A stretch of 64,000 nt of DNA from Chloroflexota bacterium (GTDB lineage: Bacteria; Chloroflexota; Dehalococcoidia; JACQUA01). The position numbers and the translations under genes were made by a program. This document shows positions 1 through 64,000 of this stretch, piece after piece. Location of the stretch: assembly GCA_016210565.1 (NCBI GenBank), contig JACQUA010000300.1:264-64263 (forward strand), read 5' to 3'. The notes under the pieces were generated by a model. The model searched no databases. It saw nothing but the letters and a program-made list of their open reading frames with translations, and had not been told where the DNA came from. Numbering within the stretch: the first letter of the stretch is position 1; each line of letters starts with the position of its first letter.

Positions 1-1011
1 GGGGTCCAACTGCCCTCCCATAATGCCCTCCAGGTTGTGAAGGCTCAACCCGACGCGGTGGTCGGTGAGCCGGTCCTGCAGGAAGTTATAGGTTCGGATC
101 TTCTCGGAACGGTCGCCGGTGCCGAGCTGGGAACGGCGTTCCCGGGCCAGTTCTTCTTCCTTCTTGCGCTCCTGGAGGTCCTTCAAACGCGCGCGCAGCA
201 CGGCCATGGCCTTGATGCGGTTCTTGAGCTGGGAGCGTTCATCCTGGCAAACGGCGACAATGCCTGTCGGGAGATGCGTGATGCGCACCGCCGTTTCCAC
301 TTTGTTTACGTTCTGGCCGCCGGCGCCGCTGCTGTGGAAGAAGTCCATCTTCAAATCGTCCGGGTTGATGTCCACTTCCACCTCTTCCGCCTCAGGCAGG
401 ACGGCGACCGTAGCGGTGGAGGTGTGTATCCGGCCCGAAGCCTCGGTCACGGGGACCCGCTGTACGCGGTGAACGCCCCTTTCGTACTTCAGGCGGCTGA
501 AGGCCCCCTTGCCTCTGACCTCAAAGACGATTTCCTTGACGCCGCCGAGGTCCCCCGGACTGCGGTCAATGACCTCGGTGGACCAGCCTTTGGCTGTGCC
601 GTACCGCGCGTACATGCGGTACAGGTCCGCGGCGAAGATGCCGGCCTCGTTGCCGCCCGCGCCGGCCCTGACCTCGACGATGACGTCTTTCTCGTCGTTG
701 GGGTCCCTGGGCAGCAGCGCCTGCTTGATGTCCTGGAGGAGGGACTCTTTCTTGCCTTCGAGGGTCTTGATTTCATCCCTGACCAGGGCCAGCATTTCCG
801 GGTCGAGGCCATCGCCCAGCATGGCCCCGGTCTTCTCCAGGCTTTCGATGGTAGTCCTGTACTGGCGGTAGAGGGAAACGAGATGGTCCAGCGAGGCGCG
901 CTCTTTGGCCAGGGCCTGGAGGCGGGGGAGGTCCGTGGCCACCTCCGGCTGGGCCATGAGCCGTTCGAGATCCTCGTATCTATTTTGTACCGAATGTAAT
1001 TTGTCTATCAT
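1..1011 (-). CDS. prfA: peptide chain release factor 1; C-terminal ~20 aa lie beyond the window start
   Basis: The minus-strand frame is open from ATG 1011-1009 to position 1 (337 codons). It is absent from the ORF track because no stop falls in the window. Translation begins [18 protein letters not shown]. The GGQ loop [10 protein letters not shown] is encoded by the reverse complement of ~301-330. It has an RF1-type PxT tripeptide ([14 protein letters not shown]) and no prfB-like frameshift. Confidence 0.9.
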
Positions 1012-1211
1012 GGTGTTTGGCGCCCCTGTGACAAAGGGACACAGGGGCCGCAGGAAGAACATGAAATACTGTGTAAATTATATCAGAAAAGGCCGGGCCT
1101 TTGCTGCGGGCGAGGCGCTTAACCCCGCCCTACGCCTCCTGGTGGGTTCCGCGCAGCCGCCCCACCCCGATTTCCCCACCGGTCTGCGCTTCACCCACCC
1201 TACGCCCCGGG

Positions 1212-1467
1212 GGTAGGCGGCAGCGTGCCGCTACGGTTGGGGGACAGGCAGGGACGCCTGTCCTACCGGGCGCGTGCAACGTGCCGCTACGGTTGGCGGA
1301 CAGGCAGGGACGCCTGTCCTACCGATGGACAGGCAGGGACGCCTGTCCTACCGATGGACAGGCAGGGACGCCTGTCCTACCGATGGACAGGCAGGGACGC
1401 CTGTCCTACTGATGGACAGGCAGGGACGCCTGTCCTACCGGGCACGCGGCAGCGTGCCGCTACGGGG
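1212..1467 (-). repeat. REP-like hairpin cluster (BIME-like) with five tandem 29-nt units
   Basis: GGACAGGCAGGGACGCCTGTCCTACC starts at 1242, 1298, 1327, 1356, 1385 and 1414; the last five are tandem with a 29-nt period. These are interleaved with CGGCAGCGTGCCGCTACGG hairpins at ~1218, ~1274 and ~1447. Read on the minus strand, each unit starts GGTAG or CGTAG. Confidence 0.85.
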
Positions 1468-1479
1468 TGGTGCTGCTCG

Positions 1480-1503
1480 CTACTCACTACTCACTACTCG
1501 CTA
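1480..1503 (-). repeat. heptamer array placing TAG in all three frames at a gene end
   Basis: Plus-strand cta triplets occur at 1480, 1487, 1494 and 1501, a 7-nt period. On the minus strand this reads GTAGCGA GTAGTGA GTAGTGA GTAGCGA. The TAG at 1503-1501 is the permease stop codon. Confidence 0.8.
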
Positions 1504-2267
1504 CTTTATCAGGCGTTGTTTCATTTTCCAGAGCGCCAGGTAGAAGAAGGCCAGCGCCAGGGCCAGCATGTAGGCGGCCTGGTAAATGAAAGAAAGCTCG
1601 AACTGGCCGTTCATGACGCCCCGGGCCAGGTGTATCGTCGGGGTAAGGGGGAAGAAGCCGGCGATTACCCCGAAGAAAGGGGGGACGTTGGTCAAGGGGA
1701 AGAAGACGCCTCCGAAAAAGAACATCGGCGTGATGAACAGGGTGTAGTAATAGCCGAAGGAGGTGATGGACGGGGCAATGGAGGTAAAGAACATGGCCAT
1801 GGAGCCGAACATGAATCCTGACAGGACGGACAACGGCAGGACGAGCAACGCCCAGGGGGTCGCCACCAGGCGGAACAGCGTCAGGATGAGCAGGATAGCC
1901 GCGGCGGTTATCAGGGAGCGGGTGGTGGCCCACAGGATTTCGCCGCCAATGACGTCTTCGATATTGACCGGCGTGGCGATGATGGCGTCGAAGGTGCGCT
2001 GGTGCTCCATGCGAATGAAGGTGCTGTAGGTGCATTCAAAGGTGGCCGAAAACATGGCATAGCTGGCCAGGATGCCTGCCCCGATAAACTGGAGATAGGT
2101 CTGGCCGGAAATCAGCCCCACCAGTCCTCCCAGGCCCAGGCCCATGGCCAGCAGGACGACCACCGGTTCGGCCAACGCCGAGGCGAACTCGGTCTTCCAC
2201 AGCCGGAAGAAGACATCGCGGTCCCTCTCCCAGACGTGGAGGGCGCGGTAGGACACCCTTTCGACCC

Positions 2268-2271
<4 letters not shown>
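1501..2271 (-). CDS. ABC-2 type transporter permease (Wzm/NodJ/DrrB-like)
   Basis: This is a 256-aa ORF with about six hydrophobic segments. It is translationally coupled to the upstream ATPase gene by a 4-nt overlap at 2268-2271. Confidence 0.8.
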
Positions 2272-3185
<914 letters not shown>

Positions 3186-3242
3186 GGTTTGTCTCCAGGG
3201 GATAGCGCCGGGGAGAATTATAGCATTTTGCGGCTGGTTCAT

Positions 3243-3491
3243 GGGGTGTAGTGCATGGCTTTAGCCTTGCTGGGGGTGGGGTGACCAACGTAGCGACAGG
3301 GCTTGCCCCCGTCGTTGTCTGGTTGCAGGTCGGGGTTTCGACACCCGCCAGAGGTGCCGCTACGGTTGTTGGACAGGCAGGGACGCCCGCCCCACCGGGC
3401 ACGCGGCAGCGTGCCGCTACGGGGCGGGGTTGCTACTGGCTAACGGCTACTTGCTACTGTGCCACCACCCCCGCAGGCTAAAGACCTGCGG
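3243..3491 (-). repeat. REP-like hairpin cluster plus GTAGC heptamer array
   Basis: It contains a degenerate GGACAGGCAGGGACGCCC unit (3371), CGGCAGCGTGCCGCTACGG (~3405), and GTAGCCGCAGGTCTTTAGCCTGCGG (rc of 3468-3500). Plus-strand cta triplets occur at 3433, 3440, 3447 and 3454 with a 7-nt period. Confidence 0.8.
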
Positions 3492-3992
3492 CTACGCCCC
3501 CTTCTTTCCCAGGTAGATTTCCCTTGCCAGGGCCTGGCCCTGGGGGGTCTGGAAGACCTTTTCGATCACCCTTTCCAGCCGGGCGGGGTCTTTGAAGTCG
3601 TATTCGTCCTTCAGATTGACCAGCCAGTCCGCATCGTAGAGCACCTGGAAATTTCGGGTGGTGATGACGCCGGGGCTGTGGTGGTGGGCGATTATGTCGC
3701 AGATTTCGGCCACCTTGTCCGGGACGAAACCCAGGCGTTCCAGGATCGGCCTGGCCACGGCCGGCCCTTCCATTTCCTGGTATTTCCCGGCGGTGGAGCC
3801 GTGTTTGCGTTCCGCTTCATGGATGCCGATATCGTGGAGGACGCCCGCGGCGACGCACACGGCATAGTCCGTTTCTTCGTCCAGCAATTGCTCGACGTAA
3901 CCCGTCACCTTTTTGGCGTGGCGGATGCGTCTTTCATCCGGGCCGAAGTAAGTCTCCATGGCGTAGATGAGTTTCGTCTTCAGGTCTTCCAA
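3492..3992 (-). CDS. HD-domain metal-dependent phosphohydrolase
   Basis: 166 aa with LHDIG and IIAHHH motifs. It is the last gene of the Rrf2-YgbA-HD operon. The final codons KGA plus TAG lie inside a repeat element. Confidence 0.7.
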   Translation of the reverse strand: MEDLKTKLIYAMETYFGPDERRIRHAKKVTGYVEQLLDEETDYAVCVAAGVLHDIGIHEAERKHGSTAGKYQEMEGPAVARPILERLGFVPDKVAEICDIIAHHHSPGVITTRNFQVLYDADWLVNLKDEYDFKDPARLERVIEKVFQTPQGQALAREIYLGKKGA

Positions 3993-4019
3993 ATCTTTAC
4001 CCTCGTTGCGAAAGCGTGT

Positions 4020-4045
4020 GGACAGGCAGGGACGCCTGTCCTACC
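4020..4045 (-). repeat. single REP-like hairpin
   Basis: GGACAGGCAGGGACGCCTGTCCTACC sits directly downstream of the ygbA-like stop. The minus strand reads TAG CC GGTAGGACAGGC. Confidence 0.85.
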
Positions 4046-4047
4046 GG

Positions 4048-4425
4048 CTACTTCAAAAAGTAATGGGCGGCGATATCCAGTCTTCCGTGTTTGATCAGGT
4101 ACATGCCGGAGAATTTCATTACCTGGCGAATTTGTTGCTGGTAGAAGGGAGCGTAGCAGTGGGTCTCGCACTTCTTGCACATCGGTTTGGGATCGTAGGG
4201 GCACATCAGGAGCTTGACCACGCCGTGGGTGAGCAGCTTGTGACAGTTGGGGCAAAGCTGGAGCTGGTCCAGGGACAGGAAGGATGACAGGTCGACGGTC
4301 TTGACGGAAAAAGGCAGTTTCGCGGCGTCCTTGTGGTTCTCGCGGCAGAAAATGGAGACGAATTCCGTGAGGGTCTTGATGTCTTTTTGTCTTTTAGCAT
4401 CCAGCTTTCCGGCTAACTTCGACAT
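4048..4425 (-). CDS. ygbA: nitrous oxide-stimulated promoter family protein (YgbA-like)
   Basis: 125 aa with a Cys-rich pattern (CPNCHKLL...CPYDPKPMCKKCETHCYAP) that matches my memory of E. coli YgbA. It sits directly downstream of an Rrf2 regulator. Confidence 0.7.
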   Translation of the reverse strand: MSKLAGKLDAKRQKDIKTLTEFVSIFCRENHKDAAKLPFSVKTVDLSSFLSLDQLQLCPNCHKLLTHGVVKLLMCPYDPKPMCKKCETHCYAPFYQQQIRQVMKFSGMYLIKHGRLDIAAHYFLK

Positions 4426-4429
4426 GGTA

Positions 4430-4828
4430 TTATCCTTCGTTGATGAGGTCCCGGATGGTGGCGCCGGCGAAGACGGCCAGCATCTTCTCCTGGGCTTCCT
4501 CGATCTTCCGGCTCAGGAGGCAGTTCTTGATGGGGCAGTGGTTTCCGTCCCGGAAACACACCGCGATGGCGGTGGGACCGTCAACCAGTTCGATGATTTC
4601 CTTGAGGGTGATTTCTTCCGGGGGCCTGGCGAGCTGAATTCCCCCGCCTCTGCCCAGGGAGGTCTTGACATAGCCGCCGCGGGAGAGGGTCTGGACGACT
4701 TTTTCCAGGTGGTTTAGCGGAACGCCCAGATGCCGGCTCAGGGCGTTGCTGGTGGTCCTGGCCTGGTGGGAACCGAGATGCATGAGCGTCCGCAACGAAT
4801 AGTCGCTGGCCCGGGTCATTCTTAACAT
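4430..4828 (-). CDS. Rrf2-family transcriptional regulator, NsrR/IscR-like with three Cys ligands
   Basis: 132 aa with an N-terminal wHTH (SDYSLRTLMHLG...). The Cys cluster CFRDGNHCPIKNC is typical of Fe-S Rrf2 proteins. Confidence 0.85.
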   Translation of the reverse strand: MLRMTRASDYSLRTLMHLGSHQARTTSNALSRHLGVPLNHLEKVVQTLSRGGYVKTSLGRGGGIQLARPPEEITLKEIIELVDGPTAIAVCFRDGNHCPIKNCLLSRKIEEAQEKMLAVFAGATIRDLINEG

Positions 4829-4847
4829 GGCGCGTCTTTGTCTCTAT

Positions 4848-4887
4848 AAGTGGTAAGAAATATACCACTTTTGTGATTTGATTGCAA
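4848..4887 (-). promoter_or_regulatory. sigma70-like promoter with overlapping 23-bp palindromic operator
   Basis: On the minus strand: TTGCAA (4887-4882), a 17-nt spacer, then TATATT (4864-4859), about 30 nt upstream of the Rrf2 ATG. The palindrome AAGTGGTA-N7-TACCACTT (4848-4870) overlaps the -10. It has the 11-1-11 geometry known for NsrR/IscR sites. Confidence 0.55.
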
Positions 4888-4924
4888 GCCCCGCGCAGGG
4901 AGGGCATTTCGTCGCCAGTACAAT

Positions 4925-4970
4925 GTAGGGTGGTTAAGTCCCGATGGCCATCGGGACTTAACCACCCTAC
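4925..4970. repeat. perfect 46-bp palindrome (GTAGGGTGG head family)
   Basis: GTAGGGTGGTTAAGTCCCGATGG is followed directly by CCATCGGGACTTAACCACCCTAC. It lies in the divergent region between the Rrf2 gene and the 5050 gene. Confidence 0.9.
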
Positions 4971-5049
4971 GCGGCTACGGGGCCTTCCAGCGTCTGAGTT
5001 GCACACATTCACAGTGTAAAGTATACTGCCTCCGGACTGGTGAGTTCCC

Positions 5050-6402
5050 ATGGTCTTTGTCCTCATCACAGCTATCTTCGTCCTCGGTTTCATCAACAGG
5101 GCTTTTCACCTTTTCCGTCACCCCTGGGTGGGCGTCGATACCTTCCGGCACCTCTGGCTGGCCAGGGAAATAGGGAACACCGGCCGGCTGCCCAGGATGC
5201 TCTGGGGCTATCCCCACGTTCAACCAAACAACCTGCCTCCCTTTGCCGACGTCTTTCTGGCGGTCTGGCCGGAGAAGCTTCACCGGCGGTTGCAGTACCT
5301 CGCGCCCGGCCTTGACGTGGTGAGCGGCCTGATAATCCTTGCCGCCAGCGTGCCGGCCTTTGGTCTCGAAACAGCCGCGGTGGCCACGGCCTTCTATTTC
5401 TTGACGCCGATTGCCAGGGACAACCATTATTTGCTGGGTTCCCGCGCCTTCGGCAATACGCTGCTGGTGGCTACCCTGTTCCCTCTGTTCATTTATTATC
5501 AGACTTCGTGGCCTCCGGTCCTGATCATTGCCTCCGTTTTTGCTGCGCTGGTCATTCTGACGGACCGTCTGGCGCTGCAGAGCCTGGCCGCCGTTCTTAC
5601 CGGTTTGACCATCGGCCTCGGATCGCCGGCGCCCTTGGCGGTGCTGCTCATGGGTCTGGCGATGGCTTTTGTTTTTACCAAAGGCTACCTGGTGCGCACG
5701 CTGAAAGGGCATTTTGAATTCGTGGCTTTCATCGCGAGGAGAATCGGAGACCCCGGAACCAGAGCGGTCCTGCCCGGAGTATTTCCCAATCCCCTGTTGT
5801 ACCTGTTCAACGCCCCGCTGCTGGCCCTTGTCCCCTTCGTCTTTTCGCACGGTGGGACCATCGAAGTGGACTTCTTCCTTGTCTGGACGCTGTCTGTGGT
5901 GGTGCTGACGGTTCTCTGGGTCTTCGGCGAAGGCTACCGGCACCTGGCCCATGCGGCGCCGGCTTTCAGTATCCTGGCGGCGGCTTATTTCGTGAACAAC
6001 CAGGCCCATTGGGCGCTGGCGGGCTTTCTGGCGGTTTGTGCGGCTTTCACCGCAGTGAAAATCTACCGGGTGGAAAGGGAAAAGACGGCCTTTGTGTCGG
6101 AAGACCTGGTCGGGGCCTTCCGGTATGTGAAAGAGCAGTGCCGCCCCGCGGACGTCGTACTCTGTCTGCCGCTGGGAATGTCCCCGGCATGCTTTTACTT
6201 TTCAGGGCGCCGTGTCCTCTGGTCGGGAGGGGCGGAGGGGATGGTCTTTAACCGGACGGTCCTGCATCGAAAGGTTAAAGACAACAGGATAGACGAACTG
6301 GTGGGCGAATACGGGATAAAATGGATAGTAGCGGCGGATGGGCGGGAGATTCCCGGCAAGACTGTTTTTTCGGCAGGAGAGGCGAAGGTCAACAGGGTTT
6401 GA
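5050..6402 (+). CDS. polytopic membrane protein, possibly a GT-C type glycosyltransferase or polymerase
   Basis: 450 aa with about 10 or more hydrophobic helices followed by a ~110-aa soluble C-terminal domain. I recognise no diagnostic motif. The function is guessed from topology and proximity to the glycan cluster. Confidence 0.5.
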   Translation: MVFVLITAIFVLGFINRAFHLFRHPWVGVDTFRHLWLAREIGNTGRLPRMLWGYPHVQPNNLPPFADVFLAVWPEKLHRRLQYLAPGLDVVSGLIILAASVPAFGLETAAVATAFYFLTPIARDNHYLLGSRAFGNTLLVATLFPLFIYYQTSWPPVLIIASVFAALVILTDRLALQSLAAVLTGLTIGLGSPAPLAVLLMGLAMAFVFTKGYLVRTLKGHFEFVAFIARRIGDPGTRAVLPGVFPNPLLYLFNAPLLALVPFVFSHGGTIEVDFFLVWTLSVVVLTVLWVFGEGYRHLAHAAPAFSILAAAYFVNNQAHWALAGFLAVCAAFTAVKIYRVEREKTAFVSEDLVGAFRYVKEQCRPADVVLCLPLGMSPACFYFSGRRVLWSGGAEGMVFNRTVLHRKVKDNRIDELVGEYGIKWIVAADGREIPGKTVFSAGEAKVNRV

Positions 6403-6554
6403 TGATTTGGATCACAGCGCAAAACTAGGGAACGCTACGTATTACCGTCACCGGGTGTGTCTGCTATACTGATGATGGATCAGTATGGCCGGGACTCCGG
6501 GATACAACCTTGACTTGCGGAGTCACTCCGGATTGCAGAACTCGGGAGGGCAAC

Positions 6555-6884
6555 ATGAGCTACTACATGGTACAGGTGACTTACAAGCCGGAAACCTGGG
6601 CAACGCTGATAAAGAGCCCCCAGAACCGCGTCGACGCGGTGCGGCCCGCGGTGGAGGAACTCGGCGGCGCCATTCACGGCGCCTGGTTCACTTTCGGGGA
6701 GTACGACGTGGTGGCCATTCTGCAATTGCCTGACAACGTCAGCGCCGCCGCCCTGTCCATGGCTTTTTCAGCCGGGGGCGCCTCGACGGCTGTCGTGACA
6801 ACACCGCTGCTGACAGTCGAGGAGTGGATAGAAGCGATGCAAAAGGCCGGGAAGATAGGGTACCGTCCGCCACTGATATCCTGA
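6555..6884 (+). CDS. GYD-domain protein
   Basis: MSYYMVQVTYKPETWATLI...GEYDVVAILQLPDN matches the GYD family pattern. GGGAGGG (6545-6550) precedes the ATG at 6555. The track ORF starts earlier, at 6510. Confidence 0.7.
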   Translation: MSYYMVQVTYKPETWATLIKSPQNRVDAVRPAVEELGGAIHGAWFTFGEYDVVAILQLPDNVSAAALSMAFSAGGASTAVVTTPLLTVEEWIEAMQKAGKIGYRPPLIS

Positions 6885-7000
6885 GCCGGACAAGCCCTGT
6901 CGCTATGGCAATTACAGCCTGACGACCGGGTGATGGGTTCGCACAGCCGCCCACCGTCCCCGTCCCCCCTCTGTGCTTAACCCACCCTGCACGGTTTTGC

Positions 7001-7048
7001 GCAGGCGGGGACGCCCGTGCTACCGGTGCGGGGACGCCCGTGCTACCG
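7001..7048 (-). repeat. two tandem 23-nt REP-like units overlapping a gene 3' end
   Basis: The minus strand reads CCGGTAGCACGGGCGTCCCCGCA twice. The first copy is read through as PVARASPH. The TAG of the second copy (7022-7020) is the GT4 stop codon. Confidence 0.8.
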
Positions 7049-8207
7049 GTGGTAAGCAGCTACGGTAGAGCGCTTCGTAGTTCTCCACGTTCTTTTCCAG
7101 GGACAGATTGGCTTTGACCCTCTCCCTGCCTTCCGCGGCTTTCTTGCGGGCCTCATCCGGGTTGTCGATGATGTACTGTATCAAGTTTGCCAGTTCGGTC
7201 TTGTTCTGGTACTCTACCAGGTAGCCGGCGTCGTACTTCCGGACATCTTCGCCGGCGCCGGTGTGTTTGGTCACGATGATGGGCGCGCCGCACAGCAACG
7301 CTTCAAAGGGCACCCAGGCGCCCTGTTCAATTACGGAAGTCTGCACCAGGACGTCGGCGTCCACGAAAGCTGACAGCTTGTCGCTCCCGTCCAGGAAGCC
7401 GGTGAAGAGGACCTTCTCCGGGAGGTTCAGGTTCTTTATGAGTTGTTCCAGCTTTGTCTTGTGGCCGTCGTCAGGGCCGACGATTACGAGCCTCACATCA
7501 TCCCGGGATTTTACCAGTTCGCCAAAGGATTCCACCAGGAAGTCCACTCCCTTGACCCAGTGTATTCTGCCCAGGAACAGGACGACGTGCTTTTCCTTTA
7601 TCCCGTACTTGTCTCTGAAAACTCCCCGGGCGGGCAGCCGCGAGAACTCCTGGATGGAGAACGATGGCGGCACTTTGACTATTTTGCCCTGGTCCAGTCC
7701 CAGTTCCTTGTATTCGCTGACTCCCACGTCCGTCTCGGCCACCAGTTTGCAGGCGTTCCGGAAGACGTTGTTGCCATAGGCTATGTCGAAGAGCCACTTG
7801 AGCAGATACTTGAACCCTTTTCTCCCGCCGACGACCCTGGGGGTCGAGCCGTGGGCGTCCAGTACATAGGGGACTCCATATTTCCCGGCGTAACGTTGTA
7901 TCAATATGTTCTGGTAGCTCCGGGCCACGTGAAGGTGCACAACATCGAACTCCCTGAGGTGGTCCCGGACCGCCCGGGCCATCTCCGGCATGAAGAAGAA
8001 CCCGCCCATGGTCAACCGGAGGTGAAAAAGGTGCACCTTCACGCCCTTCAAGGAATTCGCATAGTTCTGGTCGAGCTCGAAGTCGCTGGCGTAGATGGAT
8101 ACTTCGTGCCCTCTGGCGGCCTGGGCCTGGCACAAGCGGTAGAGCAGCGTTACTGTGCCGCCACCCCTGGCGGGAGAAAAGTAATCGAAGACATGAAGGA
8201 TTTTCAT
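7020..8207 (-). CDS. glycosyltransferase family 4 (GT-B, group 1)
   Basis: 395 aa. The N-terminus MKILHVFDYFSPARGGG and the C-terminal EQGAWVPFEALLCGAPII (E-x7-E region) are typical of GT4. Confidence 0.85.
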   Translation of the reverse strand: MKILHVFDYFSPARGGGTVTLLYRLCQAQAARGHEVSIYASDFELDQNYANSLKGVKVHLFHLRLTMGGFFFMPEMARAVRDHLREFDVVHLHVARSYQNILIQRYAGKYGVPYVLDAHGSTPRVVGGRKGFKYLLKWLFDIAYGNNVFRNACKLVAETDVGVSEYKELGLDQGKIVKVPPSFSIQEFSRLPARGVFRDKYGIKEKHVVLFLGRIHWVKGVDFLVESFGELVKSRDDVRLVIVGPDDGHKTKLEQLIKNLNLPEKVLFTGFLDGSDKLSAFVDADVLVQTSVIEQGAWVPFEALLCGAPIIVTKHTGAGEDVRKYDAGYLVEYQNKTELANLIQYIIDNPDEARKKAAEGRERVKANLSLEKNVENYEALYRSCLPPVARASPHR

Positions 8208-8355
8208 AGAGAAGCCCCGGAGAAATCAAACATCCAAAAATCAAAGTGCAAAATGACAAATCAAAAGTCAAAAAACGGCGGGATCTTGCTGCCCTCGCGG
8301 AGGGGCTTCTTCAATCCCCCTTAATCCCCCTTTGAAAAAGGGGGAGAGGTGCTTT

Positions 8356-8455
8356 GGACAGGCAGGGACGCCCAGGCTTTGGACAGGCAGGGGCGCCCAG
8401 GCTTTGGACAGGCAGGGGCGCCCAGGCTTTGGACAGGCAGGGACGCCTGTCCTAC
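8356..8455 (-). repeat. four tandem 25-nt REP-like units
   Basis: GGACAGGCAGGG(A/G)CGCCCAGGCTTT starts at 8356, 8381 and 8406. A perfect hairpin unit spans 8431-8455. Its minus-strand GTAG head supplies the rSAM stop codon (8454-8452). Confidence 0.85.
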
Positions 8456-9888
8456 TGAAAGATAGACCTGGCCTTGCCGGCCAGTTCCACCAGTTGGGCC
8501 TTGTTGCGCACCGATACCAGGACCTTGGCCGTCTCTTTCCAGAAGCGGGGATTGACAAGGTAATATTTGCCGAATCTCTTCTGAATGTAAAACTCCCGGA
8601 ACGCCTTCTTGTCGTAGGCGACCAGGTCCGCGTTAGAGCAATCACGGGTGAGGTTGGCATTGACGTGGACGCTCCATTCCTTCTGTTCGCCCTTCCGGAC
8701 ACCATCGATGAGTCCTTTTTCCATGGCCTGGTCGTACAGTTCGGTGCCGAAAAGGGGTGTGGTTACGGAGAAGCCATAGAAGTCCAGGTTGAGCTCCCTG
8801 GCAAAGGCGAAAGTCTGTTCGATGCTGGCCCTGGTTTCGCCGAGCATCCCTATCATGAAATAGCCGGCGACGTGAAGTCCGGCTTCCTTTGTCCACTGCA
8901 CCACGTCTCGTATCTGATCGAGTTTGGTGTTTTTCTTCATCGCTTCCAGAACCTGCTGGTTGCCGGATTCAATGCCGTAGCAGATGCCCACGCAGCCCGC
9001 GTCACGCATGGCCTGCAACAGCGGCCGGGTCATGAGGTTCACGCGCCCGTTGCAGTACCAGATTACCTTCATGTTCGAGGCATTCAACAGCCGGCAGAAC
9101 TCGAAAACCCTCTCCCGGTTGAGGACGAAGGTGTCATCGTTGAACAGGAAACCGTTCACCCCGTACTGGCTGTAGAGCAGTTTCATTTCTTCAACGATAT
9201 TGGCGGCGCTTCGCGCCCGCCACTTGTGGCCCCACATGTCTTTGAAACAGAAGGTGCAACTGTAAGGGCATCCGCGGCTGCTGATGAGGTTGGTGCTGCG
9301 GACCTTCCCGAACCCTTTGAGGTTGAAACCCCAGGCCGCGAAATGGTTCCTGAGATACAGGTTCATCTTCAGAAAATGCCTGGCAGGGAATGGAATCGCA
9401 TCCAGGTCGTTTATGGGGTCAGCCCTGCCTGTCAGGGTAACGTTCCCGTTATCTCTATAGGCAATGCCTTTTATGACAGAGAGGTCGCCCCGGTCCATCA
9501 GGGCCGGGACCAACCTGGCTATGGTATTTTCGCCTTCTCCGATGACAATTACGTCGGCCCGGGAAACGCGCAGCAACTCTTCGGGGATGGTGGTGGCCAT
9601 TGGGCCGCCCAGGACGACTTTTGTTTCCGGGGCATTCTTCTTGACCAGATCGACCAGTCGGAGGATTTCTTTATGTTCCGTCAGCATGCCGGTTATACCT
9701 ACAATGCCGGCATTCCCGACTTGTTTCAGGATATCCGCATCCTTCATGTTCTCGACGTTCAGGTCGAGGACTTGCACCTCGTGGCCGTGGCGTTCCAGGA
9801 CTCCGGCAATATAGCTAATTCCGAGCGGCACGTACACGTTGGTGCTGGCCGTCTTGAGCCTGGGGTTGATCAATACTATGTTAGGCAT
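8452..9888 (-). CDS. B12-binding domain radical SAM protein
   Basis: 478 aa. The N-terminal Rossmann-like B12-binding region is IVLINPRL...GISYIAGVLERHGHEVQVLDLN. The CX3CX2C motif is SSRGCPYSCTFC. Confidence 0.85.
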   Translation of the reverse strand: MPNIVLINPRLKTASTNVYVPLGISYIAGVLERHGHEVQVLDLNVENMKDADILKQVGNAGIVGITGMLTEHKEILRLVDLVKKNAPETKVVLGGPMATTIPEELLRVSRADVIVIGEGENTIARLVPALMDRGDLSVIKGIAYRDNGNVTLTGRADPINDLDAIPFPARHFLKMNLYLRNHFAAWGFNLKGFGKVRSTNLISSRGCPYSCTFCFKDMWGHKWRARSAANIVEEMKLLYSQYGVNGFLFNDDTFVLNRERVFEFCRLLNASNMKVIWYCNGRVNLMTRPLLQAMRDAGCVGICYGIESGNQQVLEAMKKNTKLDQIRDVVQWTKEAGLHVAGYFMIGMLGETRASIEQTFAFARELNLDFYGFSVTTPLFGTELYDQAMEKGLIDGVRKGEQKEWSVHVNANLTRDCSNADLVAYDKKAFREFYIQKRFGKYYLVNPRFWKETAKVLVSVRNKAQLVELAGKARSIFQ

Positions 9889-9985
9889 GGAAAGAGAATG
9901 ACGCCCCCCGACTTGATCGGGGGCGAATGACGAATCATCCTCGGTGCTTGGTCGCCGGTCGCCATGAAGGATGAAAACAACGGCT

Positions 9986-10010
9986 CACAGGCACGGAGGC
10001 ATGTGGTACC
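9986..10010. repeat. GTAC-headed hairpin (CACAGGC family)
   Basis: The sequence is CACAGGCACGGAGGCATGTGGTACC. The same family occurs at 12153, 27039, 42020, 42164, 44281 and 44427. Confidence 0.8.
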
Positions 10011-10073
10011 GGTAATAGCTGACTGCTCATTGCTGTAAGCTGACTGCTGTAAGCTGATAGCTGACTGCTCCTC

Positions 10074-11072
10074 CTAAAACCGCGCGCTGGCCTGAATGCG
10101 GTCCCAGTTCCGGGAGAACCAGCTCGCAACCTGTTCCAGTCCGGAGTGGATGTCCGTTTTAGGCTGGTAGCCCAGGACTCTGCGTGCTTTGTCAATGGAA
10201 GCCCTGCGGCGGGTCACTTTGTCCCAGGCGCGGCGCGGAACGGCTTGAATACCGGCGGGATTGCCGCAAATCCGGTTTATCCTGTCAGCCAGGTCCATCA
10301 CGCTGGTTTCCTTCTCCGAAGCCATATTGAAGACATCACCGATGGCTTCCGGTGTAGCGCCGAGGCGCATGAGACCATCAACGGCGTCCCCCACATAGAC
10401 AAAGTCCCTGGTCTCTTCTCCGGTCCCCATGACAGGCAGGCTTTTCCGCTGACGTGCCCAGTACATGAAGTTGGCGATGACGTTGCGGTATTTTCCGGGC
10501 GTCTCGCCGGGCCCGTAGACATTGAACAGGCGCGCCCGGACTACCGGCAATTTGTAGTAGTTGAAGAAGTAATTGCAGTAGAGTTCGCCGAGAAGCTTCG
10601 TAATCTGGTAGGGCGTATCCAGGTTGATGGAAACGAAATCTTCGCGCAGGGGCAAGGGGGCCTGGCTGCCGTAGACGGAGCATCCGGAGGAGGCGAAGAC
10701 AAATCTGGAGACCCGCGCCAGCCGGGAATGGTCCAGCAGCTTCAGGGTCCCCAGACCGTTCACTTCCAGGTCAGCCTCCGGGTGGTCCACTGAGTTCTGG
10801 TTGGCAAAATGGGCGGCCAGGTGGAACACGAAGTTGGGCCTTTCCGAGAAAACCTGTTTCAGGACTTCTCCGTCAGTGACAGTGCCCTGGACGAAGACGA
10901 TGTTTGACGCCCCGGGCACGTTCCACCGGGCCCCGGAGGAGAGGTCATCCAGGACCACGACCCGGCCGGCTCCGGCGTCGAGCAGGGCCGTAGTGAGATT
11001 ACTACCGATCGCCCCGGCCCCTCCCGTGACCAGGACTCGCTTGCCCTGATAGGCGCTCAGGTAGCTATTCAC
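10074..11072 (-). CDS. NAD-dependent epimerase/dehydratase (extended SDR; UDP-glucuronate decarboxylase-like)
   Basis: 332 aa with GKRVLVTGGAGAIGSNL and YxxxK (YQITK). It uses a GTG start that overlaps the upstream gene's stop as GTGA. Confidence 0.8.
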   Translation of the reverse strand: MNSYLSAYQGKRVLVTGGAGAIGSNLTTALLDAGAGRVVVLDDLSSGARWNVPGASNIVFVQGTVTDGEVLKQVFSERPNFVFHLAAHFANQNSVDHPEADLEVNGLGTLKLLDHSRLARVSRFVFASSGCSVYGSQAPLPLREDFVSINLDTPYQITKLLGELYCNYFFNYYKLPVVRARLFNVYGPGETPGKYRNVIANFMYWARQRKSLPVMGTGEETRDFVYVGDAVDGLMRLGATPEAIGDVFNMASEKETSVMDLADRINRICGNPAGIQAVPRRAWDKVTRRRASIDKARRVLGYQPKTDIHSGLEQVASWFSRNWDRIQASARF

Positions 11073-11953
11073 CTGCTGCCGGTCTTCCCCTGGCGGACCA
11101 GCCGGGTGATTTCATGGACGAAGTTCTCCAGAGCTAACACCTTTTCCGGCATCTCCCGGAATATCTTCTGGTGGTCGATCTGCCAGTACAGGTGGACGAG
11201 TAGATTGCGAAAATGGGCGAGGTCCACCATTTTCGGGGCGAGGCCCGGCGAGATAACCCGGGCCTTGCCGAGGATGGTAAATATGGTGCCGTAATCCTGG
11301 GGCTTTTCGAGGTGCAGCCTCGCTATCAGATGGTTGCCGATGTTTATGCAACTGTCGACGGCTCTTTGGAAGGCCCTTTCTACTATTCTCTGAGCGCCGC
11401 CATCGCTGATGTAGTCCTGTTCTTTCAACGAGGTCGCAGACTTCAGATAGCCCATCTCTTCCTGAATGAGCCGGAGTTGGAACTCAACTTTTTCGATGTC
11501 GACAGTCATGCCATCTCGTTTTCCGCCAGCTTCAAAGTGAAGGGTCACGGTGGTCGCCGGGCGCGCCGCATCGGGATTCTGCGTGATGAGGTTTGCTTTG
11601 AAGCTGGCCAGTCTCTCCGGGTTTCCAAGGGCGAGGACTTTGCCTTCCGACAGCACGCGGAAGGCAAAGCGAGGGGGCGCCTGAGCGAGGTCTATCAGGG
11701 TTATGTTGTCGCTCCTCACCCGCCGGCTAATGTTGACATAAATATCGACATCGATCTTGTTTCTATCTTCGGGGGTTAAGCCGTCTTCGAGAAGATAGGC
11801 CAGGTCGATGTCGCTCAGGGGCGTGTGTTCACCCCGAGCGCGGGAGCCAAACAGGATCAGGGCTGCGATAGGCCGGTACGAGGCCGTCCACTCAGCCAGA
11901 TCCCTGACGATCCTGGTCTGGGACGTTTTGATTCTTTCCGACTTTAGCGTCAT
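11069..11953 (-). CDS. fused minimal nucleotidyltransferase (MNT) - HepT/DUF86 HEPN protein
   Basis: The N-terminus carries LFGSRARGEHTPLSDIDLAYLL (GSx..D.D nucleotidyltransferase motif). The C-terminus carries FRNLLVHLYWQIDHQKIF (the RX4HXY motif of DUF86/HepT). Both lie in one 294-aa ORF. Confidence 0.75.
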   Translation of the reverse strand: MTLKSERIKTSQTRIVRDLAEWTASYRPIAALILFGSRARGEHTPLSDIDLAYLLEDGLTPEDRNKIDVDIYVNISRRVRSDNITLIDLAQAPPRFAFRVLSEGKVLALGNPERLASFKANLITQNPDAARPATTVTLHFEAGGKRDGMTVDIEKVEFQLRLIQEEMGYLKSATSLKEQDYISDGGAQRIVERAFQRAVDSCINIGNHLIARLHLEKPQDYGTIFTILGKARVISPGLAPKMVDLAHFRNLLVHLYWQIDHQKIFREMPEKVLALENFVHEITRLVRQGKTGSR

Positions 11954-12152
11954 GTGGGTTCGCTGAGACTAGAACGGCCAACAAATAGCTCGAACAATTA
12001 ACCACCAGATTGACACAAGTTTGTCACGAGATTTGCCTGCCTAACAGTGTCCCTGATCTAAGTCCGGTGTTCGTCTGGTGAAATCTTGTGGTTCCGATTG
12101 CGAAAGTGGACGCCGGGTTTCTTTGAGGCAGGCCCTGGCCTTGTTCAGCCCG

Positions 12153-12176
12153 CACAGGCACGGAGGCCTGTGGTAC
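12153..12176. repeat. GTAC-headed hairpin (CACAGGC family)
   Basis: The sequence is CACAGGCACGGAGGCCTGTGGTAC. Confidence 0.8.
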
Positions 12177-12195
12177 ATGGTGCTGGACATGCCAG

Positions 12196-13407
12196 CTACT
12201 TGCTACTTGCTACTTGGTGCTTCTTCTGCGCAATTGTCTCTTTTAGTATCTGCTCGAAACCGTCGGTCACTTTTGCCCAGCTAAGCCGCTCGGCGAACTG
12301 CCGGGCCTTTTTGCCCAGAGTCGCCGCGGAGCCATCACGGACCAGTTCGACGGCCCGGGCAAGCACGTCTTCCGGTCTGTCAACGTAGACTACCCCGTTA
12401 TTATCACCGAACTCCCTCATGACTCCGGGGAGCCTGGTGGAGACGACGGGTTTGGCCATGGCCATGTACTCGTATAGTTTTATCGGCACGATAGTCCTCA
12501 TTATATCATTGTTGTATGCGGGCAAAACGCAGACATCGGCCATGGCCACGTGAGCCGGAATTTCATCGTACGGCTTCTTGCCGGTCAGCACCATGAATCC
12601 GTTCAGGTTGTATTTCTCCTTTAGCTCGTTGAGTTCGTCGTAAGCGTCGCCTTCGCCCACGATGAGCAACTTGACCTTCGGGTCCTGCAGCCTGGAGAGA
12701 GCGAGGGCCGTTTCCTTAAGTCCGGAGAAATGATAGAGCCAGCCCATGAAGAAGATGACCAGGTCGTCGCCGGACAGTCCGTACTTTTCTCTCTGTGGAT
12801 GGTTGTTCAGCGACAGGTCGAAGCGCTCCAGCTCGATGCCGGCCCTTACCACCCGAATCTTCTCCGGGGGACATCCCATGCCGATGACATAGTCCCTGAG
12901 CTCGTCATTGATGGCGAGGACCGTATCGGCCATCTTGATGCTCCGCCGCTCTATGAGCCAGCCCAGAGGCCGGAGGAATTTGAAAGGGATCAGCCGGTGA
13001 ATGACGTCGATCCAGTAGAAAACGAATGGCAGCCGGTGCTTCTCCGCAGCCTTTCCGGCGAGGTAACTGACCATGCCGGGGCTGACGATGATATCCGGGG
13101 CGAACTCCTTTATCTGCCGGTCTATCTCCTTTTTCTGGGAGTAGAAAAGGGACAGGTAGTCCAGCAGCGGGACCTTTATTATCGGGGGGCGAATGACGGT
13201 TACCCTGGCGCCCCGGTGGGCTTTGGACACGTTCTCGAATACCTGGCGCCGCGACTTGAACTCCCTGGTGCCCTGGGACCGCCAGAGGAGCTCGAAGTCG
13301 ATGACCCGGATCTCGTGCCCCCTGAGGGACAGCATTTCGGCCAGGTGGTGCTGCTGCGCCGGGTTGCGCTTCAGCCAGTCGGTGTTCTGGGCGAGAAGGA
13401 TCTTCAT
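12196..13407 (-). CDS. glycosyltransferase family 4
   Basis: 403 aa with a GT-B C-terminal region (VCVLPAYNNDIMRTIVPIKLYEYMAMAKPVV). The last codons VASSK plus stop lie in a GTAGCAA x3 heptamer array, with plus-strand cta at 12196, 12203 and 12210. Confidence 0.8.
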   Translation of the reverse strand: MKILLAQNTDWLKRNPAQQHHLAEMLSLRGHEIRVIDFELLWRSQGTREFKSRRQVFENVSKAHRGARVTVIRPPIIKVPLLDYLSLFYSQKKEIDRQIKEFAPDIIVSPGMVSYLAGKAAEKHRLPFVFYWIDVIHRLIPFKFLRPLGWLIERRSIKMADTVLAINDELRDYVIGMGCPPEKIRVVRAGIELERFDLSLNNHPQREKYGLSGDDLVIFFMGWLYHFSGLKETALALSRLQDPKVKLLIVGEGDAYDELNELKEKYNLNGFMVLTGKKPYDEIPAHVAMADVCVLPAYNNDIMRTIVPIKLYEYMAMAKPVVSTRLPGVMREFGDNNGVVYVDRPEDVLARAVELVRDGSAATLGKKARQFAERLSWAKVTDGFEQILKETIAQKKHQVASSK

Positions 13408-13453
13408 CGCAGGTATCTACGTTGAATGTGAATCATCGAGAGCCGGGCGCAAG

Positions 13454-13703
13454 TTAAACCACGAATGGACACGAATGAACACGAAAAGGAGAGGCAACTT
13501 AGCCATTCTTTGTGGTTAACTTAATCACGATACGCTTTCATGAACGGAACCACAAGATTTCACCAGATGAACACCAGGTTTAGATAATAGATAAAAAGAT
13601 TGGGTAAGCGAATCTGGTGAAAATCTTGTGTTAATCTCGTGGTTTGCTGCTTAACCTGTTGAGGACGGTTCGTTAGTGTCCATTCGTGTTAATTCGTGGT
13701 TAA
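13454..13703. mobile_element. MITE-like element with ACGAAT-rich inverted arms
   Basis: The left arm is TTAAACCACGAATGGACACGAATGAACACGAA (13454-13484). The right arm is GTGTCCATTCGTGTTAATTCGTGGTTAA (13676-13703). An inner inverted pair CCACAAGATTTCACCAG / CTGGTGAAAATCTTGTG is present, and no ORF. Confidence 0.6.
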
Positions 13704-13732
13704 GGTTACAGAACATGGCGCGGACTTGGCAG

Positions 13733-14815
13733 CTAGGCGATATCTATATCCGCGAAGGTCAGGAACCAGTTCCGGTGATCATAGACGATCTCGGGCTGCA
13801 GGGTGGCCGGCTTGACCTGGACCCCGAAGTAGAACCGCTTGGGGCTGAACTTGTTGGGGAGGGCCAGAAAGCCTGCCTTTTGCAGCGCCCTGAAGTAGTT
13901 CACATGTCTCAACATGAGGCACCCGATGGCATCCAGTTGCTGTTCTCTGAAATGCGCCAGGGCGGCGGCAACCAACCCGGGGGCAATGTCCCCTTCGGAC
14001 AGGGTTAACATGTCTACGATGAGGCCCAGGCGCAGGTTAAACATTTCGTCGTTTTTGAGGACGATGTAGCCCGCCAGTTTACCTTGCCGCCGCGCTGTCA
14101 AAACGGTGTATTTTTCGCCGGGCCTGGAAAACCGCCAGGATAGGAAGGCCCGGTCTCTCACCAGGCCGATAGTGTAGGCCCCCGAGGCCTCCTGCCAGAG
14201 CGTGTCGAAATCGTCTCCGAAGGAACTAGCCCTTTCGATGGTCAGGTCCCCCGGCCGGGGGCGCCGCTCCCTGGCGAAAAGCGCCCACACGATTCTGGCG
14301 CCGAGGTTGAGAAAAGGCCGGAGCAGGGGACTGTAGTGGCGGCATATCCGGGGAATGCTGATCGGTTTGACCAGAAGCGGGATGATGCAGACGGGTCCCC
14401 AGTTGGGACGGGTCCGGGAGTAGACCTTGTAGGCCACCTCGTTGGGAAAGCCCAGCAGGACGGGCACTCCCTTCTTTTCCATCAGCTCGAAACCCTCGCT
14501 GGCCATGGCGGCGGCTATTCCATAACGGCGGAACTCGGGATGTACCATTACTTCCACCCCCAGCCCTGCCAGGAAGGTTTCCCCGGCCGCCTTCAGTCGC
14601 TCGATGATGAAGGCCCGCAGGCCGACCACCTGGCCGGCGCCATCGACCACGAAAATCCTGGCGGACCTTACCGGTCCGGTCTCGAACTTCCAGCGCCAGA
14701 GCTCCTCGTCGAAGGTCATCCCGTCAACGACCTTCTTCAGGGCGAAGACGCCGGGTTTGTCCGAAGGCTGGTATTCCCTCACTGCCGGGACGAGCTTTGT
14801 TGTTTGCCAGTCCAT
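13733..14815 (-). CDS. GNAT-family acetyltransferase (two-lobed, ~360 aa)
   Basis: The acetyl-CoA binding region is VMVHPEFRRYGIAAAMASEGFELMEKKG. Confidence 0.65.
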   Translation of the reverse strand: MDWQTTKLVPAVREYQPSDKPGVFALKKVVDGMTFDEELWRWKFETGPVRSARIFVVDGAGQVVGLRAFIIERLKAAGETFLAGLGVEVMVHPEFRRYGIAAAMASEGFELMEKKGVPVLLGFPNEVAYKVYSRTRPNWGPVCIIPLLVKPISIPRICRHYSPLLRPFLNLGARIVWALFARERRPRPGDLTIERASSFGDDFDTLWQEASGAYTIGLVRDRAFLSWRFSRPGEKYTVLTARRQGKLAGYIVLKNDEMFNLRLGLIVDMLTLSEGDIAPGLVAAALAHFREQQLDAIGCLMLRHVNYFRALQKAGFLALPNKFSPKRFYFGVQVKPATLQPEIVYDHRNWFLTFADIDIA

Positions 14816-14899
14816 TTCAATCTATCCATTTTACGGTTATTGGCTTGGGATCCACTTTCCCCCGCCCCCGCCCCGATGTATCGGGGCGGCTACGCCTTG

Positions 14900-15775
14900 T
14901 CATTTCTTGTTCCACGTCTCTCTTATGCCTTCGTAAACGCGGTCCAACCGGGTGAAGGCATAATCTTTCCGTTTGAGAATGCCGATCACGGTTGCCAGAA
15001 GAGAAAGACCATCTCGCGTTGGGTCCTTGTAGATTCTATTGAATACGTACCGGTAGAGCGGGGAAAAAGGCCGGCAGTCAATCTTGGCCGCCGCTTTCAG
15101 CGGGAACAGGTCATGAAGATGGGCTGCCACTATTACCAGGCCCGGCAACGCCGCGTGTTTCAGGAAAGACAGATAGATCTTTCCCAGCAACTTGATGTAG
15201 CTAATGCCCAGGGGAATCCGCAGAGGGGAGACCACGGAAAACGGGAATTCGACCAGCTTGTAGTCAGGGAGATAGTAAGGGGCTGCCGGCGTGCGGAAGT
15301 TGCTGAAGGTTCCGGGCCTCACCGAAGGTGAAACGCTGGAATCGAATTTGAAATTGTTTGAGGCCAGGGCTTCGTAGCCTTCGGCGGTGATGACGGCCAA
15401 AGGGGCGCGGTAGCCGGAAGGGTCTTTGCCAAAGAAGTTCCTGTAGATCTCCCGGCCTTTCTCTATTTCGAACCTGGTCTTGCTTCGGGAAGGATGGGGG
15501 TGGGAATACGAATGCAATTCGAAGTCCACGTCCAGCGATGACAGCTTCCGTATTTGGGCCGGGTGTGTTTCCAGGAGGGATCCCTGGATAAAACAGGTGA
15601 CGGGTATTCTCTGTTCCCCGAGGAACTTGGCCAGGTCACCTAGATGACCGAGGCCCTCATAACTGGGTTCAGCCAGGAGATCGCCGTAGTCCTGTTCGAT
15701 GTCCAGCGTGACACAGGCGCGCCTGGGTCCGGTGAGGCCGGTCAGTTTGGCAATCCGTGGATGCGTTGCAGACAT
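14900..15775 (-). CDS. polysaccharide deacetylase (CE4 / NodB-like)
   Basis: 291 aa with VTLDIEQDYG (Asp motif) and ELHSYSHPHP (His motif). Confidence 0.7.
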   Translation of the reverse strand: MSATHPRIAKLTGLTGPRRACVTLDIEQDYGDLLAEPSYEGLGHLGDLAKFLGEQRIPVTCFIQGSLLETHPAQIRKLSSLDVDFELHSYSHPHPSRSKTRFEIEKGREIYRNFFGKDPSGYRAPLAVITAEGYEALASNNFKFDSSVSPSVRPGTFSNFRTPAAPYYLPDYKLVEFPFSVVSPLRIPLGISYIKLLGKIYLSFLKHAALPGLVIVAAHLHDLFPLKAAAKIDCRPFSPLYRYVFNRIYKDPTRDGLSLLATVIGILKRKDYAFTRLDRVYEGIRETWNKK

Positions 15776-15804
15776 AGTGGGTCGGGAGTCACTACGCGAA
15801 AAGT

Positions 15805-15922
15805 GGAACCACGAATGGACACGAATAGTTGTGAAAGCTCATTGAATCTAATCGGGGACGTCATTCGTCATTCTGGCCCGGTTTGTTCTGGTTGGTGTTC
15901 ATTCGTATTAATTCGTGGTTCC
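15805..15922. mobile_element. MITE-like element, same ACGAAT-arm family as 13454-13703
   Basis: The arms are GGAACCACGAATGGACACGAATAG (15805-15828) and GGTGTTCATTCGTATTAATTCGTGGTTCC (15893-15922). Confidence 0.6.
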
Positions 15923-15940
15923 CTTCATTGTCCCCCGGTT

Positions 15941-16984
15941 TCATTCGACCAGCCGGGCCTGGAGCGAGGCCCCGTCGATTCCCTTCAGGGCCTCGGCGCT
16001 GAAATAAAGTGAGTCCTGGGATTGGCCATGCGGGAAGAAGACCCTCCCGAAGCCGAGAACATAAGGCCAGTCGTCCTTTTCCCAGCTTGCCAGGTCCTCC
16101 CAGTGGACTCCGTCCCTGGACCCATATATGTGGGCCTTGTTGTCCCAGGCGGCGCTGCTGCCTTCGCTTTTGCCTTCGGCGGAGATGGCGAACAGCATGG
16201 TCCCATTCTGGAACGCCACAGAGTAGTGCACGGGACCAGGCACCGCGGCGAGTCTTTCGACTTTCCCCGTCTTGCGGTCATACCTGTAGAGATAGTTCTG
16301 CAGGGTCGGCGCATCGGTCCCCCAGTAGACGTGGTCTTCCGTGAAGAGGAGGCTGACGGCCCGGAACATCTGGTCTCCCGAACCTATCTTGCTCCATGTT
16401 TGTCCTTCGTCTTCGGTAAAGAAGATGGCAGACTCACTGTCCCGGTCGCCGGTGCCGAGCCAGACGCTTTTCGAATAGGCGTCGTACTGCACGCAGTGGA
16501 TATGCCGGACTCCAGGGAAGGAAGAGACCGGCGCCCACGTCTGCCCGTCATCAGCGGACTTGCTTACGGTTACGGGGAGGTTCCTCCGGAGGTTAAGGAA
16601 GTACTCGCTCAGGTAGACGTTGCCCTTTTCGTCTTCGCACCACCCTTCACGGAGAGGGCCGAAGCCGTGGCTGAAGGAATGGACGGGCGCTATTTCGCCC
16701 CCTCGAAGGCGGAACATTCCCTTGTTGGCTATCGCCAGGACTGTCCCGCTTCTCAGTATCTTGAGACCGCGGATGCCCAGCCGCAGTCCCCGCCGGAGCA
16801 GGCGACATCGCGTCATCAGCCTGCCAGTCAGAGGACAGGGTGTTTCAGCCACAGGGCTAAGATTGCTGAGGCCGCCTTCCCCGCGGTAAATAGTGTATCG
16901 GGACGAGGCCCATACCTCTTTCCCGCGGATATGATGGACCAGCAGGTCGGGCACAGTTTTGTCAACCACAAGCTTCAAAGCCAT
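15941..16984 (-). CDS. BNR/Asp-box repeat protein (sialidase-like beta-propeller)
   Basis: There are three Asp-box-like motifs: SADDGQTW, TEDEGQTW and SRDGVHW. No signal peptide is evident. Confidence 0.65.
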   Translation of the reverse strand: MALKLVVDKTVPDLLVHHIRGKEVWASSRYTIYRGEGGLSNLSPVAETPCPLTGRLMTRCRLLRRGLRLGIRGLKILRSGTVLAIANKGMFRLRGGEIAPVHSFSHGFGPLREGWCEDEKGNVYLSEYFLNLRRNLPVTVSKSADDGQTWAPVSSFPGVRHIHCVQYDAYSKSVWLGTGDRDSESAIFFTEDEGQTWSKIGSGDQMFRAVSLLFTEDHVYWGTDAPTLQNYLYRYDRKTGKVERLAAVPGPVHYSVAFQNGTMLFAISAEGKSEGSSAAWDNKAHIYGSRDGVHWEDLASWEKDDWPYVLGFGRVFFPHGQSQDSLYFSAEALKGIDGASLQARLVE

Positions 16985-16991
16985 GAGCAGT

Positions 16992-17010
16992 CTAAGCAGT
17001 CAAGCAGTCA
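16992..17010 (-). repeat. octamer array giving stops in all three frames just upstream of a start codon
   Basis: The minus strand reads TGACTGCT TGACTGCT TAGACTGC. Stops fall at 17010-17008, 17002-17000 and 16994-16992. The array ends 7 nt before the BNR ATG (16984). Confidence 0.75.
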
Positions 17011-17219
17011 AGCAGTCCCCGGTCAGCCACGGAGCGTCATTGCGAATCCCGATTGCGTCGGGGCGAAGCAATCCCCTGGCATGCCGGCCAGGATGTATGG
17101 CACTTGCCGGTCGGCCTTCGTGGAAGGATCTTGAATTTGCAATCTGTAACGTTCAATCGCTTCGCCGTCTCGGTCTCCCCGCCCGGCAAGGCTAAAGCCA
17201 TGGGCTACACCCCTCGAGG

Positions 17220-18440
17220 CTACGCCCCGCCGGGATATTGATAAAACCTCAGTATGCGAGGGTGCCGCATGGCCTTCTTTATGGCGGCCTCGTCCCGGGC
17301 GAGCTCCTCCTTGATGACACGGTGCTCAACCAGGGCCACCAGGCAGTCGGCGTCTCTGGCCAGCTCTTTGATCGGACCCCACCGGTAGTTCCGGGCCAGC
17401 GGATCATAGGGTTGCACCTGGTATCCATCCTGTACCAGCAGATCGATGATCTTGAGGGCGGGGCTGTTCCGCATGTCGTAGGTATCCGGCTTGTAGGTTA
17501 CTCCCAGGGCCACGATTCGAGGGGAAGGGATTTCCCGCAGGGCGTGCCGGATCTTGGCGGCAATCTTGAATGGTATCTCGTCGTTGATCAGCCGGGCGGT
17601 GTAGATGAGCCGGGAGTTCACCGGATCTACCTGCTTGATGAGCCACGGGTCCTTGGGGATGCAGTGGCCCCCCGTGCCGATGCCGGGCTGCAGGATGTTG
17701 ACGCGGGGATGTTTATTTGCCAGTCCGATGGCGTGCATGATATCGACGCCGAGGCCGTCGGCCACGGCCGCGAACTCGTTGGCCAGGGCGATGTTCACGT
17801 CCCGGTAGGTGTTTTCCATCAGCTTGGCCAGTTCGGCGCTGATGTCATCGGTGATGTACAGTTTCCCTTCGACAAAAGATGAATAGACCTCCCTGGCCAT
17901 ATCCGCGGACCGGGGGTCGACGCCGCCGATGAGACGGTCATTGTAAACTATTTCTTTGAAGGTGTCGCCGGGCAGTATCCTCTCTGGGCAGTGGCAGAGG
18001 AAAATGTCCTGGCCGACTTTGAGGCCGGACTGTTCGATAATGGGGGCGACCACCTGCCGGCAGGTCAGCGGAGGGACCGTACTCTCTATGATGACCAGGT
18101 TCCCGCGGCGCAAGAAAGGTATGATGGACTTGAGTCCTTCGACGACATAGGAAAGATCGGCTATCCGCTTTTTGTCTTCGAGGGGTGTAGGCACCGAGAT
18201 GATGAACACGTCGGCCTCGCAGGGCACCCTCTGGCCGCGCAGGTTCTTCCTGACATCGGTTTCCTGGAACACCTTCCTGACGTCTTCTTCGGCGAAGGGT
18301 AGCACGCCCTCGTTGATGGCGTTGACGACGTTCTCCTCGATATCGACGCCGATGACCTGATGGCCGGCGCGGGCCAGCATTATGGCCAGCGGCAGACCGA
18401 CGTAGCCGGTGCCGATGACCACGATCTTCTTGTTAGCCAC
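17220..18440 (-). CDS. wecC: UDP-N-acetyl-D-mannosamine dehydrogenase-like nucleotide-sugar dehydrogenase
   Basis: 406 aa with KIVVIGTGYVGLPLA and CPERILPG...NDRLIGG, typical of the WecC/Cap5O clade. A wecB gene lies nearby. The last codons GGA plus TAG sit in a GGGGCGTAGCC repeat head. Confidence 0.7.
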   Translation of the reverse strand: MANKKIVVIGTGYVGLPLAIMLARAGHQVIGVDIEENVVNAINEGVLPFAEEDVRKVFQETDVRKNLRGQRVPCEADVFIISVPTPLEDKKRIADLSYVVEGLKSIIPFLRRGNLVIIESTVPPLTCRQVVAPIIEQSGLKVGQDIFLCHCPERILPGDTFKEIVYNDRLIGGVDPRSADMAREVYSSFVEGKLYITDDISAELAKLMENTYRDVNIALANEFAAVADGLGVDIMHAIGLANKHPRVNILQPGIGTGGHCIPKDPWLIKQVDPVNSRLIYTARLINDEIPFKIAAKIRHALREIPSPRIVALGVTYKPDTYDMRNSPALKIIDLLVQDGYQVQPYDPLARNYRWGPIKELARDADCLVALVEHRVIKEELARDEAAIKKAMRHPRILRFYQYPGGA

Positions 18441-19350
18441 AGTGGTAGACCTCCTTTTGCCAGGTGATGGTCCTGGCGATGCCCTCCTCCAGGGGTACCG
18501 TGCTCCGGTGTCCCAAGTCCCGGGCGGCCTTTGCAGCGTCCACCTTTTTGTCCAGTGTGGTGGCCCCCTGCAGGTCCCGGTATTCCACCAGGCGGTCGTC
18601 CTTGCCCAGCAAGCGGAGGATGATGTCAGACGCCTGTTTCATATTGTGCAGGTCGCTGCCGGCGATATTGTAAACCTCGCCTGGTTTGAATCTCTCAGCG
18701 ATATTGGCCAGGGTCCTGACCGTATCGTCGATGTAGGACGAGGTGCGGGTGTGCCCGGTGTAAACGACGTACGGCATATTGTGGAGGGCGCGGAATATGA
18801 AAAGGCAGATGGCGCTGCGGTATTCGGAATAGTACTCGCCGGGGCCGTAGGTGTTGAAAAGCCTGACACGCACCGTTTCGGTGCCAAACATATCGGCGGA
18901 GTTCAGTATCTGCATCTCGTTCACCCACTTGGTCATGGCATAGTCGTTCATCTGGCGAACGGCGGCCTTCTCCATGACGTCTTCGGTCATGACGCCCCGG
19001 TAGTCCCCGTAGACCTCCGAGCTGCTGGTGAATATCATCTTGAACTTGAGGCGCTCCTGCATCCGGAGCATGTTCTTGACGCCGATGGCGTTGGTCTTCC
19101 AGAGCGTCTCGTAGAAGTCCTCGCCGTTGTAGCGGCCAAACTCCGCGGCCAGGTGGTAGACGTACTCAAAGGGCGCCTTGCCGAACAGGTTCTCCACCTG
19201 ATGGAACTCGCCCACGTCACATCTGACGTAGTCTGATTCATGGGAATGCGTCCTGTCGGAAATCCACACCCGGTGTCCCCTGCGCCTTAGCTCCTGGCAC
19301 AGGGGCCTGCCCACCGCCCCCAGCCCGCCGGTTACCAGTACGTTAGTCAC
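18433..19350 (-). CDS. NAD-dependent epimerase/dehydratase (SDR)
   Basis: 305 aa with VLVTGGLGAVGRPL and YAMTK. There is an 8-nt overlap with the start of wecC. Confidence 0.8.
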   Translation of the reverse strand: MTNVLVTGGLGAVGRPLCQELRRRGHRVWISDRTHSHESDYVRCDVGEFHQVENLFGKAPFEYVYHLAAEFGRYNGEDFYETLWKTNAIGVKNMLRMQERLKFKMIFTSSSEVYGDYRGVMTEDVMEKAAVRQMNDYAMTKWVNEMQILNSADMFGTETVRVRLFNTYGPGEYYSEYRSAICLFIFRALHNMPYVVYTGHTRTSSYIDDTVRTLANIAERFKPGEVYNIAGSDLHNMKQASDIILRLLGKDDRLVEYRDLQGATTLDKKVDAAKAARDLGHRSTVPLEEGIARTITWQKEVYHCG

Positions 19351-19721
19351 GATGTCCTCCGTTCATGATATGCGAATAGCGGCCGGTACCGCCCTGAGCA
19401 CCGGGGCGAGGGCCGGAACTCTGACAAGCCCAGAAAGGCTGCAACTTGAGCACAATGGCGCGCCCGGTTGGAACTCCGGCAGACTGGACTCAAATGCAGG
19501 CATGACTTTCGTGGCGGTGTTGGAATTGCCAGGGAATTGCAACAAAAAAGGACGTATCCTCCTCACCCATACCCGTCGCTCGCCTTGTCGAACCTGCGGT
19601 CAATTTATCCGGGATGGTCTTCTTCAGCCCCCGGGGCGCCGGAAAGCTCCCGCGGAGTTGACTTGCGATTACTATCAGAAAGCCATGTCTCCTGCTTATT
19701 TTCAGTGCTTAGTTTACATTA

Positions 19722-20171
19722 TCAGCCTGCGGGTTGTAAAGGCAGACCTGGCTGCCGCAACAGGTTCACGAATGTCTCCGCGTTGATGACCTTGATTTGC
19801 CGGAATTGCCCGAGTTGCAAGAGGTGCTTGTCGCCCGTAACTATGAAATCCGCGTGCGACTCGATGGCACAGGATATGATCTTGTCATCGCCCGGGTCCG
19901 GCGCAACTCCCTCAAGGACCAGCCTCCCTGGCACGGAGGCAGGCACGTGAGAGAGAGTGACGAGAAATGCCTGGATATCCGGCTCTGTCCGGTTGTATTT
20001 TGCCCGGATGCGAGAGAGATGAAGAACACGGTCTATCTCGTCGATGATCTGAAGCGAAGTAATCGGGATGAATTATTCACTTCGCCAATGGGTCTCGATC
20101 TCCCGGGGATAACTCAAGGGGGATATGAAACTGGATACCAGGAGGTTTGTATCGACGACCGCCCTGACCAT
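19722..20171 (-). pseudogene. PIN-domain toxin interrupted by an in-frame TAA
   Basis: Translation runs MVRAVVDTNLLVSSFISPLSYPREIETHWRSE-TAA-FIPITSLQIIDEIDRVL...DFIVTGDKHLL. The stop at 20075-20073 is in the same frame as the downstream 74-aa track ORF. The ATG overlaps the antitoxin stop as TGATG. Confidence 0.7.
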
Positions 20172-20365
20172 CATCCCGTCCGGCGGCGGACTTCTTCTAC
20201 GGCCTTGGCTACGTCCTCGTTTTCCTTTGGGATACGGTAGTTTCGTCCCAGCCGGGAGGCTATGAGCTTGCCCTCTCTGATATAACGGTATACCGTGTCC
20301 TTATCGAGTTGAAGGTAGTCAGCCACCTGCTCGGGGGTCATTACTTCTTTGGTTGCTACCATCAC
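20171..20365 (-). CDS. excisionase/MerR-type HTH protein, putative antitoxin of the PIN gene
   Basis: 64 aa. TPEQVADYLQLDKDTVYRYIREGKLIASRLGRNYRI matches the excisionase-family HTH pattern. Confidence 0.7.
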   Translation of the reverse strand: MMVATKEVMTPEQVADYLQLDKDTVYRYIREGKLIASRLGRNYRIPKENEDVAKAVEEVRRRTG

Positions 20366-20593
20366 ATTTTCTCCGGCACACTGTGATTATGACGTTTCTT
20401 GTTGCTTCCTGTCTATCCATGTTCATAGACATGTTGCAACTCAGGCACCGGGGAACTCCGTAGGGATGCCCCTTGTCCCGACGCGTCGGGGCGGAAACTC
20501 TGGCTGTCAGCCGGGTACGAAAGGGCAAGCCTTGCCGCCACGGGCTTTTTCCCCACACGCGCAGGCGTAAAGCCTGCGGCTACAACGGGTCGG

Positions 20594-21688
20594 CTAGGCA
20601 CCCGCGCCGATGATCTGCAGTATCCGGTGGGCGGCCGTGCCGTCGCCGAAGGGGTTTGGCCAGGCGGGCTTTTTACCGAGCATCAATTCGGCGCAGTTGA
20701 GTATGTTCTCGCGAGACGCGCCGGCCAGGATGTTGGCGCCCACCTCCACCGTTTCGGGGCGTTCGGTGTTATCGCGCAGGGTGACACAGGGCACGCGGAG
20801 GATGCAGGTCTCTTCCTGGACTCCCCCGGAGTCGGTCAAAACCAGGGCGGCGTTCAGTTCCAGGGCCAGGAAGTCGACATAGCTGGTAGGCTCTATCAGG
20901 GTGAGGCCGCCGGCATCCAGGCCGAGGGCGGAGAGGTTCTTCCGGGAACGGGGGTGGATAGGGTATATGACCGGCATCCGGTATTCCGCCAGAAGGGTTT
21001 TCAGGGCACCGAGGATTCCCGCGAAGCGTTCGGGGACATCGACATTCTCCTGCCGGTGGACGGTGACCAGGAAATAGTTGCCGCGACAAATACCGTGGGC
21101 GGCAAGCACCCGGCGGTTCGCGGCGGCCCGGTCTTTCATCAGGTTCACTGCGTCCACGATGGTGTTGCCGGTAAGGAACACCTTTTCCTCAGGCAGGCCC
21201 TCGCCCCGCAATATCCCGACGGCCTTTTGAGTGGGGGCGAACAGGTAGTCGCAGCAATGGTCGGCGAGGACGCGGTTTATTTCCTCGGGCATGTTCCGGT
21301 CGTAGCTCCTCAGGCCGGCTTCGACATGCCCCGTTTTGATGTGGAGCTTGACCGCGGCCAGGACGGTGGCCAGAACCGAGTTGGTGTCGCCCTCGGCCAG
21401 GACAATGCCCGGTTTTTCCTTTTCCAGGATGCCTTCAACCCCCACCAGGATTTCGGCGGTCTGGCGGGCGTGGGTGCCGGACCCGGCGCCGATATTGAAT
21501 TTCGCCGCCGGTAACTCCAGCTCCTGGAAGAACACCCGGTCCATCTCGTAGGAGTAATGCTGGCCGGTGTGAAGGATGAAGAAATCCGCCCCCCGGCTTT
21601 CCAGGAGCTTGATGATGGGGGCCAGCTTGATGATCTCGGGGCGTGTCCCGAGGGAGACCGCGATCTTCACGTTTTCCTCACCAGACAA
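20594..21688 (-). CDS. wecB: UDP-N-acetylglucosamine 2-epimerase (non-hydrolysing)
   Basis: 364 aa with KIAVSLGTRPEIIKLAPI, HTGQHY, HVEAGLRSYD and DSGGVQEE. Confidence 0.9.
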   Translation of the reverse strand: MSGEENVKIAVSLGTRPEIIKLAPIIKLLESRGADFFILHTGQHYSYEMDRVFFQELELPAAKFNIGAGSGTHARQTAEILVGVEGILEKEKPGIVLAEGDTNSVLATVLAAVKLHIKTGHVEAGLRSYDRNMPEEINRVLADHCCDYLFAPTQKAVGILRGEGLPEEKVFLTGNTIVDAVNLMKDRAAANRRVLAAHGICRGNYFLVTVHRQENVDVPERFAGILGALKTLLAEYRMPVIYPIHPRSRKNLSALGLDAGGLTLIEPTSYVDFLALELNAALVLTDSGGVQEETCILRVPCVTLRDNTERPETVEVGANILAGASRENILNCAELMLGKKPAWPNPFGDGTAAHRILQIIGAGA

Positions 21689-21704
21689 ACCGGACCAACA
21701 GGGC

Positions 21705-21876
21705 TAATGACGAAATTCGAATGACGAATGACCAAGGAATGACGAAGCCCGAATGACGAATGACCAATCGAAGAAATCGGAAGTCCGAATGAAAAATGAC
21801 CCAAAGGGGCATCTGTTTCAAACATTGGAACATTTGAGAATTATTTGGTTATTCGTCATTCGGACTTCGTCATTCC
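21705..21876. mobile_element. MITE-like element with GAATGACGAA-repeat arms
   Basis: The left arm has 4-5 copies of (C)GAATGACGAA(T/G) at 21705-21770. The right arm is TATTCGTCATTCGGACTTCGTCATTCC (21848-21876). Related motifs occur at ~9925, 15857, 54255 and 56228. Confidence 0.55.
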
Positions 21877-22659
21877 AGTGCCCCTTCGGGGGGACCTGAC
21901 CAGCTTGCCCAAGAGCAGTTTCACTGTCCTGAGACCGTCTTTCAGGACGGAAAGGCGGGACATCCGGGCGTCCCAGGTGCAACTGATGGGGGCTTCCGTG
22001 ATGGCCAGCCGGTTGCGCGCCGCTTCCAGGATCATTTCCGTCTCGATCTCGTAGCCGTTGGAAACCAGGTCGAGCTGCTGCCATTTGTCGCGGCGGACCG
22101 CCCGGAAACCGCTGGTGCAATCCGTGATGGCCGTCCACCGCAGCGGAATCCTGAAGCCGGTGCGCAGGGGTAGAAGGAAGGAGATGATGAACGAAATTGT
22201 AAAGGAAGCGAAGCTGTTGGACCATTTCCGGGCCGCCGGCACGATGGTTACGTCCGATTCGGGCAGCGTCCGGGACCCGATAACCAGGTCCGCCTGGCCG
22301 TGGAGAACAGGGTTCAAGACCCGGGGCAGGTCTTTGGCCTTGTGCTGACCGTCGCCATCCATAAAGACGATGATTTCCCCCCGCGCCTTTTCCGCCCCGG
22401 TCTTCATCGCCGCCCCCTTGCCGAGGTTCACGCGGTGCGAAACAACGGTGGCGCCCAGGCTTTCTCCGATTTTGCTGGTCCCGTCCTGAGAGCCGTCGTC
22501 GACCAGGATGATCTCGTAGGGCAGACCTGAAAGGGTCTGTTTGAGTTGAGAGATGATCCCGCCTACGGCCAGGGCCTCGTCGCGGGCCGGGATAACCACG
22601 CTGACTTTCGGCGACTGGCTGTTGCCGGCGGACTCCTTGTGACCGGAGTTATTGACCAT
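21856..22659 (-). CDS. glycosyltransferase family 2 (polyprenyl-phosphate glycosyltransferase-like)
   Basis: VSVVIPARDE...ILVDDGSQDGT...VFMDGDGQH, with a C-terminal TM region. I prefer the start MVNNSG at 22659 because the longer track ORF reads through hairpin repeats. Confidence 0.8.
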   Translation of the reverse strand: MVNNSGHKESAGNSQSPKVSVVIPARDEALAVGGIISQLKQTLSGLPYEIILVDDGSQDGTSKIGESLGATVVSHRVNLGKGAAMKTGAEKARGEIIVFMDGDGQHKAKDLPRVLNPVLHGQADLVIGSRTLPESDVTIVPAARKWSNSFASFTISFIISFLLPLRTGFRIPLRWTAITDCTSGFRAVRRDKWQQLDLVSNGYEIETEMILEAARNRLAITEAPISCTWDARMSRLSVLKDGLRTVKLLLGKLVRSPRRGTGMTKSE

Positions 22660-22670
22660 GGATGACCGCC

Positions 22671-22719
22671 GGACAGGCTGGAAAGCCCATCTGGAGACAG
22701 GCTGGAAAGCCTGTCTTAC
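22671..22719 (-). repeat. REP-like hairpins, GACAGGC stem with a TGGAAA loop variant
   Basis: The sequences are GGACAGGCTGGAAAGCCC and GAGACAGGCTGGAAAGCCTGTCTTAC. A related copy, GGTAGGACAGGCTTTCCAGCCTGTCC, lies at 36364-36389. Confidence 0.75.
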
Positions 22720-22775
22720 TGAGTGGTTGAACAAGATGGTGAAACATCGCCCCCATTATAATGGAACGGAGCGTT

Positions 22776-23360
22776 CTAGGATAGTCTCCCGTGCTTCAGG
22801 AAGCCGGCGATCCCGTGTTTTTTCACGATGCGCCGGAGCACAATCGCAATCACCATCGCCCCCAGGATCTCAGGCACGTAGACGCGGGGGCTGGGCATAC
22901 TGACGTTCAGGATGTAATCCAGCCATGCTTCAGGGTTGCCGTGGGGAAACCGGAAACCGAACAGCGGCCAGAGGACAACGGTGGACTGCTCCCACATCCG
23001 GTCAAACACGAGGTGGACGAAGGATCCGAAGGCGAGCCACAGAATGGCTGATGAGCCGTGTTTGCGATGGGCGGCAAGCCCGGCGATGGTCACCAGGAGG
23101 GCGAACAACAGCGTATGGCCGATGGTCCGGCCGTTGCCGAGCCACGAGGGAATGACCATGCCGAGGGGCTTATCAATGAGGTCGGGAAGGAGGGAGCCGA
23201 CCAGCACTACCCGGTAGTCGACCGCCCGGACCATGTCGCCGCCGTCCGCCCTTGCTTCCGGGTTACCTCCCGGCTCGTTTGACCGGGCCGGGTGGGCAAG
23301 GCGGTTGTGCAGCAACAGGGCAAGGCCTGTGGTCAGTCCGGTATGGCCGAAAAGTAACAT
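22776..23360 (-). CDS. membrane-bound metal-dependent hydrolase (DUF457/YdjM-like)
   Basis: 194 aa with MLLFGHTGLTTG, LLPDLIDKPLG and several TM helices. Confidence 0.65.
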   Translation of the reverse strand: MLLFGHTGLTTGLALLLHNRLAHPARSNEPGGNPEARADGGDMVRAVDYRVVLVGSLLPDLIDKPLGMVIPSWLGNGRTIGHTLLFALLVTIAGLAAHRKHGSSAILWLAFGSFVHLVFDRMWEQSTVVLWPLFGFRFPHGNPEAWLDYILNVSMPSPRVYVPEILGAMVIAIVLRRIVKKHGIAGFLKHGRLS

Positions 23361-24237
23361 CGGCTACGTTAGCCCATCCGAGGCATGAGCCATGTGGCTG
23401 CTTTGCCTTGCCCCGCCCGCACCCCGGAGGGCGGGTCCGGCGTATCTGCGAATGAACATGATCTTGCTTTCTGCAGGGGATGGGGAAAAGCATATCACAA
23501 CCGAGCTGCCCGTATCAATTTGATGGTCGTTAACATTGTCATTGTGAACCCCGATTTCGTCATCCTGATGGCAATCGTCCCGATGGAATCGGGACTCGCA
23601 AAGACAGTTCGTTTTCATCTTTGATGGTACGGCCTCGTCGGGATGGGTGATTGCCTTGCATGCCGCCCCGGAAAGATATACACTGTATGGAGTTATGGGC
23701 GCAAGCGCAATGGCACTGGGTGCTTGACCCGCGTCATTGAAAACCTCTTGCCCGCGGCCTAGACTCAAAAAGCCAGTCCCTCCACTCGGAAAAGACGCAA
23801 ACCAACGTAGGGGAGCGAACGCAGGGCCACCGGGCCTGTGGGAGCCTGGCGTGCCCTGGGGTGAAAGTGTCCCTTTTTTCGTTGTCGCGAGAATAAGGCA
23901 TCGGGCTGTCACCCTGAGCCGGAGCCCGAAGCGGAGCGAAGGGGCAGGCGAAGGGTCTTCACGCCCTCGAGGCAAGACGGGGCAAATGGTTCTTCGACTG
24001 TCCCGATTCTGTCCCGACTCGTCGGGATGCGTCGGGACGCTCGCCGCAAGAATGACAGGCGGCGTAGCTGTTTTCATACTTCATGGTGCGTTACCCCGCT
24101 GTGCGAGAGTCCGCTCGGTTCCGACCCCGATGCATCGGGGCATCGGGGCGACAGGTCGGGACAAGGCGGACCGGCGCATGGAGGAATTTTCTGCAAATCG
24201 CCAGGGTAATCGGGCTAACCGGGGAAGCAAACTGAGC

Positions 24238-25737
24238 ATGATTCCTTTCAAGGGGTTTGTCAGCAGGTCGATGGGCGGGCCGGTCATGACTGAGCAGGAG
24301 TTCGATCTTAAGCTGAGCCGGCGACTCAGGAGTCTCACTGCCGACTACGGCGTCCATTTCCAGCCGGCAGAGATAATCTGCGATGACGCCACTGCCGATG
24401 CAATCTTTCAGGCGGCCATGGAGTTGATTGGTGAGGTGGGGATTTATAACGTGGACACCAATCGGGTGATCCTTCTAACCAGTCAGGAACTGGAGGAGAC
24501 TTGCCGGCAGACGCCGAGGCACTTCGTCCGGGGAGCCGGCAGGGACGCGGTGACGGTCGCCGCCAGGAGTCATAACAGCCGGCTGGTCCCGTATGTCTTC
24601 CGATGGCCGTTGTGGCACCCCCGGTCGCTGACCAGTGAGGCGTTCTTGGCCGAGATGATGGAAGCTCACCTGCCGGAGAAGACGGAACTTGGTGACCTTG
24701 CCAGGGAATTGAAGCCCCGGCTCGAGGGGGTGGAGAACAAGGCGGGAACGGTTGGCGATACGATGTGGGCGATAGCCGTGGCCAGATGGTGCTTGACGGT
24801 GGCCAGGATGGTCGGGCGACCGGACATGTTCCTGGGAGCCGTCAGCGCCATCACTGCGCCGGCGATTCTGGCTTGCTTCGCCGGGGATAACCTCTATAAG
24901 AAGCACCACTCCTCTTTTTCAGTGACCACCATGCCCGAGCTCAAGATCAACTGGGAACATCTGCAACTGGCATTCATTGCCCGCGAAATGGGAGTGGCTA
25001 GACGCATCGGGGGAGTTACCGTGCTTGGGGGTTACGCCCGGAACGCGGAGGAGACTGCTATCCTTTCCGCCGCTACATTGCTAGCGCAGTTGAGCTATTC
25101 CGCCGGCGATTGGGCGCACGTAGCTCCGGTGGACCGGGAGGGGCAACGCAGCGGTCGCGCTACTATGCAGGCTCAAAGCGGCGCTTGCCGGGCGGCGGAG
25201 AGAAACATCGAGATTGCCACCACCATGCTTCAGCACACTGCTAATGGTCTCGGCAGCGCCTTCAGCCTTTACGAGAAGGCGGCGCTGGTCACAGAGCAGA
25301 CCTGCAGCGGGACCAGCTCCTTCTGGAAATTTCCCTGTCACCCCGGACGTGACGGGGAGCCAAAGACCGACCTGGACTGCGAATTCGTGGCGAGAGTGGC
25401 CCGGGCAGTAAGCGGCATGGAAAGGGAGCACGCTAACGAACTGGTGAATAAGATACTGGCGCTCTATGAGGGAAGTCTGGACCGCCCGGTTAAGGGTAAA
25501 CCTTATTCGTACTATTATGATTTGAGGACGCTTGCTCCGTTGCGGGAGCTGGTCGATATGCACCGGAAGGCTGAGGAGGACCTGGCGCGTCTTGGAGTGC
25601 CATTACCGCGGACGGCGTGTAGGGATACCCCTTGTGGGGGTCGAAACACTGGCGGTCAACCGGGCACGACAGGGGCAAGCCCTGTGGCTACGGGACAAGA
25701 GGCCCGCGCTGCGGTAAACGACAAGGAGGAACAGTGA
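24238..25737 (+). CDS. MtmB-superfamily protein (monomethylamine methyltransferase homolog) without in-frame UAG
   Basis: The start MIPFKGF parallels the MtmB start MTFRKSF. Blocks match my memory of Methanosarcina MtmB: GIYNVDTNRV, FVRGAGRDAVTV, VGRPDMFLGAVS and a C-terminal LALYE...DLARLGV. The track ORF starts at 23737 only because the upstream repeats lack stops. Confidence 0.55.
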   Translation: MIPFKGFVSRSMGGPVMTEQEFDLKLSRRLRSLTADYGVHFQPAEIICDDATADAIFQAAMELIGEVGIYNVDTNRVILLTSQELEETCRQTPRHFVRGAGRDAVTVAARSHNSRLVPYVFRWPLWHPRSLTSEAFLAEMMEAHLPEKTELGDLARELKPRLEGVENKAGTVGDTMWAIAVARWCLTVARMVGRPDMFLGAVSAITAPAILACFAGDNLYKKHHSSFSVTTMPELKINWEHLQLAFIAREMGVARRIGGVTVLGGYARNAEETAILSAATLLAQLSYSAGDWAHVAPVDREGQRSGRATMQAQSGACRAAERNIEIATTMLQHTANGLGSAFSLYEKAALVTEQTCSGTSSFWKFPCHPGRDGEPKTDLDCEFVARVARAVSGMEREHANELVNKILALYEGSLDRPVKGKPYSYYYDLRTLAPLRELVDMHRKAEEDLARLGVPLPRTACRDTPCGGRNTGGQPGTTGASPVATGQEARAAVNDKEEQ

Positions 25738-26879
25738 CTTACCCGGCAGGTTCAAACGACATTGTGACAATCCACATGGTGGGCGGCGTCAGCCCCCGGC
25801 GCGTCGAGTATGGCGAAGCGCCTGAGTCGATCTTTGCAATGACACATGAAAGAATCAAAGAGGCGGACATTCGTTTTTGCCACCTCGAGCGCAACCTTTC
25901 GACCAGGGGCTGCCTGCAGTACCGGGACCACATCACGTGGTTCGGGCGGCACCACCCGGACAATGTCAAGGCACTGGTTTTTGCCGGCTTCGATATTGTC
26001 TCCCATGCCAGCAACAACTGCTTTGACTATGGTCCCGAGGCGTTGCTGGAAACCATCGATGTCCTGCATGCCAACAACATGCAGGTTATAGGCGCCGGGA
26101 AAGATATTGCCGAAGCCCGGAGACCGGCGATCATCGCCGGGAACGGCATCAAGGTGGGGTTTCTGGCTTATTGTTCGGTGATGGGCGTCGAGTATGAGGC
26201 CAGGGAAGGCAAGCCCGGTTGCGCTCCCATCCGCGTTTCAACTTACTACGAGGTGCAGGACCCTCAGCCGGGAAACCCGCCAAGGATCATCACTGTCCCG
26301 CGGGAAGATGACGTCCGGGCCATGGAAGAAGATATTCACCGGCTGCGGAATCAAGTAGATGTGGTAGTTGTCTCCCAGCACTGGGGGACGCATCAGTCAG
26401 GGGTGCTGGCCATGTATCAACCCGCCGTCGGGCACAGGGCGATTGACGCCGGGGCAGACCTCGTTGTCGGCCACCACCCGGGCGTGCTCAAAGGCATAGA
26501 GATGTATAATGGAAGGGTCATCTTTTACAGCATCGGAAATTTTGCCCTCGAAACGCCTCTCAATGAGAAAGCGCCCCCGGGGGTATTTGCCGAGAGGACT
26601 TCGGCGACACATATCAAATGGCCGACTGAACCGGGATGGGCGCGAAACCCGGGACCGAAGAACAAGCGGTACACGATGCTGGCCAGAGTGGTCGCGGGCA
26701 AGAGCGGAGTCCGGAACGTGTCATTCCTGCCTTGCTATACCAATCAGCGCGCGGAGCCTGAAATCCTGTCCCGCAAGGACCAGAGGTTCCAGGAGGTCCT
26801 GCAATACATCGAACCGCAGTGCAAGGAGCTGGGCACCAACCTTACGGTGAAAGGAGACGAGGTAATCGTTTATAATTAG
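25734..26879 (+). CDS. CapA/PGA_cap-family metallophosphatase-fold protein
   Basis: The GTG start is preceded by AAGGAGGA (25723-25730) and overlaps the MtmB-like stop as GTGA. Motifs: FCHLERNL, SHASNNCFDYG, VIGAGKDIAEA, SQHWG and GADLVVGHHPGV..YSIGNF. Confidence 0.8.
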   Translation: MTYPAGSNDIVTIHMVGGVSPRRVEYGEAPESIFAMTHERIKEADIRFCHLERNLSTRGCLQYRDHITWFGRHHPDNVKALVFAGFDIVSHASNNCFDYGPEALLETIDVLHANNMQVIGAGKDIAEARRPAIIAGNGIKVGFLAYCSVMGVEYEAREGKPGCAPIRVSTYYEVQDPQPGNPPRIITVPREDDVRAMEEDIHRLRNQVDVVVVSQHWGTHQSGVLAMYQPAVGHRAIDAGADLVVGHHPGVLKGIEMYNGRVIFYSIGNFALETPLNEKAPPGVFAERTSATHIKWPTEPGWARNPGPKNKRYTMLARVVAGKSGVRNVSFLPCYTNQRAEPEILSRKDQRFQEVLQYIEPQCKELGTNLTVKGDEVIVYN

Positions 26880-27094
26880 TGCAAACGTCGAGCAGGAACC
26901 ACGTCGTTCCTGCTGAGCGGAGACGAGCGTATGCGTAGTACTAGAATCACCACCGCAGCGGCACAGCGTGCCGGGGGGGGCGGCCGGCCAACCAACCAAG
27001 CCGGCGCAACGTTTCCGCCCGTGTCAGAATATCCGGCTCACAGTCACGGCGGCCTGTGGTACATTGAAGAACGAGTTCTCAGGAGGTAACCCCA

Positions 27095-28465
27095 ATGGAT
27101 GCATCATTCGCCTTTGCCCGCAATATCGCGAATATTAGATTCGAAGATATTCCGGCTGAGGTAGTGGCCGTCGTCAAAAACGATGTTCTGGACACACTGG
27201 GCACCGCTCTGGCCGGAACCACGCTGGGCACCGGCTGCCGTGAGGTGGTCGAGCTGGTCAAAGAAGGGGGAGGGAAGCCCGACAGCACCATAATAGGATT
27301 TGGCGGTAAGGTCCCCGCGTGGATGGCGGCCCTGGCCAATAGCACCCTGGCCTACGCGCTCGATTTTGACGAGTGTCATATGACGGGACAAATACATTCG
27401 GGCGCCACCAACGTCCCGGCTGCCTTTGCCGTTGCCGAACGGCTGGGGAAAGTTGACGGCAAGAGGTTCCTGACGGCCCTGACGGTGGGCATCGACCTTG
27501 GCGGCAGAATGTCGGTTGCTTCGTACCCCAGGGCCAGGGGGTGGCACCCCACCACGGTTTACGGGTTTTTTGCCACAGCGGCCACCGCCAGCAAGCTGCT
27601 GGGACTGAGCGAACTGAAGGTGCAACATGCCCTGGGCATCGCCTATTCACAGGCGTCGGGGCATGAGCAGGGCCATGGCGAGGGGTCGGACACCAAGAAG
27701 GTCCAGGCCGGCTTTGCTTCCAAGGGGGGTGTCCTGTCCGCGCTGCTCGCCGAAAGAGGCATCACCGGCGCCATCAACAGTTTCGAAGGAGAGTTCGGAC
27801 TGTACAAGGTGTATCACGCCGGGAGGACGTACGACTCCGCGGGCCTGACCGCCGACCTTGGAAGAAGGTTCGAGGTGAGCAATCTTAGTTTCAAGCCTTA
27901 CCCCTCCGGCCGCGGCACCCATGCTTCCATCGATGCCACGCTGGAGATAGTGCGGGAACACAATCTCCGGCCTCAGGACATCGAGAAGATCACCGTGTTC
28001 AAGAGTGCGATAGCGGTGAAGGTCGAGGGAGGGGAGCGAAAGCGGCGTCCGGTGAATGCCCTGGACGCGCAGCTTAACGTACCGTACACCGTGGCGACGG
28101 CCGCGGTCAAGAGGCGGGTCGGCCTGACGGATTTCACCCCCGAGGGCATCAAAGACCCCGCGGTACTGGAGATGGCTCAAAAGGTATTCGTGGAGGAGTT
28201 CCCGGAGTTCGGCCCCAACAACTTCCATCCGGGGATAACGGAAATACGGACGAAGGACGGGAAGATGTACACGAAGCGGGTGAACGAGCCCTTCGGCAAT
28301 CCCGAGAACCCGATGCCCAAAGAGCAACTCGTCGGGAAGTTCATGGAGTGTGCTTCCCACTCGGTCAAGCCATTGTCGAAGGCAACGCTCGACCGGGTGG
28401 TAGAGATGGCCATGAACCTGGAACAGGTTGACGATGCCGGCGCCATCATCCGGCTGCTCGCCTGA
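27095..28465 (+). CDS. MmgE/PrpD-family protein
   Basis: 456 aa. The N-terminus FARNIANIRFEDIPAEVVAVVKNDVLDTLGTALAG is typical of the family. AGGAGG lies upstream of the ATG. Confidence 0.85.
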   Translation: MDASFAFARNIANIRFEDIPAEVVAVVKNDVLDTLGTALAGTTLGTGCREVVELVKEGGGKPDSTIIGFGGKVPAWMAALANSTLAYALDFDECHMTGQIHSGATNVPAAFAVAERLGKVDGKRFLTALTVGIDLGGRMSVASYPRARGWHPTTVYGFFATAATASKLLGLSELKVQHALGIAYSQASGHEQGHGEGSDTKKVQAGFASKGGVLSALLAERGITGAINSFEGEFGLYKVYHAGRTYDSAGLTADLGRRFEVSNLSFKPYPSGRGTHASIDATLEIVREHNLRPQDIEKITVFKSAIAVKVEGGERKRRPVNALDAQLNVPYTVATAAVKRRVGLTDFTPEGIKDPAVLEMAQKVFVEEFPEFGPNNFHPGITEIRTKDGKMYTKRVNEPFGNPENPMPKEQLVGKFMECASHSVKPLSKATLDRVVEMAMNLEQVDDAGAIIRLLA

Positions 28466-28487
28466 CGCACGACGAGCGGGTCGCGCC

Positions 28488-29023
28488 AGATCATTGTCGG
28501 CAACCCTGTCCTGACCATGAAGCTGTTCAGCCAGATCTCCGTGGTCATGGGTCCGGATTGGTGGAGGAAATTGGTGGCGAACAGCCCGGTAATGGTTGAT
28601 GATGACAGGCTGGGCAACGAGTGGCTGGCCCACGGGAAATACCCCATCGCCATACTCTCCAGACAAAACATCCAGATGGAGTTCATGAAGGCCGGGGCGC
28701 CTGTCGAAATGGTGAGGACCAAAGAGGCAGCCTTCCTGGATGGCGGGCAGATCGCCACGTCCCTGATCGACCGCGCGCCGCATCCCAACGCCGCCAGGGT
28801 TTTTGTAAACTGGTACATGAGTAAAGAGGGAAGCTATCTCCAGAGCACCGTCATCGGCGCCCAGTCCGCCAGGCTTGACGTGCCCCTCGGCCACATAGCT
28901 CCCGAACTAAGGCGGGATGCGTCGGTCAAATACCTGAGCACCAGGACGGAGGACTTCAACCTGCGCATGCTGAAAGAGACACTGCTGGCGCAGGAAGTAT
29001 TCGCCCCGGTGCTGCGAAAATAG
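28488..29023 (+). pseudogene. 5'-truncated copy of the solute-binding protein gene (3' ~178 codons)
   Basis: IVGNPVLTMKLFSQISVVMGPDWWRKLVAN...FAPVLRK aligns with residues ~205-382 of the 29498-30646 product. Homology begins immediately after the PrpD stop, and no N-terminal half is present. Confidence 0.8.
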
Positions 29024-29053
29024 GTGGCACAGGCGGGGACGCCTGTGCCACCG

Positions 29054-29344
29054 GGCAACGTGTCGCTCAGGCGGACCGAGTATGGCGAGCCTCCTGAGTC
29101 TCCTTCCGGCACGGTCCACCGTAGGATCAAGTAGCGGACCAATCTTTCCGCGGGGGTGGACATGGTGTTCTCGGCGTCCGGTGAACGCCCTTGACGCCCA
29201 ACTTAACATATCCTATACTGTGGCTACGGCCGCAATGAAAAGGCGGGCCGGCTTGATCCATTGACCCTGAACAGCGTCGTCGAGATGGTCATGAACCTGG
29301 AAGAACTGGATGATGTGGGCGGTATCATCCGGGTGGTCGCTTGA
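29054..29344 (+). pseudogene. decayed CapA and MmgE/PrpD fragments
   Basis: GNVSLRRTEYGEPPES..VHRRIK matches the CapA N-terminus. RRPVNALDAQLNISYTVATAAMKRRAGL and VVEMVMNLEELDDVGGIIRVVA match PrpD internal and C-terminal parts. Stops and large deletions lie between them. Confidence 0.75.
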
Positions 29345-29497
29345 CGACGGTAGCGGCAAAGGAACGGTTTGAATATTGCTTGACGCGGTCCCTGCACGCC
29401 GGGAAAGGAGGCGCCACATGGAGGCATGACCGAAATAGATGATGCCGCAATCCCATTTGTTGAACAGTAATCATGTCTCCATTTTCAGGAGGGATAC

Positions 29498-30646
29498 GTG
29501 AACAGAAAAGAGATAGCAAGAGTGGCTTTCGCCGGGCTGTTGGCGCTCAGCTTGGTCATAGCATCATGTGCATCCGTCCAGCAGCCCGCCCCCCCGGCGG
29601 CAGCGCCCGGGCAAGGGGCGGCGCCTCTCCAGGGATGGGAAGCGGACTGGCAGAGGGTACTGGCCGCGGCCAGACAGGAGGGACCACTCAATATCTACAG
29701 TCCGGCCGCCGCCGACCTGCGCGTGGGAATGACGGAGGCTTTCAAAGAGAAATATGGGCTGGACATAGAATGGACGGCGGGCAAAGCCGCGGAACTCGCC
29801 GAGAAGTACCTGCGGGAGCGGCAGGCGGGGCTTCACATCGCCGACCTGATGATGGGTTCGACCCAGAGACAGCTAACGGTGATGAAGCCCGGCGGCATGC
29901 TTGAGCCGATAAAGCCCCTGATTATTTTGCCTGAAGTCCTGGACATGAAGTTGTGGTTCCAGGGGGAGATACCCTGGGTGGACAACGAGAAGATGTACAC
30001 GATGGAGTCTATCCTTGCGCCCGACTATAAGGTGGCGGTCAACACGAAGATGGTGAGGCCCGAGGAAATCGCGTCCTACAACGACCTGCTGAACCCGAAG
30101 TGGAAGGGGAAGATCGTTGTGGGCAATCCTGTGCTGACCATGAAACTGTTCAGCCAGATTTCCACCGTCATGGGACCGGATTGGTGGAGGAAACTGGTGG
30201 CCAACGACCCGGTGATAGTGGATGACAACAGGCTCGGCACCGAATGGCTCGCCCACGGCAAGTACCCCATCGCCATACTCCCGAGACAGGATATCCGGGA
30301 GGAGTTCGTAAGAGCGGGTGCGTCCATCGATCTGGTGAAGCCCAGGGAAGCCAGTTTCCTGGACGGAGGGGCCATCGGTACCTCGATGTTCAAGAAGGCG
30401 CCCCATCCCAACGCGGCTCGAGTATTCGCCAACTGGTTCCTGAGCAAAGACGGAAGCTATCTCCAGAGCCGAGTCATCGGCCGGCAGTCGGCCAGGCTCG
30501 ATGTGCCCATCGACCACATCGCCGCTGACATGAGGCGCGATCCCTCAGTCAAATACGTGGTCACGGTTAATGAGGAGTTCAACCAGCGCATGGCGAACGA
30601 AACCCCGCTGGCGCAGGAGATCTTCGCCCCCCTGCTGCGAAAGTAG
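29498..30646 (+). CDS. ABC-type extracellular solute-binding lipoprotein (Fe3+/polyamine-type PBP2 fold)
   Basis: GTG start after CAGGAGGG. The lipobox is LVIASC. PHPNAARVFANWFLSKDG is typical of family-1 SBPs. No permease or ATPase is adjacent. Confidence 0.75.
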   Translation: MNRKEIARVAFAGLLALSLVIASCASVQQPAPPAAAPGQGAAPLQGWEADWQRVLAAARQEGPLNIYSPAAADLRVGMTEAFKEKYGLDIEWTAGKAAELAEKYLRERQAGLHIADLMMGSTQRQLTVMKPGGMLEPIKPLIILPEVLDMKLWFQGEIPWVDNEKMYTMESILAPDYKVAVNTKMVRPEEIASYNDLLNPKWKGKIVVGNPVLTMKLFSQISTVMGPDWWRKLVANDPVIVDDNRLGTEWLAHGKYPIAILPRQDIREEFVRAGASIDLVKPREASFLDGGAIGTSMFKKAPHPNAARVFANWFLSKDGSYLQSRVIGRQSARLDVPIDHIAADMRRDPSVKYVVTVNEEFNQRMANETPLAQEIFAPLLRK

Positions 30647-30732
30647 GAGTGCCACAGGCGCCCCGCCTGTGTGGGCGGCCGTTGCGCAAGGCGTCGGCTT
30701 GCGCAAGCTATGCGCCGGCAGATCGTCGAGTA

Positions 30733-31896
30733 ATGGTGAGTGACGTGAAGATCTCAGACAACGAAATCGTAATCCACGCGGTGGGAAACGTGTCCCCACG
30801 GCGGACGGAGTATGGTGAACCTGTCGAATCCCCTTTTGACATGGTCCACCGGAAGATCAAGGAAGCAGATGTATCCCTGTGCCAGTTGGAGATGATGTTT
30901 TCGACCGGCGGAGACGCTTTCCAGCGCCGAGAGGGTACGCCGGATTCAGCAATTGACCCCGCAAACGTTGAATCGCTGGTCTTCGGGGGATTTAGCGTCA
31001 TGTCCCACGCCAGCAACAACTGTCTCGACTATGGCCCCGCGGCGCTGCTTGATTCGATAGACGCCGTCCGGAGCAAGGGCATCCGGGTGATCGGCGCCGG
31101 AAAAGACATCGCCGAAGCCCGATCGCCGGCGGTGGTGGAACGAAAGGGGATTAAGGCCGGATTCCTGGCCTACAGCTCGGTAGTTCCCGCCGGCTACGAG
31201 GCGCGGGATGGAAGACCGGGTTGCGCGCCTGTTCGTGTGTTGGCCCGTTCCGCGGCCCGGGGGGATGGGACGGGAGTGCCCTCAGAGGCAACCGGCATAC
31301 CTGACGAAGATGATGTCCGGGCCATGGAAGCGGATATTCGCAAGCTGCGAAATCAGGTGGATGTTGTTGCTGTTTCAATGCACTGGGGGCAAAGCTCCGT
31401 GCCAGGAATCACGGCGGACCAGCGCGTAATCGGTCACAGGGCTATTGACGCCGGAGCAGACCTGGTCGTTGGGCATCACGGCGGCACCGTCAAGGGCATA
31501 GAAGTATACAAAGGAAGGGCTATCTTCTACTGCCTGGGTAACTTTGCCCTGGATAGGGCCCGTACGTATAAACCGGCCGTGGAAGGGGTGGGCGCCGGAG
31601 ATGTTCCGCGTGCGTCTCACAAATCGCAAACGGAGCCGGGATGGGAACGGAACCCGGGCCACAGGGACCGGCGAAATACGATGATGGTCAAATGCGTTGC
31701 CGGCAAGAATGGCGTCCGGAAGGTGTCGTTCCTGCCTGGCCGGACCAATCAGAAGGCGGAGCCTGAATTTGTTTCTCGGAACGATGAAAGATTTCAGGAA
31801 GTCCTGCGCTACATAGGGCCGCAGTGCCGGGATCTGGGGACCAATCTCACGGTGGAGGGGGATGAAGTAGTCGTTTGCGACTCGACCGGGGAGTAG
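30733..31896 (+). CDS. CapA/PGA_cap-family protein (paralog 2)
   Basis: MVSDVKISDNEIVIHAVGNVSPRRTEYGEP..., with the same motif set as 25734-26879. The track ORF begins at 30649. Confidence 0.8.
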   Translation: MVSDVKISDNEIVIHAVGNVSPRRTEYGEPVESPFDMVHRKIKEADVSLCQLEMMFSTGGDAFQRREGTPDSAIDPANVESLVFGGFSVMSHASNNCLDYGPAALLDSIDAVRSKGIRVIGAGKDIAEARSPAVVERKGIKAGFLAYSSVVPAGYEARDGRPGCAPVRVLARSAARGDGTGVPSEATGIPDEDDVRAMEADIRKLRNQVDVVAVSMHWGQSSVPGITADQRVIGHRAIDAGADLVVGHHGGTVKGIEVYKGRAIFYCLGNFALDRARTYKPAVEGVGAGDVPRASHKSQTEPGWERNPGHRDRRNTMMVKCVAGKNGVRKVSFLPGRTNQKAEPEFVSRNDERFQEVLRYIGPQCRDLGTNLTVEGDEVVVCDSTGE

Positions 31897-32004
31897 AACC
31901 CGGACGCGTGGTCCCGGAATGGCGCGTCACAAACTCGCTCGGTCGTCCGCGGGCATGGCACGCCGTGCCCCTACGGCGGCCGGAACACTGAGGAGGTAAC
32001 CTGA

Positions 32005-33381
32005 ATGGATGCATCTTCTGCCCTGGCGCACAGCGTAGCGAATATCAGATTCGATGATATTCCTGCTGAGGCGATAAGGGTCGCCAAAATGTCCCTTCTG
32101 GATACGCTGGGTGTCACCACGGCTGCGAGCACGCTGGGTCGCGGATGCCGTGAGGTGGTCGAGTGCGTCAAGGAAGGGGGAGGGAAAGAGGAAAGCACGA
32201 TTCTGGGTTTTGGCGGCAAGGCGCCATCGTACATGGCGGCGCTGGCCAACGGCATGATGGCCCATGCTCTCGATTATGACGATATCCACGAAGCGTCGTC
32301 CATCCATGCCGGCGCTGTGATTGTTCCGGCCGCCTTGGCGGTCGCCGAGCGGGCAGGGAAAGTGAACGGAAAGGAGTTCATTACGGCAGTGGTGCTGGGC
32401 GTGGAGGTTGGCTGCAGGCTCTCGCTGGCCGCCGCCCCGCGAGTCAGCGGGTTTCATCCGACCCCTGTGTTCGGGTTCTTTGGCGCGGCGGCTGGTGCCG
32501 GCAGGATACTGGGATTGGATGAAGCCCGCGTCCAGAATGCCCTTGGTATCGCCTATTCCCAGGCAGCCGGTAACCGCCAGTCCGTAAGCGATGCGGCCCT
32601 GACAGAGCGTCTGGAAGTGGGCTTCGCGGCGAAGGGCGGCGTTCTGTCCGCGCTGCTGGCCGAAAAGGGTATTACCGGAGCGATGAACAGCCTGGAAGGC
32701 GAGTTTGGATTCTACAAAGTGTACAACGGTGGGAAGTACAAGCCCGAAGTTCTGCTCTCAAACCTGGGCACGAGGTTTGAGGTGAGCAATCTGAGCTTCA
32801 AGCCGTATCCCTGCGGCCGCAGCCAGCACGCTTCCATCGATGCTACGCTGGAAATGGTGCGGGAATACGATATCCAGGCCGGGGACGTGGAGCGTATTAC
32901 GGTATTCAAAAGCCAGATGGCGGTAAAGGGCGTGGGCGTTCCCGCGGATCGAAAGCGGAGGCCCGAGAACCCCGTCGACGCCCAGTTCAGCATACCGTAT
33001 ACTACGGCGACTGCGGTGGTCAGGAGGAAGGTGGACCTGAGGGATTTCACGCCTGAGGCTATCAGGGACCCCGCTGTCCTCCAGGTGGCCCAAAAAGTGG
33101 ACGTGGAAGTATGTCCGGAATTCGAACCGTCCAACTACCATCCCGGGATAACGGAGATCAGGACGAAAGGAGGCAAAACGTATTCGCGGCGGGTAGAAGA
33201 GCCCCATGGCAATCCGCACCACCCGATTCCAGAGGGGGAGATGATAGAGAAATTCATGGAGTGTGCATCTCACGCCATGAGGCCGCTGTCAAAGGAAGAT
33301 GTCAGCCGCGTCATCGAGATGGTCATGAAACTGGAAGAACTGGATGATGTGGGCGCCATTTCCCGGCTGCTTGCCCGGTAG
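32005..33381 (+). CDS. MmgE/PrpD-family protein (paralog 2)
   Basis: 458 aa, collinear with 27095-28465. The stop TAG (33379-33381) lies inside the GGTAG head of a REP hairpin. Confidence 0.85.
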   Translation: MDASSALAHSVANIRFDDIPAEAIRVAKMSLLDTLGVTTAASTLGRGCREVVECVKEGGGKEESTILGFGGKAPSYMAALANGMMAHALDYDDIHEASSIHAGAVIVPAALAVAERAGKVNGKEFITAVVLGVEVGCRLSLAAAPRVSGFHPTPVFGFFGAAAGAGRILGLDEARVQNALGIAYSQAAGNRQSVSDAALTERLEVGFAAKGGVLSALLAEKGITGAMNSLEGEFGFYKVYNGGKYKPEVLLSNLGTRFEVSNLSFKPYPCGRSQHASIDATLEMVREYDIQAGDVERITVFKSQMAVKGVGVPADRKRRPENPVDAQFSIPYTTATAVVRRKVDLRDFTPEAIRDPAVLQVAQKVDVEVCPEFEPSNYHPGITEIRTKGGKTYSRRVEEPHGNPHHPIPEGEMIEKFMECASHAMRPLSKEDVSRVIEMVMKLEELDDVGAISRLLAR

Positions 33382-33402
33382 GACAGGCGTCCCTGCCTGT
33401 CC
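33377..33402 (+). repeat. REP-like hairpin in plus orientation after a plus-strand gene
   Basis: GGTAGGACAGGCGTCCCTGCCTGTCC. This is the same unit as at 1242-1439 but inverted, matching the strand of the upstream gene. Confidence 0.9.
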
Positions 33403-33557
33403 GCCGGAAAAAGGCCCGGGGCACGTGCAACGGCCCTCTCGGTATCGACATCCGCTCCGCTCTGCGAGAGTCCCGACGCCTCGGGACAAGGGGTGTCGCT
33501 ACGGGCTTCCCAGTGTCTGGATTGCAGTGAAGTTGCGGCTGTGCTAGACTCCCTGCC

Positions 33558-34544
33558 ATGAAAGTGCTGGTAACCGGCGCTGCGGGGTACATCGGCAGCG
33601 TCGTCACCGAGTTGCTGGTCAAGGAGGGTATCGCCGTCGTTGGGGTGGACAATCTGAGCCAGGGACACCGGCAGGCGGTGGCGCCCGGGGCAGCCCTGGT
33701 CGAAGGCGACGTCGGCGATGCCTCGTGCCTGGGACGGATATTCAGCGGCCATGCCATCGATGCTGTGCTCCACCTGGCGGCTAACAGCATCGTCGAGTCC
33801 TCGATGACCGACCCGGCGCTTTATTTCCGGAACAACGTGACCCATGGCATTAACCTTCTCGACGCCATGACCAGGAACGGCGTGAAACGGCTCGTCTTCT
33901 CTTCCAGCGCGGCGGTGTACGGGGAGCCGGCCTCTGTTCCGGTCACCGAAGAGGCGGCCATGGCGCCTGTCAACGCCTACGGCGAGACCAAGCTGATGTT
34001 CGAACGGATACTGAAGTGGTTCGAACGCGCCCATGGCTTGAAGCATATCTCCCTGCGCTACTTCAACGCCGCGGGCGCCAGCGAAAACTACGGCGAGGTC
34101 CATAGCCCGGAGACCCATCTCGTGCCCAACATACTGAAGGTCGCTCTTGGGAAGGGCGGCGCCATCAGGTTGTTTGGCGATGATTACCCGACCCTGGACG
34201 GCACCTGCGTCCGCGACTACATCCACGTGAGCGACATCGCCCGGGCCCATATCCTGGCGCTGCGGCACATCGACCGGGTGGGATCCTCAGTTTACAACAT
34301 GGGCAACGGGAATGGCTTTTCGGTGAAGGAAGTCATCGGCGTTTGCCGGAAAGTTAGCGGTCACCCGTTGCCGGTCGAGGTACACCCGCGCCGCGCCGGC
34401 GACCCGCCGGTGCTGGTGGCCAGCGCGGAGAAGATACGGCGGGAGCTCGGTTGGAGGCCGGACTATCCCGGGCTGGAAGATATTGTGAGGACCGCCTGGG
34501 AATGGCACCGGAAATACCCGGAGGGGTATTCTGGAGCCGCGTAG
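33558..34544 (+). CDS. galE: UDP-glucose 4-epimerase
   Basis: 328 aa with MKVLVTGAAGYIGS, YGETK and FNAAGA. Confidence 0.9.
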   Translation: MKVLVTGAAGYIGSVVTELLVKEGIAVVGVDNLSQGHRQAVAPGAALVEGDVGDASCLGRIFSGHAIDAVLHLAANSIVESSMTDPALYFRNNVTHGINLLDAMTRNGVKRLVFSSSAAVYGEPASVPVTEEAAMAPVNAYGETKLMFERILKWFERAHGLKHISLRYFNAAGASENYGEVHSPETHLVPNILKVALGKGGAIRLFGDDYPTLDGTCVRDYIHVSDIARAHILALRHIDRVGSSVYNMGNGNGFSVKEVIGVCRKVSGHPLPVEVHPRRAGDPPVLVASAEKIRRELGWRPDYPGLEDIVRTAWEWHRKYPEGYSGAA

Positions 34545-34978
34545 GGTGGGTTAAGCACAGCGGGGTGGTAGGGATGCGGCGCGCTGTGCGAACCCACCAC
34601 GAAGACAAGATCCCAAGTTCCAAACACCAAATTCCAAACAATCCCCCATGCCCGCTTGCAGCGGGCACCATGAAGGATGAACATGTCATTCTGAGCGAAG
34701 CGAGCGCAGCGGGCGTAGTCGAAGAATCTTTCGGGGCGGGGAAGCAAAGACCCTTCGCCTGCACCTTCGCTTTGCTCAGGGCTTCGGCTCAGGGTGACAT
34801 TTTCAGAGCAATATCAAAACCCCAACCGGCGAAACCCCAAAAGGGTTGGCCGCCAATTTGTTTATATTGAGACTTGAACCATCGGGGGTTTGTTTGGAAT
34901 TTGGAACTTGGTTTTTGGAATTTGCTTAGAATGGTGGGTTCGCGCCCCGATGCAATCGGGGCGGTTAACCCACCCTAC
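34541..34978. mobile_element. ~438-bp nested palindromic composite element between convergent genes
   Basis: Outer GTAGGGTGGGTTAA heads sit at both ends: plus strand at 34541, minus strand at 34978. Inside are CCAAA-rich and TTTGG-rich arms (34605-34645 / 34890-34925). The inner GTCATTCTGAGCGAAGCG...CTCAGGGTGACAT element spans 34684-34800. Confidence 0.75.
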
Positions 34979-36207
34979 CCTTTGCCGGGCCGTGTTTTAT
35001 GGGGCAGCAGCGCCGAATTCGGGGGGATAACGCCGCTGGCCAAAGTGCCGGGCCCGATGGCGCAATCGTTGCCGATCATGCATCCCAGGTTGATGCTGCA
35101 ATTGATGCCCGTCTGGACGTTATCGCCGATGATGGCCCCCAGCTTCCGCCGCCCGGTATCGATGCCCCTGACGGATATATTACCCTTGTCCAGGCGCAGA
35201 TTGGCGATTTTCGTTCCCGCGCCGAGGTTGCAGCCCTGCCCGATGACGCTATCGCCCACGTAGTTCAGGTGCGGAACATCGGTGTGGTCCATGATGATGG
35301 AACTCTTCACTTCTACTGCGGCCCCTATGTGGCAATCGTTGCCGACGGCGGTGCTGCCCCGGATGTAGCAGTTAGGCCCGATCCGGCTATCCCGGCCGAT
35401 CATGACCGGACCTTCAATGTAGGCCCCTGACTTGACCACCGTCCCTTCACCCACCGACAGGTCCCCTTTAATGTGAACGCCGTCTTCGATCACGCCGGCC
35501 CGTTCTTCCTTCATCCCCTTCAACAGGCGCTCGTTTATCTCCAGGAGCTGCCAGGGATAGCTGATGTCCTCCCAGTAAGCCAGCCGGTGGCCTGAAATGG
35601 CATGGCCGTTGTCAATCAATAGCTGGAGGGCGGCGGTCAGCTCGTATTCGCCCCGGGGGGACTGGGGAATCTTCTCCAGGGCGTCGAATATCGCCTCGTT
35701 CAGAAGGTAGACGCCGGCGTTGACCAGGTGGGAGGGAGGATTGTCCACCTTCTCGTGAATCTGGCGGACCCTGTTGTCCTTCAATTCCACCACGCCGAGG
35801 TGTTTCACGGTCTCCAGTTCATAGAGGCCCATCTGCATCTCATTCCTTGAAGTCACGGCCCCGATGTCATTGGGGTGGAGCAGGATGTCGCCATTCAGGA
35901 CCAGGAAAGGGCCTTTGACCCGGTCCCGGACCTGGTAGACCGCGTTGCCGGTGCCCGATTGCTTTTCCTGGGAGACGTATTCAATGGTGGCCCCCGCCGG
36001 GAGCGCCTTATCGGAAAAATAGTCCTGAATGACGGCGGCGCGGTATCCGGCGACCACGACGAAATCGGATAGACCGGCTTGCCGGCAGCTATCGATCAGG
36101 TGGGCCAGGATAGGCTTGTTGGCGACCGGGAGCATCACCTTGGGCCGGGTATAGGTGAGGGGATGCATCCTTTTTCCCTCACCGGCGGCGAGTATGACGA
36201 CTTTCAT
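34975..36207 (-). CDS. sugar-1-phosphate nucleotidyltransferase with C-terminal left-handed beta-helix acyltransferase domain (GlmU-like)
   Basis: MKVVILAAGEGKRMHPLTYTRPKVMLPV, with hexapeptide repeats in the C-terminal third. I chose the start at 36207; the track ORF extends to 36288. Confidence 0.8.
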   Translation of the reverse strand: MKVVILAAGEGKRMHPLTYTRPKVMLPVANKPILAHLIDSCRQAGLSDFVVVAGYRAAVIQDYFSDKALPAGATIEYVSQEKQSGTGNAVYQVRDRVKGPFLVLNGDILLHPNDIGAVTSRNEMQMGLYELETVKHLGVVELKDNRVRQIHEKVDNPPSHLVNAGVYLLNEAIFDALEKIPQSPRGEYELTAALQLLIDNGHAISGHRLAYWEDISYPWQLLEINERLLKGMKEERAGVIEDGVHIKGDLSVGEGTVVKSGAYIEGPVMIGRDSRIGPNCYIRGSTAVGNDCHIGAAVEVKSSIIMDHTDVPHLNYVGDSVIGQGCNLGAGTKIANLRLDKGNISVRGIDTGRRKLGAIIGDNVQTGINCSINLGCMIGNDCAIGPGTLASGVIPPNSALLPHKTRPGKG

Positions 36208-36395
36208 AGCTGTTGTTTTGAATTTTTGAAAAATACCTATATAATCAATTGTCAGGGTTGAAATGGTCACCCGGCTCCGTAGCCGCACCCTTTACGGGTG
36301 CGCCCCGTTAGAAAAGCGATCTGTGTAAATATAGTCCATGAATGGCTTGAAGTCAACCAGCCCGGTAGGACAGGCTTTCCAGCCTGTCCAGACCT

Positions 36396-36855
36396 GTAGG
36401 GGTGGGTTAAGCATCCCGATGGTATCGGGACGCTTAACCCACCAGGCCAAAGGAGGAAATTCCTAATCCGAAGTACCAAGTACCAAACAAAGCTCAAATT
36501 CGAATGTTCAAACGCCAAAGAGCGTTGACCGCCGCTTTTGACATTGAGACTTGAATAATTGGAATTTGCTCAGAAAATAGGCTGTCACCCTGAGCGAAGT
36601 CGAAGGGTCTTTCGTCCCGCGCCCCGCCCCGAAAGAACTTGTCCTGAGCAGAGCGAAGGATTCTTCGACTATCCCGATTCTATCGGGACTGCGCTCGCTT
36701 CGCTCAGAATGACATTTTCATCCTTCATGGTGCGCCATCGGCGCATGGGTGATTGTTTGGAATTTGGAACCTGGTTATTGGAATTTGCTTAGAATGGTGG
36801 GTTCGCGCAGCCACCCGGCACAACCCTGCGTCCGTCTGTGCTTAACTCACCCTAC
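36396..36855. mobile_element. second copy of the nested palindromic composite element
   Basis: GTAGGGGTGGGTTAAGC is at 36396 and GCTTAACTCACCCTAC ends at 36855. The inner GTCACCCTGAGCGAAG...CTCAGAATGACAT element spans 36584-36715. It lies in a divergent intergenic region. Confidence 0.7.
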
Positions 36856-36870
36856 CGTTGCAGAGTGAAC

Positions 36871-39249
36871 ATGCCTAAAGCAAGATTCGGCAACCTGACC
36901 TTACAGCGAAAGGTAAGCATTCTGGTGATGGGTGGGGTTGCGGTGGGCGTCTTGCTCTTCGGCGTGTTCGGCCTTCTGGCCCTGAACCAGACCACCGACA
37001 CTACGCTGCAGGAGCGACTCACCCTGGCTAGGGTGATCGCCAAATACGGCGATGATATCCTGGACGGGGCGGTGAGCCAGTTGGAGCACGGGGCCGGGGG
37101 GTTGAAATACCCCTTCGAGGTCCGGGACCTGGACGCCATGGGCGAAAGGCTGAGGGCCAACTACTCGTTGCAGGGGGTGGCAATAGACAGCCTGGTGCTG
37201 GTGGACGCGGATTTCCTTCTGGTGTGGGCCAGCCCGGCGCCGTCCCAGCTAGGGAGGACAGCTTTTTCAGACTATGAGTCCTTGAGGCAGAGCTTGCGCG
37301 AAGGGAAATCGGTCATCTCAGGGCAGGTTCCGGCCCCGGCTTCCGGTCAGCCGGTGGTGCTCATATCAACGGTGGTGAGGGACGCGCTGGGTGAGATCAG
37401 GGGACTCCTGGTGGCCGGCATCAACATCGCCGCCTCCAGCCCGGCCGGGTTCATCCAGCCGATCAGGCTTGGCGAGACCGGCTACACGGAGATCGTTGAC
37501 CAGAAAGGGATGGTGCTGGTCAGGACCAGCCCCGGCAATCCCCTCTTTCCCTTTGAGGTGAGCGACCATCCCCAGAGGTTCGCCGATCTCATCGCGGAGC
37601 GGAAGCCGACCATGGGCACCTGCCACACCTGCCACGAGATCGGGGACCGCATGGGCCGGGACGTCCTGGCTTTTGTTCCGCTGTCGAAGGCTTCATGGGG
37701 CGTCCTGGTAAGACAGTCGGAAGATGAAGCCCTGGCCTCAACGCGGGACCTCCAGCGGAGACTCTTTGCCTCGGGAATGATCCTTATGTTCCTGTTCCTG
37801 GGCATCGCCTGGGTGATCACCCACGATGTGGTGACGCGCATCCGGGGGCTCAAACTGGCCTCGCAGCAAATGGCCGGCGGCGACCTGACGACAGCGATTC
37901 CAACGGCGGGAAAAGACGAGATAGGTTCCCTGGCCGAGGCCTTCGATAATATGAGGACCAAACTGAAGGAATCGTACGATGAAGTGGAGCAGAGGAGCAA
38001 AGAGCTGTCGTCGCTGCTTGCCATTTCGAAGAGCCTGACGTCCAACCCCGAGTTTCCCTCGTTTCTCGATGCCGGGCTGGCCAAAACAGTAGAGATCGTG
38101 CCGGCGGCCGAGGCGGGGGGCTTGCTCCTTTATGGGCGGGAGGAGAAACAATACAAGCTGCAGAGCGCGGTGGGTCTCGATAATTCCGTCTCGCCGGGTA
38201 CCATATTCAAAGCGGGCGGCGGTGGGGGCAATTCGGCAAAGGAGGGCGAACCCGCAGGGCTGGTCATACCGAAGCACATCGAGCCGGAAACCTCCCGGTT
38301 GACTGTTTCGGGGTGCGACGTCTTCCTGGGGACGAATGATCTGGCTTCCAGGGTAAAGCATTCCCTCTGCGCCCCGCTGACCTACAAGGACCGGTATGTG
38401 GGCGTTCTCATAGTTATGAATTTCTCCGAGGCGAGGACCTTTACCGCGGCTGACGAGAGGTTGATGGAGGCCATCGCCAAAGATATGGCCCTGGCCATAG
38501 TGAATACCGAGCTTTCGCAGGAGGCGGAAAGGGCCATGGTCTTGATCGAGGCCGACAAAATAAAATCGCAGTTTATTTCGGCGATATCTCATGAACTGCG
38601 CACCCCCCTGACCTCCATAAAGGGCGGCACCACCTCCCTCTTGCGCCAGGATGTGGACTGGGACAGCGCCACCCGGAGAGAATTCCTGAGGACCATTGAC
38701 GAAAGGGCGGACGAGCTTCAGAACCTGATAGACAAGATGCTTCAGATAGCGAAACTGGAAGCGGGCGCTCTGAAGCTGGAAAGAGAGCCGTTGAGCCTTC
38801 CCCGGCTGGCCCAGAGGATAGTGCAGGAAATGGCTGCCCGTACCAGCGTACACCGGCTGGAGACGGAGTTCCCCGCGCCGTTTCCCATTGTGGAAGCCGA
38901 CTCCCGCTGCATCGAGCAGGTGCTGAAGAACCTGGTGGAAAACGCTATCAAGTATTCCCCCCAGGGTGGAAAAGTAAGGATCACCGGAGGGATCGCCGAC
39001 GGGCTGGTGGTGGTGAGCGTTTCCGATGAAGGCATCGGCATCTCCCCGGAGCACCTGGAGAAGGTATTCGACCGCTTTTACCGCGTGGAAAGCGCCCACA
39101 CCCAGCGCATCGGGGGTACCGGACTGGGCCTTTCCATTGCCAGGGGCCTCGTGGAAGCCCACGGTGGCAGGATATGGGCGGAAAGCACCGAAGGTAAAGG
39201 CAGCGTCTTTCGCTTCAGCCTGTCGCCATTGAGCAAAGACGAGGAGTGA
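36871..39249 (+). CDS. sensor histidine kinase: TM - extracytoplasmic domain with CXXCH - TM - HAMP - GAF - HisKA - HATPase
   Basis: The H-box is SHELRTPL, with N/G boxes in the C-terminus. TM helices lie at ~aa 17-40 and ~300-322. CHTCH is encoded at 37621-37635. The ATG start is at 36871. Confidence 0.85.
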   Translation: MPKARFGNLTLQRKVSILVMGGVAVGVLLFGVFGLLALNQTTDTTLQERLTLARVIAKYGDDILDGAVSQLEHGAGGLKYPFEVRDLDAMGERLRANYSLQGVAIDSLVLVDADFLLVWASPAPSQLGRTAFSDYESLRQSLREGKSVISGQVPAPASGQPVVLISTVVRDALGEIRGLLVAGINIAASSPAGFIQPIRLGETGYTEIVDQKGMVLVRTSPGNPLFPFEVSDHPQRFADLIAERKPTMGTCHTCHEIGDRMGRDVLAFVPLSKASWGVLVRQSEDEALASTRDLQRRLFASGMILMFLFLGIAWVITHDVVTRIRGLKLASQQMAGGDLTTAIPTAGKDEIGSLAEAFDNMRTKLKESYDEVEQRSKELSSLLAISKSLTSNPEFPSFLDAGLAKTVEIVPAAEAGGLLLYGREEKQYKLQSAVGLDNSVSPGTIFKAGGGGGNSAKEGEPAGLVIPKHIEPETSRLTVSGCDVFLGTNDLASRVKHSLCAPLTYKDRYVGVLIVMNFSEARTFTAADERLMEAIAKDMALAIVNTELSQEAERAMVLIEADKIKSQFISAISHELRTPLTSIKGGTTSLLRQDVDWDSATRREFLRTIDERADELQNLIDKMLQIAKLEAGALKLEREPLSLPRLAQRIVQEMAARTSVHRLETEFPAPFPIVEADSRCIEQVLKNLVENAIKYSPQGGKVRITGGIADGLVVVSVSDEGIGISPEHLEKVFDRFYRVESAHTQRIGGTGLGLSIARGLVEAHGGRIWAESTEGKGSVFRFSLSPLSKDEE

Positions 39250-39257
39250 AGTTGGCT

Positions 39258-39415
39258 GTCATTCTGAGCGTAAGCGAAGAATCCTTCGGGGTGGAGCGCC
39301 GGGCAAAAGACCCTTCGACTTCGCTCAGGGTGACAATGTCATTGAAAGCGTAAGCGAAGAATCCTTCGGGGTGGAGCGCCAGGCAAAAGACCCTTCGACA
39401 GGCTCAGGGTGACAA
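39258..39415 (+). repeat. two tandem ~78-bp copies of the GTCATTCTGAGCG...CTCAGGGTGACA element
   Basis: Copies span 39258-39336 and 39338-39415. The second ends 1 nt before the response-regulator ATG. Confidence 0.85.
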
Positions 39416-39416
39416 T

Positions 39417-40121
39417 ATGACCAAGCAAGCAACGATACTTATAGTTGACGACGACGTCAGGCTTCTCCGGTTTGTCCGGGCGAACCTGGAGTCGGTTGAT
39501 TACCGGGTCCTGGTGGCCGAGGAAGGGACGCAGGCCCTCGCGCTGATGGAAAAGGAAATGCCCGACCTGGCGATACTCGACATAATGTTGCCCGGCATGG
39601 ACGGCTTTGAGCTGTGCCGGCGCATCCGCGAGTTTTCCACGCTGCCCATTATCATGCTGACGGCCAAAGCAGAAGAATCGGACAAGATCAGGGGATTCAA
39701 GCTGGGGGCTGATGATTACCTGACGAAGCCCTTCAGCGCGCTGGAATTGCTGGCGCGGGTAGAAGCGGTGCTGAGACGGGCCAGGCTCCCCGAGGAACGC
39801 AAGAATACGGTGCTGACCATAGGGGAACTGAGCATCGATTTCGTACGCCGGCGGGTTACGATGGCGGGAAAGGAAGTGGACCTGACGCCGACCGAGTACA
39901 AGTTGCTCCAGCATCTGGCGAGCAATACAGGCAAGGTGATGCTGCACGAGGACCTGCTCACCAAGGTCTGGGGCGTCGAATACCGGGATGAGCTGGATTA
40001 CCTGCGCGCCTATATCCGCCGCCTGCGCCAAAAGATCGAAGCCGATCCTACCCATCCGGTCTATCTCCTGGCCAAGCCGGGAGTGGGCTATATCCTGGTC
40101 GCGCCTGCAAAGGGGGCGTAG
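39417..40121 (+). CDS. OmpR/PhoB-family response regulator
   Basis: The receiver domain has DDD...D(54)...K, plus a winged-helix output (LTPTEYKLLQHLA). The last codons KGA plus TAG lie in a repeat element. Confidence 0.9.
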   Translation: MTKQATILIVDDDVRLLRFVRANLESVDYRVLVAEEGTQALALMEKEMPDLAILDIMLPGMDGFELCRRIREFSTLPIIMLTAKAEESDKIRGFKLGADDYLTKPFSALELLARVEAVLRRARLPEERKNTVLTIGELSIDFVRRRVTMAGKEVDLTPTEYKLLQHLASNTGKVMLHEDLLTKVWGVEYRDELDYLRAYIRRLRQKIEADPTHPVYLLAKPGVGYILVAPAKGA

Positions 40122-40145
40122 CCGCAGGTCTTTAGCCTGCGGGGG
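40113..40145 (+). repeat. REP-like hairpin GGGGCGTAGCCGCAGGTCTTTAGCCTGCGGGGG
   Basis: It is identical over 33 nt to the reverse complement of 3468-3500. In both places it encodes the ...GA plus TAG end of the upstream gene. Confidence 0.9.
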
Positions 40146-40289
40146 AGGGGAGGGTTTATAAGGTTCCTAAGGTTAGAAGGTTGGAATGTTGGAAGGCCTG
40201 ATGATCGTATCCCTCTGAAAGCTACAGTTACAGCAGCGGGACGGGCCAGGCGTGGTGGTCAGGGCCTGCTTGCCTGCTCGGGCACTGGC

Positions 40290-40357
40290 GCGCCCTGTAA
40301 CAAACCTGTTACAGGGCGCCCAAGCGTGCTTGACAATGTGGTGCACGGTGGTAGAAT
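40290..40357 (+). promoter_or_regulatory. 12-bp-arm palindrome followed by an extended -10 sigma70-like promoter
   Basis: The palindrome is GCGCCCTGTAAC-aaacct-GTTACAGGGCGC (40290-40319). It is followed by TTGACA (40330-40335), a 16-nt spacer ending TGg, then TAGAAT (40352-40357). This lies ~55 nt upstream of the ATG at 40411. Confidence 0.55.
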
Positions 40358-40410
40358 GTGTCAACCTAGATTGATCTTGATGCTGAGTTCAGTCCTTGCA
40401 GGAGTACCGG

Positions 40411-42003
40411 ATGGATAAGTCGCTCTCAAGATGGGTATTGTTAATGACTTTGGCGCTGCTGGTGTTCGTGGTACCTTTACAGGGAGGGGTGGCCGCCGGG
40501 GATGAGCCTGCTACCCTGTGGACAAGGCAGTTTGGCACCAGCGGCTCTGATTATGTCACCGGAATTGCTGCCGGCGGCTCGGGTGTTACCTACGTCGTAG
40601 GTTCAACAACCGGCGTCTTCCCCGGGGAAAGCCTCCAGGGATTTCTTGGGGATGCCTTCATCCGCCGGTACGACAGCGCGGGGGTGCACCAGTGGACGAG
40701 GCAGTTTGGTGGCATTGCTACGAGTGGCGCGAGCGGGGTCGTCATCGACGGCTTGAGCAATGCCTATGTTGTGGGAAACACCGCGCCATCTCTACCCGGG
40801 CAAACCGGGTTGGGAGGCCTTGACGGGTTCATACGGAAATACAACACGGCCGGCCAGGAAGTCTGGACCAGGCAATTTGGTACCGGGGATCACGATTATG
40901 CCCGGGGAGTGGCGCTGGATGGCGACAGTGTTTACGTAGTGGGAGACACAGGATTTGTGTCCTACGGGGTGGCCGAATACGATTCCTTTATTCGGAAGTA
41001 TGATCTTTCCGGCGCTGGCTTTTGGGAATTCCGGTTTGCCGCCGATAAGGACAACTGGGCCTTCGCCGTAACTGCAGACGGCCAGGGTGGCATCTATGTG
41101 GTGGGAGATACATTCGATGGCTTCGGCCAGGGCGATGTCAAGGGGGGTTATCTACGGAAGTTCAATAGGGCCGGCTTCCCAATCTGGACCAGGATCTTTG
41201 GTGGCGTCAGCACGCATCCCCGGGCGGTGGCTGCGGACAGCTCCGGCAATGCCTACGTGGCAGGCTATGCCACTGATGGCGGCGGGATCGATGTCGCCTT
41301 TATCTGGAAGTTTGGTCCCCTGGGCGAGGAACTCTGGTCCCGGCAGTTCGGTACGGGTGCCGGCGCTACGATAAGCGGGGTGACGGTGGATGCCTCAAGT
41401 GTGTGGGTTGTAGGGTCCGCTACCGGCGCCTTGCTGTGGCAGACTGCGCACCTGGGCCTGGACGCTTTCATACGCCGCTATGATAGCGGCGGCAACGAAC
41501 TATGGACGAGGCAGTTCGGCACTGATTCCGATGATGTGGCCAGGGCAGTGTCTTATAATGGCAGCGGCCGCGTCCATGTGGTGGGTGAAACCGATGGTCT
41601 CCTCCCCGAACAAAACTCCGCGGGCGGCAGAGACGGCTTCATCATGAAACTCGGCGATCCGTCTGAACCCGATCCCACGCCGACCCCTACCCCGGGACCG
41701 GTTCCGTTGCCAACGCTGACCCCTACCCCCTCTGCGACGCCGACTCTCACCTTGACCGTAACGCCGACTCCGACCCCGGCTGCAATGCCAACCCCTACTC
41801 CTGCTCCTACGCCGGGTTTCTTGCTCGGAGATATCAACCGGGATGGGGTGGTGAATAACACTGACCTGGCTCTGCTGGGGGTGTCCTTCAACCTGCGTGC
41901 GGGGGATGCCGGCTACAATGCGAACGCCGACTTCAACCGGGATGGGATTGTGGATGTCTACGACCTGGTGGTGGTGGGGATGAATTTCGGCCGGACGCTG
42001 TAG
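40411..42003 (+). CDS. secreted SBBP beta-propeller repeat protein with Pro/Thr linker and C-terminal dockerin
   Basis: It has a signal peptide and about 9 repeats of W(T/S)RQFGT..D.A.GVA.D..G.VYVVG. The linker is PTPTPTP-rich. The dockerin duplicates are [12 protein letters not shown] and [12 protein letters not shown]. Confidence 0.8.
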
Positions 42004-42392
42004 CCCATCCCGCGCCGGGGTACCACAGGCCACCGTGTCTGTGAGGGATGAACCAGGCCGTTGTCAATATATCCTTGTCACTGACCCTTGGCCCCATGCG
42101 ACCCGGACCGGCCTGCTATCGTTTGTTAGCAGGACAAATTTGCCGTGTTCAAAATCCAGCGCGCACAGGCACGGCGGCCTGTGGTACCGGGTGGTGGGTT
42201 CGCACAGCCGCGTAGCCTCCTCGTCGCCCCGCTGTGCTTAACCCACCCTACGGTGCTGGAATTCCCTCGCCCCCTCCCCCGGAATGGTGGGTTACGCTTG
42301 CCATCCGGAGAGGCGCCGGGTTGTACTTCTTATCAAAGTCGGCCTGGCCAACCAGGGGCATGGCGTGTCGGCTCGCTTCACCCACCCTACTT
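41925..42392 (+). repeat. ~470-bp segment duplicated at 44190-44652
   Basis: It covers the dockerin 3' end, the stop codon, GTAC hairpins, CCGTTGTCAATATATC, and the GGTGGGTT...CACCCACCCTAC modules. Confidence 0.75.
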
Positions 42393-42523
42393 CGCCTACT
42401 TCGGCTGAGTTGCATTGACTGCCCGGGATGCCATTGACGCCAATGGTACAATATGTTCATGTTGTTTGTCGCCTGATACTTAGCAATTGGAGTTTCCAGT
42501 TCAACCGACTTAAGGAGTACGTC

Positions 42524-43159
42524 ATGAGTAAGAGAAGCTATCTCTATTTCCGGGTGCTGTTAGCGGCAGCTATCATGGGGGCCGCGGTGCTGGCGGGATG
42601 CAGCCCGATGCAGTCGGGACGCCCGGGTCCCGCCGCCGGGGTCGAGCCGGGTGGGGTCCCTCAGGAGGGCGTCAAAGTCCACGGACGATGGACAATCGAG
42701 GTAATGGATCCCAATGGCACAGTGGTCGAGCGCACCGAGTTTAACAACGCCCTGACGGACAGCGGGAAGTACACCCTGGCGTGGTTTCTGGGCCGGGCCA
42801 ACGGCGTGGGGCAATGGTTTGTCCGGGTCGAGACTTATAACATCGCCCCTCCGGTCACCATGACCAGCTACTATCTGCGTGAGGCCGCCAGCTCGCAGTC
42901 CGGCACTTATCAGTTTAAGACTTTGACGGTGGACGGCTCGGGCCCTCAGCTAACGCTGCGGGGCACGGCCACGGCTCAAACAAACCTGACGGTCAATGCG
43001 GTGCAGACTTTCGTGTGGGCGCCCGCGCCAACCGTGTCACCCTCTTCCAGTAGCGAAGGGGGTATGGACCGGGAGTTTACGTGGACTGTGCTGCCGGCTC
43101 CGGTGGCCGTGTCTGCCGGACAGCAGGTAGCCGTTACCGTTGTGATAAGTTTCTCGTAG
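42524..43159 (+). CDS. lipoprotein of unknown function
   Basis: AAGGAG precedes the ATG at 42524. The lipobox is VLAGC. I recognise no domain. Confidence 0.6.
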   Translation: MSKRSYLYFRVLLAAAIMGAAVLAGCSPMQSGRPGPAAGVEPGGVPQEGVKVHGRWTIEVMDPNGTVVERTEFNNALTDSGKYTLAWFLGRANGVGQWFVRVETYNIAPPVTMTSYYLREAASSQSGTYQFKTLTVDGSGPQLTLRGTATAQTNLTVNAVQTFVWAPAPTVSPSSSSEGGMDREFTWTVLPAPVAVSAGQQVAVTVVISFS

Positions 43160-43377
43160 GACCGGGGCCGGGACCACCTCGCTGCATCTGGCAAAATGTT
43201 GTCCGGGCTGTTGGGGAGTGTGCCGCTAAGGACGGCAATGAGATTGCTTCGAATGCCTCAGCCGGAGTCGCAACGGCGGGTTGGTCCGCGCTCTTTTGGT
43301 GAATCGGTGTTTGACGCTTTTGTCGTGGTCCAAAGACCGGAAGCGCGCAAGGTTTTGATCTTCAAAGGACTAACGTG

Positions 43378-44265
43378 ATGCCCGTGCGGGTCATGGTTGC
43401 CTGTCTGCTCGCGCTCCAGTTCATTTCCGCGGCCATCCCGGTCTCCGGCCTGGCCGGCGCCGACAACAGCGCGGTGGTGAATATCGTAGTGATGGAAGCG
43501 GTCGGGGTGGGCGATTTTCGCGGAACGAGGTTCCCGGCGCGCCCCGCGGGAGAAGCAGCCGGTGCGCCGCAGGCACCCCTGTCTGTCCCCCCTTCTCCGG
43601 CGTCAGCGAGCAAGCCGGCCCTAGCAACAGAGCAGCCGGGGACTCAGGCGGAGCCGCAGCCCGTCGGTGAACGCGTAGCCGTGGCCGATTCCTCCTCAGT
43701 TTTGCCGTCCGTTCCGGTCACCCTGAACGAGGCCGTTTCCGTCTGGGACTTGCCGCGCGCGCTTCTGCCGGTGCCGGTGACGGTCAACGAGGCTGTGGGC
43801 GTGGCGGACCTCCCGAGCGCCCTGCTGCCGGTCCCCGTGACGGTCAATGAGGCCGTGGGCGTGGCAGACCTCCCGAGATCCCTGCTGCTGGTCCCCGTGA
43901 CGGTGAATGAGGCTGTCGGCGTGTCGGACTTGCCGCGCGCCCTGGCGCCGGTCCCCGTGACGGTGAATGAGGCTGTCGGCGTGTCGGACTTGCCGCGCGC
44001 CCTGGCGCCGGTTCCTGTGATGGTCAATGAAGCGATCTCGGTGGCGGACCTGCCGGGCGCCCTGGTGGTCATACCGCCGCCGTTTTCGGGCGACGCCAAC
44101 AAGGACGGCAGGGTGGACGGCGCAGATCTGGCGCTGGTCCTGGCATCGTTCAACAGGCGCAGGGGAGCCCCAGGCTTCGATGCCAATGCCGACTTCAATG
44201 GCGATGGGATTGTGGATGTGTACGACCTGGCGGCGGTGGGGGTGAATTTCGTCCGGACGCCGTAG
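43378..44265 (+). CDS. secreted protein with six 20-aa tandem repeats and a C-terminal dockerin
   Basis: It has a signal peptide, the repeat VPVTVNEAVGV(A/S)DLPRAL(L/A)P x6, and dockerin DANKDGRVDGAD / [12 protein letters not shown]. Confidence 0.75.
   Translation: MPVRVMVACLLALQFISAAIPVSGLAGADNSAVVNIVVMEAVGVGDFRGTRFPARPAGEAAGAPQAPLSVPPSPASASKPALATEQPGTQAEPQPVGERVAVADSSSVLPSVPVTLNEAVSVWDLPRALLPVPVTVNEAVGVADLPSALLPVPVTVNEAVGVADLPRSLLLVPVTVNEAVGVSDLPRALAPVPVTVNEAVGVSDLPRALAPVPVMVNEAISVADLPGALVVIPPPFSGDANKDGRVDGADLALVLASFNRRRGAPGFDANADFNGDGIVDVYDLAAVGVNFVRTP
43711..44070 (+). repeat. six in-frame 60-bp tandem repeats (coding)
   Basis: Copies 4 and 5 look identical by eye. The period is 60 nt, equal to 20 aa. 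Confidence 0.9.
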
Positions 44266-44652
44266 GTAATGCCGCGCCGGGTACCACAGGCCTCCGTGCC
44301 TGTGCGCCGTGAACCAGACCGTTGTCAATATATCTTTGTCGTTGACCTTTACCCCCAGGCGCCCCGCATCGGGCCCTTGTCGATCGTCAGGATAACATAT
44401 ATCTGCCGTGTCCAAAATCCAGCTCTCACAGGCACGGAGGCCTGTGGTACCGGGTGGTGGGTTGGCACAGCCGCCCAGACTCCTCGTCGCCCCGGTGCGC
44501 TTGACCCACCCTACGGTGCTGGAATCCCATCGCCCCCTCCCGGGGATGGTGGGTTACGCTCGTGGTCCGGAGGTCCGCCGGGTTGTACTTCTTATCAACG
44601 TGTGTCAGGCCAACCAGGGCGTGGCGTGTCGGCTCGCTTCACCTACCCTACG
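44190..44652 (+). repeat. second copy of the ~470-bp duplicated segment
   Basis: It is collinear with 41925-42392. Its terminal CACCTACCCTACGG supplies the TAG stop of the convergent lyase gene (44650-44648). Confidence 0.75.
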
Positions 44653-47600
44653 GCTGATCAGGCAAGTCGAACAGGACATGATCACCGTCCCGCCGCAGGG
44701 GGACCGGGCGGCCGTTGACCACCGCCCCGGTCGCGGCGGGGGAGTAAACGCGCACCTGGGTGGCGGCTGTACTTGTTACCGTGGCGGTCAGGGCGTCGCC
44801 CGTGAAGGACAATTGCAGGGTGACGGGAGTGGCGCTGCTGAAAACCAATGTCTCTCGATGAGAGAAGCTGGTGGCATCGGCCAGGACCAGGGTTTGCGGA
44901 TTGTTCGCCGCATCCTGCCGGAGGTAAGCGACCACGGCATCGGTCCTGATTGCGTCGAAGGCGCGGGTCCCCCGAGGGCCTTCGGTCAACAACAATGTGT
45001 CGGTGAAGGCGCCGGGGGCGGCCACCCGCAAAGCCACCGGCGATCCGGCAGCCGGAGTGACCGAGAGCGCCTTAAACTCGGCGATACGGGGCGATGAATG
45101 ATACGGCTCAAAGGCGGCTGCAAAGGTCGTCTCGGTCCCCTGCCGCCGCGCCATTGCGAAGGGGACCGGCTGGTTGGTCTGGTCGATGCCGTTGCCGGTC
45201 ACCACGGTCGTGTCGCGGGCGGCCAGCACCGTCAAATCCAGCCGGGCCAGCACCTTTTCGAAATCCTCGACCACGAGGCGGCCCGCCGAGGGGAATGTCA
45301 GGGCAATGTCATCCACCAGCAGGTTTCCCGCCTGCCGGCCTCCGGCCGTGCGGTTGATCTGGAAGGCTACCTGGCTCACCGGTAGGTCCATGACGCCGTT
45401 GTCGTTGCCGTCGAAATTGGACCAGGTTCTGTCCACGGTCAGAGCCACCGTGCGCCAGCCCGTCCAGTCTATGGCGCCCACATTCTTCATGAACTTCTCT
45501 CCTGTGGCATCGATGATGCGCAGAGAGAGCCGGTTGTTCGAGCCATCGCCGAGGACCCTCGCTTCGACCCGGACCGGCGCCTCGTTCGGGAGGTTGCGCA
45601 GTTCCTTTGTGAGGTAGAAGGCATAAGCGTCAGTGGCCGGACCCCAGTCGTAGTCGAGTTTACCGGCCACGCCTCCGGAATCGCCGGTCGAGACGGTGAA
45701 TATGGCCTTAGCGTTGTCCCGGTTCTTCCAGACGCTGCCGTAAGCCTGCCCGGCGCTGCCGGTGTTCCAGGTGGCTTTCCAATCATCGTTGGTCGCCGCG
45801 CCCCGCGTTCCGGTGAGATACTGGTAGCCGCCGGCGCGGGGGAGACCTGAATAGGACGTGAGCGCCAGCGGCGTGGCGAGAGTCCCCCGGTTATGGTAGA
45901 CCCAGTCGAAGCGGTGCGGCCTGCCATCGAGACTCTCCGCCCGCGTAACGTCGAGCCAGTAATCCGGGGTGAGCGCCAGGGTGCGCGTCAGAGCGGCGCG
46001 GTTGGGGTAGGCAGGGCCGGCGTCCGCTGTTGCCAGGCCGAAGGCGGGTAATCCCACATAGAAGCGCAGGTTTCCCGTCGCCTCCGCCTGGTCCTGTTCA
46101 TCCACGACGATGGTATTGTGGGCGACGGTCGTTTTGTCCCAGCCCTCGTGCGAGTCTGCCGCGTAGGAGTGTGTACCCGGGTCCAGGGCGAGCTGGTGGT
46201 CCGCGGCGAAGGTCACGTAACCCAGTTTGTCGTAGTGTCCGTGCCAGCCGCCGTGGGGGCCGAATTTGAACGCCAGATAGCCGGGGTCTCGGGTGTCGCC
46301 GGCGCGCAGGACGGCATAGCCGGCTTTCGGCAGGAGCACGCTCGCCGGCGGGGGCGCCGCGCCGGCGGGGGGGAGCGTTTCGGCGCCCCATAGCAGGGCT
46401 TGCCACGGCCGGGCGCCTCTGGCCAGGAGAAACGCCATTCCGGGGTCGCGATAGCGGTTGTAGCCTGCTTCGTAAAACCAGTCATGTTTCAACACGCGCC
46501 CTGTGTCGTCATTGAAACGGGGCAGGGCCAGGTCCGGCATTGCCATCAAGAGCGGCGCCGTGAACATCGCCCTGAGGTTGCTTTGCGCGTAGGTGTTCAT
46601 GCCGGCGCGTTCCCCCATCTCGGCAAGGAGAAGCATCGGGTCCAATGTGTAGAAATGATAGCCCCATGAGCCTTCCCACCAGAACCCGTCGGCTGAGGCG
46701 CCGTCTTTGAGTTGTTTGAAGAATCCCCGGCCGGGGTCGTTGTAGGCATCGTTGACCAGGCCGGTGTCGTTCAGCGCAAAGCCGGCGATGGCGATCGCCG
46801 CATTGTGCCACGTCTGCCAGTTGCTCAGTCCGGCGCGATTATTCCGGATCACGGCAACCGCCGGCCGGAGCAGGTTGCTGGCGATGGCGGTGCGGTCGGC
46901 AGGGGACAGGGCGTCGCTCACCAGGTCGTAGGCCCAGGCGATATCTATCAACCAGTCAGATTCATCAAGAGTCTGAGCGTGTACCTTGCCGCCGCTTTTG
47001 CCCGGCTTGCCATCCTTGTCGTGCAGGGCATAGTTCGGATAGGCCAGGGCATAGGCGCGCAGAATTCCGGCAGCGTTGTCAGCATATTTGCGTTCCCCGG
47101 TGAGGGCATAGGCCAGGCCGGAGAAGCGGGCGTATTGGGCCAGCGCGTCATGCCGGCTGGCATAAATCACTTCGTCATACAGGGTGGGGTGGTTGGGCCA
47201 CTGCGGCGGAGTTGAGTAGTACTGCCCGGTGGTGGGAGAGAAATGCGGCGGCGAGCGGGCCGGCTCGTAACGTAACCGGAGGCCATCTGGACCCACGTAC
47301 CACAGCGACCACTGCCCACCGGCCGGCGGGAGGTTGGGTTGGGTGAGGCCGAAATCCCGCAGGTATTTTGAGGGCCAGTTATCGGCCTCCTGGACGATCC
47401 GGTCGCGGGCCTCGCGGGCCCAGGCTTGACTGGCCACCAGTTGTTTCATTCTGGTGATGTCTCCGGCATCGATAAGGGTGCGGGGCGGCGAGCGCTGCTG
47501 CCAGGGGCCGGCGGGCGTGATAGGCGGCGGCGCGGGAGTGGAAGTTGGTAGGGGTGAGGCTGGTGTCGCGGTGGGGGTTGGGGTGGTCTTCACGGGTGGA

Positions 47601-47896
47601 GACGGTTTCGGCTTTGGCTCTTGGGTGGCCGCGGAGGTGGGCGCCGGTGGGGACGGGGTGGCGGGCGCGACGGCCACGCTGGCCGCCGGCGTGGCTGCCG
47701 GCGTGGGTGACGGCCGGGGCGTCGGGGCGGGCGCCGGTGTTGCCAGAATCGTAGCTTCTGGAAGCCGTGCACCCTGGATGGCGGGCGTAGGGGTCGCTTC
47801 AGGTGCGGCGCAGGCGCTTACAAGCGCCAGCGCCAGTAGCCAGAAAGTCAGGCAACAGCGCTTCGGGCGCATCCAGTCTCTGAGTTCCATGTGCAT
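44648..47896 (-). CDS. heparinase II/III-like polysaccharide lyase lipoprotein with Pro/Thr-rich linker and C-terminal beta-sandwich domains
   Basis: The lipobox is LVSAC. It has an alginate-lyase-like alpha/alpha toroid region and the heparinase II/III block KFGPHGGWHGHYDKL...DPGTHSY. I chose the start MHMELRD at 47896. Confidence 0.75.
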   Translation of the reverse strand: MHMELRDWMRPKRCCLTFWLLALALVSACAAPEATPTPAIQGARLPEATILATPAPAPTPRPSPTPAATPAASVAVAPATPSPPAPTSAATQEPKPKPSPPVKTTPTPTATPASPLPTSTPAPPPITPAGPWQQRSPPRTLIDAGDITRMKQLVASQAWAREARDRIVQEADNWPSKYLRDFGLTQPNLPPAGGQWSLWYVGPDGLRLRYEPARSPPHFSPTTGQYYSTPPQWPNHPTLYDEVIYASRHDALAQYARFSGLAYALTGERKYADNAAGILRAYALAYPNYALHDKDGKPGKSGGKVHAQTLDESDWLIDIAWAYDLVSDALSPADRTAIASNLLRPAVAVIRNNRAGLSNWQTWHNAAIAIAGFALNDTGLVNDAYNDPGRGFFKQLKDGASADGFWWEGSWGYHFYTLDPMLLLAEMGERAGMNTYAQSNLRAMFTAPLLMAMPDLALPRFNDDTGRVLKHDWFYEAGYNRYRDPGMAFLLARGARPWQALLWGAETLPPAGAAPPPASVLLPKAGYAVLRAGDTRDPGYLAFKFGPHGGWHGHYDKLGYVTFAADHQLALDPGTHSYAADSHEGWDKTTVAHNTIVVDEQDQAEATGNLRFYVGLPAFGLATADAGPAYPNRAALTRTLALTPDYWLDVTRAESLDGRPHRFDWVYHNRGTLATPLALTSYSGLPRAGGYQYLTGTRGAATNDDWKATWNTGSAGQAYGSVWKNRDNAKAIFTVSTGDSGGVAGKLDYDWGPATDAYAFYLTKELRNLPNEAPVRVEARVLGDGSNNRLSLRIIDATGEKFMKNVGAIDWTGWRTVALTVDRTWSNFDGNDNGVMDLPVSQVAFQINRTAGGRQAGNLLVDDIALTFPSAGRLVVEDFEKVLARLDLTVLAARDTTVVTGNGIDQTNQPVPFAMARRQGTETTFAAAFEPYHSSPRIAEFKALSVTPAAGSPVALRVAAPGAFTDTLLLTEGPRGTRAFDAIRTDAVVAYLRQDAANNPQTLVLADATSFSHRETLVFSSATPVTLQLSFTGDALTATVTSTAATQVRVYSPAATGAVVNGRPVPLRRDGDHVLFDLPDQP

Positions 47897-48251
47897 ACGG
47901 TAGCACGTCTGTTGCCAATTGCCAAGTCCCCAGCCGTCCGGCCATCGTGGGCGTAGGGTGGGTGAAGCGCGCATGGCCAAACACGGGGAGAGAATCGTCG
48001 CTGTTGCGCGCGGAACCCACCGGTTGCCATGTCCCCCTCCGCGGAATGGTGGGTTGCGCTCGCGACTGGCGGAGATTCTGGCGCGTCCGCCTTATCGACG
48101 GATGCCCGGCCAACCAGGGTATGGAGTGTCGGTTCGCTTCACCCACCCTACGTGGCTTAACCCACTCTACGTGTCTCGCGGATGTCCAGGCAACCGGGGG
48201 ATTGCTTCGTCCCGACGAAATCGGGACTCGCAATGAAAGGCTATGTCCCTT

Positions 48252-49394
48252 CTATCTCATGAGGTGCCCGAAAATCTGGACGGCCACCTCTTGAAAAGCC
48301 TGCTTCTTCAAAGCATTCTGTTTGTCCATGGTGTTGAAGTATTTGCCGCCTTCCTGCCGGATCGACTCCGGTTCGAGGAAATCAGTCGGGACGTCCAGCC
48401 GGGCGCTCTGGCCGCCGATTACCCTGGAAATCAGCGTCCCGCCCTCCCGCGACAAGGCCCAGTTGATAAACACTTTTGCCGCATTGGGGTGCGGCGGCCG
48501 GTCGAAGAAGCCAACGCCTCCTGCGCCCGAACTGAGCGAGGTCCCTTCTATTGGAAGTACCAGCTTGATGGGCGCGCCCAGTTTCACGAATTCGATCTTG
48601 TTTTCTCGCCGCCCGCCCAGTCCGACCGGGTATTTGCCCTGCGCCACCCATTCCACCTGCTGGCGCGCATCATTGGTGATGATGGGTTCCTGGGCCGCCA
48701 GGGCGACGATAAAATCGCGCCCGACGATGACTTCGGAAGCGTGATAGAGCCAGTCAAGCCCTCCCCCGGTCCTGGGGTTGAACAGGACTATCTTTCCTTT
48801 CCATTTGGGCTCCAGGAAGTTCTTGTAGCTTCTGACCTCCTCGGGCTTGACCATGTTGGTGTTTATGAATATCGGGGGCGTCGGAGAGGCCAGAATGCCG
48901 GCCCAGGTGTGGCCCTCGTCGATGAACAGCATTTTGCCGCCCCACCAGACCTTCGTGTCGAGTACTTCGGGCAGGATCAGCGCATTGTCCAGGGATTGCA
49001 GCACCTTCTGTTCGCCCAGATCGACTCCGCTGACCCCGGAAAAATACACGTCGGCGTTATACAGACCCGCCCGGCGTTCCCTCATGATCCGTTCCTCCAG
49101 TTGAACGTTGGGCGCCGCCACCCATTCCAGAGCGATGCCGTATTTCTCACGGATTTCCTTAGTAATCGGGTCGCGGACCGCCGGGCCGGAACTGGAATAC
49201 AGCATGGCTTCGCCCTCTTTCTTCGCCGCCGCCACCACCCGTTCCCACTCGGTCAGGGAACCGCCCGTTGCAGCCGCAGGAGCCTGCCCGGCGGCGCCCG
49301 CCGCCGGCGGCGCGGACGGGGCCGGGGCGCAGGCGGCGATGACCAACCCCAGTCCAACGACCAGGGCAACGAAACTGTACGCTATTCTGTTCAT
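48252..49394 (-). CDS. ABC-type solute-binding lipoprotein (paralog 3)
   Basis: MNRIAYSFVALVVGLGLVIAAC, with PHPNAAKVFINWALSREG. No transporter partners are present. Confidence 0.75.
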   Translation of the reverse strand: MNRIAYSFVALVVGLGLVIAACAPAPSAPPAAGAAGQAPAAATGGSLTEWERVVAAAKKEGEAMLYSSSGPAVRDPITKEIREKYGIALEWVAAPNVQLEERIMRERRAGLYNADVYFSGVSGVDLGEQKVLQSLDNALILPEVLDTKVWWGGKMLFIDEGHTWAGILASPTPPIFINTNMVKPEEVRSYKNFLEPKWKGKIVLFNPRTGGGLDWLYHASEVIVGRDFIVALAAQEPIITNDARQQVEWVAQGKYPVGLGGRRENKIEFVKLGAPIKLVLPIEGTSLSSGAGGVGFFDRPPHPNAAKVFINWALSREGGTLISRVIGGQSARLDVPTDFLEPESIRQEGGKYFNTMDKQNALKKQAFQEVAVQIFGHLMR

Positions 49395-49442
49395 TGACGG
49401 CCTCCTTTGTTTTGTCTGGCGCAAATCGGGTGGCGCTGACGG

Positions 49443-49849
49443 GGGTGGTTGCGCGAACCCACCAACAACCGAAATTCCAAATCCCAAGCACGAAATCCCA
49501 AACAATCAACCCATGCGCTGGCGGCGCACCATGAACAATGAAAATGGCACTGTCACCTGTCATTCTGAGCGAAGCGAGCGTAGTGAGCGTAGTCGAAGAA
49601 TCCTTCGCTCTGCTCAGGACAAGTTCTTTCGGGGTGGGCGCGAGCTGAAAGACCCTTCGACTTCGCTCAGGGTGACATTTTCTGAACAATATCAAAATCC
49701 AATGGCCAATGCCAAAACGGGTTCCCTCGGTTTGTTCACATGGAATTTGGTCATTTGATCTTGTTTGTGATCTGGAACTTGGTTATTGGAATTTGCTTCG
49801 AGCCCTGGTGGGTTCGTCCCGATGGTAATCGGGACTTAACCCACCCTAC
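49443..49849. mobile_element. third copy of the nested composite element (left head degenerate)
   Basis: CCAAA arms lie at 49470-49510 and TTTGG arms at 49735-49795. The inner GTCATTCTGAGCG...GGGTGACAT element spans 49559-49678. The right head is GGTGGGTTCGTCCCGATGGTAATCGGGACTTAACCCACCCTAC. Confidence 0.7.
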
Positions 49850-49930
49850 CTGTCTCCCGGACGTCCATGCAACCGGGGGATTGCTTCGTCCCGACGAAAT
49901 CGGGACTCGCAATGACGGCCTATACCCCTT

Positions 49931-51073
49931 CTATCTCATCAGGTGTCCGAAGATTTCGAGGGCCACCGCCTGAAAAGCCTGCTGGTCCAGGGTATGCTGT
50001 TTGTCCATGGTGTTGAAGTATTTTCCTCCCTCCTGGCGCTTGGCCTCCGGTTCGAGGAAATCGGTCGGCACATCGAGCCGGGCGCTCTGGCCGCCGATGA
50101 CCCTGGAAATCAGGGTGCCGCCCTCCCTCGACAGGGCCCAGTTGACGAATACCCTGGCCGCGTTGGGGTGCGGCGCCCTGTCGAAGAAGCCAACGCCCCC
50201 CGCGCCCGAGCTGAGCGTGGCGCCCTCCACCGGCACGATGAGCTTGATGGGCGCTCCCAGTCTCACGAACTCGATCTTGTTCTCCCTGCGCCCGCCCATT
50301 CCCACCGGGTATTTGCCCTGGGCCACCCACTCCACCTGCTGGCGCGCGTCGTTGGTGATGATGGGCTCCTGGGCGGCAATGGCTTTGAGATAATCGCGCC
50401 CCATGATAACCTCGGAAACATTATACACCCAGTCGAGACCTCCGCCGGTGCGGGGGTTAAACAGCACTATCTTGCCTTTCCACCGGGGCTCGAGGAAGTT
50501 CTTGTAGCTTCTGACCTCATCGGGGTTGACCATGTTGGTGTTGATGAATACCGGAGGCGTCGGGGAAGCCAGGATTCCGGCCCAGGTGTGGTCCTCATCG
50601 ATGAACAGCAGGTCCCCGTTCCACCAGACCTTCTTGTCCAGTACCTCGGGCAGGATCAGTATGTCGTCCAGGGGTTTCAGGACGCTTCGTCCCCCGAGAC
50701 CGATGCCGCTGGCCCCGGAGAAATAGACATCGGCCTGGTACAGGCCCGCCCGGCGCTCCCTCGTAATCCTTTCTTCCAGTTGAGCGTTCGTCGCCGCCAC
50801 CCACTCCAGCTCGATCCCGAATTTCTCACGAATTTGCTTCGTGATCGGGTCGCGGACCGCGGGCCCGGAGCTGGAATACATTATGGCCTCGCCCTCTTTC
50901 TTGGCCTCGGCTACCACCCGGTCCCACTCCGCCAGGGGATCGCTCTTGACGGCAGCGGAAGGTTGTTTGGGGGCCGGGGTCGCCGGCGGCGCGGACGGGG
51001 CCGGGCCGCAGGCGGCCACTATCAGCCCGAGTGCGAGGACCAGGCCAACCAAACTGTACACCATTCTGTTCAT
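49931..51073 (-). CDS. ABC-type solute-binding lipoprotein (paralog 4, tandem to paralog 3)
   Basis: MNRMVYSLVGLVLALGLIVAAC. It is collinear with 48252-49394. Confidence 0.75.
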   Translation of the reverse strand: MNRMVYSLVGLVLALGLIVAACGPAPSAPPATPAPKQPSAAVKSDPLAEWDRVVAEAKKEGEAIMYSSSGPAVRDPITKQIREKFGIELEWVAATNAQLEERITRERRAGLYQADVYFSGASGIGLGGRSVLKPLDDILILPEVLDKKVWWNGDLLFIDEDHTWAGILASPTPPVFINTNMVNPDEVRSYKNFLEPRWKGKIVLFNPRTGGGLDWVYNVSEVIMGRDYLKAIAAQEPIITNDARQQVEWVAQGKYPVGMGGRRENKIEFVRLGAPIKLIVPVEGATLSSGAGGVGFFDRAPHPNAARVFVNWALSREGGTLISRVIGGQSARLDVPTDFLEPEAKRQEGGKYFNTMDKQHTLDQQAFQAVALEIFGHLMR

Positions 51074-51151
51074 CGATGTCCTCCTTTTTCCAGGAAACGT
51101 ACAAACCCAATAATGAACGCTGCTTAGCGTGGTCGAAGGAGAAGGACACAT

Positions 51152-51263
51152 TTTCACACAAAGACAGGGAGACACAAAGAACACTGAGACACTTAAGGCA
51201 ACGTGATTGGGTGTCAGTGCGTCCGTACGGTCCCCTTTGTGGCCTTTGCGTCCTTGTGTGAGA
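51152..51263. mobile_element. MITE-like element with CACAAAG-repeat arms
   Basis: The arms are TTTCACACAAAGACAGGGAGACACAAAGAACACTGAGACAC and CCTTTGTGGCCTTTGCGTCCTTGTGTGAGA. An inverted copy lies at 60957-61072. Confidence 0.6.
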
Positions 51264-51318
51264 CTATGCGTCACGATTCAGCGCGTTCGTATTAGTATTC
51301 AGGCTTTGGAAACCCCTG

Positions 51319-53925
51319 TCAGGAAACCACCCCGTTAGCAATAAGCTGATCTACCTCTGCTTCGGACAGGCCCAGTATCTGGGTCAGGACCAGGTCGTTG
51401 TGCTCGCCGAGCAGCGGGGCGTGACGCCATTTCAACGGAGGCGCCGCCGACAACTTGAAACCCCAATCTTCATTCAGTTCCTTACCGGCCTCGGGGTGGT
51501 CCACCGTAATCCAGTGATTGCGGGCTTTCAACTGGGGGTCGCGATTGAGCAGGTCCTCGACGTTCTCGACCACTCCGGCGGCGACCCCGGCTTCCTGCAT
51601 GAGTTTCATGACTTCCCAGTCAGTCCTCCCCTGTGTCCAGGCGTTGACAATCTCGTCCAGCTCGTCCTGGTTTTTGAGCCTGTCCTGGAGCGAGGCAAAT
51701 CTGGCGTCTGCGGTGAGGCTGGCTTTCCCGGTGACCCGGCAGAAAGACCGCCATTCTTCTTCGGTAAAAACGGCGATGGCGCACCACCGGTCTTTCCCCT
51801 GGCAACGATAGACCCCGTGAGGGGCGGCGTAGTCCAGGCGGTTGCCGGCGGGTCCCCGGAACTTGCCGTTGACGAGATACTCGAAAATGAGTGTCTCCAT
51901 GAAGCAGAGGGTAGACTCGTACTGGCAGAGTTCGACATGCTGCCCCTGGCCTGTGATGGCCCTGTGGTAAAGAGCCGATAGCGCGCCTATCAGGGCGTGG
52001 AACGGCTGGCTGCTGGTGTCGGGATAGGAATGGGGGTTGGCCCTGATGGGGGTCTTGGCCGGGAACCGGCTGGCGTAGTCCAGGCCGCACATGGCCATGA
52101 GGTTCCAGCTCAGGGTGCGGTAGTCCCGGTAAGGCCCCTCCGTCCCGAAGGCGGGCATGGTGACAAAGATGATGTCCGGTTTGATCTTCCGGAGCGCTTC
52201 GTAGGAAAAGCCCCACCGGTCCAGAACCCCGGGCACGAAGTTGCTGATCACCACGTCGGCCCGGGCAATGAGCCGCCGGGCGATATTCATGGCCCCGGGT
52301 TTCTTCATGTCCAGGGTAACCGACAGCTTGTTGGTATTGAACTTGTTGAAATGGTTGCCCTGGTTCAGACTGGTGAGGTCCTTCGCCCCGGCGCCGGGAT
52401 GCCTGCTGCTGGAGCCGGCACGGGCCTGTTCTTCGTTTTCCACGCTGATCACCTGGGCGCCGAAGTCGGCGAAGGCCTTCCCCACCATGGGACCGGCGAC
52501 GTGCCCGGTGAATTCGACGACCCTGAGCCCCTCAAAGGGAAGCCGGCCTGTTTGCGTTCCGGCGGTCTGGGGAATGTCACCCTGAGCCGGAGCCCTGAGC
52601 GAAGCGAAGGGGTAGGCGAAGGGTCTTTCGTCTCGGTCCGTGCGGCCAATGTCACCCGGACCCCCGACTTGATCGGAGTCGAAGGGTCTTTGTCCTCCAC
52701 CCCCTGGAAGGATTCTTCGACTACGCTCGCTCCGCTCGCTTCGCTCAGAATGACAGAGGAGAATCTCGTCGTTGTGCTCGCCGAGGCGCGGCGCCGGACG
52801 GGAGATTCGCAAGGGTGTTTCCGAAAGTCTGACAGGGGCGCCCGGATATTGCAGGGTAAGTCCCAGTTGCGGATGCCCCACGGGAACAAAGAAACCGCGG
52901 CCCTTCAACTGGACGTCGTTGGCGATATCCTCCGGCGTGTTCACGGCCCCGATGACCACTCCCCTATCCTGCCCGCGGCGGAAAAGCTCGTTCTTGATGT
53001 TCCTGGCGAAGAAGGCGGTGAGGACTTCATTGACGTGCTCTATCGCCTCCGGCCGGGTGCGGTAGAACGGGTCTTCCCACTTCTCCTCTTTCAATTCGGC
53101 GGCGGCGTTCTCCGATTCCAGCCACTTGACAAACCGCTCCCACCAGGAGACGGCTGAAAGCTGGGCGATGTCAAGGAAGCCGTCCTGGCAGGGGAAGATG
53201 CCCTGGGCGGCCAGACGGCGTTCATCCCCTTCCCTGCCCCGGATGTTGCCGGTCTTTCCGTAGGCCGGAACGGTAATCTGCATGCCGACCGTCGCGGACT
53301 GCTGCAGCGACACGTCCACGTGCTGGCCCTGTCCGGTCTTCAGCCTCTGGTAGAGGGCCATGATGGTACCGGCTGCGGCCTGCGCCGATCCCAGGTTGTG
53401 TCCCTGGGCCCCGGCCATCCGCACCGGAGGCAACCCCGGCCAGCCGCACTCGAACAGCAGCCCGCTGGCGGCCAGGGCGACGATGTCCGAGGACTTGTAG
53501 TCCTTCCACGGCCCGGTCTGCCCGAAGCCGGTGATGGAGGTCATTATGAGGCCCGGGTTCAGAATCTTCAGCACTCCGTAACCCAGGCCCAGCCGGTCGA
53601 GATAACCGGGCTGGAAGGTCTCGACCAGCACGTCCGATTGCCAGACGAGCTCCTTGAGGGTCGCCTGCCCGCCGGCCGATTCAATATCCAGCGTAACGCC
53701 GCGCTTGCCGGCGTTGAAAAGGAAGAAATACAGGCTCTTCTCGGGGTCCGGCTCGTCGTGAAGGAAGGGGCCGACATTCCTGGTCGGATCGCCGCTTGGG
53801 GGCTCCACTTTGATCACGTCGGCGCCCAGGTCGGCGAGGAGCCTGGTGCAATAGGCGCCCTTCTGGTCGGCCAGGTCCAGCACCCTGATTCCGCAAAGGC
53901 AACCCTCTGGTGTGACTTCTTTCAT
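51319..53925 (-). CDS. tandem double family-III (CaiB/BaiF) CoA-transferase in one reading frame
   Basis: Domain 1 starts GIRVLDLADQKGAYCTRLLADLGADVIKVEPP. Domain 2 starts GLRVVEFTGHVAGPMVGKAFADFGAQVISVE. Each ends near GEHND. They are joined by ~60 aa encoded by a repeat element. I chose the start MKEVTPEG at 53925. Confidence 0.75.
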   Translation of the reverse strand: MKEVTPEGCLCGIRVLDLADQKGAYCTRLLADLGADVIKVEPPSGDPTRNVGPFLHDEPDPEKSLYFFLFNAGKRGVTLDIESAGGQATLKELVWQSDVLVETFQPGYLDRLGLGYGVLKILNPGLIMTSITGFGQTGPWKDYKSSDIVALAASGLLFECGWPGLPPVRMAGAQGHNLGSAQAAAGTIMALYQRLKTGQGQHVDVSLQQSATVGMQITVPAYGKTGNIRGREGDERRLAAQGIFPCQDGFLDIAQLSAVSWWERFVKWLESENAAAELKEEKWEDPFYRTRPEAIEHVNEVLTAFFARNIKNELFRRGQDRGVVIGAVNTPEDIANDVQLKGRGFFVPVGHPQLGLTLQYPGAPVRLSETPLRISRPAPRLGEHNDEILLCHSERSERSERSRRILPGGGGQRPFDSDQVGGPGDIGRTDRDERPFAYPFASLRAPAQGDIPQTAGTQTGRLPFEGLRVVEFTGHVAGPMVGKAFADFGAQVISVENEEQARAGSSSRHPGAGAKDLTSLNQGNHFNKFNTNKLSVTLDMKKPGAMNIARRLIARADVVISNFVPGVLDRWGFSYEALRKIKPDIIFVTMPAFGTEGPYRDYRTLSWNLMAMCGLDYASRFPAKTPIRANPHSYPDTSSQPFHALIGALSALYHRAITGQGQHVELCQYESTLCFMETLIFEYLVNGKFRGPAGNRLDYAAPHGVYRCQGKDRWCAIAVFTEEEWRSFCRVTGKASLTADARFASLQDRLKNQDELDEIVNAWTQGRTDWEVMKLMQEAGVAAGVVENVEDLLNRDPQLKARNHWITVDHPEAGKELNEDWGFKLSAAPPLKWRHAPLLGEHNDLVLTQILGLSEAEVDQLIANGVVS
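52576..52754 (-). repeat. GTCATTCTGAGCG...GGGTGAC element(s) embedded in-frame in the CoA-transferase ORF
   Basis: It translates as CHSERSERSERSRRIL...APAQGDI. This is the same element family as 34684, 36584, 39258 and 49559. Confidence 0.85.
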
Positions 53926-54164
53926 GTCTTGATATTCTGTAGGGGCGCGGTCTTCGCGCCCGTGTCGCGCGGTCTGCCCGCCGCCCCGGCGAGGGGACCT
54001 CGCCGCTACGCCCGGCATCGCTGAATGGTGACGTTCTCTGAGCAACTGGCCATGTCATTTGCGACGCTCACCACGAAGGATGAAAATGACGGCGCAGGCA
54101 CGGAGGCCCGCGCCACCCGGCTATTTTCAGACTAATGCAAGAATGAACTGCCACAGTGCCGGGC

Positions 54165-54276
54165 GATCGTCACTGGCAGTTGATAGTATCACATTCCCTG
54201 TTCAGCCAGCAACCCAAATGAATAATCACGAAACCTGTCCCCGAGCAGCCGGGGATTCGAATGACGAATGACCGGC
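54165..54276 (+). repeat. left copy of a ~110-bp direct repeat flanking the Fic cassette
   Basis: The core is TTGATAGTATCACATTCCCTGTTCAGCCAGCAACCCAAATGAATAAT...GGGGATTCGAATGACGAATGACC. The partner lies at 56135-56251. Confidence 0.8.
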
Positions 54277-54643
54277 TAAGTTCAAATGTTCCAGTGTTCA
54301 GGAAGGGTGGACCTTTCCCTTCATTGTTACATGAGCGTTGTTGCGAAGGGCCTTTCACCCGCCCGCCAGGTCCGGGTTCCGGGATTTCTTTTTCAGGGCA
54401 GCCGGTTATCGCTGCTCTTGTCTCAAATTTTTGGGTCATGCCCTCTCCTCGCAATGAACAAAAGTCAGGAATGTGTGATTCCACCTGCTCCGTGTGCGTG
54501 GATGAGGCGACACCCAGCCCTCCAAAAGGGCCAGGTGTTGCGCCGCAGCCACAGTCGGTTGTAAAATGGCCGTGTCAAAAGGACCTGGTTTCGGCTCAGT
54601 GGTCAGGAAAAAGAGACTCTCCAATATCCTGCCGTTCTTTTAG

Positions 54644-54814
54644 TGGTCGCCAGGCCGCTATATCGGCCTGCCCGAAGATGAGGATGATTTCGACTTCGCC
54701 GAGCGGTTCAGCAAGCTAAAGGCGGAGCTTGACGAGCAGATGAAAGAGGAAGCGCGGCTGAATGAGCTTATCCGGCGGAATCTGTCCCGTATTTCGACTT
54801 CGCTCAATGCATGA
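54644..54814 (+). pseudogene. C-terminal remnant of a type I restriction-modification methylase subunit (HsdM-like)
   Basis: The frame opens after the TAG at 54641. It reads WSPGRYIGLPEDEDDFDFAERFSKLKAELDEQMKEEARLNELIRRNL. This resembles the conserved HsdM tail (PGRYVG, an acidic stretch, a coiled helix). No upstream methylase body exists. Confidence 0.5.
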
Positions 54815-54838
54815 TTAGACATTAAACAATAACCTGGC

Positions 54839-54907
54839 AAAGTATAATAAAGAAACCTATATTAAACTGTAAAGCAATAAAGTATAATAAAGAAAACCAT
54901 ATTAAAG
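54839..54907 (+). promoter_or_regulatory. two 28-bp AT-rich direct repeats, each containing TATAAT, upstream of fic
   Basis: AAAGTATAATAAAGAAA(C/A)C(T/C)ATATTAAA occurs at 54839-54866 and 54879-54907, a 40-nt period. The second ends 13 nt before the fic GTG. No good -35 is seen. Confidence 0.35.
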
Positions 54908-54919
54908 GGAAACTGACCG

Positions 54920-56053
54920 GTGGATATCTCAGATTATAAGGCAGGGACATGGCGGAAAGGCTACCAGTATCAGTACTTCCTGCCGGAAAAGATTAACCAT
55001 TCGTTTGTCTGGACAGACGAAGGCATCAATGAACTTCTGGAAACAGCTTCTTTAAGGCTTGGGGAACTGAACTCCTTTTCAAGGTTTGTTCCCGACCCGG
55101 ATATGTTCATCAAAATGCACGTCTTCAAGGAGGCGGTCACCTCAAGCCGGATTGAAGGAACGCGTACCAATATTGAAGAAGCCATCGTCGAGGAGAAAGA
55201 AGTTAACCCCGAAAAGCGGGATGACTGGCGCGAAGTGAATAACTACGTTACGGCAATGAATACTGCCATCGAAGAACTAAAGACTCTGCCACTTTCCAAC
55301 CGGCTGATCAGGAATACTCATAAAATCCTGCTTTCGAGCGGACGCGGGGAACGCAAAAATCCGGGAGAATTCAGGGAATCGCAGAACTGGATTGGCGGCG
55401 CCAGCCTGGCGGACGCAGTGTTCATTCCGCCGGCGAATACAGAGCTGCCGGAACTGTTAGCAGACCTTGAAGAATTCCTGCATAATACGGAAATCAAGAT
55501 TCCGCATTTGATTCGCATTGCCATTGCCCATTACCAGTTTGAAACCATCCATCCTTTTCTTGATGGTAACGGCAGAATAGGGCGTTTGCTGGTTACCCTG
55601 TATCTGGTGAGCGCCGGTGTTTTAGAGAAACCATTGCTCTATCTGTCTGAGTTTTTTGAGAAGAATAAGACCCTGTACTACGATAACCTGGAACTGGTCA
55701 GGACAAAAAACGATATTGGACAATGGCTTAAATTCTTTTTGACCGGGGTTATCCAGACCGCGGAAAACGGGGTATCCACCCTGGTTAAAATTACTGACTT
55801 GAAGGCAACCATCGAGAGGGAGAAGATTCTAACGATGGGTAAACGAGCCAAACAGGGCGCGGTTTTTCTGCATGCGCTCTTTTCCAAGCCGGTAGTGACC
55901 ATCAAGGATGTTCAGAACGTCACCGGGGTTTCCTACCCGGCCGCTAACCACCTGGTACAGGCTTTCCTGACAGCCGCTATTCTCCAGGAGACGACCGGCT
56001 ACCAGCGCAACCGCGTTTTCAGCTTTGAAGAGTATTTGAGGTTGTTCCGATGA
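54920..56053 (+). CDS. class II Fic-family protein (AMPylase-type) with N-terminal inhibitory helix and C-terminal wHTH
   Basis: The Fic motif is HPFLDGNGRIGR. An intramolecular alpha-inh-like motif TSSRIEG ([ST]xxxE[GN]) lies upstream. It uses a GTG start. Confidence 0.85.
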   Translation: MDISDYKAGTWRKGYQYQYFLPEKINHSFVWTDEGINELLETASLRLGELNSFSRFVPDPDMFIKMHVFKEAVTSSRIEGTRTNIEEAIVEEKEVNPEKRDDWREVNNYVTAMNTAIEELKTLPLSNRLIRNTHKILLSSGRGERKNPGEFRESQNWIGGASLADAVFIPPANTELPELLADLEEFLHNTEIKIPHLIRIAIAHYQFETIHPFLDGNGRIGRLLVTLYLVSAGVLEKPLLYLSEFFEKNKTLYYDNLELVRTKNDIGQWLKFFLTGVIQTAENGVSTLVKITDLKATIEREKILTMGKRAKQGAVFLHALFSKPVVTIKDVQNVTGVSYPAANHLVQAFLTAAILQETTGYQRNRVFSFEEYLRLFR

Positions 56054-56134
56054 TGTACAATGGCAATCGGCGGGGGTGGAAGTATGCAAGCTGGGGGAAC
56101 ATGTTTCTATAAACTCACGCAGCGTAGATAGGGA

Positions 56135-56251
56135 TTATCGTTACCGGCACTTGATAGTAGCACATTCCCTGTTCAGCCGGCAACCCGAATGAAGAATGGC
56201 GATACCCGTCCCTCCCCGCGCCGGCGGGGATTCGAATGAGGAATGACCAGC
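56135..56251 (+). repeat. right copy of the ~110-bp direct repeat flanking the Fic cassette
   Basis: TTGATAGTAGCACATTCCCTGTTCAGCCGGCAACCCGAATGAAGAAT...GGGGATTCGAATGAGGAATGACC. Confidence 0.8.
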
Positions 56252-56414
56252 CAAGCATCTGCGCCCCAACAACATAACCCCTTGAACCGTAGCCGCCAAA
56301 GGTGTATAACTAGGGGTGTCAACAGCACTTCGTTTATATTCAGACACGACGACAGCCCTCTGGCGGTTTGTGAAAAAGAGCACAGCACACACAGAAGTGA
56401 AATCTAATGATCAC

Positions 56415-56789
56415 ATGGCGGCCGCTGGTCTGTCGCGAGCCGACAGCACATTGTTGGTGAGCGACGGGGATTCGAAAAAGGCAGCCGCGATTGACCGGCC
56501 AGGTTGGCGGCACCCGGGAGGCAAGCTGAGAGAAGCCGGCGCCGAGACCCTTTCGGACGCCGAGTTGCTGTCCATCATCGTATCCACCGGCATAAGGGGT
56601 AAGCCCGCAGAAAAAATAGCCGAAGAGATACTGGCCAAGTTCGGTTCGTTCAGGGGAATGGCAAATCAGCCTATGGAGAGGTTCATGGAAATCAAAGGAC
56701 TGGCCGATGTTAAGGTGATACGGATTGCTGCTGCCTTCGAGATTGCCAGGAGGATAGTGAAAGAGGTTCTTGAAGCCAATGAAGGATAA
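56415..56789 (+). pseudogene. radC: radC 5' fragment (HhH N-terminal domain only; JAB domain missing)
   Basis: LSDAELLSIIVSTGIRGKPAEKIAEEILAKFGSFRGMANQPMERFMEIKGLADVKVIRIAAAFEIARRI matches the RadC N-terminal region. The ORF stops where the JAB/MPN domain should begin, and it overlaps the next gene. Confidence 0.6.
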
Positions 56790-59700
56790 GACCAAGGTGT
56801 CTTCCAAGGCGAAGATTCCGAGCCCCTTCGAGGCAGTTGGCCATAAGACAGAATGGACTGCCACGGCCATCCTCATGCACTGGATGAGGGGCATTATTCA
56901 GAAGCGAAGCCTTGCCCTGGGCATGCCCGATGTTGAAACAATTGGAGCCGACAAGAAGAAACCGGATCTGGTTATCTACGAGTCCCCGTCAAGTGATAAG
57001 GTCCTCTGCCTTATCGAAGCAAAACCGCCCTATTATGACGTCTTTAGCGAAGAAGAACTCAAGGAACCCGCCAGGGAAAAGGCTAGCAAGAGGAAGGCGA
57101 AGTACTTCGCCCTCACCAACTTCAAGAGACTTGTCTGGTTCAGCACCGAGAAGGTCAATTCGATGCTGCCTGAAGAGGAACAAATCGTCGACAAGTACAA
57201 CCTTTCCGCCATTGAGGATCTCAATGATATCGAACAGACGAAGTACAGCGATCCCATAAAGAAGGGCCTTGAGGATTTTCTGTTAGATTTGCACGCCATC
57301 CATGCGGGGAAGAAAGCCGAACCTAAACACGCCATAGACGAGTTCCTGGTCTACAGGCTTCAGGAAAAGATATCTGTTCTTTCCGGCTATTACCGAAAGC
57401 TCATCGAGGGCAAGACCCACAGCGACCCCGCTTTTGCCAGGAAACTGTCCAGGTGGTTCGTGGACCAGGGCTGGAGCTTTGCCTGGCAGGCCTCGGACTT
57501 CGGCAAAGCCGCAAGGCAGACCGCCTATCTTTTGACAAACAAAATCCTCTTCTACAACCTTTTGCAGGCGAAGAGGCCTCGCGAACTCGACCCGCTTGAG
57601 GTCCCCGAGGGGCTAACCAAAGCTGAAGTGCTTCAGAAGACGCTTGAGGGGTATTTCGGCCAGATCCTGAAGATTGACTACGAGACCATCTACACCACGG
57701 ATTTCATAGACGCCGTCGCTTTCCCTGACTCGATAGATGTCGTCAAGGAGATAAGGGAGCTTGTCCGTGTCCTGAGAAAATATGACTTCTCCAAACTTGG
57801 CTATGACGTCATTGGCAGAATCTTCGAACGGCTCATTCCTGCCGACGAGCGGCACAACCTCGGACAGTATTTCACCAGCCCCGATGTAGTGGACCTGATC
57901 CTGAAGTTTTGCGTTCAGCACGAGGACGACAAGGTACTCGACCCGGCCTGCGGGGCCGGCACCTTCCTGGTCAGAGCCTATCAGCACAAGCGGCTGATGA
58001 ACCAGAAGAAGAGCCACGAAGCCATCCTGGAGACCTTGTGGGGGAACGACATCGCCAAGTTCCCTGCCCATCTAGCCACCATTAACCTTGCCATCAATGA
58101 CCTCGGCGTGGACAAGAACTATCCGAATGTGCTTCAGGAAGACTTCTTCGCTCTGCTGGTGGGAGAAGGAGGTTTTGATCCCGAGAAGTGGCGCAAGGTC
58201 AGGGCGAGGACTCTCGGTCTCAAAGAACGGGAACTGACCTGCCCCCGGTGGTTCGACGCGATAGTGGGCAATCCACCCTACACGCGCCAGGAAGAAATCG
58301 CAGAAATATCACCGGAGGACGTCGAGTACAAAGAGAAACTGATAGAGAAAGCCCTGCTGGACCTGAAGGGCAAGAAGATTGCCGAGATTGGGAGACGGGC
58401 AGGCATCCATGTCTACTTCTTTGTTCACGGCATAAAGTTTCTGAAAGAGGGCGGATACTTCGGCTTCATCGTCTCCGACCCCTGGCTCGATGTGGACTAC
58501 GGCAAGGGACTCCAGGAGTTCTTCCTGAACAATTACAAGATAATTGCCGTCATCGGGTCTAAGGTCGAGCGCTGGTTCGAAGAAGCGGACACCAACACCT
58601 GTATCGTCATCCTGCACAGGTGCAAAGACAAGAAGCAGCGGTATGAAAACCGAGTGCGGTTTGTCTATCTTAAGAAACCCCTGAGGCATTTCATACCCCC
58701 CGCCCAGGACATGTGGGAGAAGCAGGTCAAGCGGCTAGAGGCTATCGGTGACCTCAAGAAGACCATCCTGTTCCACAATGACCTGTATGAAAACGATGAC
58801 CTGAGGATATTTCCCAGGACCCAGAAAGAACTCTGGCAAGAGGGATTCGATCCGGAAGAGAAGAAATACGTCGGGGCCAAATGGGGAAAATACCTGAGGG
58901 CGCCGGCCATCTTCTTTACCATTCTGGACAAGGGGAAGGGCAAGCTTGTGCCGTTGAGGCAAGTGGCGAAAGTCCACCGCGGCTTCACCTCGGGTGCCGA
59001 CCCGTGGTTCTATGTAGAAGACATTGGAGAATCCCTGGGGGCGGGTGGTGTTAAACAGATTGCGGCTAAGATTGGCTATCACGGAGATACCAAGAGTCTG
59101 AGACCTGTCAAGAGCGGCGACGACACGAAATGGTTGCTGGAAGGACAGTACTTGCACCCAGTCATACGGAATCCAGATGAATATGGATGCATTGTCATAG
59201 ACGTAAAATTGGTAAAAGACCGTGTTGTGTTTATTGGAGATGCAGACGTTAAGGGAAAGTTTGTCGAGAAGTATGTTTTGCATGGGCAAACAAAGGCCTA
59301 CCAAATGGGCAAGGGCAGAAAATCGATACCGTCCGAGACTGGAACGTGCTCCTCGAGGCCCCACTGGTATCAGCTTCCGGACGTTAAGCCGTCGAGGCTG
59401 CTATGGCAAAAGGCGTTTGATATTAGTCACAGGCACTACCTCGCCAGTGAACCCGTTCTCGCTAACCAGCGGTTCTACCCAATCTATCCGAATTCTGACG
59501 ACGACACAGAGGTGACCGCAGCTTTTCTGAATTCGGCGCTTGTGGCACTAAACCTCGAATTCCAGAGAGCGGCGATGGGCCTGGGGGCAATCGAGGCCAC
59601 CGTTGAGGAGGTTAGGCAAATCCTGGTTGTGAACCCCAAAGTAGTAGCGGCGTCCACACGGGACAAGCTGTCCAAGGAACTGGCGAAGCTTGGCAAACGA

Positions 59701-59985
59701 GAAGTCGGATCGGTTTTCGAAGAATTTGGCGCCCCTTCTCCCGAAGACGTATCCCTTGACAAGGTGAAGCCAGATCGCCGTGAACTGGACAGGATCATCA
59801 TGGGCGAGGTCCTTGGCCTGACTGATGAAGAACAGATGGAGGTCTACCGGGCAGTCGTAGATTTGGTTAAGTCCAGGGTCGACAAGGCGCAAACTTTCGG
59901 TAAGAAGATGAGATCCCCGGAAGGGATTGACGTGGACGCTCTTAAGAAGGTAGTGTTGGACAGTCTCAGAGAGGAAGAGGAGTAA
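56779..59985 (+). CDS. MmeI-like (type IIL/IIG) fused restriction endonuclease - N6-adenine DNA methyltransferase - specificity protein
   Basis: The N-terminal PD-(D/E)xK-like motif is PDLVIY...CLIEAKPP...YFALTNFKRLVWF. Methyltransferase motif I is VLDPACGAGTFLV and motif IV is VGNPPYTR. The C-terminal ~450 aa resembles a TRD. The ATG is at 56779; the track uses the TTG at 56770. Confidence 0.7.
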   Translation: MKDKTKVSSKAKIPSPFEAVGHKTEWTATAILMHWMRGIIQKRSLALGMPDVETIGADKKKPDLVIYESPSSDKVLCLIEAKPPYYDVFSEEELKEPAREKASKRKAKYFALTNFKRLVWFSTEKVNSMLPEEEQIVDKYNLSAIEDLNDIEQTKYSDPIKKGLEDFLLDLHAIHAGKKAEPKHAIDEFLVYRLQEKISVLSGYYRKLIEGKTHSDPAFARKLSRWFVDQGWSFAWQASDFGKAARQTAYLLTNKILFYNLLQAKRPRELDPLEVPEGLTKAEVLQKTLEGYFGQILKIDYETIYTTDFIDAVAFPDSIDVVKEIRELVRVLRKYDFSKLGYDVIGRIFERLIPADERHNLGQYFTSPDVVDLILKFCVQHEDDKVLDPACGAGTFLVRAYQHKRLMNQKKSHEAILETLWGNDIAKFPAHLATINLAINDLGVDKNYPNVLQEDFFALLVGEGGFDPEKWRKVRARTLGLKERELTCPRWFDAIVGNPPYTRQEEIAEISPEDVEYKEKLIEKALLDLKGKKIAEIGRRAGIHVYFFVHGIKFLKEGGYFGFIVSDPWLDVDYGKGLQEFFLNNYKIIAVIGSKVERWFEEADTNTCIVILHRCKDKKQRYENRVRFVYLKKPLRHFIPPAQDMWEKQVKRLEAIGDLKKTILFHNDLYENDDLRIFPRTQKELWQEGFDPEEKKYVGAKWGKYLRAPAIFFTILDKGKGKLVPLRQVAKVHRGFTSGADPWFYVEDIGESLGAGGVKQIAAKIGYHGDTKSLRPVKSGDDTKWLLEGQYLHPVIRNPDEYGCIVIDVKLVKDRVVFIGDADVKGKFVEKYVLHGQTKAYQMGKGRKSIPSETGTCSSRPHWYQLPDVKPSRLLWQKAFDISHRHYLASEPVLANQRFYPIYPNSDDDTEVTAAFLNSALVALNLEFQRAAMGLGAIEATVEEVRQILVVNPKVVAASTRDKLSKELAKLGKREVGSVFEEFGAPSPEDVSLDKVKPDRRELDRIIMGEVLGLTDEEQMEVYRAVVDLVKSRVDKAQTFGKKMRSPEGIDVDALKKVVLDSLREEEE

Positions 59986-60401
59986 TGAGAACCATCGGCG
60001 AGTTCTACAAGGAAGAGATTCTGGCTAAAAAGGGCGTGGTCGTACGGGATCTTCCGAGCGGGGCGGGGGAGACCAGAATTGTGAGAGACCTGTTCGGCTG
60101 GAGGCTTTGCTCAGGCAAAGAATGTATTGAATGTCGTTCGGAGGAGGAGGCGCGATACCTCAAGATTTTCCTGGACGCCGGCGTGAGGGAGATTGGAGTA
60201 CCTGCGGATGACCAATTGCTGAAGGATATCCTGCCCAGGCTAGAGCGACTGAAATCCAGGACCTTCGCGATAATCGATTCCTACCTTGAAACGGTACTGA
60301 ACCGGAAGATCAGGGAGAGGGTAAGGCACGACGTTCTCGCGGAAATCACAAAGTTCCAGGATGACAGCCCGTCCGGGGAGACAGTGTCACCCACCCACTG
60401 A
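59985..60401 (+). CDS. hypothetical 138-aa protein translationally coupled to the RM gene
   Basis: Its ATG overlaps the RM stop as TAATG. It has one CxxC pair (CIEC) and I recognise no domain. Confidence 0.5.
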   Translation: MRTIGEFYKEEILAKKGVVVRDLPSGAGETRIVRDLFGWRLCSGKECIECRSEEEARYLKIFLDAGVREIGVPADDQLLKDILPRLERLKSRTFAIIDSYLETVLNRKIRERVRHDVLAEITKFQDDSPSGETVSPTH

Positions 60402-60540
60402 CACACAGACGCTCAACAACCTGAGCAGGGGCAATGCATACGGTCCTGTCCGTTTCAACCGAACAACCCGGCAATTAAGCCACCGCCTGCAGTTGAAATG
60501 CGGACGTTGTGCCACAGCTGGGGAACAACCATAGTTCCAG

Positions 60541-60918
60541 CCCGTGTTTCATGCCGGGTTCACTTCATTTCTGCTCAGTCTCCGCATCCGTGAAGTGTCC
60601 ACCATCCGCTTCTGGCAACGCTTTTCGTCATTTCGTGTGTTTGATAGCTGTCATTTGCTGCCATCAGGCTGGCCAGCTCTGAGATGTCATCGACATCCTC
60701 CAGCCGCCGGAGGATGTCGAGCAGGCGGTCCAACTTGTCCGGTTTTAGTACCGGGGAGACCACTTTTCTGAACTTGGCTTCTATTTCCCGCGGGGTGAAA
60801 GGGTTTTGCGGTTCTCCCTTGGCGGGTTGATCGTGGAACCGGGTGAACTCCCTGCCGTCCCTGGTCCTCACCGTAAGAACGCAGGGCCATTTGCCAGGGG
60901 AAAATTTGTCCAGTTCAG
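60541..60918 (-). pseudogene. duplicated 3' fragment (~85 codons plus 3' flank) of the MmgE/PrpD gene at 62596-63972
   Basis: ELDKFSPGKWPCVLTVRTRDGREFTRFHDQPAKGEPQNPFTPREIEAKFRKVVSPV... parallels the PrpD3 C-terminus. The nucleotide match to 62491-62866 is obvious by eye, with most positions identical. Confidence 0.85.
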
Positions 60919-60956
60919 AAATAACTAATACAAACGCACTAAATAATGAGCAATAG

Positions 60957-61072
60957 TCTCACACAAAGATACGAAGCGCACAAAGGGATCCTTGACAGGG
61001 GGCGTGGCAAAACAACACCATACTTATCTCAGTGTCTCCGTATTCTTTGTGCCTCTGTGTCTTTGTGTGAAA
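60957..61072. mobile_element. MITE-like CACAAAG-arm element (inverted relative to 51152-51263)
   Basis: The ends are TCTCACACAAAGATACGAAGCGCACAAAGG and CTCAGTGTCTCCGTATTCTTTGTGCCTCTGTGTCTTTGTGTGAAA. Confidence 0.6.
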
Positions 61073-61541
61073 CCGTATCCCCCGTCGCTGATACCGCGAT
61101 GCGACGTTTATTATTGCGTTTGTATTAATACCCAAGTGCACTATCTTCCAGTTGATAAATAACGGATTCGGTGTCTATGAGGCTCTACCACGCAGAAAAG
61201 CTTTTTTAGTTCTTCTTCATTATGTTCTGAAAAGAGGCGCAGAAGTTCTTTGTGAACCTCTCTGGTGGTCAGTGAATTTACCCACAGGAGCATTATGCCA
61301 GCCGCTTCTTGGAATTTAGGATGTATCAGAAAACCGCAAGGTACAGGTCACACCAAGAAGCATGGGATGCGAGCCACAGAGCGGGACAACAAGCCGCTAA
61401 GCAATTGGGCGATGGAGGCTTGTGCGGTTTGGCATGGATAATAGCTCCTCTGGAAGCGTGGGCAGGAATACGGTTTGCCGAGGCACACTTCGCCCGTGCT
61501 GACAAAGCGTGGACCGGCCTTCTATGGTGGGCTGGTCTGGT

Positions 61542-61571
61542 TTGCGTGCCATCAGCCCGCCATGCTACAAT
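61542..61571 (+). promoter_or_regulatory. candidate sigma70-like promoter for the 61677-62436 gene pair
   Basis: TTGCGT (61542-61547), an 18-nt spacer, then TACAAT (61566-61571). This lies ~105 nt upstream of the ATG at 61677. Confidence 0.35.
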
Positions 61572-61676
61572 GACAGCGTTGAGGTTCACAGGAATTGTGT
61601 TTGTCAACGTGGCAGGACGGGGACGACGGCCACCTGTGGTGATAGTAATTCAATCTGGGAGATCGCGGAGATAGAA

Positions 61677-62009
61677 ATGCTGTTGGAAAGTCAACAGATA
61701 GTTTTGGAGAGGACCCCATACGAATTTCTCCGAATGTTTGCTAAGCGTGCCCACTCTTTTATCGAGAAAGCGGGCGTTAAGCTAATCGGTACGAAGATCA
61801 GGGACTGGCAGTCGGTTGAAGACCCGACCTGGAAACAGCAGGTTTTGGAACTGACGATTGCATCGGAGCCGGGAAATGCGTTGTTGATCTGGGATCGGCT
61901 CGGGGAAATGCTGGAACAATCAATCGAAGGAGAAGTTGAACATCTCAGGGGACTCCTGCGTGAGGGCGTGTCTCTCGAGGTAAAGTGGGTGCCTCGTAGT
62001 GATATTTGA
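61677..62009 (+). CDS. hypothetical 110-aa protein, putative partner/antitoxin of the downstream HEPN-like protein
   Basis: It starts at ATG 61677. The longer track ORF from 61509 looks non-coding. There is an 11-nt overlap with the next gene, and no MNT (GSx..DxD) motif. Confidence 0.45.
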   Translation: MLLESQQIVLERTPYEFLRMFAKRAHSFIEKAGVKLIGTKIRDWQSVEDPTWKQQVLELTIASEPGNALLIWDRLGEMLEQSIEGEVEHLRGLLREGVSLEVKWVPRSDI

Positions 62010-62436
62010 CGCCCAGGAGTTTTTTGAACTGGCGTTGCGCCTCACAGACGCCGAGCCCAACGAAGCTGGCTACCGCACCGTAGTCAGCCGGGCTTATTAT
62101 GCTTGTCACTTAGTCGGACGAGAAACGACCCGGCAAAAAGGGTGGTTCCAGCCGCAATACGACGGGAATGACCACAGGGGGCTCATAAGGGCTCTTAGGG
62201 GCCACGTATCGTGGTACACCCAACTTGAAGCGCTGCTCAGACTCCGAGAGCATGTTGACTACCACACCCAGCAAAGCCACGGCACGGTTGGCAGACAGGA
62301 AACGTGCAGCCACTGTTCCGACTGGAAGGCGCCCGATACTCTGGTTAACCGAGAAACATGGACCGGCGCCAAGCAGATAGCGGAGCATATACTCCCGCGA
62401 CTCAAACAGATCATGCCGGCTCAGCAGACACACTAG
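61999..62436 (+). CDS. HEPN-like domain protein
   Basis: 145 aa with a GTG start. The pattern is A..FFELA..L....P.......SRAYYACHLVG............DHRGLIRAL....YTQLEALLRLREHVDYH. This resembles HEPN helices with an R-x-x-x-DY(H) signature. Confidence 0.45.
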   Translation: MIFDAQEFFELALRLTDAEPNEAGYRTVVSRAYYACHLVGRETTRQKGWFQPQYDGNDHRGLIRALRGHVSWYTQLEALLRLREHVDYHTQQSHGTVGRQETCSHCSDWKAPDTLVNRETWTGAKQIAEHILPRLKQIMPAQQTH

Positions 62437-62595
62437 ATTCATAGTGCTTCAAGTGCCCTAAAGACGGCCGGCATATCTTGGAGTTTCCCCTCCGTGTTTC
62501 AGGTAGCGTACAACTCTGCTCAGTCTCCGGACCGGTGAAGCGTCCGCCATCCTCTTCTGTCACCAGTTTTCGTCGTTTCGTGTGTCCCATGGCCG

Positions 62596-63972
62596 TCATT
62601 TGCTGGCCATCAGGCTTGCCATCTCTGAAATGTCATCCACATCTTCCAGATGCCGGAGGATGGCGAGCAGGCGGTCCATCTTGTCCGGGTTCATCACCGG
62701 CGAGACTACTTTTCTGAACTTGGCCTCTATTTCCCGCGGGGTGAAAGGGTTTTCCGGTTCTCCCTTGGCGGGTTGATCGTGGAACCGGGTGAACTCCCGG
62801 CCGTCCCGCGTCCTCACCGTGAGCACGCAGGGCCACTTGCCGGGGAAGAATTTGTCCAGTTCAGGGTCGGCCACCACGTCGATCAGCTTGAACAGTTCTA
62901 TGTGACCCGGGTCTTTCAAGTTGGCCTCGTTCTGGTATTCCCGGTTGAGGAGCATTCCTTTCTCTCCCTTGTAGGCGGTAACTGCCAGGACATACCGCGA
63001 GCTCTTCATGGAATCATTCAACGGGTAGTCCGGTGAGCCAACCAGGGGCACCACCGCAGTCGGGAGTTTGTAGGTCATCCCCTGTATATCCTCGGGGCGG
63101 ATGCGGTGTTCACGCATCAGCCACAGCAGTGCTTCCAGGCCGGGGACATTGTAGATGCCGACCCAGAACCTCTTGAACGTGGTGTTCTTCACTTCCCACA
63201 CCGTTCCCAGGCCCGAGGTTAGCCTGGCCGGGTCGGGGTTGGCCGAATGCCCCGCCAGGAAGCCGCGGGGGTCTTCGAATATGCTGGCGGCGCCCACCAC
63301 GCCCAACCGGGCCAGCAAGGCGGCCATGACCCCGCTCTGCGCCGCGTTGCCCACCTGGGTCCTGGTGGTCCGGGGGGCGTGAGGCAGTTGCGGCCACAGT
63401 GAGGAGCCCGCGGCCTGCGTTGCGGCAATGCTCAGGGCCTCGGACAGGGCGGCTTTTCCCAATCCGAGAAGCTTGCCGGCGGCCACGGCGCAGCCAAAGG
63501 GAGCGCAGAGAGAGGTGGGATGAAACCCCCGGTTGTAGACGCTGTCCGACCCGAGCGCCTGGGCCACCCTGGCGATGACCTCCACGCCGGCGACGGTCGC
63601 CAGGATGAGGTCCTTGCCAGACGCCTGCTGTCTTTCCGCCGCGGCGATCGCCGCCGGGACCAGGCACGACAGATGCACCGCGGAACGGTGCATGGCGTCC
63701 CCGCCGAAGCCCACCACCGTGTTGCAATAAGCCGCGTTGAGGCAGGGGACTTTGCAGCCCTCGCCCACCAGGCTGGACTCCCCTTTTCCGCCCAGTTCCT
63801 TGAAGAATGCGGCCACGTCCGCATCTCCCGCATTGAGATGATTCCGGGCGCCGGCGATGGTCACCCCGACCTGGTCGGTGATGAGCAGCCGGGTGAATTC
63901 GACAACATCACGCGGCAGGTCATCAAACCTGAGACCGGAACAGAACCCAGCAAGCTGGTCACGAAGAAACAT
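62596..63972 (-). CDS. MmgE/PrpD-family protein (paralog 3)
   Basis: 458 aa. The N-terminus is FLRDQLAGFCSGLRFDDLPRDVVEFTRLLITDQVGVTIAG, and the sequence is collinear with the other two paralogs. Confidence 0.85.
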   Translation of the reverse strand: MFLRDQLAGFCSGLRFDDLPRDVVEFTRLLITDQVGVTIAGARNHLNAGDADVAAFFKELGGKGESSLVGEGCKVPCLNAAYCNTVVGFGGDAMHRSAVHLSCLVPAAIAAAERQQASGKDLILATVAGVEVIARVAQALGSDSVYNRGFHPTSLCAPFGCAVAAGKLLGLGKAALSEALSIAATQAAGSSLWPQLPHAPRTTRTQVGNAAQSGVMAALLARLGVVGAASIFEDPRGFLAGHSANPDPARLTSGLGTVWEVKNTTFKRFWVGIYNVPGLEALLWLMREHRIRPEDIQGMTYKLPTAVVPLVGSPDYPLNDSMKSSRYVLAVTAYKGEKGMLLNREYQNEANLKDPGHIELFKLIDVVADPELDKFFPGKWPCVLTVRTRDGREFTRFHDQPAKGEPENPFTPREIEAKFRKVVSPVMNPDKMDRLLAILRHLEDVDDISEMASLMASK

Positions 63973-64000
63973 GTCTCAAGACCTCCTAACCGGCAAGGCC

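Follow-up and report, generated by a model that had tools for sequence, protein, structure and literature searches.

The window, i.e. the whole 64-kb stretch of Chloroflexota DNA analysed here, carries genes for, among others, an ABC-2 permease, an HD-domain protein, GT4 glycosyltransferases, a B12-binding radical SAM protein, solute-binding proteins (SBPs), PrpD paralogues, galE and an OmpR-type response regulator, together with 34 strict copies of short repeats. These repeats belong to the GTAG-type repetitive extragenic palindromes (REPs), in which a short G+C-rich hairpin follows an unpaired GTAG, and they fall into at least five sequence families (A–E):

Family A: GGACAGGC stem
Family B: architecture as in family A but with a GTAC head
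Family C: CCGCAGG stem
Family D: GGCACGC stem
Family E: long GGTGGGTTAA...AACCCACC element

Stems of 7–13 bp agree with the short (about 20–40 nt), imperfect G+C-rich palindrome of GTAG-type REPs, and fold z-scores lie between −3.6 and −6.9 for types A and E and for the ATAG-headed element at 29020..29052, being weaker for types C and D. A hairpin follows GTAG in 9.4% of instances, compared with 1–2.6% after 11 control tetramers (about 4-fold), as is characteristic of an unpaired GTAG head; GTAC, ATAG and GTAA were also seen as heads. Type A occurs in 11 copies in the window, against 0 expected. Dimers and clusters are represented by arrays at 1242–1466 and 8351–8455, a doublet at 7005–7050 and a head-to-head 46-nt palindrome at 4925–4970 with GTAG at each end, and most copies lie outside the window genes, near the 3′ ends of open reading frames (ORFs). 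Types A–D, single hairpins of 25–40 nt, are too short for MITEs, which have terminal inverted repeats with target-site duplications and measure 100–400 nt. When metagenomes were scanned for the type A repeat specific to the window, just 21 stretches came back, which were unrelated.

[quoted passage not shown]

3468..3500, minus strand: type C REP; TAG 3492–3494 ends the HD-domain gene
7005..7050, minus strand: two tandem 23-nt units ACCGGTAGCACGGGCGTCCCCGC; stop 7020–7022 of a GT4 glycosyltransferase gene
8431..8455, minus strand: type A REP; TAG 8452–8454 ends the B12-binding radical SAM gene
17218..17228, minus strand: 11-nt head remnant GGGGCGTAGCC; TAG 17220–17222 is the stop of a nucleotide-sugar dehydrogenase (wecC-like) gene; a weak case
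29020..29052, plus strand: variant ATAG head with 13-bp hairpin GGTGGCACAGGCG; TAG 29021–29023 is the stop of an SBP fragment; z = −6.9
30643..30675, plus strand: GTAG with CCACAGGCG/CGCCTGTG hairpin; TAG 30644–30646 is the stop of an SBP gene
33378..33402, plus strand: type A REP; TAG 33379–33381 is the stop of PrpD2
34541..34598, plus strand: type E element; TAG 34542–34544 is the stop of galE; z = −5.4
34933..34978, minus strand: type E element; TAG 34975–34977 is the stop of a convergent NTP-transferase/hexapeptide gene; z = −4.2
40113..40145, plus strand: type C REP; TAG 40119–40121 ends the OmpR-type response regulator gene, tail AKGA
44533..44651, minus strand: repeat of about 120 nt with GTAGGGTAGGTGAAGC head; TAG 44648–44650 is the stop of a heparinase/alginate-lyase gene

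The type C REP has the structure GTAG-CCGCAGG-tctttag-CCTGCGG, and the 5′ flank AAGGGGGCG of the copy at 3468..3500 codes for the final K-G-A of the HD protein. As the preliminary description had stated, this copy is, when reverse-complemented, identical to 40113–40145 over 33 nt (the match reaches 39 nt at 97%), and two unrelated proteins, the HD protein and the response regulator, both end in KGA-TAG encoded by this one element. The type A REP at 8431..8455 reads GTAG-GACAGGC-gtccct-GCCTGTCC, with partial type A copies arrayed at a 25-nt period at 8351–8447 beyond the radical SAM stop. The radical SAM and PrpD2 stops were verified to lie in GACAGGC repeat heads, and galE and the convergent nucleotidyltransferase gene, likewise said to end inside repeat heads, each end in one type E element (at galE, GTAG-GGTGGGTTAA...inner hairpin...GAACCCACC). 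At the GT4 gene, the first 23-nt unit carries its GTAG out of frame and is translated, while the second unit gives the stop; together the two units encode PVARASPHR, in agreement with the earlier translation of the first unit as PVARASPH. The lyase TAG was also correctly placed in a repeat head, namely that of a three-copy element of about 120 nt (other copies at 42271–42390 and 48033–48151), for which the fold test gave no stable overall fold. The wecC-like gene had been assigned the same head as the HD and response regulator genes; its site and the type C copies have the 11-mer GGGGCGTAGCC in common (3 copies, 0.03 expected) but nothing beyond it, and no convincing hairpin was found after the 11-mer in the fold test.

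For the census of stop codons left of 54 kb, genes were called by codon bias and subsequently checked against Pfam. Pfam-supported genes end in 25 TAG, 11–13 TGA and 2 TAA codons (11 TGA, or 13 once two small HTH/PIN ORFs are included), close to a previous hand count of 24, 13 and 2. A strictly defined GTAG-headed repeat supplies the TAG in 9 of these stops, and two further head-derived stops belong to variants (the ATAG head and the 11-nt head remnant), in line with the earlier remark that many TAGs sit inside repeat heads. Repeat heads thus coincide with the ends of about one quarter of the genes in the fragment, an effect that is real and strong here. About 14 TAG stops have no repeat head: TAG is indeed the majority stop of the core genes, as proposed, but the heads are its source only in part. 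The base before the stop is G in 17/25 TAG stops vs 3/15 other stops (p = 0.008), and the enrichment of G at −1 of TAG is highest in the window, lower in near relatives and absent in distant ones.

Further copies lie beyond the stops of nearby genes:

1242..1466, minus strand: head-to-tail array of seven type A REPs plus type D REPs, downstream of the ABC-2 permease gene
4020..4044, minus strand: type A REP; head begins 3 nt past the TAG stop (4048–4050) of the YgbA_NO gene
14868..14896, minus strand: GTAG-CCGCCCCGA hairpin, 6 nt past the TGA stop of a polysaccharide deacetylase gene, which is kept
20560..20586, minus strand: type C variant, 10 nt past a UDP-GlcNAc 2-epimerase gene that ends in TAG, as does its orthologue

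Within the array at 1242..1466 the core has a 29-nt period, the type D units being GTAG-CGGCACGC. The proposed check of stop-to-head distances gave a spike at offset 0: a head-proximal GTAG repeat lies within 400 nt downstream of 15 genes, with offset 0 in 9 of these 15 and a distance of at most 14 nt from the stop in 12. An independent set was assembled from 138 type A copies at 119 loci in genomes of several phyla, the stem GGACAGGC being present in at least 8 phyla. Where a gene end was nearby (n = 62), the head TAG was the stop in 26 cases and the ORF read through the copy in 4, a ratio that departs from the neutral 1:2 with p = 2 × 10−9; offsets of −4 to −13 were found in 19 cases, 5 of them at −4.

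C-termini were compared with orthologues in syntenic relatives (with homologues for GT4 and with a paralogue for PrpD). In two relatives the HD orthologues have a TGA stop and unrelated tails, and the YgbA_NO orthologues of both end in TGA. Response regulator orthologues end in VAPG-TAA, VAPEV-TGA and VAPE-TAG, whereas the window protein ends in VAPAKGA-TAG and is 2–3 residues longer. The galE orthologues stop at TAA or TAG and differ from the window in their last residues; the PrpD1 paralogue ends in LLA-TGA and PrpD2 in LLAR-TAG, with one residue (R) more. Beyond the YExLY motif GT4 homologues usually have about 9 residues, with unrelated tails; in the window protein this stretch counts 14, the last 9 of which derive from the two 23-nt units, and the protein is 395 aa long vs a modal 388–390 (homologues about 5 aa shorter). 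As these alignments show, the C-termini and stops of the HD, response regulator, galE and GT4 proteins were replaced or lengthened by 1–9 residues. The orthologues of the ABC-2, epimerase, Epimerase_2 and NTP-transferase genes also carry TAG (in one NTP-transferase orthologue at the same codon position, RPLKK* vs RPGKG*), and all four SBP paralogues end in TAG with or without a REP behind them, so that some TAG stops, including those of these genes, are older than the repeat. The suggestion that the elements remodel C-termini and stop codons is therefore upheld for HD, the response regulator, galE, PrpD2 and GT4, but not for those TAGs that predate the repeat.

The best explanation, to which we assign a probability of about 0.8, is that GTAG REPs have multiplied and land on or overwrite ORF ends, replacing stops, with selection sorting the frames. 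Repeats have multiplied in this genome and gather directly 3′ of genes, as is seen in the window. A copy landing on the last codons, or recombining over them, in the right frame ends translation at once, because its unpaired head contains TAG, at a cost to the protein of 0–3 residues, rarely up to 9, according to the orthologue comparison. In the other two frames the protein would be extended through the hairpin, and such copies are probably purged by selection, as the 26:4 and roughly 10:1 ratios suggest. The outcome, as found in this window, is a native stop turned into TAG, a slightly rewritten C-terminus and a raised local TAG fraction. The hairpin starting at the stop probably also affects the mRNA 3′ end or translation, as E. 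coli REPs suggest. Mobilisation in trans by a RAYT-type tyrosine transposase (an IS200/IS605-like Y1 enzyme whose gene usually has REPs on its flanks) is assumed by analogy: no RAYT gene was among the Pfam hits on the called genes of the window, and the 5 candidates picked out by a crude HUH-motif regular expression from six-frame ORFs of the window and the comparison loci all lacked a Pfam match; mobility is thus something we infer only.

Targeted insertion, in which REPs integrate just 3′ of an existing (G)TAG and so mark rather than create TAG stops, is unlikely, though the best of the alternatives. It would account for the NTP-transferase orthologue whose stop at the corresponding codon is TAG already, for the four SBP paralogues that end in TAG regardless of a REP, for the abundance of TAG stops in the clade (about 40%) and for the five copies at offset −4, which exactly adjoin a stop. 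Protein lengths are also nearly unchanged (−1 to +5 residues relative to orthologues), which is tighter than random insertion with truncation tolerance predicts and would allow for a degree of site preference. Against it, the HD and YgbA orthologues have TGA in both relatives, the response regulator orthologues have TAA, TGA or TAG while the AKGA of the window is new and coded by the repeat's 5′ flank, and the PrpD paralogue ends in TGA. Moreover, 25 copies out of 34, among them all units of the tandem arrays, lie away from any stop and still carry GTAG, which indicates that GTAG travels with the element. Whereas the preliminary description had left targeting and retention open, the data speak for near-random landing or overwriting with subsequent selection rather than for targeting of gene ends.

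The statement that TAG is normally the rarest stop does not apply to this clade. Six relatives in which such repeats are few or absent have TAG at 49/122 stops (40%), comprising 26/61 in near relatives and 23/61 in more distant ones, mostly without repeats; in the three more distant relatives, where repeats are almost absent, TAG exceeds TGA 2:1. A clade-wide preference for TAG, by release-factor balance or mutation bias, might then suffice, the overlap with repeat heads being incidental. This is less probable still, even though removal of the repeat-head stops leaves the window at 52–54% TAG, with no significant difference from the relatives. Such a preference leaves unexplained the identical sequences of 25–39 nt after stops of unrelated genes, the spike at offset 0 with its excess of G at −1, and the stops and tails that differ from those of orthologues, and with all stops counted the TAG share of the window is still above that of the relatives (p = 0.009). 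The about 14 TAGs outside heads and the 40% TAG in relatives imply that repeats explain just part of the TAG majority. In the comparison of stop usage with repeat-poor relatives that had been suggested (40% TAG vs 66% here), the repeats accordingly emerge as an addition and not as the origin of the preference: in this window they lift TAG from about 40–50% to 66%, and the preference itself is not their creation. It is possible, on a tentative view, that TAG is the majority stop genome-wide through expansion of GTAG REPs atop an unusual clade preference for TAG over TGA.

That the hairpins, instead of forming a dispersed repeat family, are intrinsic terminators or 3′ UTR structures duplicated locally that start at the stop codon by coincidence is very improbable, since, although they are G+C-rich stem-loops immediately 3′ of genes, no T-runs follow the stems, a scan for intrinsic (Rho-independent) terminators gave 10 sites vs 14.2 in shuffles and flagged no stop-donating head in gene orientation, and the same sequences are found again at unrelated loci, as tandem arrays and in members of other phyla.

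Decoding of TAG as pyrrolysine was rejected, as the MtmB-like gene at 24130–25737 has no in-frame TAG and 25 well-aligned genes end in TAG. Loss of RF2 or recoding of TGA was likewise discarded, since TGA is the stop of conserved orthologues both here and in the relatives. Gene order over the repeat-bearing junctions is the same as in relatives, which argues against misassembly at repeats.

The termini of GTAG REPs are already known often to provide a TAG stop, and some such REPs lie within the last part of an ORF, to which they contribute residues (Di Nocera, De Gregorio & Rocco 2013, BMC Genomics 14:522; PMC3733652); the core mechanism being published, the present finding extends a known phenomenon and opens no new one. 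Like the elements of that study, which include SMAG of Stenotrophomonas maltophilia, those of the window have an unpaired GTAG at one end and a G+C-rich stem of 6–13 bp, form multiple families per genome, occur as singletons, dimers and clusters and lie just 3′ of ORFs. GTAG REPs were reported there from Chloroflexi (Thermomicrobium roseum), whereas the host here is an uncultured Chloroflexota lineage, and the share of genes concerned (about 1/4 in 54 kb) and the TAG majority are quantified here and not in Di Nocera et al. The stem sequences of the window were absent from the text and supplements of that paper that were searched, and a literature search on the type A sequence found no description.

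With the REP-BIME of E. coli and Pseudomonas and with REPINs, the window elements share the GTAG-headed hairpin, the extragenic 3′ site and tandem and inverted arrangements (cf. the palindrome at 4925–4970); those elements are accompanied by a RAYT (TnpA_REP), and none was seen in the window or comparison loci. Head-to-tail arrays, described as under-represented in most genomes, are prominent here. According to the account of Liang, Rudd & Deutscher 2015 given in PMC12306157, E. coli REPs at most 15 nt from the stop affect translation. The window hairpins lie equally close and start at the stop codon: the E. coli REP, as described there, is downstream of an independent stop, while here the REP head is the stop. 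Rickettsia palindromic elements (RPE) also become coding and add residues, but they insert within genes without breaking the frame and are translated over their whole length, whereas the window element mostly ends the ORF and gives 0–9 terminal residues.

For annotation, this means that in REP-rich genomes the final residues and stop of many genes are repeat-derived, and that C-terminal differences between orthologues and skews in stop usage are not to be taken as signs of selection acting on the protein or termination. The clade baseline of 40%, and 66% where REPs are dense, run contrary to the published picture of TAG as a disfavoured codon with about 20% of bacterial stops (PMC3549826, PMC9348620). 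Should TAG prove the majority stop genome-wide, mobile repeats would be a measurable driver of stop usage and an exception to the disfavour of TAG; the occurrence of the stem GGACAGGC across phyla would imply one REP/transposase system spread between them.

Another kind of repeat, likewise carrying TAG, is found at the end of the second GT4 gene:

12195..12216, minus strand: heptamer array (AAGTAGC)x3, encoding VASSK and the TAG stop (12196–12198)

The orthologue of this gene ends in ...ANPS-TAA vs VASSK-TAG in the window.

Hairpins were sought in the window by two scans, one for perfect hairpins and one for GTAG with a hairpin behind it. In the latter, GTAG led into a stem-loop in 9.4% of cases, versus 1–2.6% for eleven control tetramers. 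At least five families were distinguished, with a common plan of an unpaired GTAG (the head) followed by a G+C-rich stem:

Family A: GTAG-GACAGGC-N6-GCCTGTCC; 11 copies in the window versus 0 expected
Family B: designed as family A, head GTAC
Family C: GTAG-CCGCAGG
Family D: GTAG-CGGCACGC
Family E: longer, GTAG-GGTGGGT(T/G)AA...AACCCACC, variable inner hairpin; 10 heads

Hairpin folds of most elements were far stabler than shuffled controls. Given the unpaired GTAG with its G+C-rich stem, the layout as singletons and head-to-tail arrays (1242–1466, 8351–8455, 7005–7050) and the fact that no T-runs were seen behind the stems of the window elements, the repeats are by anatomy GTAG-type repetitive extragenic palindromes (REPs). 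Intrinsic terminators were rejected, as a terminator scan gave fewer sites than shuffles and the stems lack T-runs. A 46-nt palindrome (4925–4970; GTAGGGTGGTTAAGTCCCGATggccATCGGGACTTAACCACCCTAC) with GTAG at both ends, 17-bp perfect arms and a 4-nt GGCC centre lies between an Rrf2 regulator gene (4430–4819, −) and an unannotated 450-aa gene (5050–6402, +), and resembles two REPs joined head to head in a promoter region.

PVC is used here for Planctomycetes-Verrucomicrobia-Chlamydiae. Di Nocera, De Gregorio and Rocco (2013; PMC3733652) described 24 GTAG REP families in Proteobacteria, Cyanobacteria, Chloroflexi and the PVC group, with slightly more than 10% of the intragenic copies at ORF 3′ ends. 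According to that paper, REP termini often supply a TAG stop, and some copies inside ORF ends are coding. Element-driven remodelling of gene ends, put forward in the preliminary description, is thus an effect already known, found here in a new lineage and with new sequence families. What may be new is quantitative: about a quarter of the genes affected, TAG made the majority stop, and an unusual clade baseline. REPs no more than 15 nt from a stop in E. coli have been reported, in work cited in PMC12306157, to reduce translation.

Gene calling used a model of codon bias learned from the window; left of 54 kb, nearly all calls were backed by Pfam domains extending close to the C-terminus. The recount of stops there gave 25 TAG, 11 TGA (13 including two small HTH/PIN ORFs) and 2 TAA, in agreement with the earlier 24/13/2 (TAG/TGA/TAA). 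Within the window, G preceded 17 of 25 TAG stops versus 3 of 15 other stops (p = 0.008). Strictly defined heads numbered 34. Fifteen genes had such a head within 400 nt downstream, and in nine of them the head TAG was the stop itself (offset 0). Another three of the 34 lay 7–14 nt past a stop, and the rest were secondary array copies or stood between divergent genes. Two other stops are variants, one of them in an ATAG-headed 13-bp hairpin at 29020. The wecC-like gene, said to end in a shared head, does stop in an 11-nt head remnant (3 copies versus 0.03 expected), but no hairpin was found there on folding. The 33-nt identity noted between the ends of the HD protein and response regulator genes was reproduced (3468–3500, reverse complement, and 40113–40145), the match reaching 39 nt with one mismatch.

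Gene ends were compared with homologues, including syntenic relatives at 70–87% protein identity (GCA_041642995.1, GCA_900218215.1, GCA_964518085.1):

HD protein, stop 3492–3494 (−): conserved core ends ...ALAREIYL, and the tail beyond it varies among the homologues inspected; window GKKGA-TAG, TGA in both syntenic orthologues
Response regulator, stop 40119–40121 (+): window VAPAKGA-TAG versus VAPG-TAA, VAPEV-TGA and VAPE-TAG; 2–3 residues longer, AKGA coming from the repeat's own 5′ flank
Glycosyltransferase GT4, stop 7020–7022: 395 aa versus a modal 388–390; 14 residues past the YExLY motif, where homologues usually have about 9; PVARASPHR, the final nine, is encoded by two 23-nt units, with GTAG out of frame in the first and in frame in the second
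PrpD2: LLAR-TAG versus paralogue LLA-TGA
galE: orthologues with TAA or TAG and other last residues
NTP-transferase: window RPGKG-TAG; one orthologue RPLKK with TAG at the same position, the other TGA

A family C element in a relative has another 5′ flank, so the AAGGGGGC flank belongs to the HD and response regulator copies alone. Judged from these sequences, the repeats do remodel gene ends. The claim that elements replaced C-termini and stops holds for the HD, response regulator, galE, PrpD2 and GT4 ends, but several TAG stops are ancestral (orthologues of ABC-2, epimerase and Epimerase_2, paralogues of the solute-binding protein, SBP), and that of the NTP-transferase pre-exists in one orthologue. 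Gene order over the repeat-bearing junctions is kept in relatives, which argues against misassembly at the repeats.

The family A pattern was scanned in one genome per species and matched at least 119 stretches. Among the matches listed, the exact element (GTAGGACAGGC-N6-GCCTGTCC) often occurred in several copies per genome, in Acidobacteriota, Planctomycetota, Lentisphaerae, Calditrichaeota, Zixibacteria, Desantisbacteria, Verrucomicrobia and Anaerolineales MAGs, with a loop sequence varying by lineage. No description of this REP was found in the searchable literature. Its distribution suggests that a single REP/transposase system has spread between phyla, or else strong convergence. In 62 of 138 copies in the listed loci, the head lay near the end of a long ORF with coding-like GC3. 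The stop-to-head distance, whose testing had been proposed earlier, showed a spike at exactly 0 (26 of the 62), with 19 copies at −4 to −13 and only 4 in which the ORF read through the hairpin; 26:4 for in-frame versus read-through compares with 1:2 expected for neutral insertion into gene ends (p = 2 × 10−9). That the head TAG serves as a stop is thus general to the family A REP and not confined to the window.

On the reading with the best support, REP copies build up at gene 3′ ends: a copy landing over an ORF end with TAG in frame would be nearly neutral, because translation ends at once, and copies in the other two frames, which lengthen the protein by the translated hairpin, would be purged. 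Insertion targeted to a pre-existing TAG is possible for some sites, being compatible with those of the NTP-transferase and SBP genes, but the HD, YgbA, PrpD2 and response regulator ends contradict it, as do the 25 of 34 copies bearing GTAG away from any stop. By analogy, a RAYT transposase is assumed to mobilise the repeats. Pfam hits on the called genes of the window included no RAYT, and a crude HUH-motif screen of six-frame ORFs in the window and the other examined loci gave five candidates, none with a Pfam hit.

The TAG majority is not due to the repeats alone. TAG makes up about 20% of bacterial stops, whatever the GC content (PMC3549826; PMC9348620). The premise of a rare TAG fails in this clade: it accounted for 26 of 61 stops in near relatives and 23 of 61 (TGA 11) in three more distant, nearly repeat-free Chloroflexota contigs, together 49 of 122 (about 40%) in relatives poor in or lacking GTAG repeats (loci L120, L123, L146, L148, L150 and L152–L154). 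This is about twice the bacterial figure, with TAG:TGA at 2:1 in the distant three. The window's 25 of 38 exceeded this (p = 0.009), but without the 10–11 head-derived stops it fell to 52–54%, not significantly different from the relatives. G preceded TAG in 68% of cases in the window, 50% in near and 35% in distant relatives (other stops 20–26%). Because this excess falls with distance, some hairpin-less TAG stops in the window and near relatives may be decayed heads, and the deeper clade baseline is suggested to be independent of REPs.

The left-edge gene (1–1062, −) encodes release factor 1 (prfA), the UAG-reading factor, with prmC next in relatives; it lies upstream of the largest REP array, which begins about 180 nt away. 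Heptamer microsatellites with TAG, of units (TAGTGAG)n, (AAGTAGC)n, (TAGTCAG)n and (AAGATAG)n, lie on or just past gene ends in the window and relatives:

Window: 1476–1505; 12195–12216
L123: about 12362–12430, between two convergent genes, with TGA on the other strand
L146: about 19340–19393
L150: about 892–920

With a period of 7 nt, three units suffice to present TAG in every frame, and the array at 12196 encodes its gene's last five residues and stop.

A lower-GC island (54000–62600; 0.50–0.53) has mostly TGA and TAA stops and no GTAG repeats. It carries genes for a Fic protein, a RadC-like (UPF0758) protein and a 1068-aa type IIG-like restriction-modification enzyme (N6_Mtase/Eco57I/MmeI), and is bordered by a duplicated PrpD 3′ fragment (60660–60918 and 62606–62864, 90% identical). 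In a 908-codon CoA-transferase ORF (51319–54045, −), two CoA_transf_3 units are fused in frame by a repeat of about 185 nt from a family other than the GTAG REPs, GTCA(C/T)(C/T)CTGAGCGAAGCGA...:

52573–52756: joining copy, translated as a linker (CHSERSERSERS...)
34684–34801, 36583–36750 and 49557–49677: other copies

Beyond GEHNDEILL the first unit lacks the ~20 C-terminal residues usually present. The ORF represents either a gene fusion mediated by the repeat or a pseudogene. Between ydjM and galE, which adjoin in relatives (L146, L148), about 10 kb of the window (23360–33560) holds an MtmB-like gene, two PGA_cap genes, two PrpD genes with a PrpD fragment, and SBP genes. Blocks of this region are internally duplicated (repeat families D5–D7, D10, D13) and several of its genes end in repeat heads; it looks recently expanded or rearranged.

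Follow-up and report, generated by a model that had tools for sequence, protein, structure and literature searches.

Gene content of the locus

The window referred to here is the whole stretch of DNA that was analyzed (64 kb). The genes of interest form a run on the plus strand that begins with an MtmB-like open reading frame (ORF), continues with one gene of the CapA family and one of the MmgE/PrpD family, and then passes through a decayed unit of the same kind to an intact solute-binding protein gene and a second CapA and MmgE/PrpD pair (Table 1). The CapA-PrpD units in the window number 2.5, and further decay of binding-protein, CapA, and PrpD genes, besides that of the middle unit, was located by tblastn at 60656-61123.

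Table 1. Features of the MtmB-like locus and its surroundings, with positions in the 64-kb window
Feature	Position	Strand	Basis or remark
Gene-free spacer upstream of the MtmB-like gene	23361..24237		877 bp; short dispersed repeats and hairpins
MtmB-like ORF, ATG to TGA	24238..25737	+	499 aa
Conserved core (residues 1-457), predicted non-pyrrolysine MtmB-family methyltransferase	24238..25608	+	Pfam, PDB, Foldseek, DNA homology
42-aa C-terminal read-through tail found only in the window copy, with TGA stop	25609..25737	+	Comparison with homologs
Shine-Dalgarno AAGGAGGA (25723-25730) and GTGA stop/start overlap (25734-25737)	25723..25737	+	Read from the sequence
CapA-family gene, copy 1 (PGA_cap, metallophosphatase fold)	25734..26879	+	Pfam PGA_cap, E = 1.1e-61
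MmgE/PrpD-family gene, copy 1	27095..28465	+	MmgE_PrpD_N, E = 9e-62; MmgE_PrpD_C, E = 4e-36
Middle unit, decayed: C-terminal half of a binding protein (28487-29020), CapA remnant (29054-29185), PrpD remnants (29172-29255 and 29252-29329)	28487..29329	+	tblastn of the intact copies, blastn
Solute-binding protein gene, intact, lipoprotein-like N-terminus	29498..30646	+	Pfam SBP_bac_11/8/1/6
CapA-family gene, copy 2 (likely start ATG 30733)	30649..31896	+	PGA_cap, E = 9e-57
MmgE/PrpD-family gene, copy 2	32005..33381	+	Pfam; 62% identical to copy 1

Within the upstream spacer, a 53-bp element (23907-23959) recurs at 52575-52627 and 34747-34799, and a hairpin (23575-23607) recurs near 48207 and 49886. 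Rfam gave no match to a cobalamin or other riboswitch upstream of the gene, either at the gathering threshold or at E ≤ 1, and a search of the spacer with tblastn for a remnant of a corrinoid gene returned no match. A weak CoA-transferase match in the same spacer (E = 4e-5) proved to be the translated 53-bp intergenic repeat rather than a gene remnant. An earlier start for the MtmB-like ORF was also set aside: 167 in-frame codons are open from a TTG at 23737, their translation is repeat-derived and lacks a homolog, and the starts of all relatives align with ATG 24238.

An MtmB-family methyltransferase without pyrrolysine

The initial annotation had taken the product for a member of the MtmB family that lacks both pyrrolysine (Pyl) and an internal TAG, and the present analysis bears out both points. 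The Pfam MtmB profile (PF05369) matched over its full length (E = 1.7e-53; 182.5 bits against a cutoff of 25), spanning protein residues 9-453 and profile positions 8-449 of 450, and phmmer against the PDB matched the Methanosarcina barkeri MtmB (1L2Q/1NTH) at E = 3.7e-35 over residues 7-454. With the AlphaFold2 model of the protein (pLDDT 86.6, pTM 0.86) as the Foldseek query, the top PDB folds were 1NTH, 1L2Q, and 1TV2 (E about 6e-27, TM 0.78-0.85). At the Pyl site, the window protein reads GRPDMFL-GAVSAI where MtmB reads GRPGMGV-O-GPETS; opposite Pyl lies a gap in the HMMER alignment and a Gly in the MAFFT alignment, neither of which corresponds to UAG or Pyl, and the uninterrupted reading frame has no in-frame UAG at the position of MtmB residue 202.

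The gene shows little sign of damage. All 47 of the 47 clade-invariant columns are retained, deviations from the strong consensus number 7 (3-16 in the seven relatives checked), and mean identity to outgroups is 0.478 for the window copy versus 0.448-0.487 for its paralogues. Neither frameshifts nor internal stops occur over the 457 conserved codons, and DNA homology with relatives (blastn) runs from 24238 to about 25604, the end of the relatives' coding sequences. Judged from its sequence, the window gene appears to be an intact, ordinary member of a known family of B12-dependent methyltransferases, more precisely a predicted non-Pyl MtmB-family TIM-barrel methyltransferase belonging to a small Chloroflexota/Dehalococcoidia clade of paralogues.

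The likeness to M. barkeri MtmB (1L2Q, 1NTH, 1TV2) extends to full-length homology, the TIM-barrel fold, a common length apart from the tail of the window protein, and a corrinoid protein gene that adjoins close relatives of the window gene. However, the two proteins are only 23-24% identical, the loop after the Pyl site is AVSAI rather than GPETS, Pyl 202 is replaced by Gly or a one-residue gap, and the host is a bacterium and not a methanogen, with neither pyl genes nor MtmC in the window. A functional precedent is MtqB, the tetramethylammonium/choline:corrinoid methyltransferase of Methanococcoides methylutens Q3c, which a 2026 paper presents as the first non-Pyl homolog of MtmB whose function was demonstrated (PMC13044021); the previous statement that non-Pyl MtmB homologs have no assigned function is thus outdated. 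Like the window protein, MtqB is a non-pyrrolysine member of the MtmB family. Its partner is MtqC, a cognate corrinoid protein encoded separately, and the window protein may likewise depend on such a partner, as the neighborhoods of relatives suggest. The MtqB clade carries a conserved Met-Cys/aromatic active-site signature (PMC13044021). The non-Pyl MttB quaternary-amine methyltransferases (MtgB, MtcB, MtpB, and MtyB) share the Pyl-free TIM barrel and the corrinoid-methylating logic, and 2QNE and 9YCE show a remote resemblance in fold (Foldseek E about 1e-6 to 1e-7), but they belong to another Pfam family, with TM scores of 0.38-0.49 and identities of 12-15%.

Corrinoid partners in the window and beside relatives

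The window was said to contain no MtmC-like corrinoid protein, MtbA, RamA, or pyl genes, and our searches agree. No methylamine-type corrinoid protein was found in the 64 kb by tblastn with the corrinoid proteins of relatives (E ≥ 0.5). Pfam was also run on 46 candidate ORFs from outside the block, a set that takes in all non-shadow ORFs of 200 aa or longer. This survey found no URO-D/MtbA, RamA, or Pyl genes in the window, and the only B12-binding domain that it recovered is part of a B12-radical-SAM enzyme (8452-9888). The window has no tRNA genes and therefore no pylT.

The absence of a partner is local to the window copy and is not a trait of the family. We surveyed 10 neighborhoods from Chloroflexota/Dehalococcoidia metagenome-assembled genomes (MAGs) whose MtmB-like proteins are 32-74% identical to that of the window; the NCBI-only relatives P0002 and P0004 (the closest contigs) and P0014 stand outside this set. 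A gene for a corrinoid protein of ~211 aa with B12-binding_2 and B12-binding domains directly adjoins the MtmB-like gene in 6 of the 10, so that an adjacent corrinoid gene is a feature of the clade, though not of the window locus. The relatives concerned are L001/L002 (73% identity), L003 (56%), L004 (72%, a Dehalococcoidia MAG), L006/L007 (34%), L008 (46%), and L096 (46%), and the DxHxxG motif can be read in their corrinoid proteins. A single corrinoid gene can adjoin several tandem MtmB-like paralogues, as in L001, where the order is corrinoid, MtmB-like, MtmB-like. One MAG (accession run MBI433xxxx) has at least six paralogues on at least four contigs; one of these, P0006, has no corrinoid gene beside it and lies between binding-protein genes of the family found in the window. 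The transporters near clade paralogues vary (TRAP, ABC, MFS, and binding proteins). All homologs of the window protein come from MAGs or metagenomes; a scan of GTDB species representatives found only four loci with MtmB-like relatives, and a scan of JGI metagenome contigs with the MtmB-like alignment found none.

The C-terminal tail and the overlap with CapA

As the initial annotation reported, the TGA stop of the MtmB-like ORF (25735-25737) overlaps the GTG start of CapA (25734-25736), with a Shine-Dalgarno sequence just upstream. The GTG start is supported by a CapA homolog (69% identity) whose alignment begins at residue 1. If both genes were co-transcribed, the strong Shine-Dalgarno sequence and the overlap would couple their translation. 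The physical overlap is real, yet the coupling drawn from it depends on a 42-aa tail that no other member of the family has. The tail is missing in 14 of 14 close homologs, the matches to 615 family representatives all end by about query residue 462, and residues 460-499 are predicted to be disordered (AlphaFold2 pLDDT < 35). At 25609-25611, the window has CGG where L003 has its TGA stop, and the stops of other relatives fall within one or two codons of that position. The GTGA overlap exists only because CGG takes the place of the stop codon found in a relative, and it thus appears to be the result of a lost stop codon and not a conserved new gene module. The tail region (25609-25734) was also considered as a remnant of the 3' end of a binding-protein or FAD-oxidoreductase gene, to which it shows no similarity; matches to L014 and L018 are confined to the CapA start and some ten preceding bases.

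CapA-MmgE/PrpD units

The two CapA copies are 57% identical. Reading the N-terminus of copy 1 by eye, we saw no signal peptide or membrane anchor. Although its PGA_cap domain is shared with CapA/PgsA of poly-gamma-glutamate synthesis, CapB/PgsB and CapC/PgsC genes are absent from the window survey and from the loci of relatives. A partial model match to MslH (E = 6e-26), the PGA_cap epimerase of the lasso-peptide C-terminal Trp, reaches 91 bits versus a cutoff of 700, and the window has no lasso-peptide genes. The MmgE/PrpD product has both Pfam domains (E ≤ 1e-35) of the family that includes 2-methylcitrate dehydratase, cis-aconitate decarboxylase, and iminodisuccinate epimerase. Since the PrpD copy scores 31-38 bits against NCBIfam PrpD equivalog cutoffs of 458-950, these are not true 2-methylcitrate dehydratases and can be assigned only at the level of the MmgE/PrpD family. 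The intact solute-binding protein has a weak PhnS2-like NCBIfam match, below the cutoff.

At E ≤ 1e-20, CapA copy 1 has 997 homologs, and in Chloroflexota MAGs a single contig carries many paralogs. CapA genes are linked to genes for MmgE/PrpD, binding proteins, FAD-oxidoreductase/ETF, and CoA-transferase. CapA-PrpD is also widespread, with at least 462 metagenome matches, and is heavily multiplied in Chloroflexota. PrpD directly follows CapA in 16 of the 51 CapA genes with visible downstream sequence, which makes CapA-PrpD, frequently accompanied by a binding protein, a conserved module. The MtmB-like gene stands outside it: no MtmB-like or corrinoid gene occurs in 80 metagenome loci with CapA relatives, neither CapA nor PrpD occurs in any of the 10 clade neighborhoods, and both the second unit and the decayed third in the window lack an MtmB-like gene. 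In one 33-kb contig, to judge from a gene order guessed from accession numbers, P0004 lies about 11 genes from the CapA gene P0076 and not next to it. Of the proposed small-molecule catabolic module, then, CapA, MmgE/PrpD, and the binding protein survive as a recurrent uncharacterized module, whereas the membership of the MtmB-like gene does not. The initial annotation had itself named a lack of any linkage between homologs and CapA/PrpD genes as a refutation, and the neighborhoods surveyed show just this. Our literature search found nothing relevant on the CapA-PrpD pair or on Dehalococcoidia MtmB homologs.

Origin of the arrangement

We consider it likely that the gene is a functional stray paralogue with its corrinoid partner elsewhere in the genome, and that its overlap with CapA arose through stop loss as a local accident. 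By analogy with MtmB and MtqB, the enzyme would bind a methylated, probably amine, substrate and would methylate the Co(I) of a separate corrinoid protein of ~211 aa. The paralogue would have come to lie at the 5' edge of a tandem binding-protein/CapA/PrpD array that has partly decayed, with the corrinoid partner and the downstream methyltransferase presumably encoded elsewhere in the genome. After loss of the original stop, translation would continue for 42 codons, across what had been the intergenic spacer, until it meets a TGA that by chance overlaps the start of CapA, and the coupling to CapA would therefore be a recent local accident. CapA-PrpD, with or without the binding protein, would form a functional unit that is independent of the MtmB-like gene.

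It is unlikely that the gene is instead dying. On that reading, a paralogue that relocation had separated from its corrinoid partner would be starting to decay, the stop loss being its first lesion. The lost stop, the lack of a partner within 64 kb, the repeat-rich upstream spacer, and the clear gene decay in the region (28487-29329 and 60656-61123) would all fit such a history. However, the conserved codons are free of frameshifts and internal stops, every clade-invariant residue is kept with no rate acceleration relative to paralogues, and a disordered C-terminal tail need not harm a TIM-barrel enzyme.

We also doubt that the gene has become a working part of a new MtmB-like, CapA, and PrpD operon, in which the three enzymes would share one substrate (a methylated amino-polycarboxylate, for instance, that is demethylated before its carbon skeleton is processed) and the MtmB-like gene would fill the slot that the binding-protein gene holds in other units. 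The overlap and AAGGAGGA, the common strand and short spacers of the three genes, the intactness of the MtmB-like gene, and the paralogue of a related MAG whose neighbors on both sides are binding proteins from the broad family also seen in CapA-PrpD units speak for recruitment. Nevertheless, the arrangement is unique (0/10 MtmB-like contexts and 0/80 CapA loci), its overlap rests on a non-conserved, disordered tail, and the operon would lack a corrinoid protein even though the chemistry of the family needs one. The specific form of this idea in which the CapA-PrpD operon has captured the MtmB-like enzyme for a shared substrate, with the corrinoid supplied in trans or as free cobamide, seems quite improbable. 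Finally, an assembly or sequencing error behind the juxtaposition or the missing stop is very improbable, for although the contig is of metagenome origin and paralogous repeats across the region invite mis-joins, G+C and strand skews are continuous over 24-34 kb, there is no repeat at the 25605 junction, and both flanks are unique sequence.

Significance for the family

The claim of an MtmB-CapA module fails, and the CapA-PrpD pair is the more promising lead. The binding-protein family may possibly link the MtmB-like and CapA-PrpD enzyme sets functionally, because MtmB-like genes of a related MAG sit among binding proteins of the same broad family. Capture by a CapA-PrpD operon, if true, would be the first link of the MtmB family to non-methylotrophic catabolism in Chloroflexota.

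Non-Pyl MtmB homologs are numerous: 615 clusters were found at 50% identity, and a 2026 tree of 1,061 family sequences is mostly non-Pyl (PMC13044021). MtqB is the only one with a known substrate. What the present analysis defines is a Chloroflexota/Dehalococcoidia clade whose genomes each carry multiple paralogues, usually beside one corrinoid gene, which is a useful target list and not a new principle. Because these paralogues usually adjoin one corrinoid gene and varied transporters, the clade suggests a demethylase family for different methylated compounds in sediment or soil bacteria.

MtmB family membership of the protein

The MtmB-like protein matches the Pfam MtmB family end to end (E = 1.7e-53), and the pyrrolysine (Pyl)-dependent MtmB of M. 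barkeri in the PDB matches its residues 7 to 454 (E = 3.7e-35). A confident AlphaFold2 model from 15 input sequences (pLDDT 86.6, pTM 0.86) had three MtmB entries as its top structural matches (E about 6e-27, TM 0.78 to 0.85), whereas MttB and MtgB matched it far more weakly. At the Pyl site, the protein reads GRPDMFL-GAVSAI versus GRPGMGV-O-GPETS in MtmB; opposite Pyl stands a gap (HMMER alignment) or Gly (MAFFT alignment), and among 154 full-length family members this column holds Gly in 36, a gap in 38 and varied residues in the rest. HMM match and structure comparison thus bear out the initial annotation of a non-Pyl MtmB homolog: the protein belongs to the MtmB Pfam family and is not a true Pyl-dependent MtmB. 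Since it lacks Pyl, the NCBI label of its relatives, "monomethylamine:corrinoid methyltransferase," is doubtful. The conserved part retains all 47 clade-invariant residues and departs from strong consensus at 7 positions (vs 3 to 16 in the seven relatives checked), and no extra divergence from outgroups was found; judged from these comparisons, the protein apart from its tail looks healthy.

The gene block and the overlap with CapA1

The gene lies in a plus-strand block (23.4 to 33.4 kb) with polysaccharide-biosynthesis genes on either side, in the slot that a binding-protein gene holds in the other units. No gene was found in the 877 bp upstream, which carry short dispersed repeats and hairpins recurring in other spacers of the window. 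The intact copies are 57% (CapA) and 62% (PrpD) identical, which makes them old paralogues rather than a fresh duplication.

Selected features of the window
Feature	Position	Strand	Remarks
MtmB-like gene	24238 (ATG)–25737 (TGA)	+	499 aa
CapA1	25734–26879	+	PGA_cap (CapA family)
PrpD1	27095–28465	+	MmgE/PrpD family
Decayed third unit	28487–29329	+	Binding-protein C-terminal half (72% identical to intact copy), then 40–130-bp CapA and PrpD remnants
Binding protein	29498–30646	+	Intact
CapA2	30649–31896	+	
PrpD2	32005–33381	+	
B12-radical-SAM enzyme	8452–9888		
Nucleotidyltransferase (Polbeta/NTP_transf_2)–HepT-like RNase ORF	11069–11953	-	294 aa
Dockerin-domain protein	40396–42003		Beta-propeller repeats
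Dockerin-domain protein	43375–44265		
Heparinase II/III / alginate-lyase-like protein	44648–47980		1110 aa
CoA-transferase III "fusion" ORF	51319–54045		908 aa
Fic/DOC protein	54920–56053		
MmeI/Eco57I-like restriction-modification methylase	56770–59985		1071 aa
Gene fragments	60656–61123		Last 87 residues of PrpD; binding-protein piece at 61016–61123
PrpD, intact	62596–63972		90% identical to the PrpD fragment
Hairpin GTCCCGA(4–6 nt)TCGGGAC	4938–4957, 23575–23607, 24000–24038, 33470–33487, 48207–48239, 49816–49916		Intergenic spacers
53-bp dispersed repeat	23907–23959, 34747–34799, 52575–52627		Copies 89–92% identical

As initially described, the TGA of the MtmB-like gene overlaps the GTG of CapA1, with AAGGAGGA at 25723–25730, and this CapA1 start is confirmed because a 69%-identical homolog aligns from residue 1. 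The overlap itself appears secondary to an unusual C terminus. Close relatives all stop two or three codons past a conserved GVP(L/F/M) motif, whereas the window gene runs on for 42 residues, a tail predicted to be disordered (pLDDT <35). None of 615 family representatives (HMMER) matched past about residue 462, and DNA similarity to the relatives ends at about 25604, where their coding sequences end; the window reads CGG where the relative at L003 has TGA, and in the other relatives the stop codon lies one or two codons at most from that position. The simplest reading would be stop-codon loss, with translation crossing a spacer of ~120 bp to the TGA adjoining the CapA1 start. From base composition, about a quarter of random read-throughs at 60% G+C are estimated to stay open for 43 codons.

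The CapA-PrpD module

CapA1 has 997 homologs at E ≤ 1e-20, and Chloroflexota MAG contigs carry many CapA paralogues each (at least nine, among the homologs listed, on one 44,936-bp contig). PrpD shared the contig in 35 of 80 metagenome loci with CapA relatives (40 to 75% identity). For the 51 CapA genes whose downstream sequence could be read over 1.2 kb or more, the following gene was PrpD in 16 cases, another CapA in 5 and a binding protein in 4. Around the 69%-identical homolog, the order is PrpD, binding protein, FAD oxidoreductase, ETF beta, ETF alpha, PrpD, FAD oxidoreductase, CapA, CoA ligase, UbiD. Also encoded in the window are two further binding proteins, a pair of CoA-transferase III domains and a third PrpD. 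From these counts and loci, the conserved, multiplied module is therefore CapA-PrpD, in some cases joined by a binding protein, and its association with genes for FAD/ETF dehydrogenases and CoA-transferases points to a possible role in the breakdown of organic (poly)carboxylic acids. CapA and PrpD genes thus adjoin each other as a conserved pair (25734–33381 in the window; L014–L094 in metagenomes), frequently close to genes for a binding protein, an FAD oxidoreductase/ETF or a CoA-transferase. The pair reaches many paralogues per contig in Chloroflexota MAGs and is widespread in metagenomes, with at least 462 hits; a literature search found no published function for it.

The initial annotation had proposed that the MtmB-like gene and CapA, next to MmgE/PrpD and a binding protein, may form a catabolic module. 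CapA, PrpD and the binding protein do form an uncharacterised, presumably catabolic module, but a place for the MtmB-like gene in it is not supported: neither CapA nor PrpD adjoined an MtmB-like gene in any of ten distinct readable neighbourhoods, and MtmB-like and corrinoid genes were absent from all 80 CapA loci. That the CapA-PrpD operon has functionally captured the methyltransferase is improbable.

Relatives and corrinoid partners

A word-indexed search returned only 14 relatives (34 to 74% identity, all 440 to 465 aa), mostly from Chloroflexota MAGs, the nearest genome record being a Dehalococcoidia MAG; exhaustive HMMER searching gave the 615 representatives, the full-length ones among the matches listed being almost all 450 to 470 aa. 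A B12-binding corrinoid gene directly adjoins the MtmB-like gene in 6 of the 10 neighbourhoods (L001/L002, L003, L004, L006/L007, L008 and L096), its product being about 211 aa where complete and 351 aa in L008; the L096 copy is cut by the contig end. The L008 protein (39–1094) carries about 140 additional N-terminal residues, for which no Pfam match is recorded. Elsewhere, the flanks hold FAD oxidoreductases (L005) or two binding proteins of the same broad family as the window's (L010/L011), and one side of the neighbourhood is truncated at L009 and at L095.

In the window, as first reported, corrinoid, MtbA, RamA and pyl genes were not found: tblastn with the relatives' corrinoid proteins gave no match, and the 64 kb contained no tRNA genes or Rfam matches. 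Outside the block, 46 candidate ORFs, among them all non-shadow ORFs of 200 aa or longer, were surveyed with Pfam; URO-D/MtbA, RamA and Pyl proteins were absent, and the sole B12-binding domain was part of the B12-radical-SAM enzyme. Every checkable detail of that first observation was correct. Given the L001 order (corrinoid, MtmB-like, MtmB-like) and at least six MtmB-like paralogues on at least four contigs of one NCBI MAG, it is normal in this Chloroflexota/Dehalococcoidia clade for a paralogue to lack a corrinoid gene of its own. In a related Chloroflexota MAG, several paralogues apparently cluster with a single corrinoid gene (L001 2304–5259; L010 167–4269; MBI4330170-178), in an order partly inferred from accession numbering: corrinoid, MtmB-like, MtmB-like ... 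MtmB-like, binding protein, MtmB-like, binding protein.

Other features of the window

The hairpin motif, present at both edges of the 23.4 to 33.5 kb block, may be a REP-like element or terminator; the window contains 12 copies of one of its two 7-mers and 13 of the other, where about 6 would be expected. One 53-bp repeat copy lies within the 908-aa ORF, between two CoA-transferase III domains, and the apparent fusion may in fact be two separate genes with an open spacer between them. The stretch 54000–62000 (G+C 50 to 53% vs about 60% elsewhere), with the Fic/DOC protein and the methylase, is probably an acquired island. The 294-aa ORF fuses the MNT/HepT toxin-antitoxin pair, which is usually encoded by two genes. 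The heparinase-like protein adjoins the two dockerin-domain proteins.

Proposed function

On the model of MtmB and of MtqB, a non-Pyl homolog with tetramethylammonium/choline function (PMC13044021), the MtmB-like protein would methylate a Co(I) corrinoid protein, presumably encoded elsewhere, using a methylated compound that is probably an amine. The varied transporters adjoining the paralogues (TRAP, ABC, MFS and binding proteins) suggest that substrates differ between paralogues.

Follow-up and report, generated by a model that had tools for sequence, protein, structure and literature searches.

Within the 64-kb window, by which we mean the whole stretch of DNA analysed, a single open reading frame encodes a protein of 868 residues with two family-III CoA-transferase units in one chain (Table 1). 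Counted from the first TTG the frame extends over 51319..54045(-), and the ATG that opens the 868-residue version lines up with the N-termini of homologs. Pfam matches the profile PF02515 (CoA_transf_3) in two stretches with an E-value of 1.6e-191, the second of which comprises residues 465-843 and covers positions 2-366 of the 366 in the profile, as expected from the initial annotation, which had recognized two complete CaiB/BaiF-type domains in this frame. As also described there, domain 1 lacks a tail of about 20 residues that domain 2 possesses, which is seen both in the sequence and in the alignment, with half 1 terminating at ...RLGEHNDEILL. Likewise, half 2 has no start codon of its own: the frame analysis found no in-frame ATG, GTG or TTG from residue 372 to residue 480, and the first candidate past residue 372 is Met480, within domain 2. 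No NCBIfam equivalog model matched the 868-residue protein at cut-off. Pfam identifies the neighbours in the window as a pair of SBP_bac_1 genes, one heparinase-like gene and one Fic gene, and no bbs-type operon is present within the 64 kb. Note that one homolog, P0004, adjoins genes for an enoyl-CoA hydratase and a thiolase/ChsH2-OB protein.

Table 1. Coordinates of the CoA-transferase gene, its parts and the repeat copies in the 64-kb window.
Feature	Position	Strand	Basis
CoA-transferase gene, single-chain BbsEF-like family III, 868 aa	51319..53925	(-)	ORF list and sequence, PF02515 twice, homologs
Stop codon of the CoA-transferase ORF	51319-51321	(-)	
Half 1, residues 1-388, non-catalytic subunit-like, without C-terminal tail	52762..53925	(-)	match to BbsEF chain A
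Inter-half linker, residues 389-463, 75 aa	52537..52761	(-)	linker lengths in homologs, pLDDT
Palindromic repeat, 183 nt, codons 391-451	52573..52755	(-)	motif count, blastn, copy alignment, frame analysis
Half 2, residues 464-868, catalytic subunit-like, complete C-terminal tail	51322..52536	(-)	match to BbsEF chain B
Asp636 codon, predicted catalytic aspartate	52018..52020	(-)	alignment with D178 of 9fn0 chain B
Partial repeat copy, 3' half only	23907..23959	(-)	blastn, 92% identity over 53 nt
Intergenic repeat copy between ORFs 33270-34268(-) and 34975-36288(-)	34684..34801	(+)	blastn, alignment
Intergenic repeat copy between ORF 34975-36288(-) and histidine-kinase gene 36838-39249(+)	36583..36714	(-)	blastn, alignment
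Two tandem short repeat copies, histidine-kinase/response-regulator spacer	39256..39414	(+)	alignment, Pfam on neighbours
Intergenic repeat copy between the two genes for solute-binding proteins that lie downstream of the CoA-transferase	49557..49679	(+)	blastn, alignment

The two halves share 31% sequence identity with each other, and half 1 aligns with chain A of the benzylsuccinate CoA-transferase BbsEF (9fn0_A; E 7.1e-76, query residues 13-391 on chain residues 8-389 of 410) while half 2 aligns with chain B (9fn0_B; E 1.1e-71, query residues 464-866 on chain residues 9-407 of 409). Foldseek comparisons of the halves with solved subunits gave TM-scores of 0.89-0.95, those of half 2 to 9fn0_B/D being 0.94-0.95. 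Judged by these alignments, the two halves are different subunit types of a BbsEF-type heteromeric enzyme. The initial annotation had taken the obligate homodimers of family III as its model, and this picture does not fit a protein whose halves each match a different subunit of the heteromeric BbsEF, with the catalytic aspartate in half 2 only. By residue count on the pairwise alignment D636 corresponds to D178 of 9fn0 chain B, and the PDB entry 9fol bears the words 'D178-CoA adduct' in its title. The residue is invariant in all 114 homologs aligned. At the equivalent position, that of Asp169 in Frc and D178 in BbsEF, half 1 has a leucine, L178, and aspartate is absent from the six commonest residues found there across the family. 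Asp636 is predicted to be the catalytic residue, on which the intermediate, an Asp-CoA thioester or anhydride, would be formed.

Among the strongly conserved positions of the family, 143 of 148 (96.6%) are kept, which places the protein at rank 66 of 114, slightly above the family median. The AlphaFold (AF2) model of the 868 residues has a mean pLDDT of 91.6 and places the two halves confidently (pTM 0.92), and pLDDT falls below 50 only at residues 405-457, within the linker. By sequence and model the gene looks functional, and we infer that the enzyme would be active and folded as an intramolecular pseudo-heterodimer. A recently inactivated locus, offered earlier as an alternative, finds no support in view of the intact frame and the retention of conserved positions.

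As evidenced by the alignment of copies, 61 of the 75 linker residues are translated from a palindromic repeat with the limits TGTCATTCTGAGCG...GCTCAGGGTGACA(TT), running from 52755 down to 52573. The initial annotation had already read this element in frame, and its limits of 52754-52576 are here extended by 1-3 nt. The repeat begins at codon position 1, is translated as CHSERSERSERSRRILPGGGG...APAQGDI, and is a composite of one whole unit and a second 3' half. It contains perfect inverted repeats of 13 nt at 52595-52607 and 52736-52748 and folds into a hairpin of -87 kcal/mol (z -2.35). As three of its six frames are open, its stop-free reading is unremarkable in itself. The linker encodes the tryptic peptide ILPGGGGQRPFDSDQVGGPGDIGR. 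Outside the repeat it retains 14 residues, below the family minimum of 20; part of the original linker was probably lost, or the repeat boundaries are slightly off. A scan for terminators and promoters detected none in the linker. The 65-residue linker peptide found no match among 5.8 billion proteins, where even the source protein was missed, and this search was probably uninformative, with low complexity as the likely reason. For an empty-site allele, the 27-nt upstream junction had 0 matches in metagenome contigs, and the nearest protein among those listed is 64% identical.

The repeat belongs to a family with six copies in the window, five of them intergenic and one, that in the linker, intragenic (blastn and alignment). 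The 18-mer GTCATTCTGAGCGAAGCG occurs 4 times in the 64 kb against 0.05 expected from shuffles. The copies measure 80-183 nt, have no coding capacity and carry the inverted-repeat termini TGTCAnnnTGAGC / GCTCAnnnTGACA (TGTCA...TGACA). The tandem copies fill their spacer exactly, the histidine-kinase gene ending at 39249 and the ATG of the response regulator lying at 39417; these two genes are co-oriented. For ORF 23737-25737, the partial copy lies upstream of the MtmB-like domain, whose Pfam match starts at residue 176. The flanks of the aligned copies show no duplicated bases that would mark a target site, with copy boundaries uncertain by 1-3 nt. Rfam has no family for the linker repeat or the intergenic copies, at gathering or at permissive thresholds, and a literature search for the repeat sequence or its peptides returned no relevant description. 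In a scan of genome contigs, the 5' 23-mer of the repeat was found identical at four or more loci in MAGs of at least four other phyla, a spread not usual in a MITE confined to one lineage. Note that the genome in the window is rich in short repeats.

The position of the repeat, precisely between the two halves, raises the question of its part in joining them. All 119 other homologs listed are fused proteins of 782-871 residues with 37-64% identity, mainly from Chloroflexota. The closest among them (P0002-P0011, 43-64% identity) are fused and tail-less and have no repeat, and the linkers of these closest relatives, of about 25-53 residues, show no similarity to it; in shuffle tests of repeat similarity the linkers of P0002, P0005, P0010 and P0085 gave fractions of 0.46-0.83. 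A reading of the long P0002 linker as a decayed copy of the same repeat was rejected, the similarity being no better than that of shuffles. Across 114 homologs linker length ranges from 20 to 78 residues with a median of 31, and the 75 residues of the present gene are the second longest. Five fused members (P0084, P0107, P0085, P0119 and P0108) retain the tail of half 1, and unfused two-gene relatives exist with tail, stop, RBS and ATG all present. At six of the seven two-gene junctions examined, in loci chosen for frame continuity, both genes are in the same frame with one stop codon between them. Stop-codon read-through or recoding at these junctions was rejected: tail, RBS and ATG are normal at each of them, and the loci were selected for frame.

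As the closest homologs without the repeat are already fused and tail-less, fusion and tail loss are older than the insertion, and the existence of two-gene relatives and of fused members that keep the tail shows that tail, stop and start were lost earlier and in steps. The gene family arose from tandem paralogous genes. On this point the initial annotation is borne out, two separate genes having been found on comparison with relatives in other lineages. Its claims that the repeat insertion fused the genes, and in doing so deleted tail, stop and start, fall with the same comparison. Of the single-chain pseudo-dimer with a repeat-derived linker that it proposed, the single chain, the presence of both halves and the largely repeat-encoded linker stand, and the making of the fusion by the repeat does not. 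A literature search for a described fused family-III CoA-transferase found nothing relevant, and the homologs point to a large and uncharacterised family of single-chain, single-active-site enzymes.

Repeats of other kinds occupy the same linker elsewhere in the family. The linkers of P0033, P0031, P0016 and L013 contain a different palindrome, CCTCTCCC..GGGAGAGG, whose core is present 3 times in linker DNA totalling about 1.4 kb versus once in about 950 kb elsewhere, and those of P0015 and P0048 contain the GTCATTCTGAGCG-type motif in opposite orientation. The latter two proteins are 78% identical and share one insertion, which has thus persisted through about 22% divergence. In L002 and L008 near-identical flanks enclose linkers that cannot be aligned, and the P0033 clade, with 84-92% identity, displays rapid linker turnover. 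In different clades this linker has been hit independently at least three to four times, by elements of two types; 108 of the 114 family members have no recognisable repeat peptide there. Because other clades carry different repeats at the same place, the linker is a tolerant landing site.

With architecture, homology, age of the fusion, identity of the repeat and the intact frame established, we consider it very probable that an old fused family received, late and in one lineage, a 183-nt repeat that landed in the linker and was tolerated. The ancestor would have had two adjacent genes for BbsEF-type subunits. Loss of stop codon, spacer and start would have produced a head-to-tail fusion, after which the C-terminal tail of half 1 decayed, both events long preceding the lineage of this gene. 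Later, and in this lineage only, the composite repeat, otherwise intergenic here, would have landed in the linker. The reading frame would have survived because the length is divisible by three and one of the three stop-free frames is read, and the additional 61 residues would be tolerated because the linker is predicted to be disordered and has no conserved sequence. The insert would then be a neutral passenger and not a selected feature, and its toleration within a disordered linker accounts for the data without the 'domestication' of a MITE proposed earlier.

The competing account, in which the insertion recently fused two tandem paralogs, removing from the first gene its tail and stop and from the second its start, draws on the location of the repeat exactly where tail, stop and start are expected, on the missing start codon of half 2 and on the two-gene relatives in other lineages. 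With every other homolog listed already fused, the closest of them tail-less without any repeat, and fused members with an intact tail placing fusion before tail loss, we give it practically no credence. That the multi-copy repeat was threaded into the linker by the short-read assembler, or its 1.5-unit structure mis-built, so that the real linker is shorter, is very improbable. The repeat interior could be mis-assembled, since the window stems from a metagenome contig, 66,033 bp being the longest for P0001, its genome is full of short repeats and this multi-copy repeat is of about read length, and with one unit plus a second 3' half the copy has an unusual composite build. However, both flanks derive from one conserved gene in correct order and frame, the insert is exactly 61 codons without a stop, which a random mis-join would manage in about 1 of 6 cases, and the shared k-mers in both flanks that a chimeric join needs are not seen.

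Somewhat less remote, but still improbable, is a crippled enzyme: the gene would be a young pseudogene, or its product would fold poorly, with further damage yet to accumulate. The near-record linker length, the long hairpin possible in the mRNA (-87 kcal/mol) and the restriction of the insertion to this lineage are in line with such damage, but the 868-codon frame is intact, the highly conserved positions and the catalytic aspartate are kept, other homologs have linkers of 63-78 residues and AF2 packs the halves confidently. Finally, the linker, as a remnant of the former spacer between two cistrons, may be a preferred target of palindromic repeats, with the peptide selected as a longer flexible tether. 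The independent insertions of two element types in different clades, the persistence of the one in P0015 and P0048, the enrichment of the CCTCTCCC..GGGAGAGG core in linker DNA and the filling of a spacer between two co-oriented genes by the same element in the window all accord with this. Nevertheless, purifying selection outside an unconstrained linker yields the same pattern without targeting or benefit, most members have no recognisable repeat peptide, the turnover in the P0033 clade looks neutral and only one of the six window copies is intragenic, so that exaptation at a hot spot seems unlikely to us. The wider proposal that palindromic repeats land recurrently in the linker of this family, in Chloroflexota and in other phyla as well, and that their peptides are retained as working flexible tethers, is likewise doubtful, if a little less so; if true, proteins outside Rickettsia would also evolve in the manner known from the Rickettsia palindromic elements (RPE).

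The tolerated late insertion makes the repeat a passenger and not the maker of the fusion, and so corrects an attractive but wrong story. For genome scans, a repeat within an ORF at a domain boundary calls for a comparison of homologs before it is credited with the architecture. The family offers a natural series in one enzyme, from two genes through a fusion with tail, a decaying tail and a tail-less form to a repeat-invaded linker. It may be of interest for the folding of interlocked proteins, as the family would supply an interlocked dimer in hundreds of naturally occurring single-chain forms for studies of folding topology, and for annotators, as single-chain family-III proteins are at present labelled generically.

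Among known enzymes the closest is BbsEF, which both halves match best in sequence and in structure, colinear with chains A and B. It consists of two different paralogous family-III subunits as the fused protein does, and has its CoA-adduct residue D178 in the subunit equivalent to half 2. BbsEF is reportedly an alpha2beta2 enzyme. Its separate polypeptides have 410 and 409 residues, whereas the fused protein is one chain from a single 868-codon ORF without internal start, has lost the half-1 tail, is only 35-37% identical and lacks the bbs-type beta-oxidation gene context in the window. Frc/YfdW, CaiB, SUGCT and YfdE share the PF02515 family, the fold (TM 0.77-0.94) and the catalytic-Asp motif of half 2, and Frc, YfdW, CaiB and SUGCT are among the PDB matches of the 868-residue protein; they are, however, homodimers with two active sites, while the fused protein is asymmetric with one catalytic aspartate.

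The repeat itself resembles REP/BIME- and MITE-type elements in its length of 80-183 nt, its non-coding nature, inverted-repeat termini, hairpin, many intergenic copies and tandem arrangements, and with six copies in 64 kb it has the short, multi-copy character of a MITE. It differs in the missing target-site duplication at the aligned copies and the lack of an Rfam or literature match, and from MITEs also in the 5' 23-mer shared with MAGs of at least four other phyla. In-frame insertion of short palindromic repeats in protein-coding genes has been described for RPE, ERIC, BOX and Anabaena MITEs (PMC10969869). As with RPE and intragenic MITEs (PMC10969869), a peptide was added at a structurally permissive site and the protein was not destroyed: codons 391-451 contain no stop, and the downstream frame and its conserved residues continue. 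RPE, in contrast, enter many unrelated genes of one genome with a conserved peptide and have a Rickettsia host, whereas here the host is Chloroflexota-like, the repeat is otherwise typically intergenic and frequent in-frame insertion in unrelated genes is not seen within the 64-kb window. In-frame repeat insertion is thus a known phenomenon, of which this gene is a new example, in an uncharacterised single-chain BbsEF-like enzyme.

The minus-strand open reading frame 51319..54045 comprises 908 codons counted from its first TTG, and the ATG at 53925, a start that matches the homolog N-termini in the alignment, yields a protein of 868 aa. Two matches to PF02515 (CoA_transf_3) are found by Pfam (E 1.6e-191), the second spanning profile positions 2-366 of 366. 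As the first half (residues 1-388) stops at ...RLGEHNDEILL and the second (464-868) runs on to ...LLGEHNDLVLTQILGLSEAEVDQLIANGVVS, half 1 is devoid of the terminal ~20 residues. A frame analysis of the stretch between residues 372 and 480 revealed no in-frame ATG, GTG or TTG, and a palindromic repeat element of 183 nt (52755 down to 52573) corresponds exactly to codons 391-451, starting at the first codon position. All factual statements of the initial annotation were thus confirmed, namely two CaiB/BaiF-type domains in one frame, the first without its tail, the second without its own start codon, and an element read in-frame between them. Of its interpretation, the single chain with a repeat-derived linker is real, but a fusion caused by the repeat, a homodimeric type and an inactivated locus are unsupported.

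Half 1 is colinear with chain A of BbsEF, the heteromeric benzylsuccinate CoA-transferase (PDB 9fn0; E 7e-76, query 13-391 versus chain residues 8-389 of 410), while half 2 matches chain B (E 1e-71, 464-866 versus 9-407 of 409), and a Foldseek structure search agrees with this assignment (TM 0.89-0.95). The identity between the halves is just 31%. Another PDB entry, 9fol, is entitled 'D178-CoA adduct'; by residue count on the query/chain B alignment, D178 was assigned to chain B of 9fn0 and aligns with D636, which is invariant in the family alignment (114/114 sequences). Its equivalent in half 1 is L178; the six residues most often seen at this position in the family (H, L, M, A, Q and N) do not include Asp. 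Because the halves match different chains and the Asp occurs in half 2 alone, these alignments indicate a pseudo-heterodimer in a single chain, of which just one half is catalytic, rather than the fused homodimer proposed initially; by homology, the two halves would interlock. The AlphaFold2 model based on the 114-sequence alignment has a mean pLDDT of 91.6 and a pTM of 0.92, and pLDDT falls below 50 only at residues 1-3 at the N-terminus and 405-457, the latter inside the repeat-encoded stretch. No NCBIfam equivalog model reached its cut-off with this protein, and the database label of the family is the generic 'CaiB/BaiF CoA transferase family protein'.

The alternative of a recently inactivated locus was assessed at the 148 columns whose conservation in the remaining 113 sequences is 90% or higher. 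The protein keeps the consensus residue at 143 of them (96.6%; rank 66 of 114, family median 95.9%). This figure, the unbroken frame and the confident model all speak against a pseudogene in decay, with some room left for very recent damage.

Searching 5.8 billion proteins at E<=1e-20 gave 4360 matches. Among the best 120 of these 4360, all 119 other proteins measure 782-871 aa, at 37-64% identity and, in nearly all cases, 94-100% query coverage; they stem chiefly from MAGs of Chloroflexota and Dehalococcoidia, and a few belong to Thermodesulfobacteriota or 'Deltaproteobacteria'. The halves can be aligned end to end in both alignments (16 and 114 sequences). The linker between them is unalignable and, in the larger set, has 20-78 residues (median 31), that of the query being the second longest at 75. 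The closest relatives among the matches listed (P0002-P0011, 43-64% identity) are likewise fused, with a half 1 that ends in GEHNxEI and has no tail, and their linkers resemble the element no more than shuffled controls do. Since these relatives are fused and tail-less without the element, the proposal that its insertion deleted a stop and a start between tandem paralogs does not hold: tail, stop and start had all been lost beforehand, the fusion being old and the repeat late. Earlier stages of this history are preserved in other lineages. At the seven two-gene metagenome loci examined (L009-L012, L016, L017, L025), gene 1 has a complete tail (...ELGLTEAELAALAGAGVI*) and is separated from the gene 2 ATG by 15-40 nt that include a GGAGG-type RBS. 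Among the fused members, distant ones (P0084, P0107, P0085, P0119, P0108) retain a complete tail before the linker, and in an intermediate fused group the tail is decaying, e.g. YEKELGISRQEL... We also observed that at L009, L010, L011, L016, L017 and L025 both genes share one frame, with a single stop codon and then a brief RBS-containing spacer between them, a frequency (6/7) without meaning as loci were picked toward this pattern. In such an arrangement, losing one stop codon would give a fusion.

The 18-mer GTCATTCTGAGCGAAGCG of the element occurs four times in the window versus 0.05 expected from shuffles, and its inverted termini, TGTCATTCTGAGCG ... GCTCAGGGTGACA, were delimited with blastn and by aligning the copies. 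The in-gene copy is composite: a complete unit, degenerate at its 3' end, precedes a second unit of which just the 3' half is present. This copy can fold into a long imperfect hairpin with paired ends (-87 kcal/mol, z -2.35). As three of its six frames are stop-free, an open frame through it is not surprising by itself. All other copies in the window are intergenic (see table). The tandem pair exactly fills the 167-nt spacer between a histidine kinase (36838-39249) and an OmpR-type response regulator (39417-40121), and the element therefore also lies between co-oriented, probably co-transcribed genes. The partial copy falls within a 175-residue N-terminal extension of the MtmB-like ORF 23737-25737 (PF05369), whose true start probably lies a long way downstream. 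The copies show no evident target-site duplication, and neither Rfam nor the searchable literature gave a match to the element. Its 5' 23-mer TGTCATTCTGAGCGAAGCGAGCG is identical in at least four MAG loci, from Clostridia, Vulcanimicrobiota, Acidobacteriaceae and Terriglobia; one of them, L004, has ~44 nt in common with the element and does not share the remainder. The true spread of the 23-mer is wider than these four loci. This terminal module is thus a motif of wide occurrence rather than a private MITE, and we label the element MITE/REP-like, assigned to no named family.

Repeat element copies, related loci and further repeats (window coordinates unless a locus is named)
Feature	Position	Method
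Element copy, intergenic	34684-34801	blastn/alignment
Element copy, intergenic	36583-36714	blastn/alignment
Element copy, intergenic, flanked by two SBP genes	49557-49679	blastn/alignment
Partial element copy, 5' of MtmB-like domain	23907-23959	blastn/alignment
Tandem pair of short element copies, histidine-kinase/response-regulator spacer	39256-39414	blastn/alignment
TGTCATTCTGAGCGAAGCGAGCG loci, among matches listed	L003:6138, L004:1336, L005:3737, L006:7257	
P0033-clade linker DNA replaced between close relatives	L002:2600-2760; L008 linker; L013 linker	
Further intergenic repeats	6925-6988, 34884-34945, 36747-36808, 42186-42357, 44449-44619, 48033-48119, 49755-49850	
GGACAGGCAGGGACGCCTGTCC hairpin family	1242-1448, 3371-3405, 4020-4054, 6999-7033, 8356-8465, 22695-22729, 29027-29061	
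Segmental duplications	27078-28787 vs 31988-33245; 48151-48450 vs 49830-50129; 41835-42357 vs 44097-44619	

Repeats also occur in the linkers of other fused members. Those of P0033, P0031 and P0016 read ...PLPAGEGRGEG...LTPTLSQRERE..., and the L002 DNA for a linker of this type is a double palindrome, CCTCTCCC..GGGAGAGG / GGGGTGAGGG..CCCTCACCCC; its CCTCTCCC..GGGAGAGG core, also present in L013, was found three times in ~1.4 kb of linker DNA versus once in ~950 kb of other fetched DNA. In P0048 (ARILRSASLAQNDR) and P0015 (ARILRFTQNNG) a GTCATTCTGAGCG-type motif is read in the opposite orientation, the P0015 linker DNA being a decayed copy; as both carry the motif at 78% protein identity, the insertion has persisted. 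Within the P0033 clade (84-92% identity) linkers of 26-52 aa are wholly different, and between L002 and L008 the flanking DNA is near-identical (about 95%) while the linker DNA is unalignable. Short linkers (18-30 aa) contain no palindromes. Taken together, the linker tolerates repeats across the family, and the simplest reading is that they land everywhere and persist solely in unconstrained parts of the protein; genuine targeting of the linker, or a benefit from the repeats, we consider unlikely.

The window is rich in other repeats. The GGACAGGCAGGGACGCCTGTCC hairpins include head-to-tail arrays with periods of 29 nt and 25 nt, whose reading as CRISPR-like was ruled out by the absence of spacers. 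Further intergenic families (GGTGGGTT...AACCCACC hairpins, TTGGAATTTGGAAC runs and CACAGGCACGGAGGCCTGTGG) often adjoin the GTCATTCTGAGCG element to form composite blocks. The segmental duplications comprise paralogous MmgE/PrpD (three in 64 kb), PGA_cap and solute-binding-protein genes, tandem SBP genes 86% identical, and dockerin-protein 3' regions duplicated together with their downstream repeats, and a 60-nt unit in at least five tandem copies (43651-44067) encodes a 20-aa protein repeat in the dockerin-containing ORF 43375-44265.

Two SBP_bac_1 genes come after the CoA-transferase gene. The homolog P0004 adjoins enoyl-CoA hydratase, thiolase/ChsH2-OB pairs and many SBP genes, a beta-oxidation-like neighbourhood resembling that of bbs. 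Directly upstream of the CoA-transferase gene, the stretch ~54000-62000 has a GC of 0.50-0.53 (versus about 0.60) and holds a Fic/DOC gene (54920-56053) and a 1071-aa MmeI/Eco57I-type restriction-modification methylase fusion (56770-59985); this stretch may be an acquired island.

No description of a fused family-III CoA-transferase was found in the searchable literature, an absence that is no proof of novelty. The case is tidy and instructive and the family-level pattern mildly interesting, and a specialist would not be surprised. Palindromic repeats inserted in frame within genes are a well-documented phenomenon, known from Rickettsia palindromic elements (RPEs) as well as intragenic ERIC, BOX and Anabaena MITEs (PMC10969869), and the linker insertion is a further in-frame example of this phenomenon from a different phylum. 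RPEs differ from the element described here, which is overwhelmingly intergenic.
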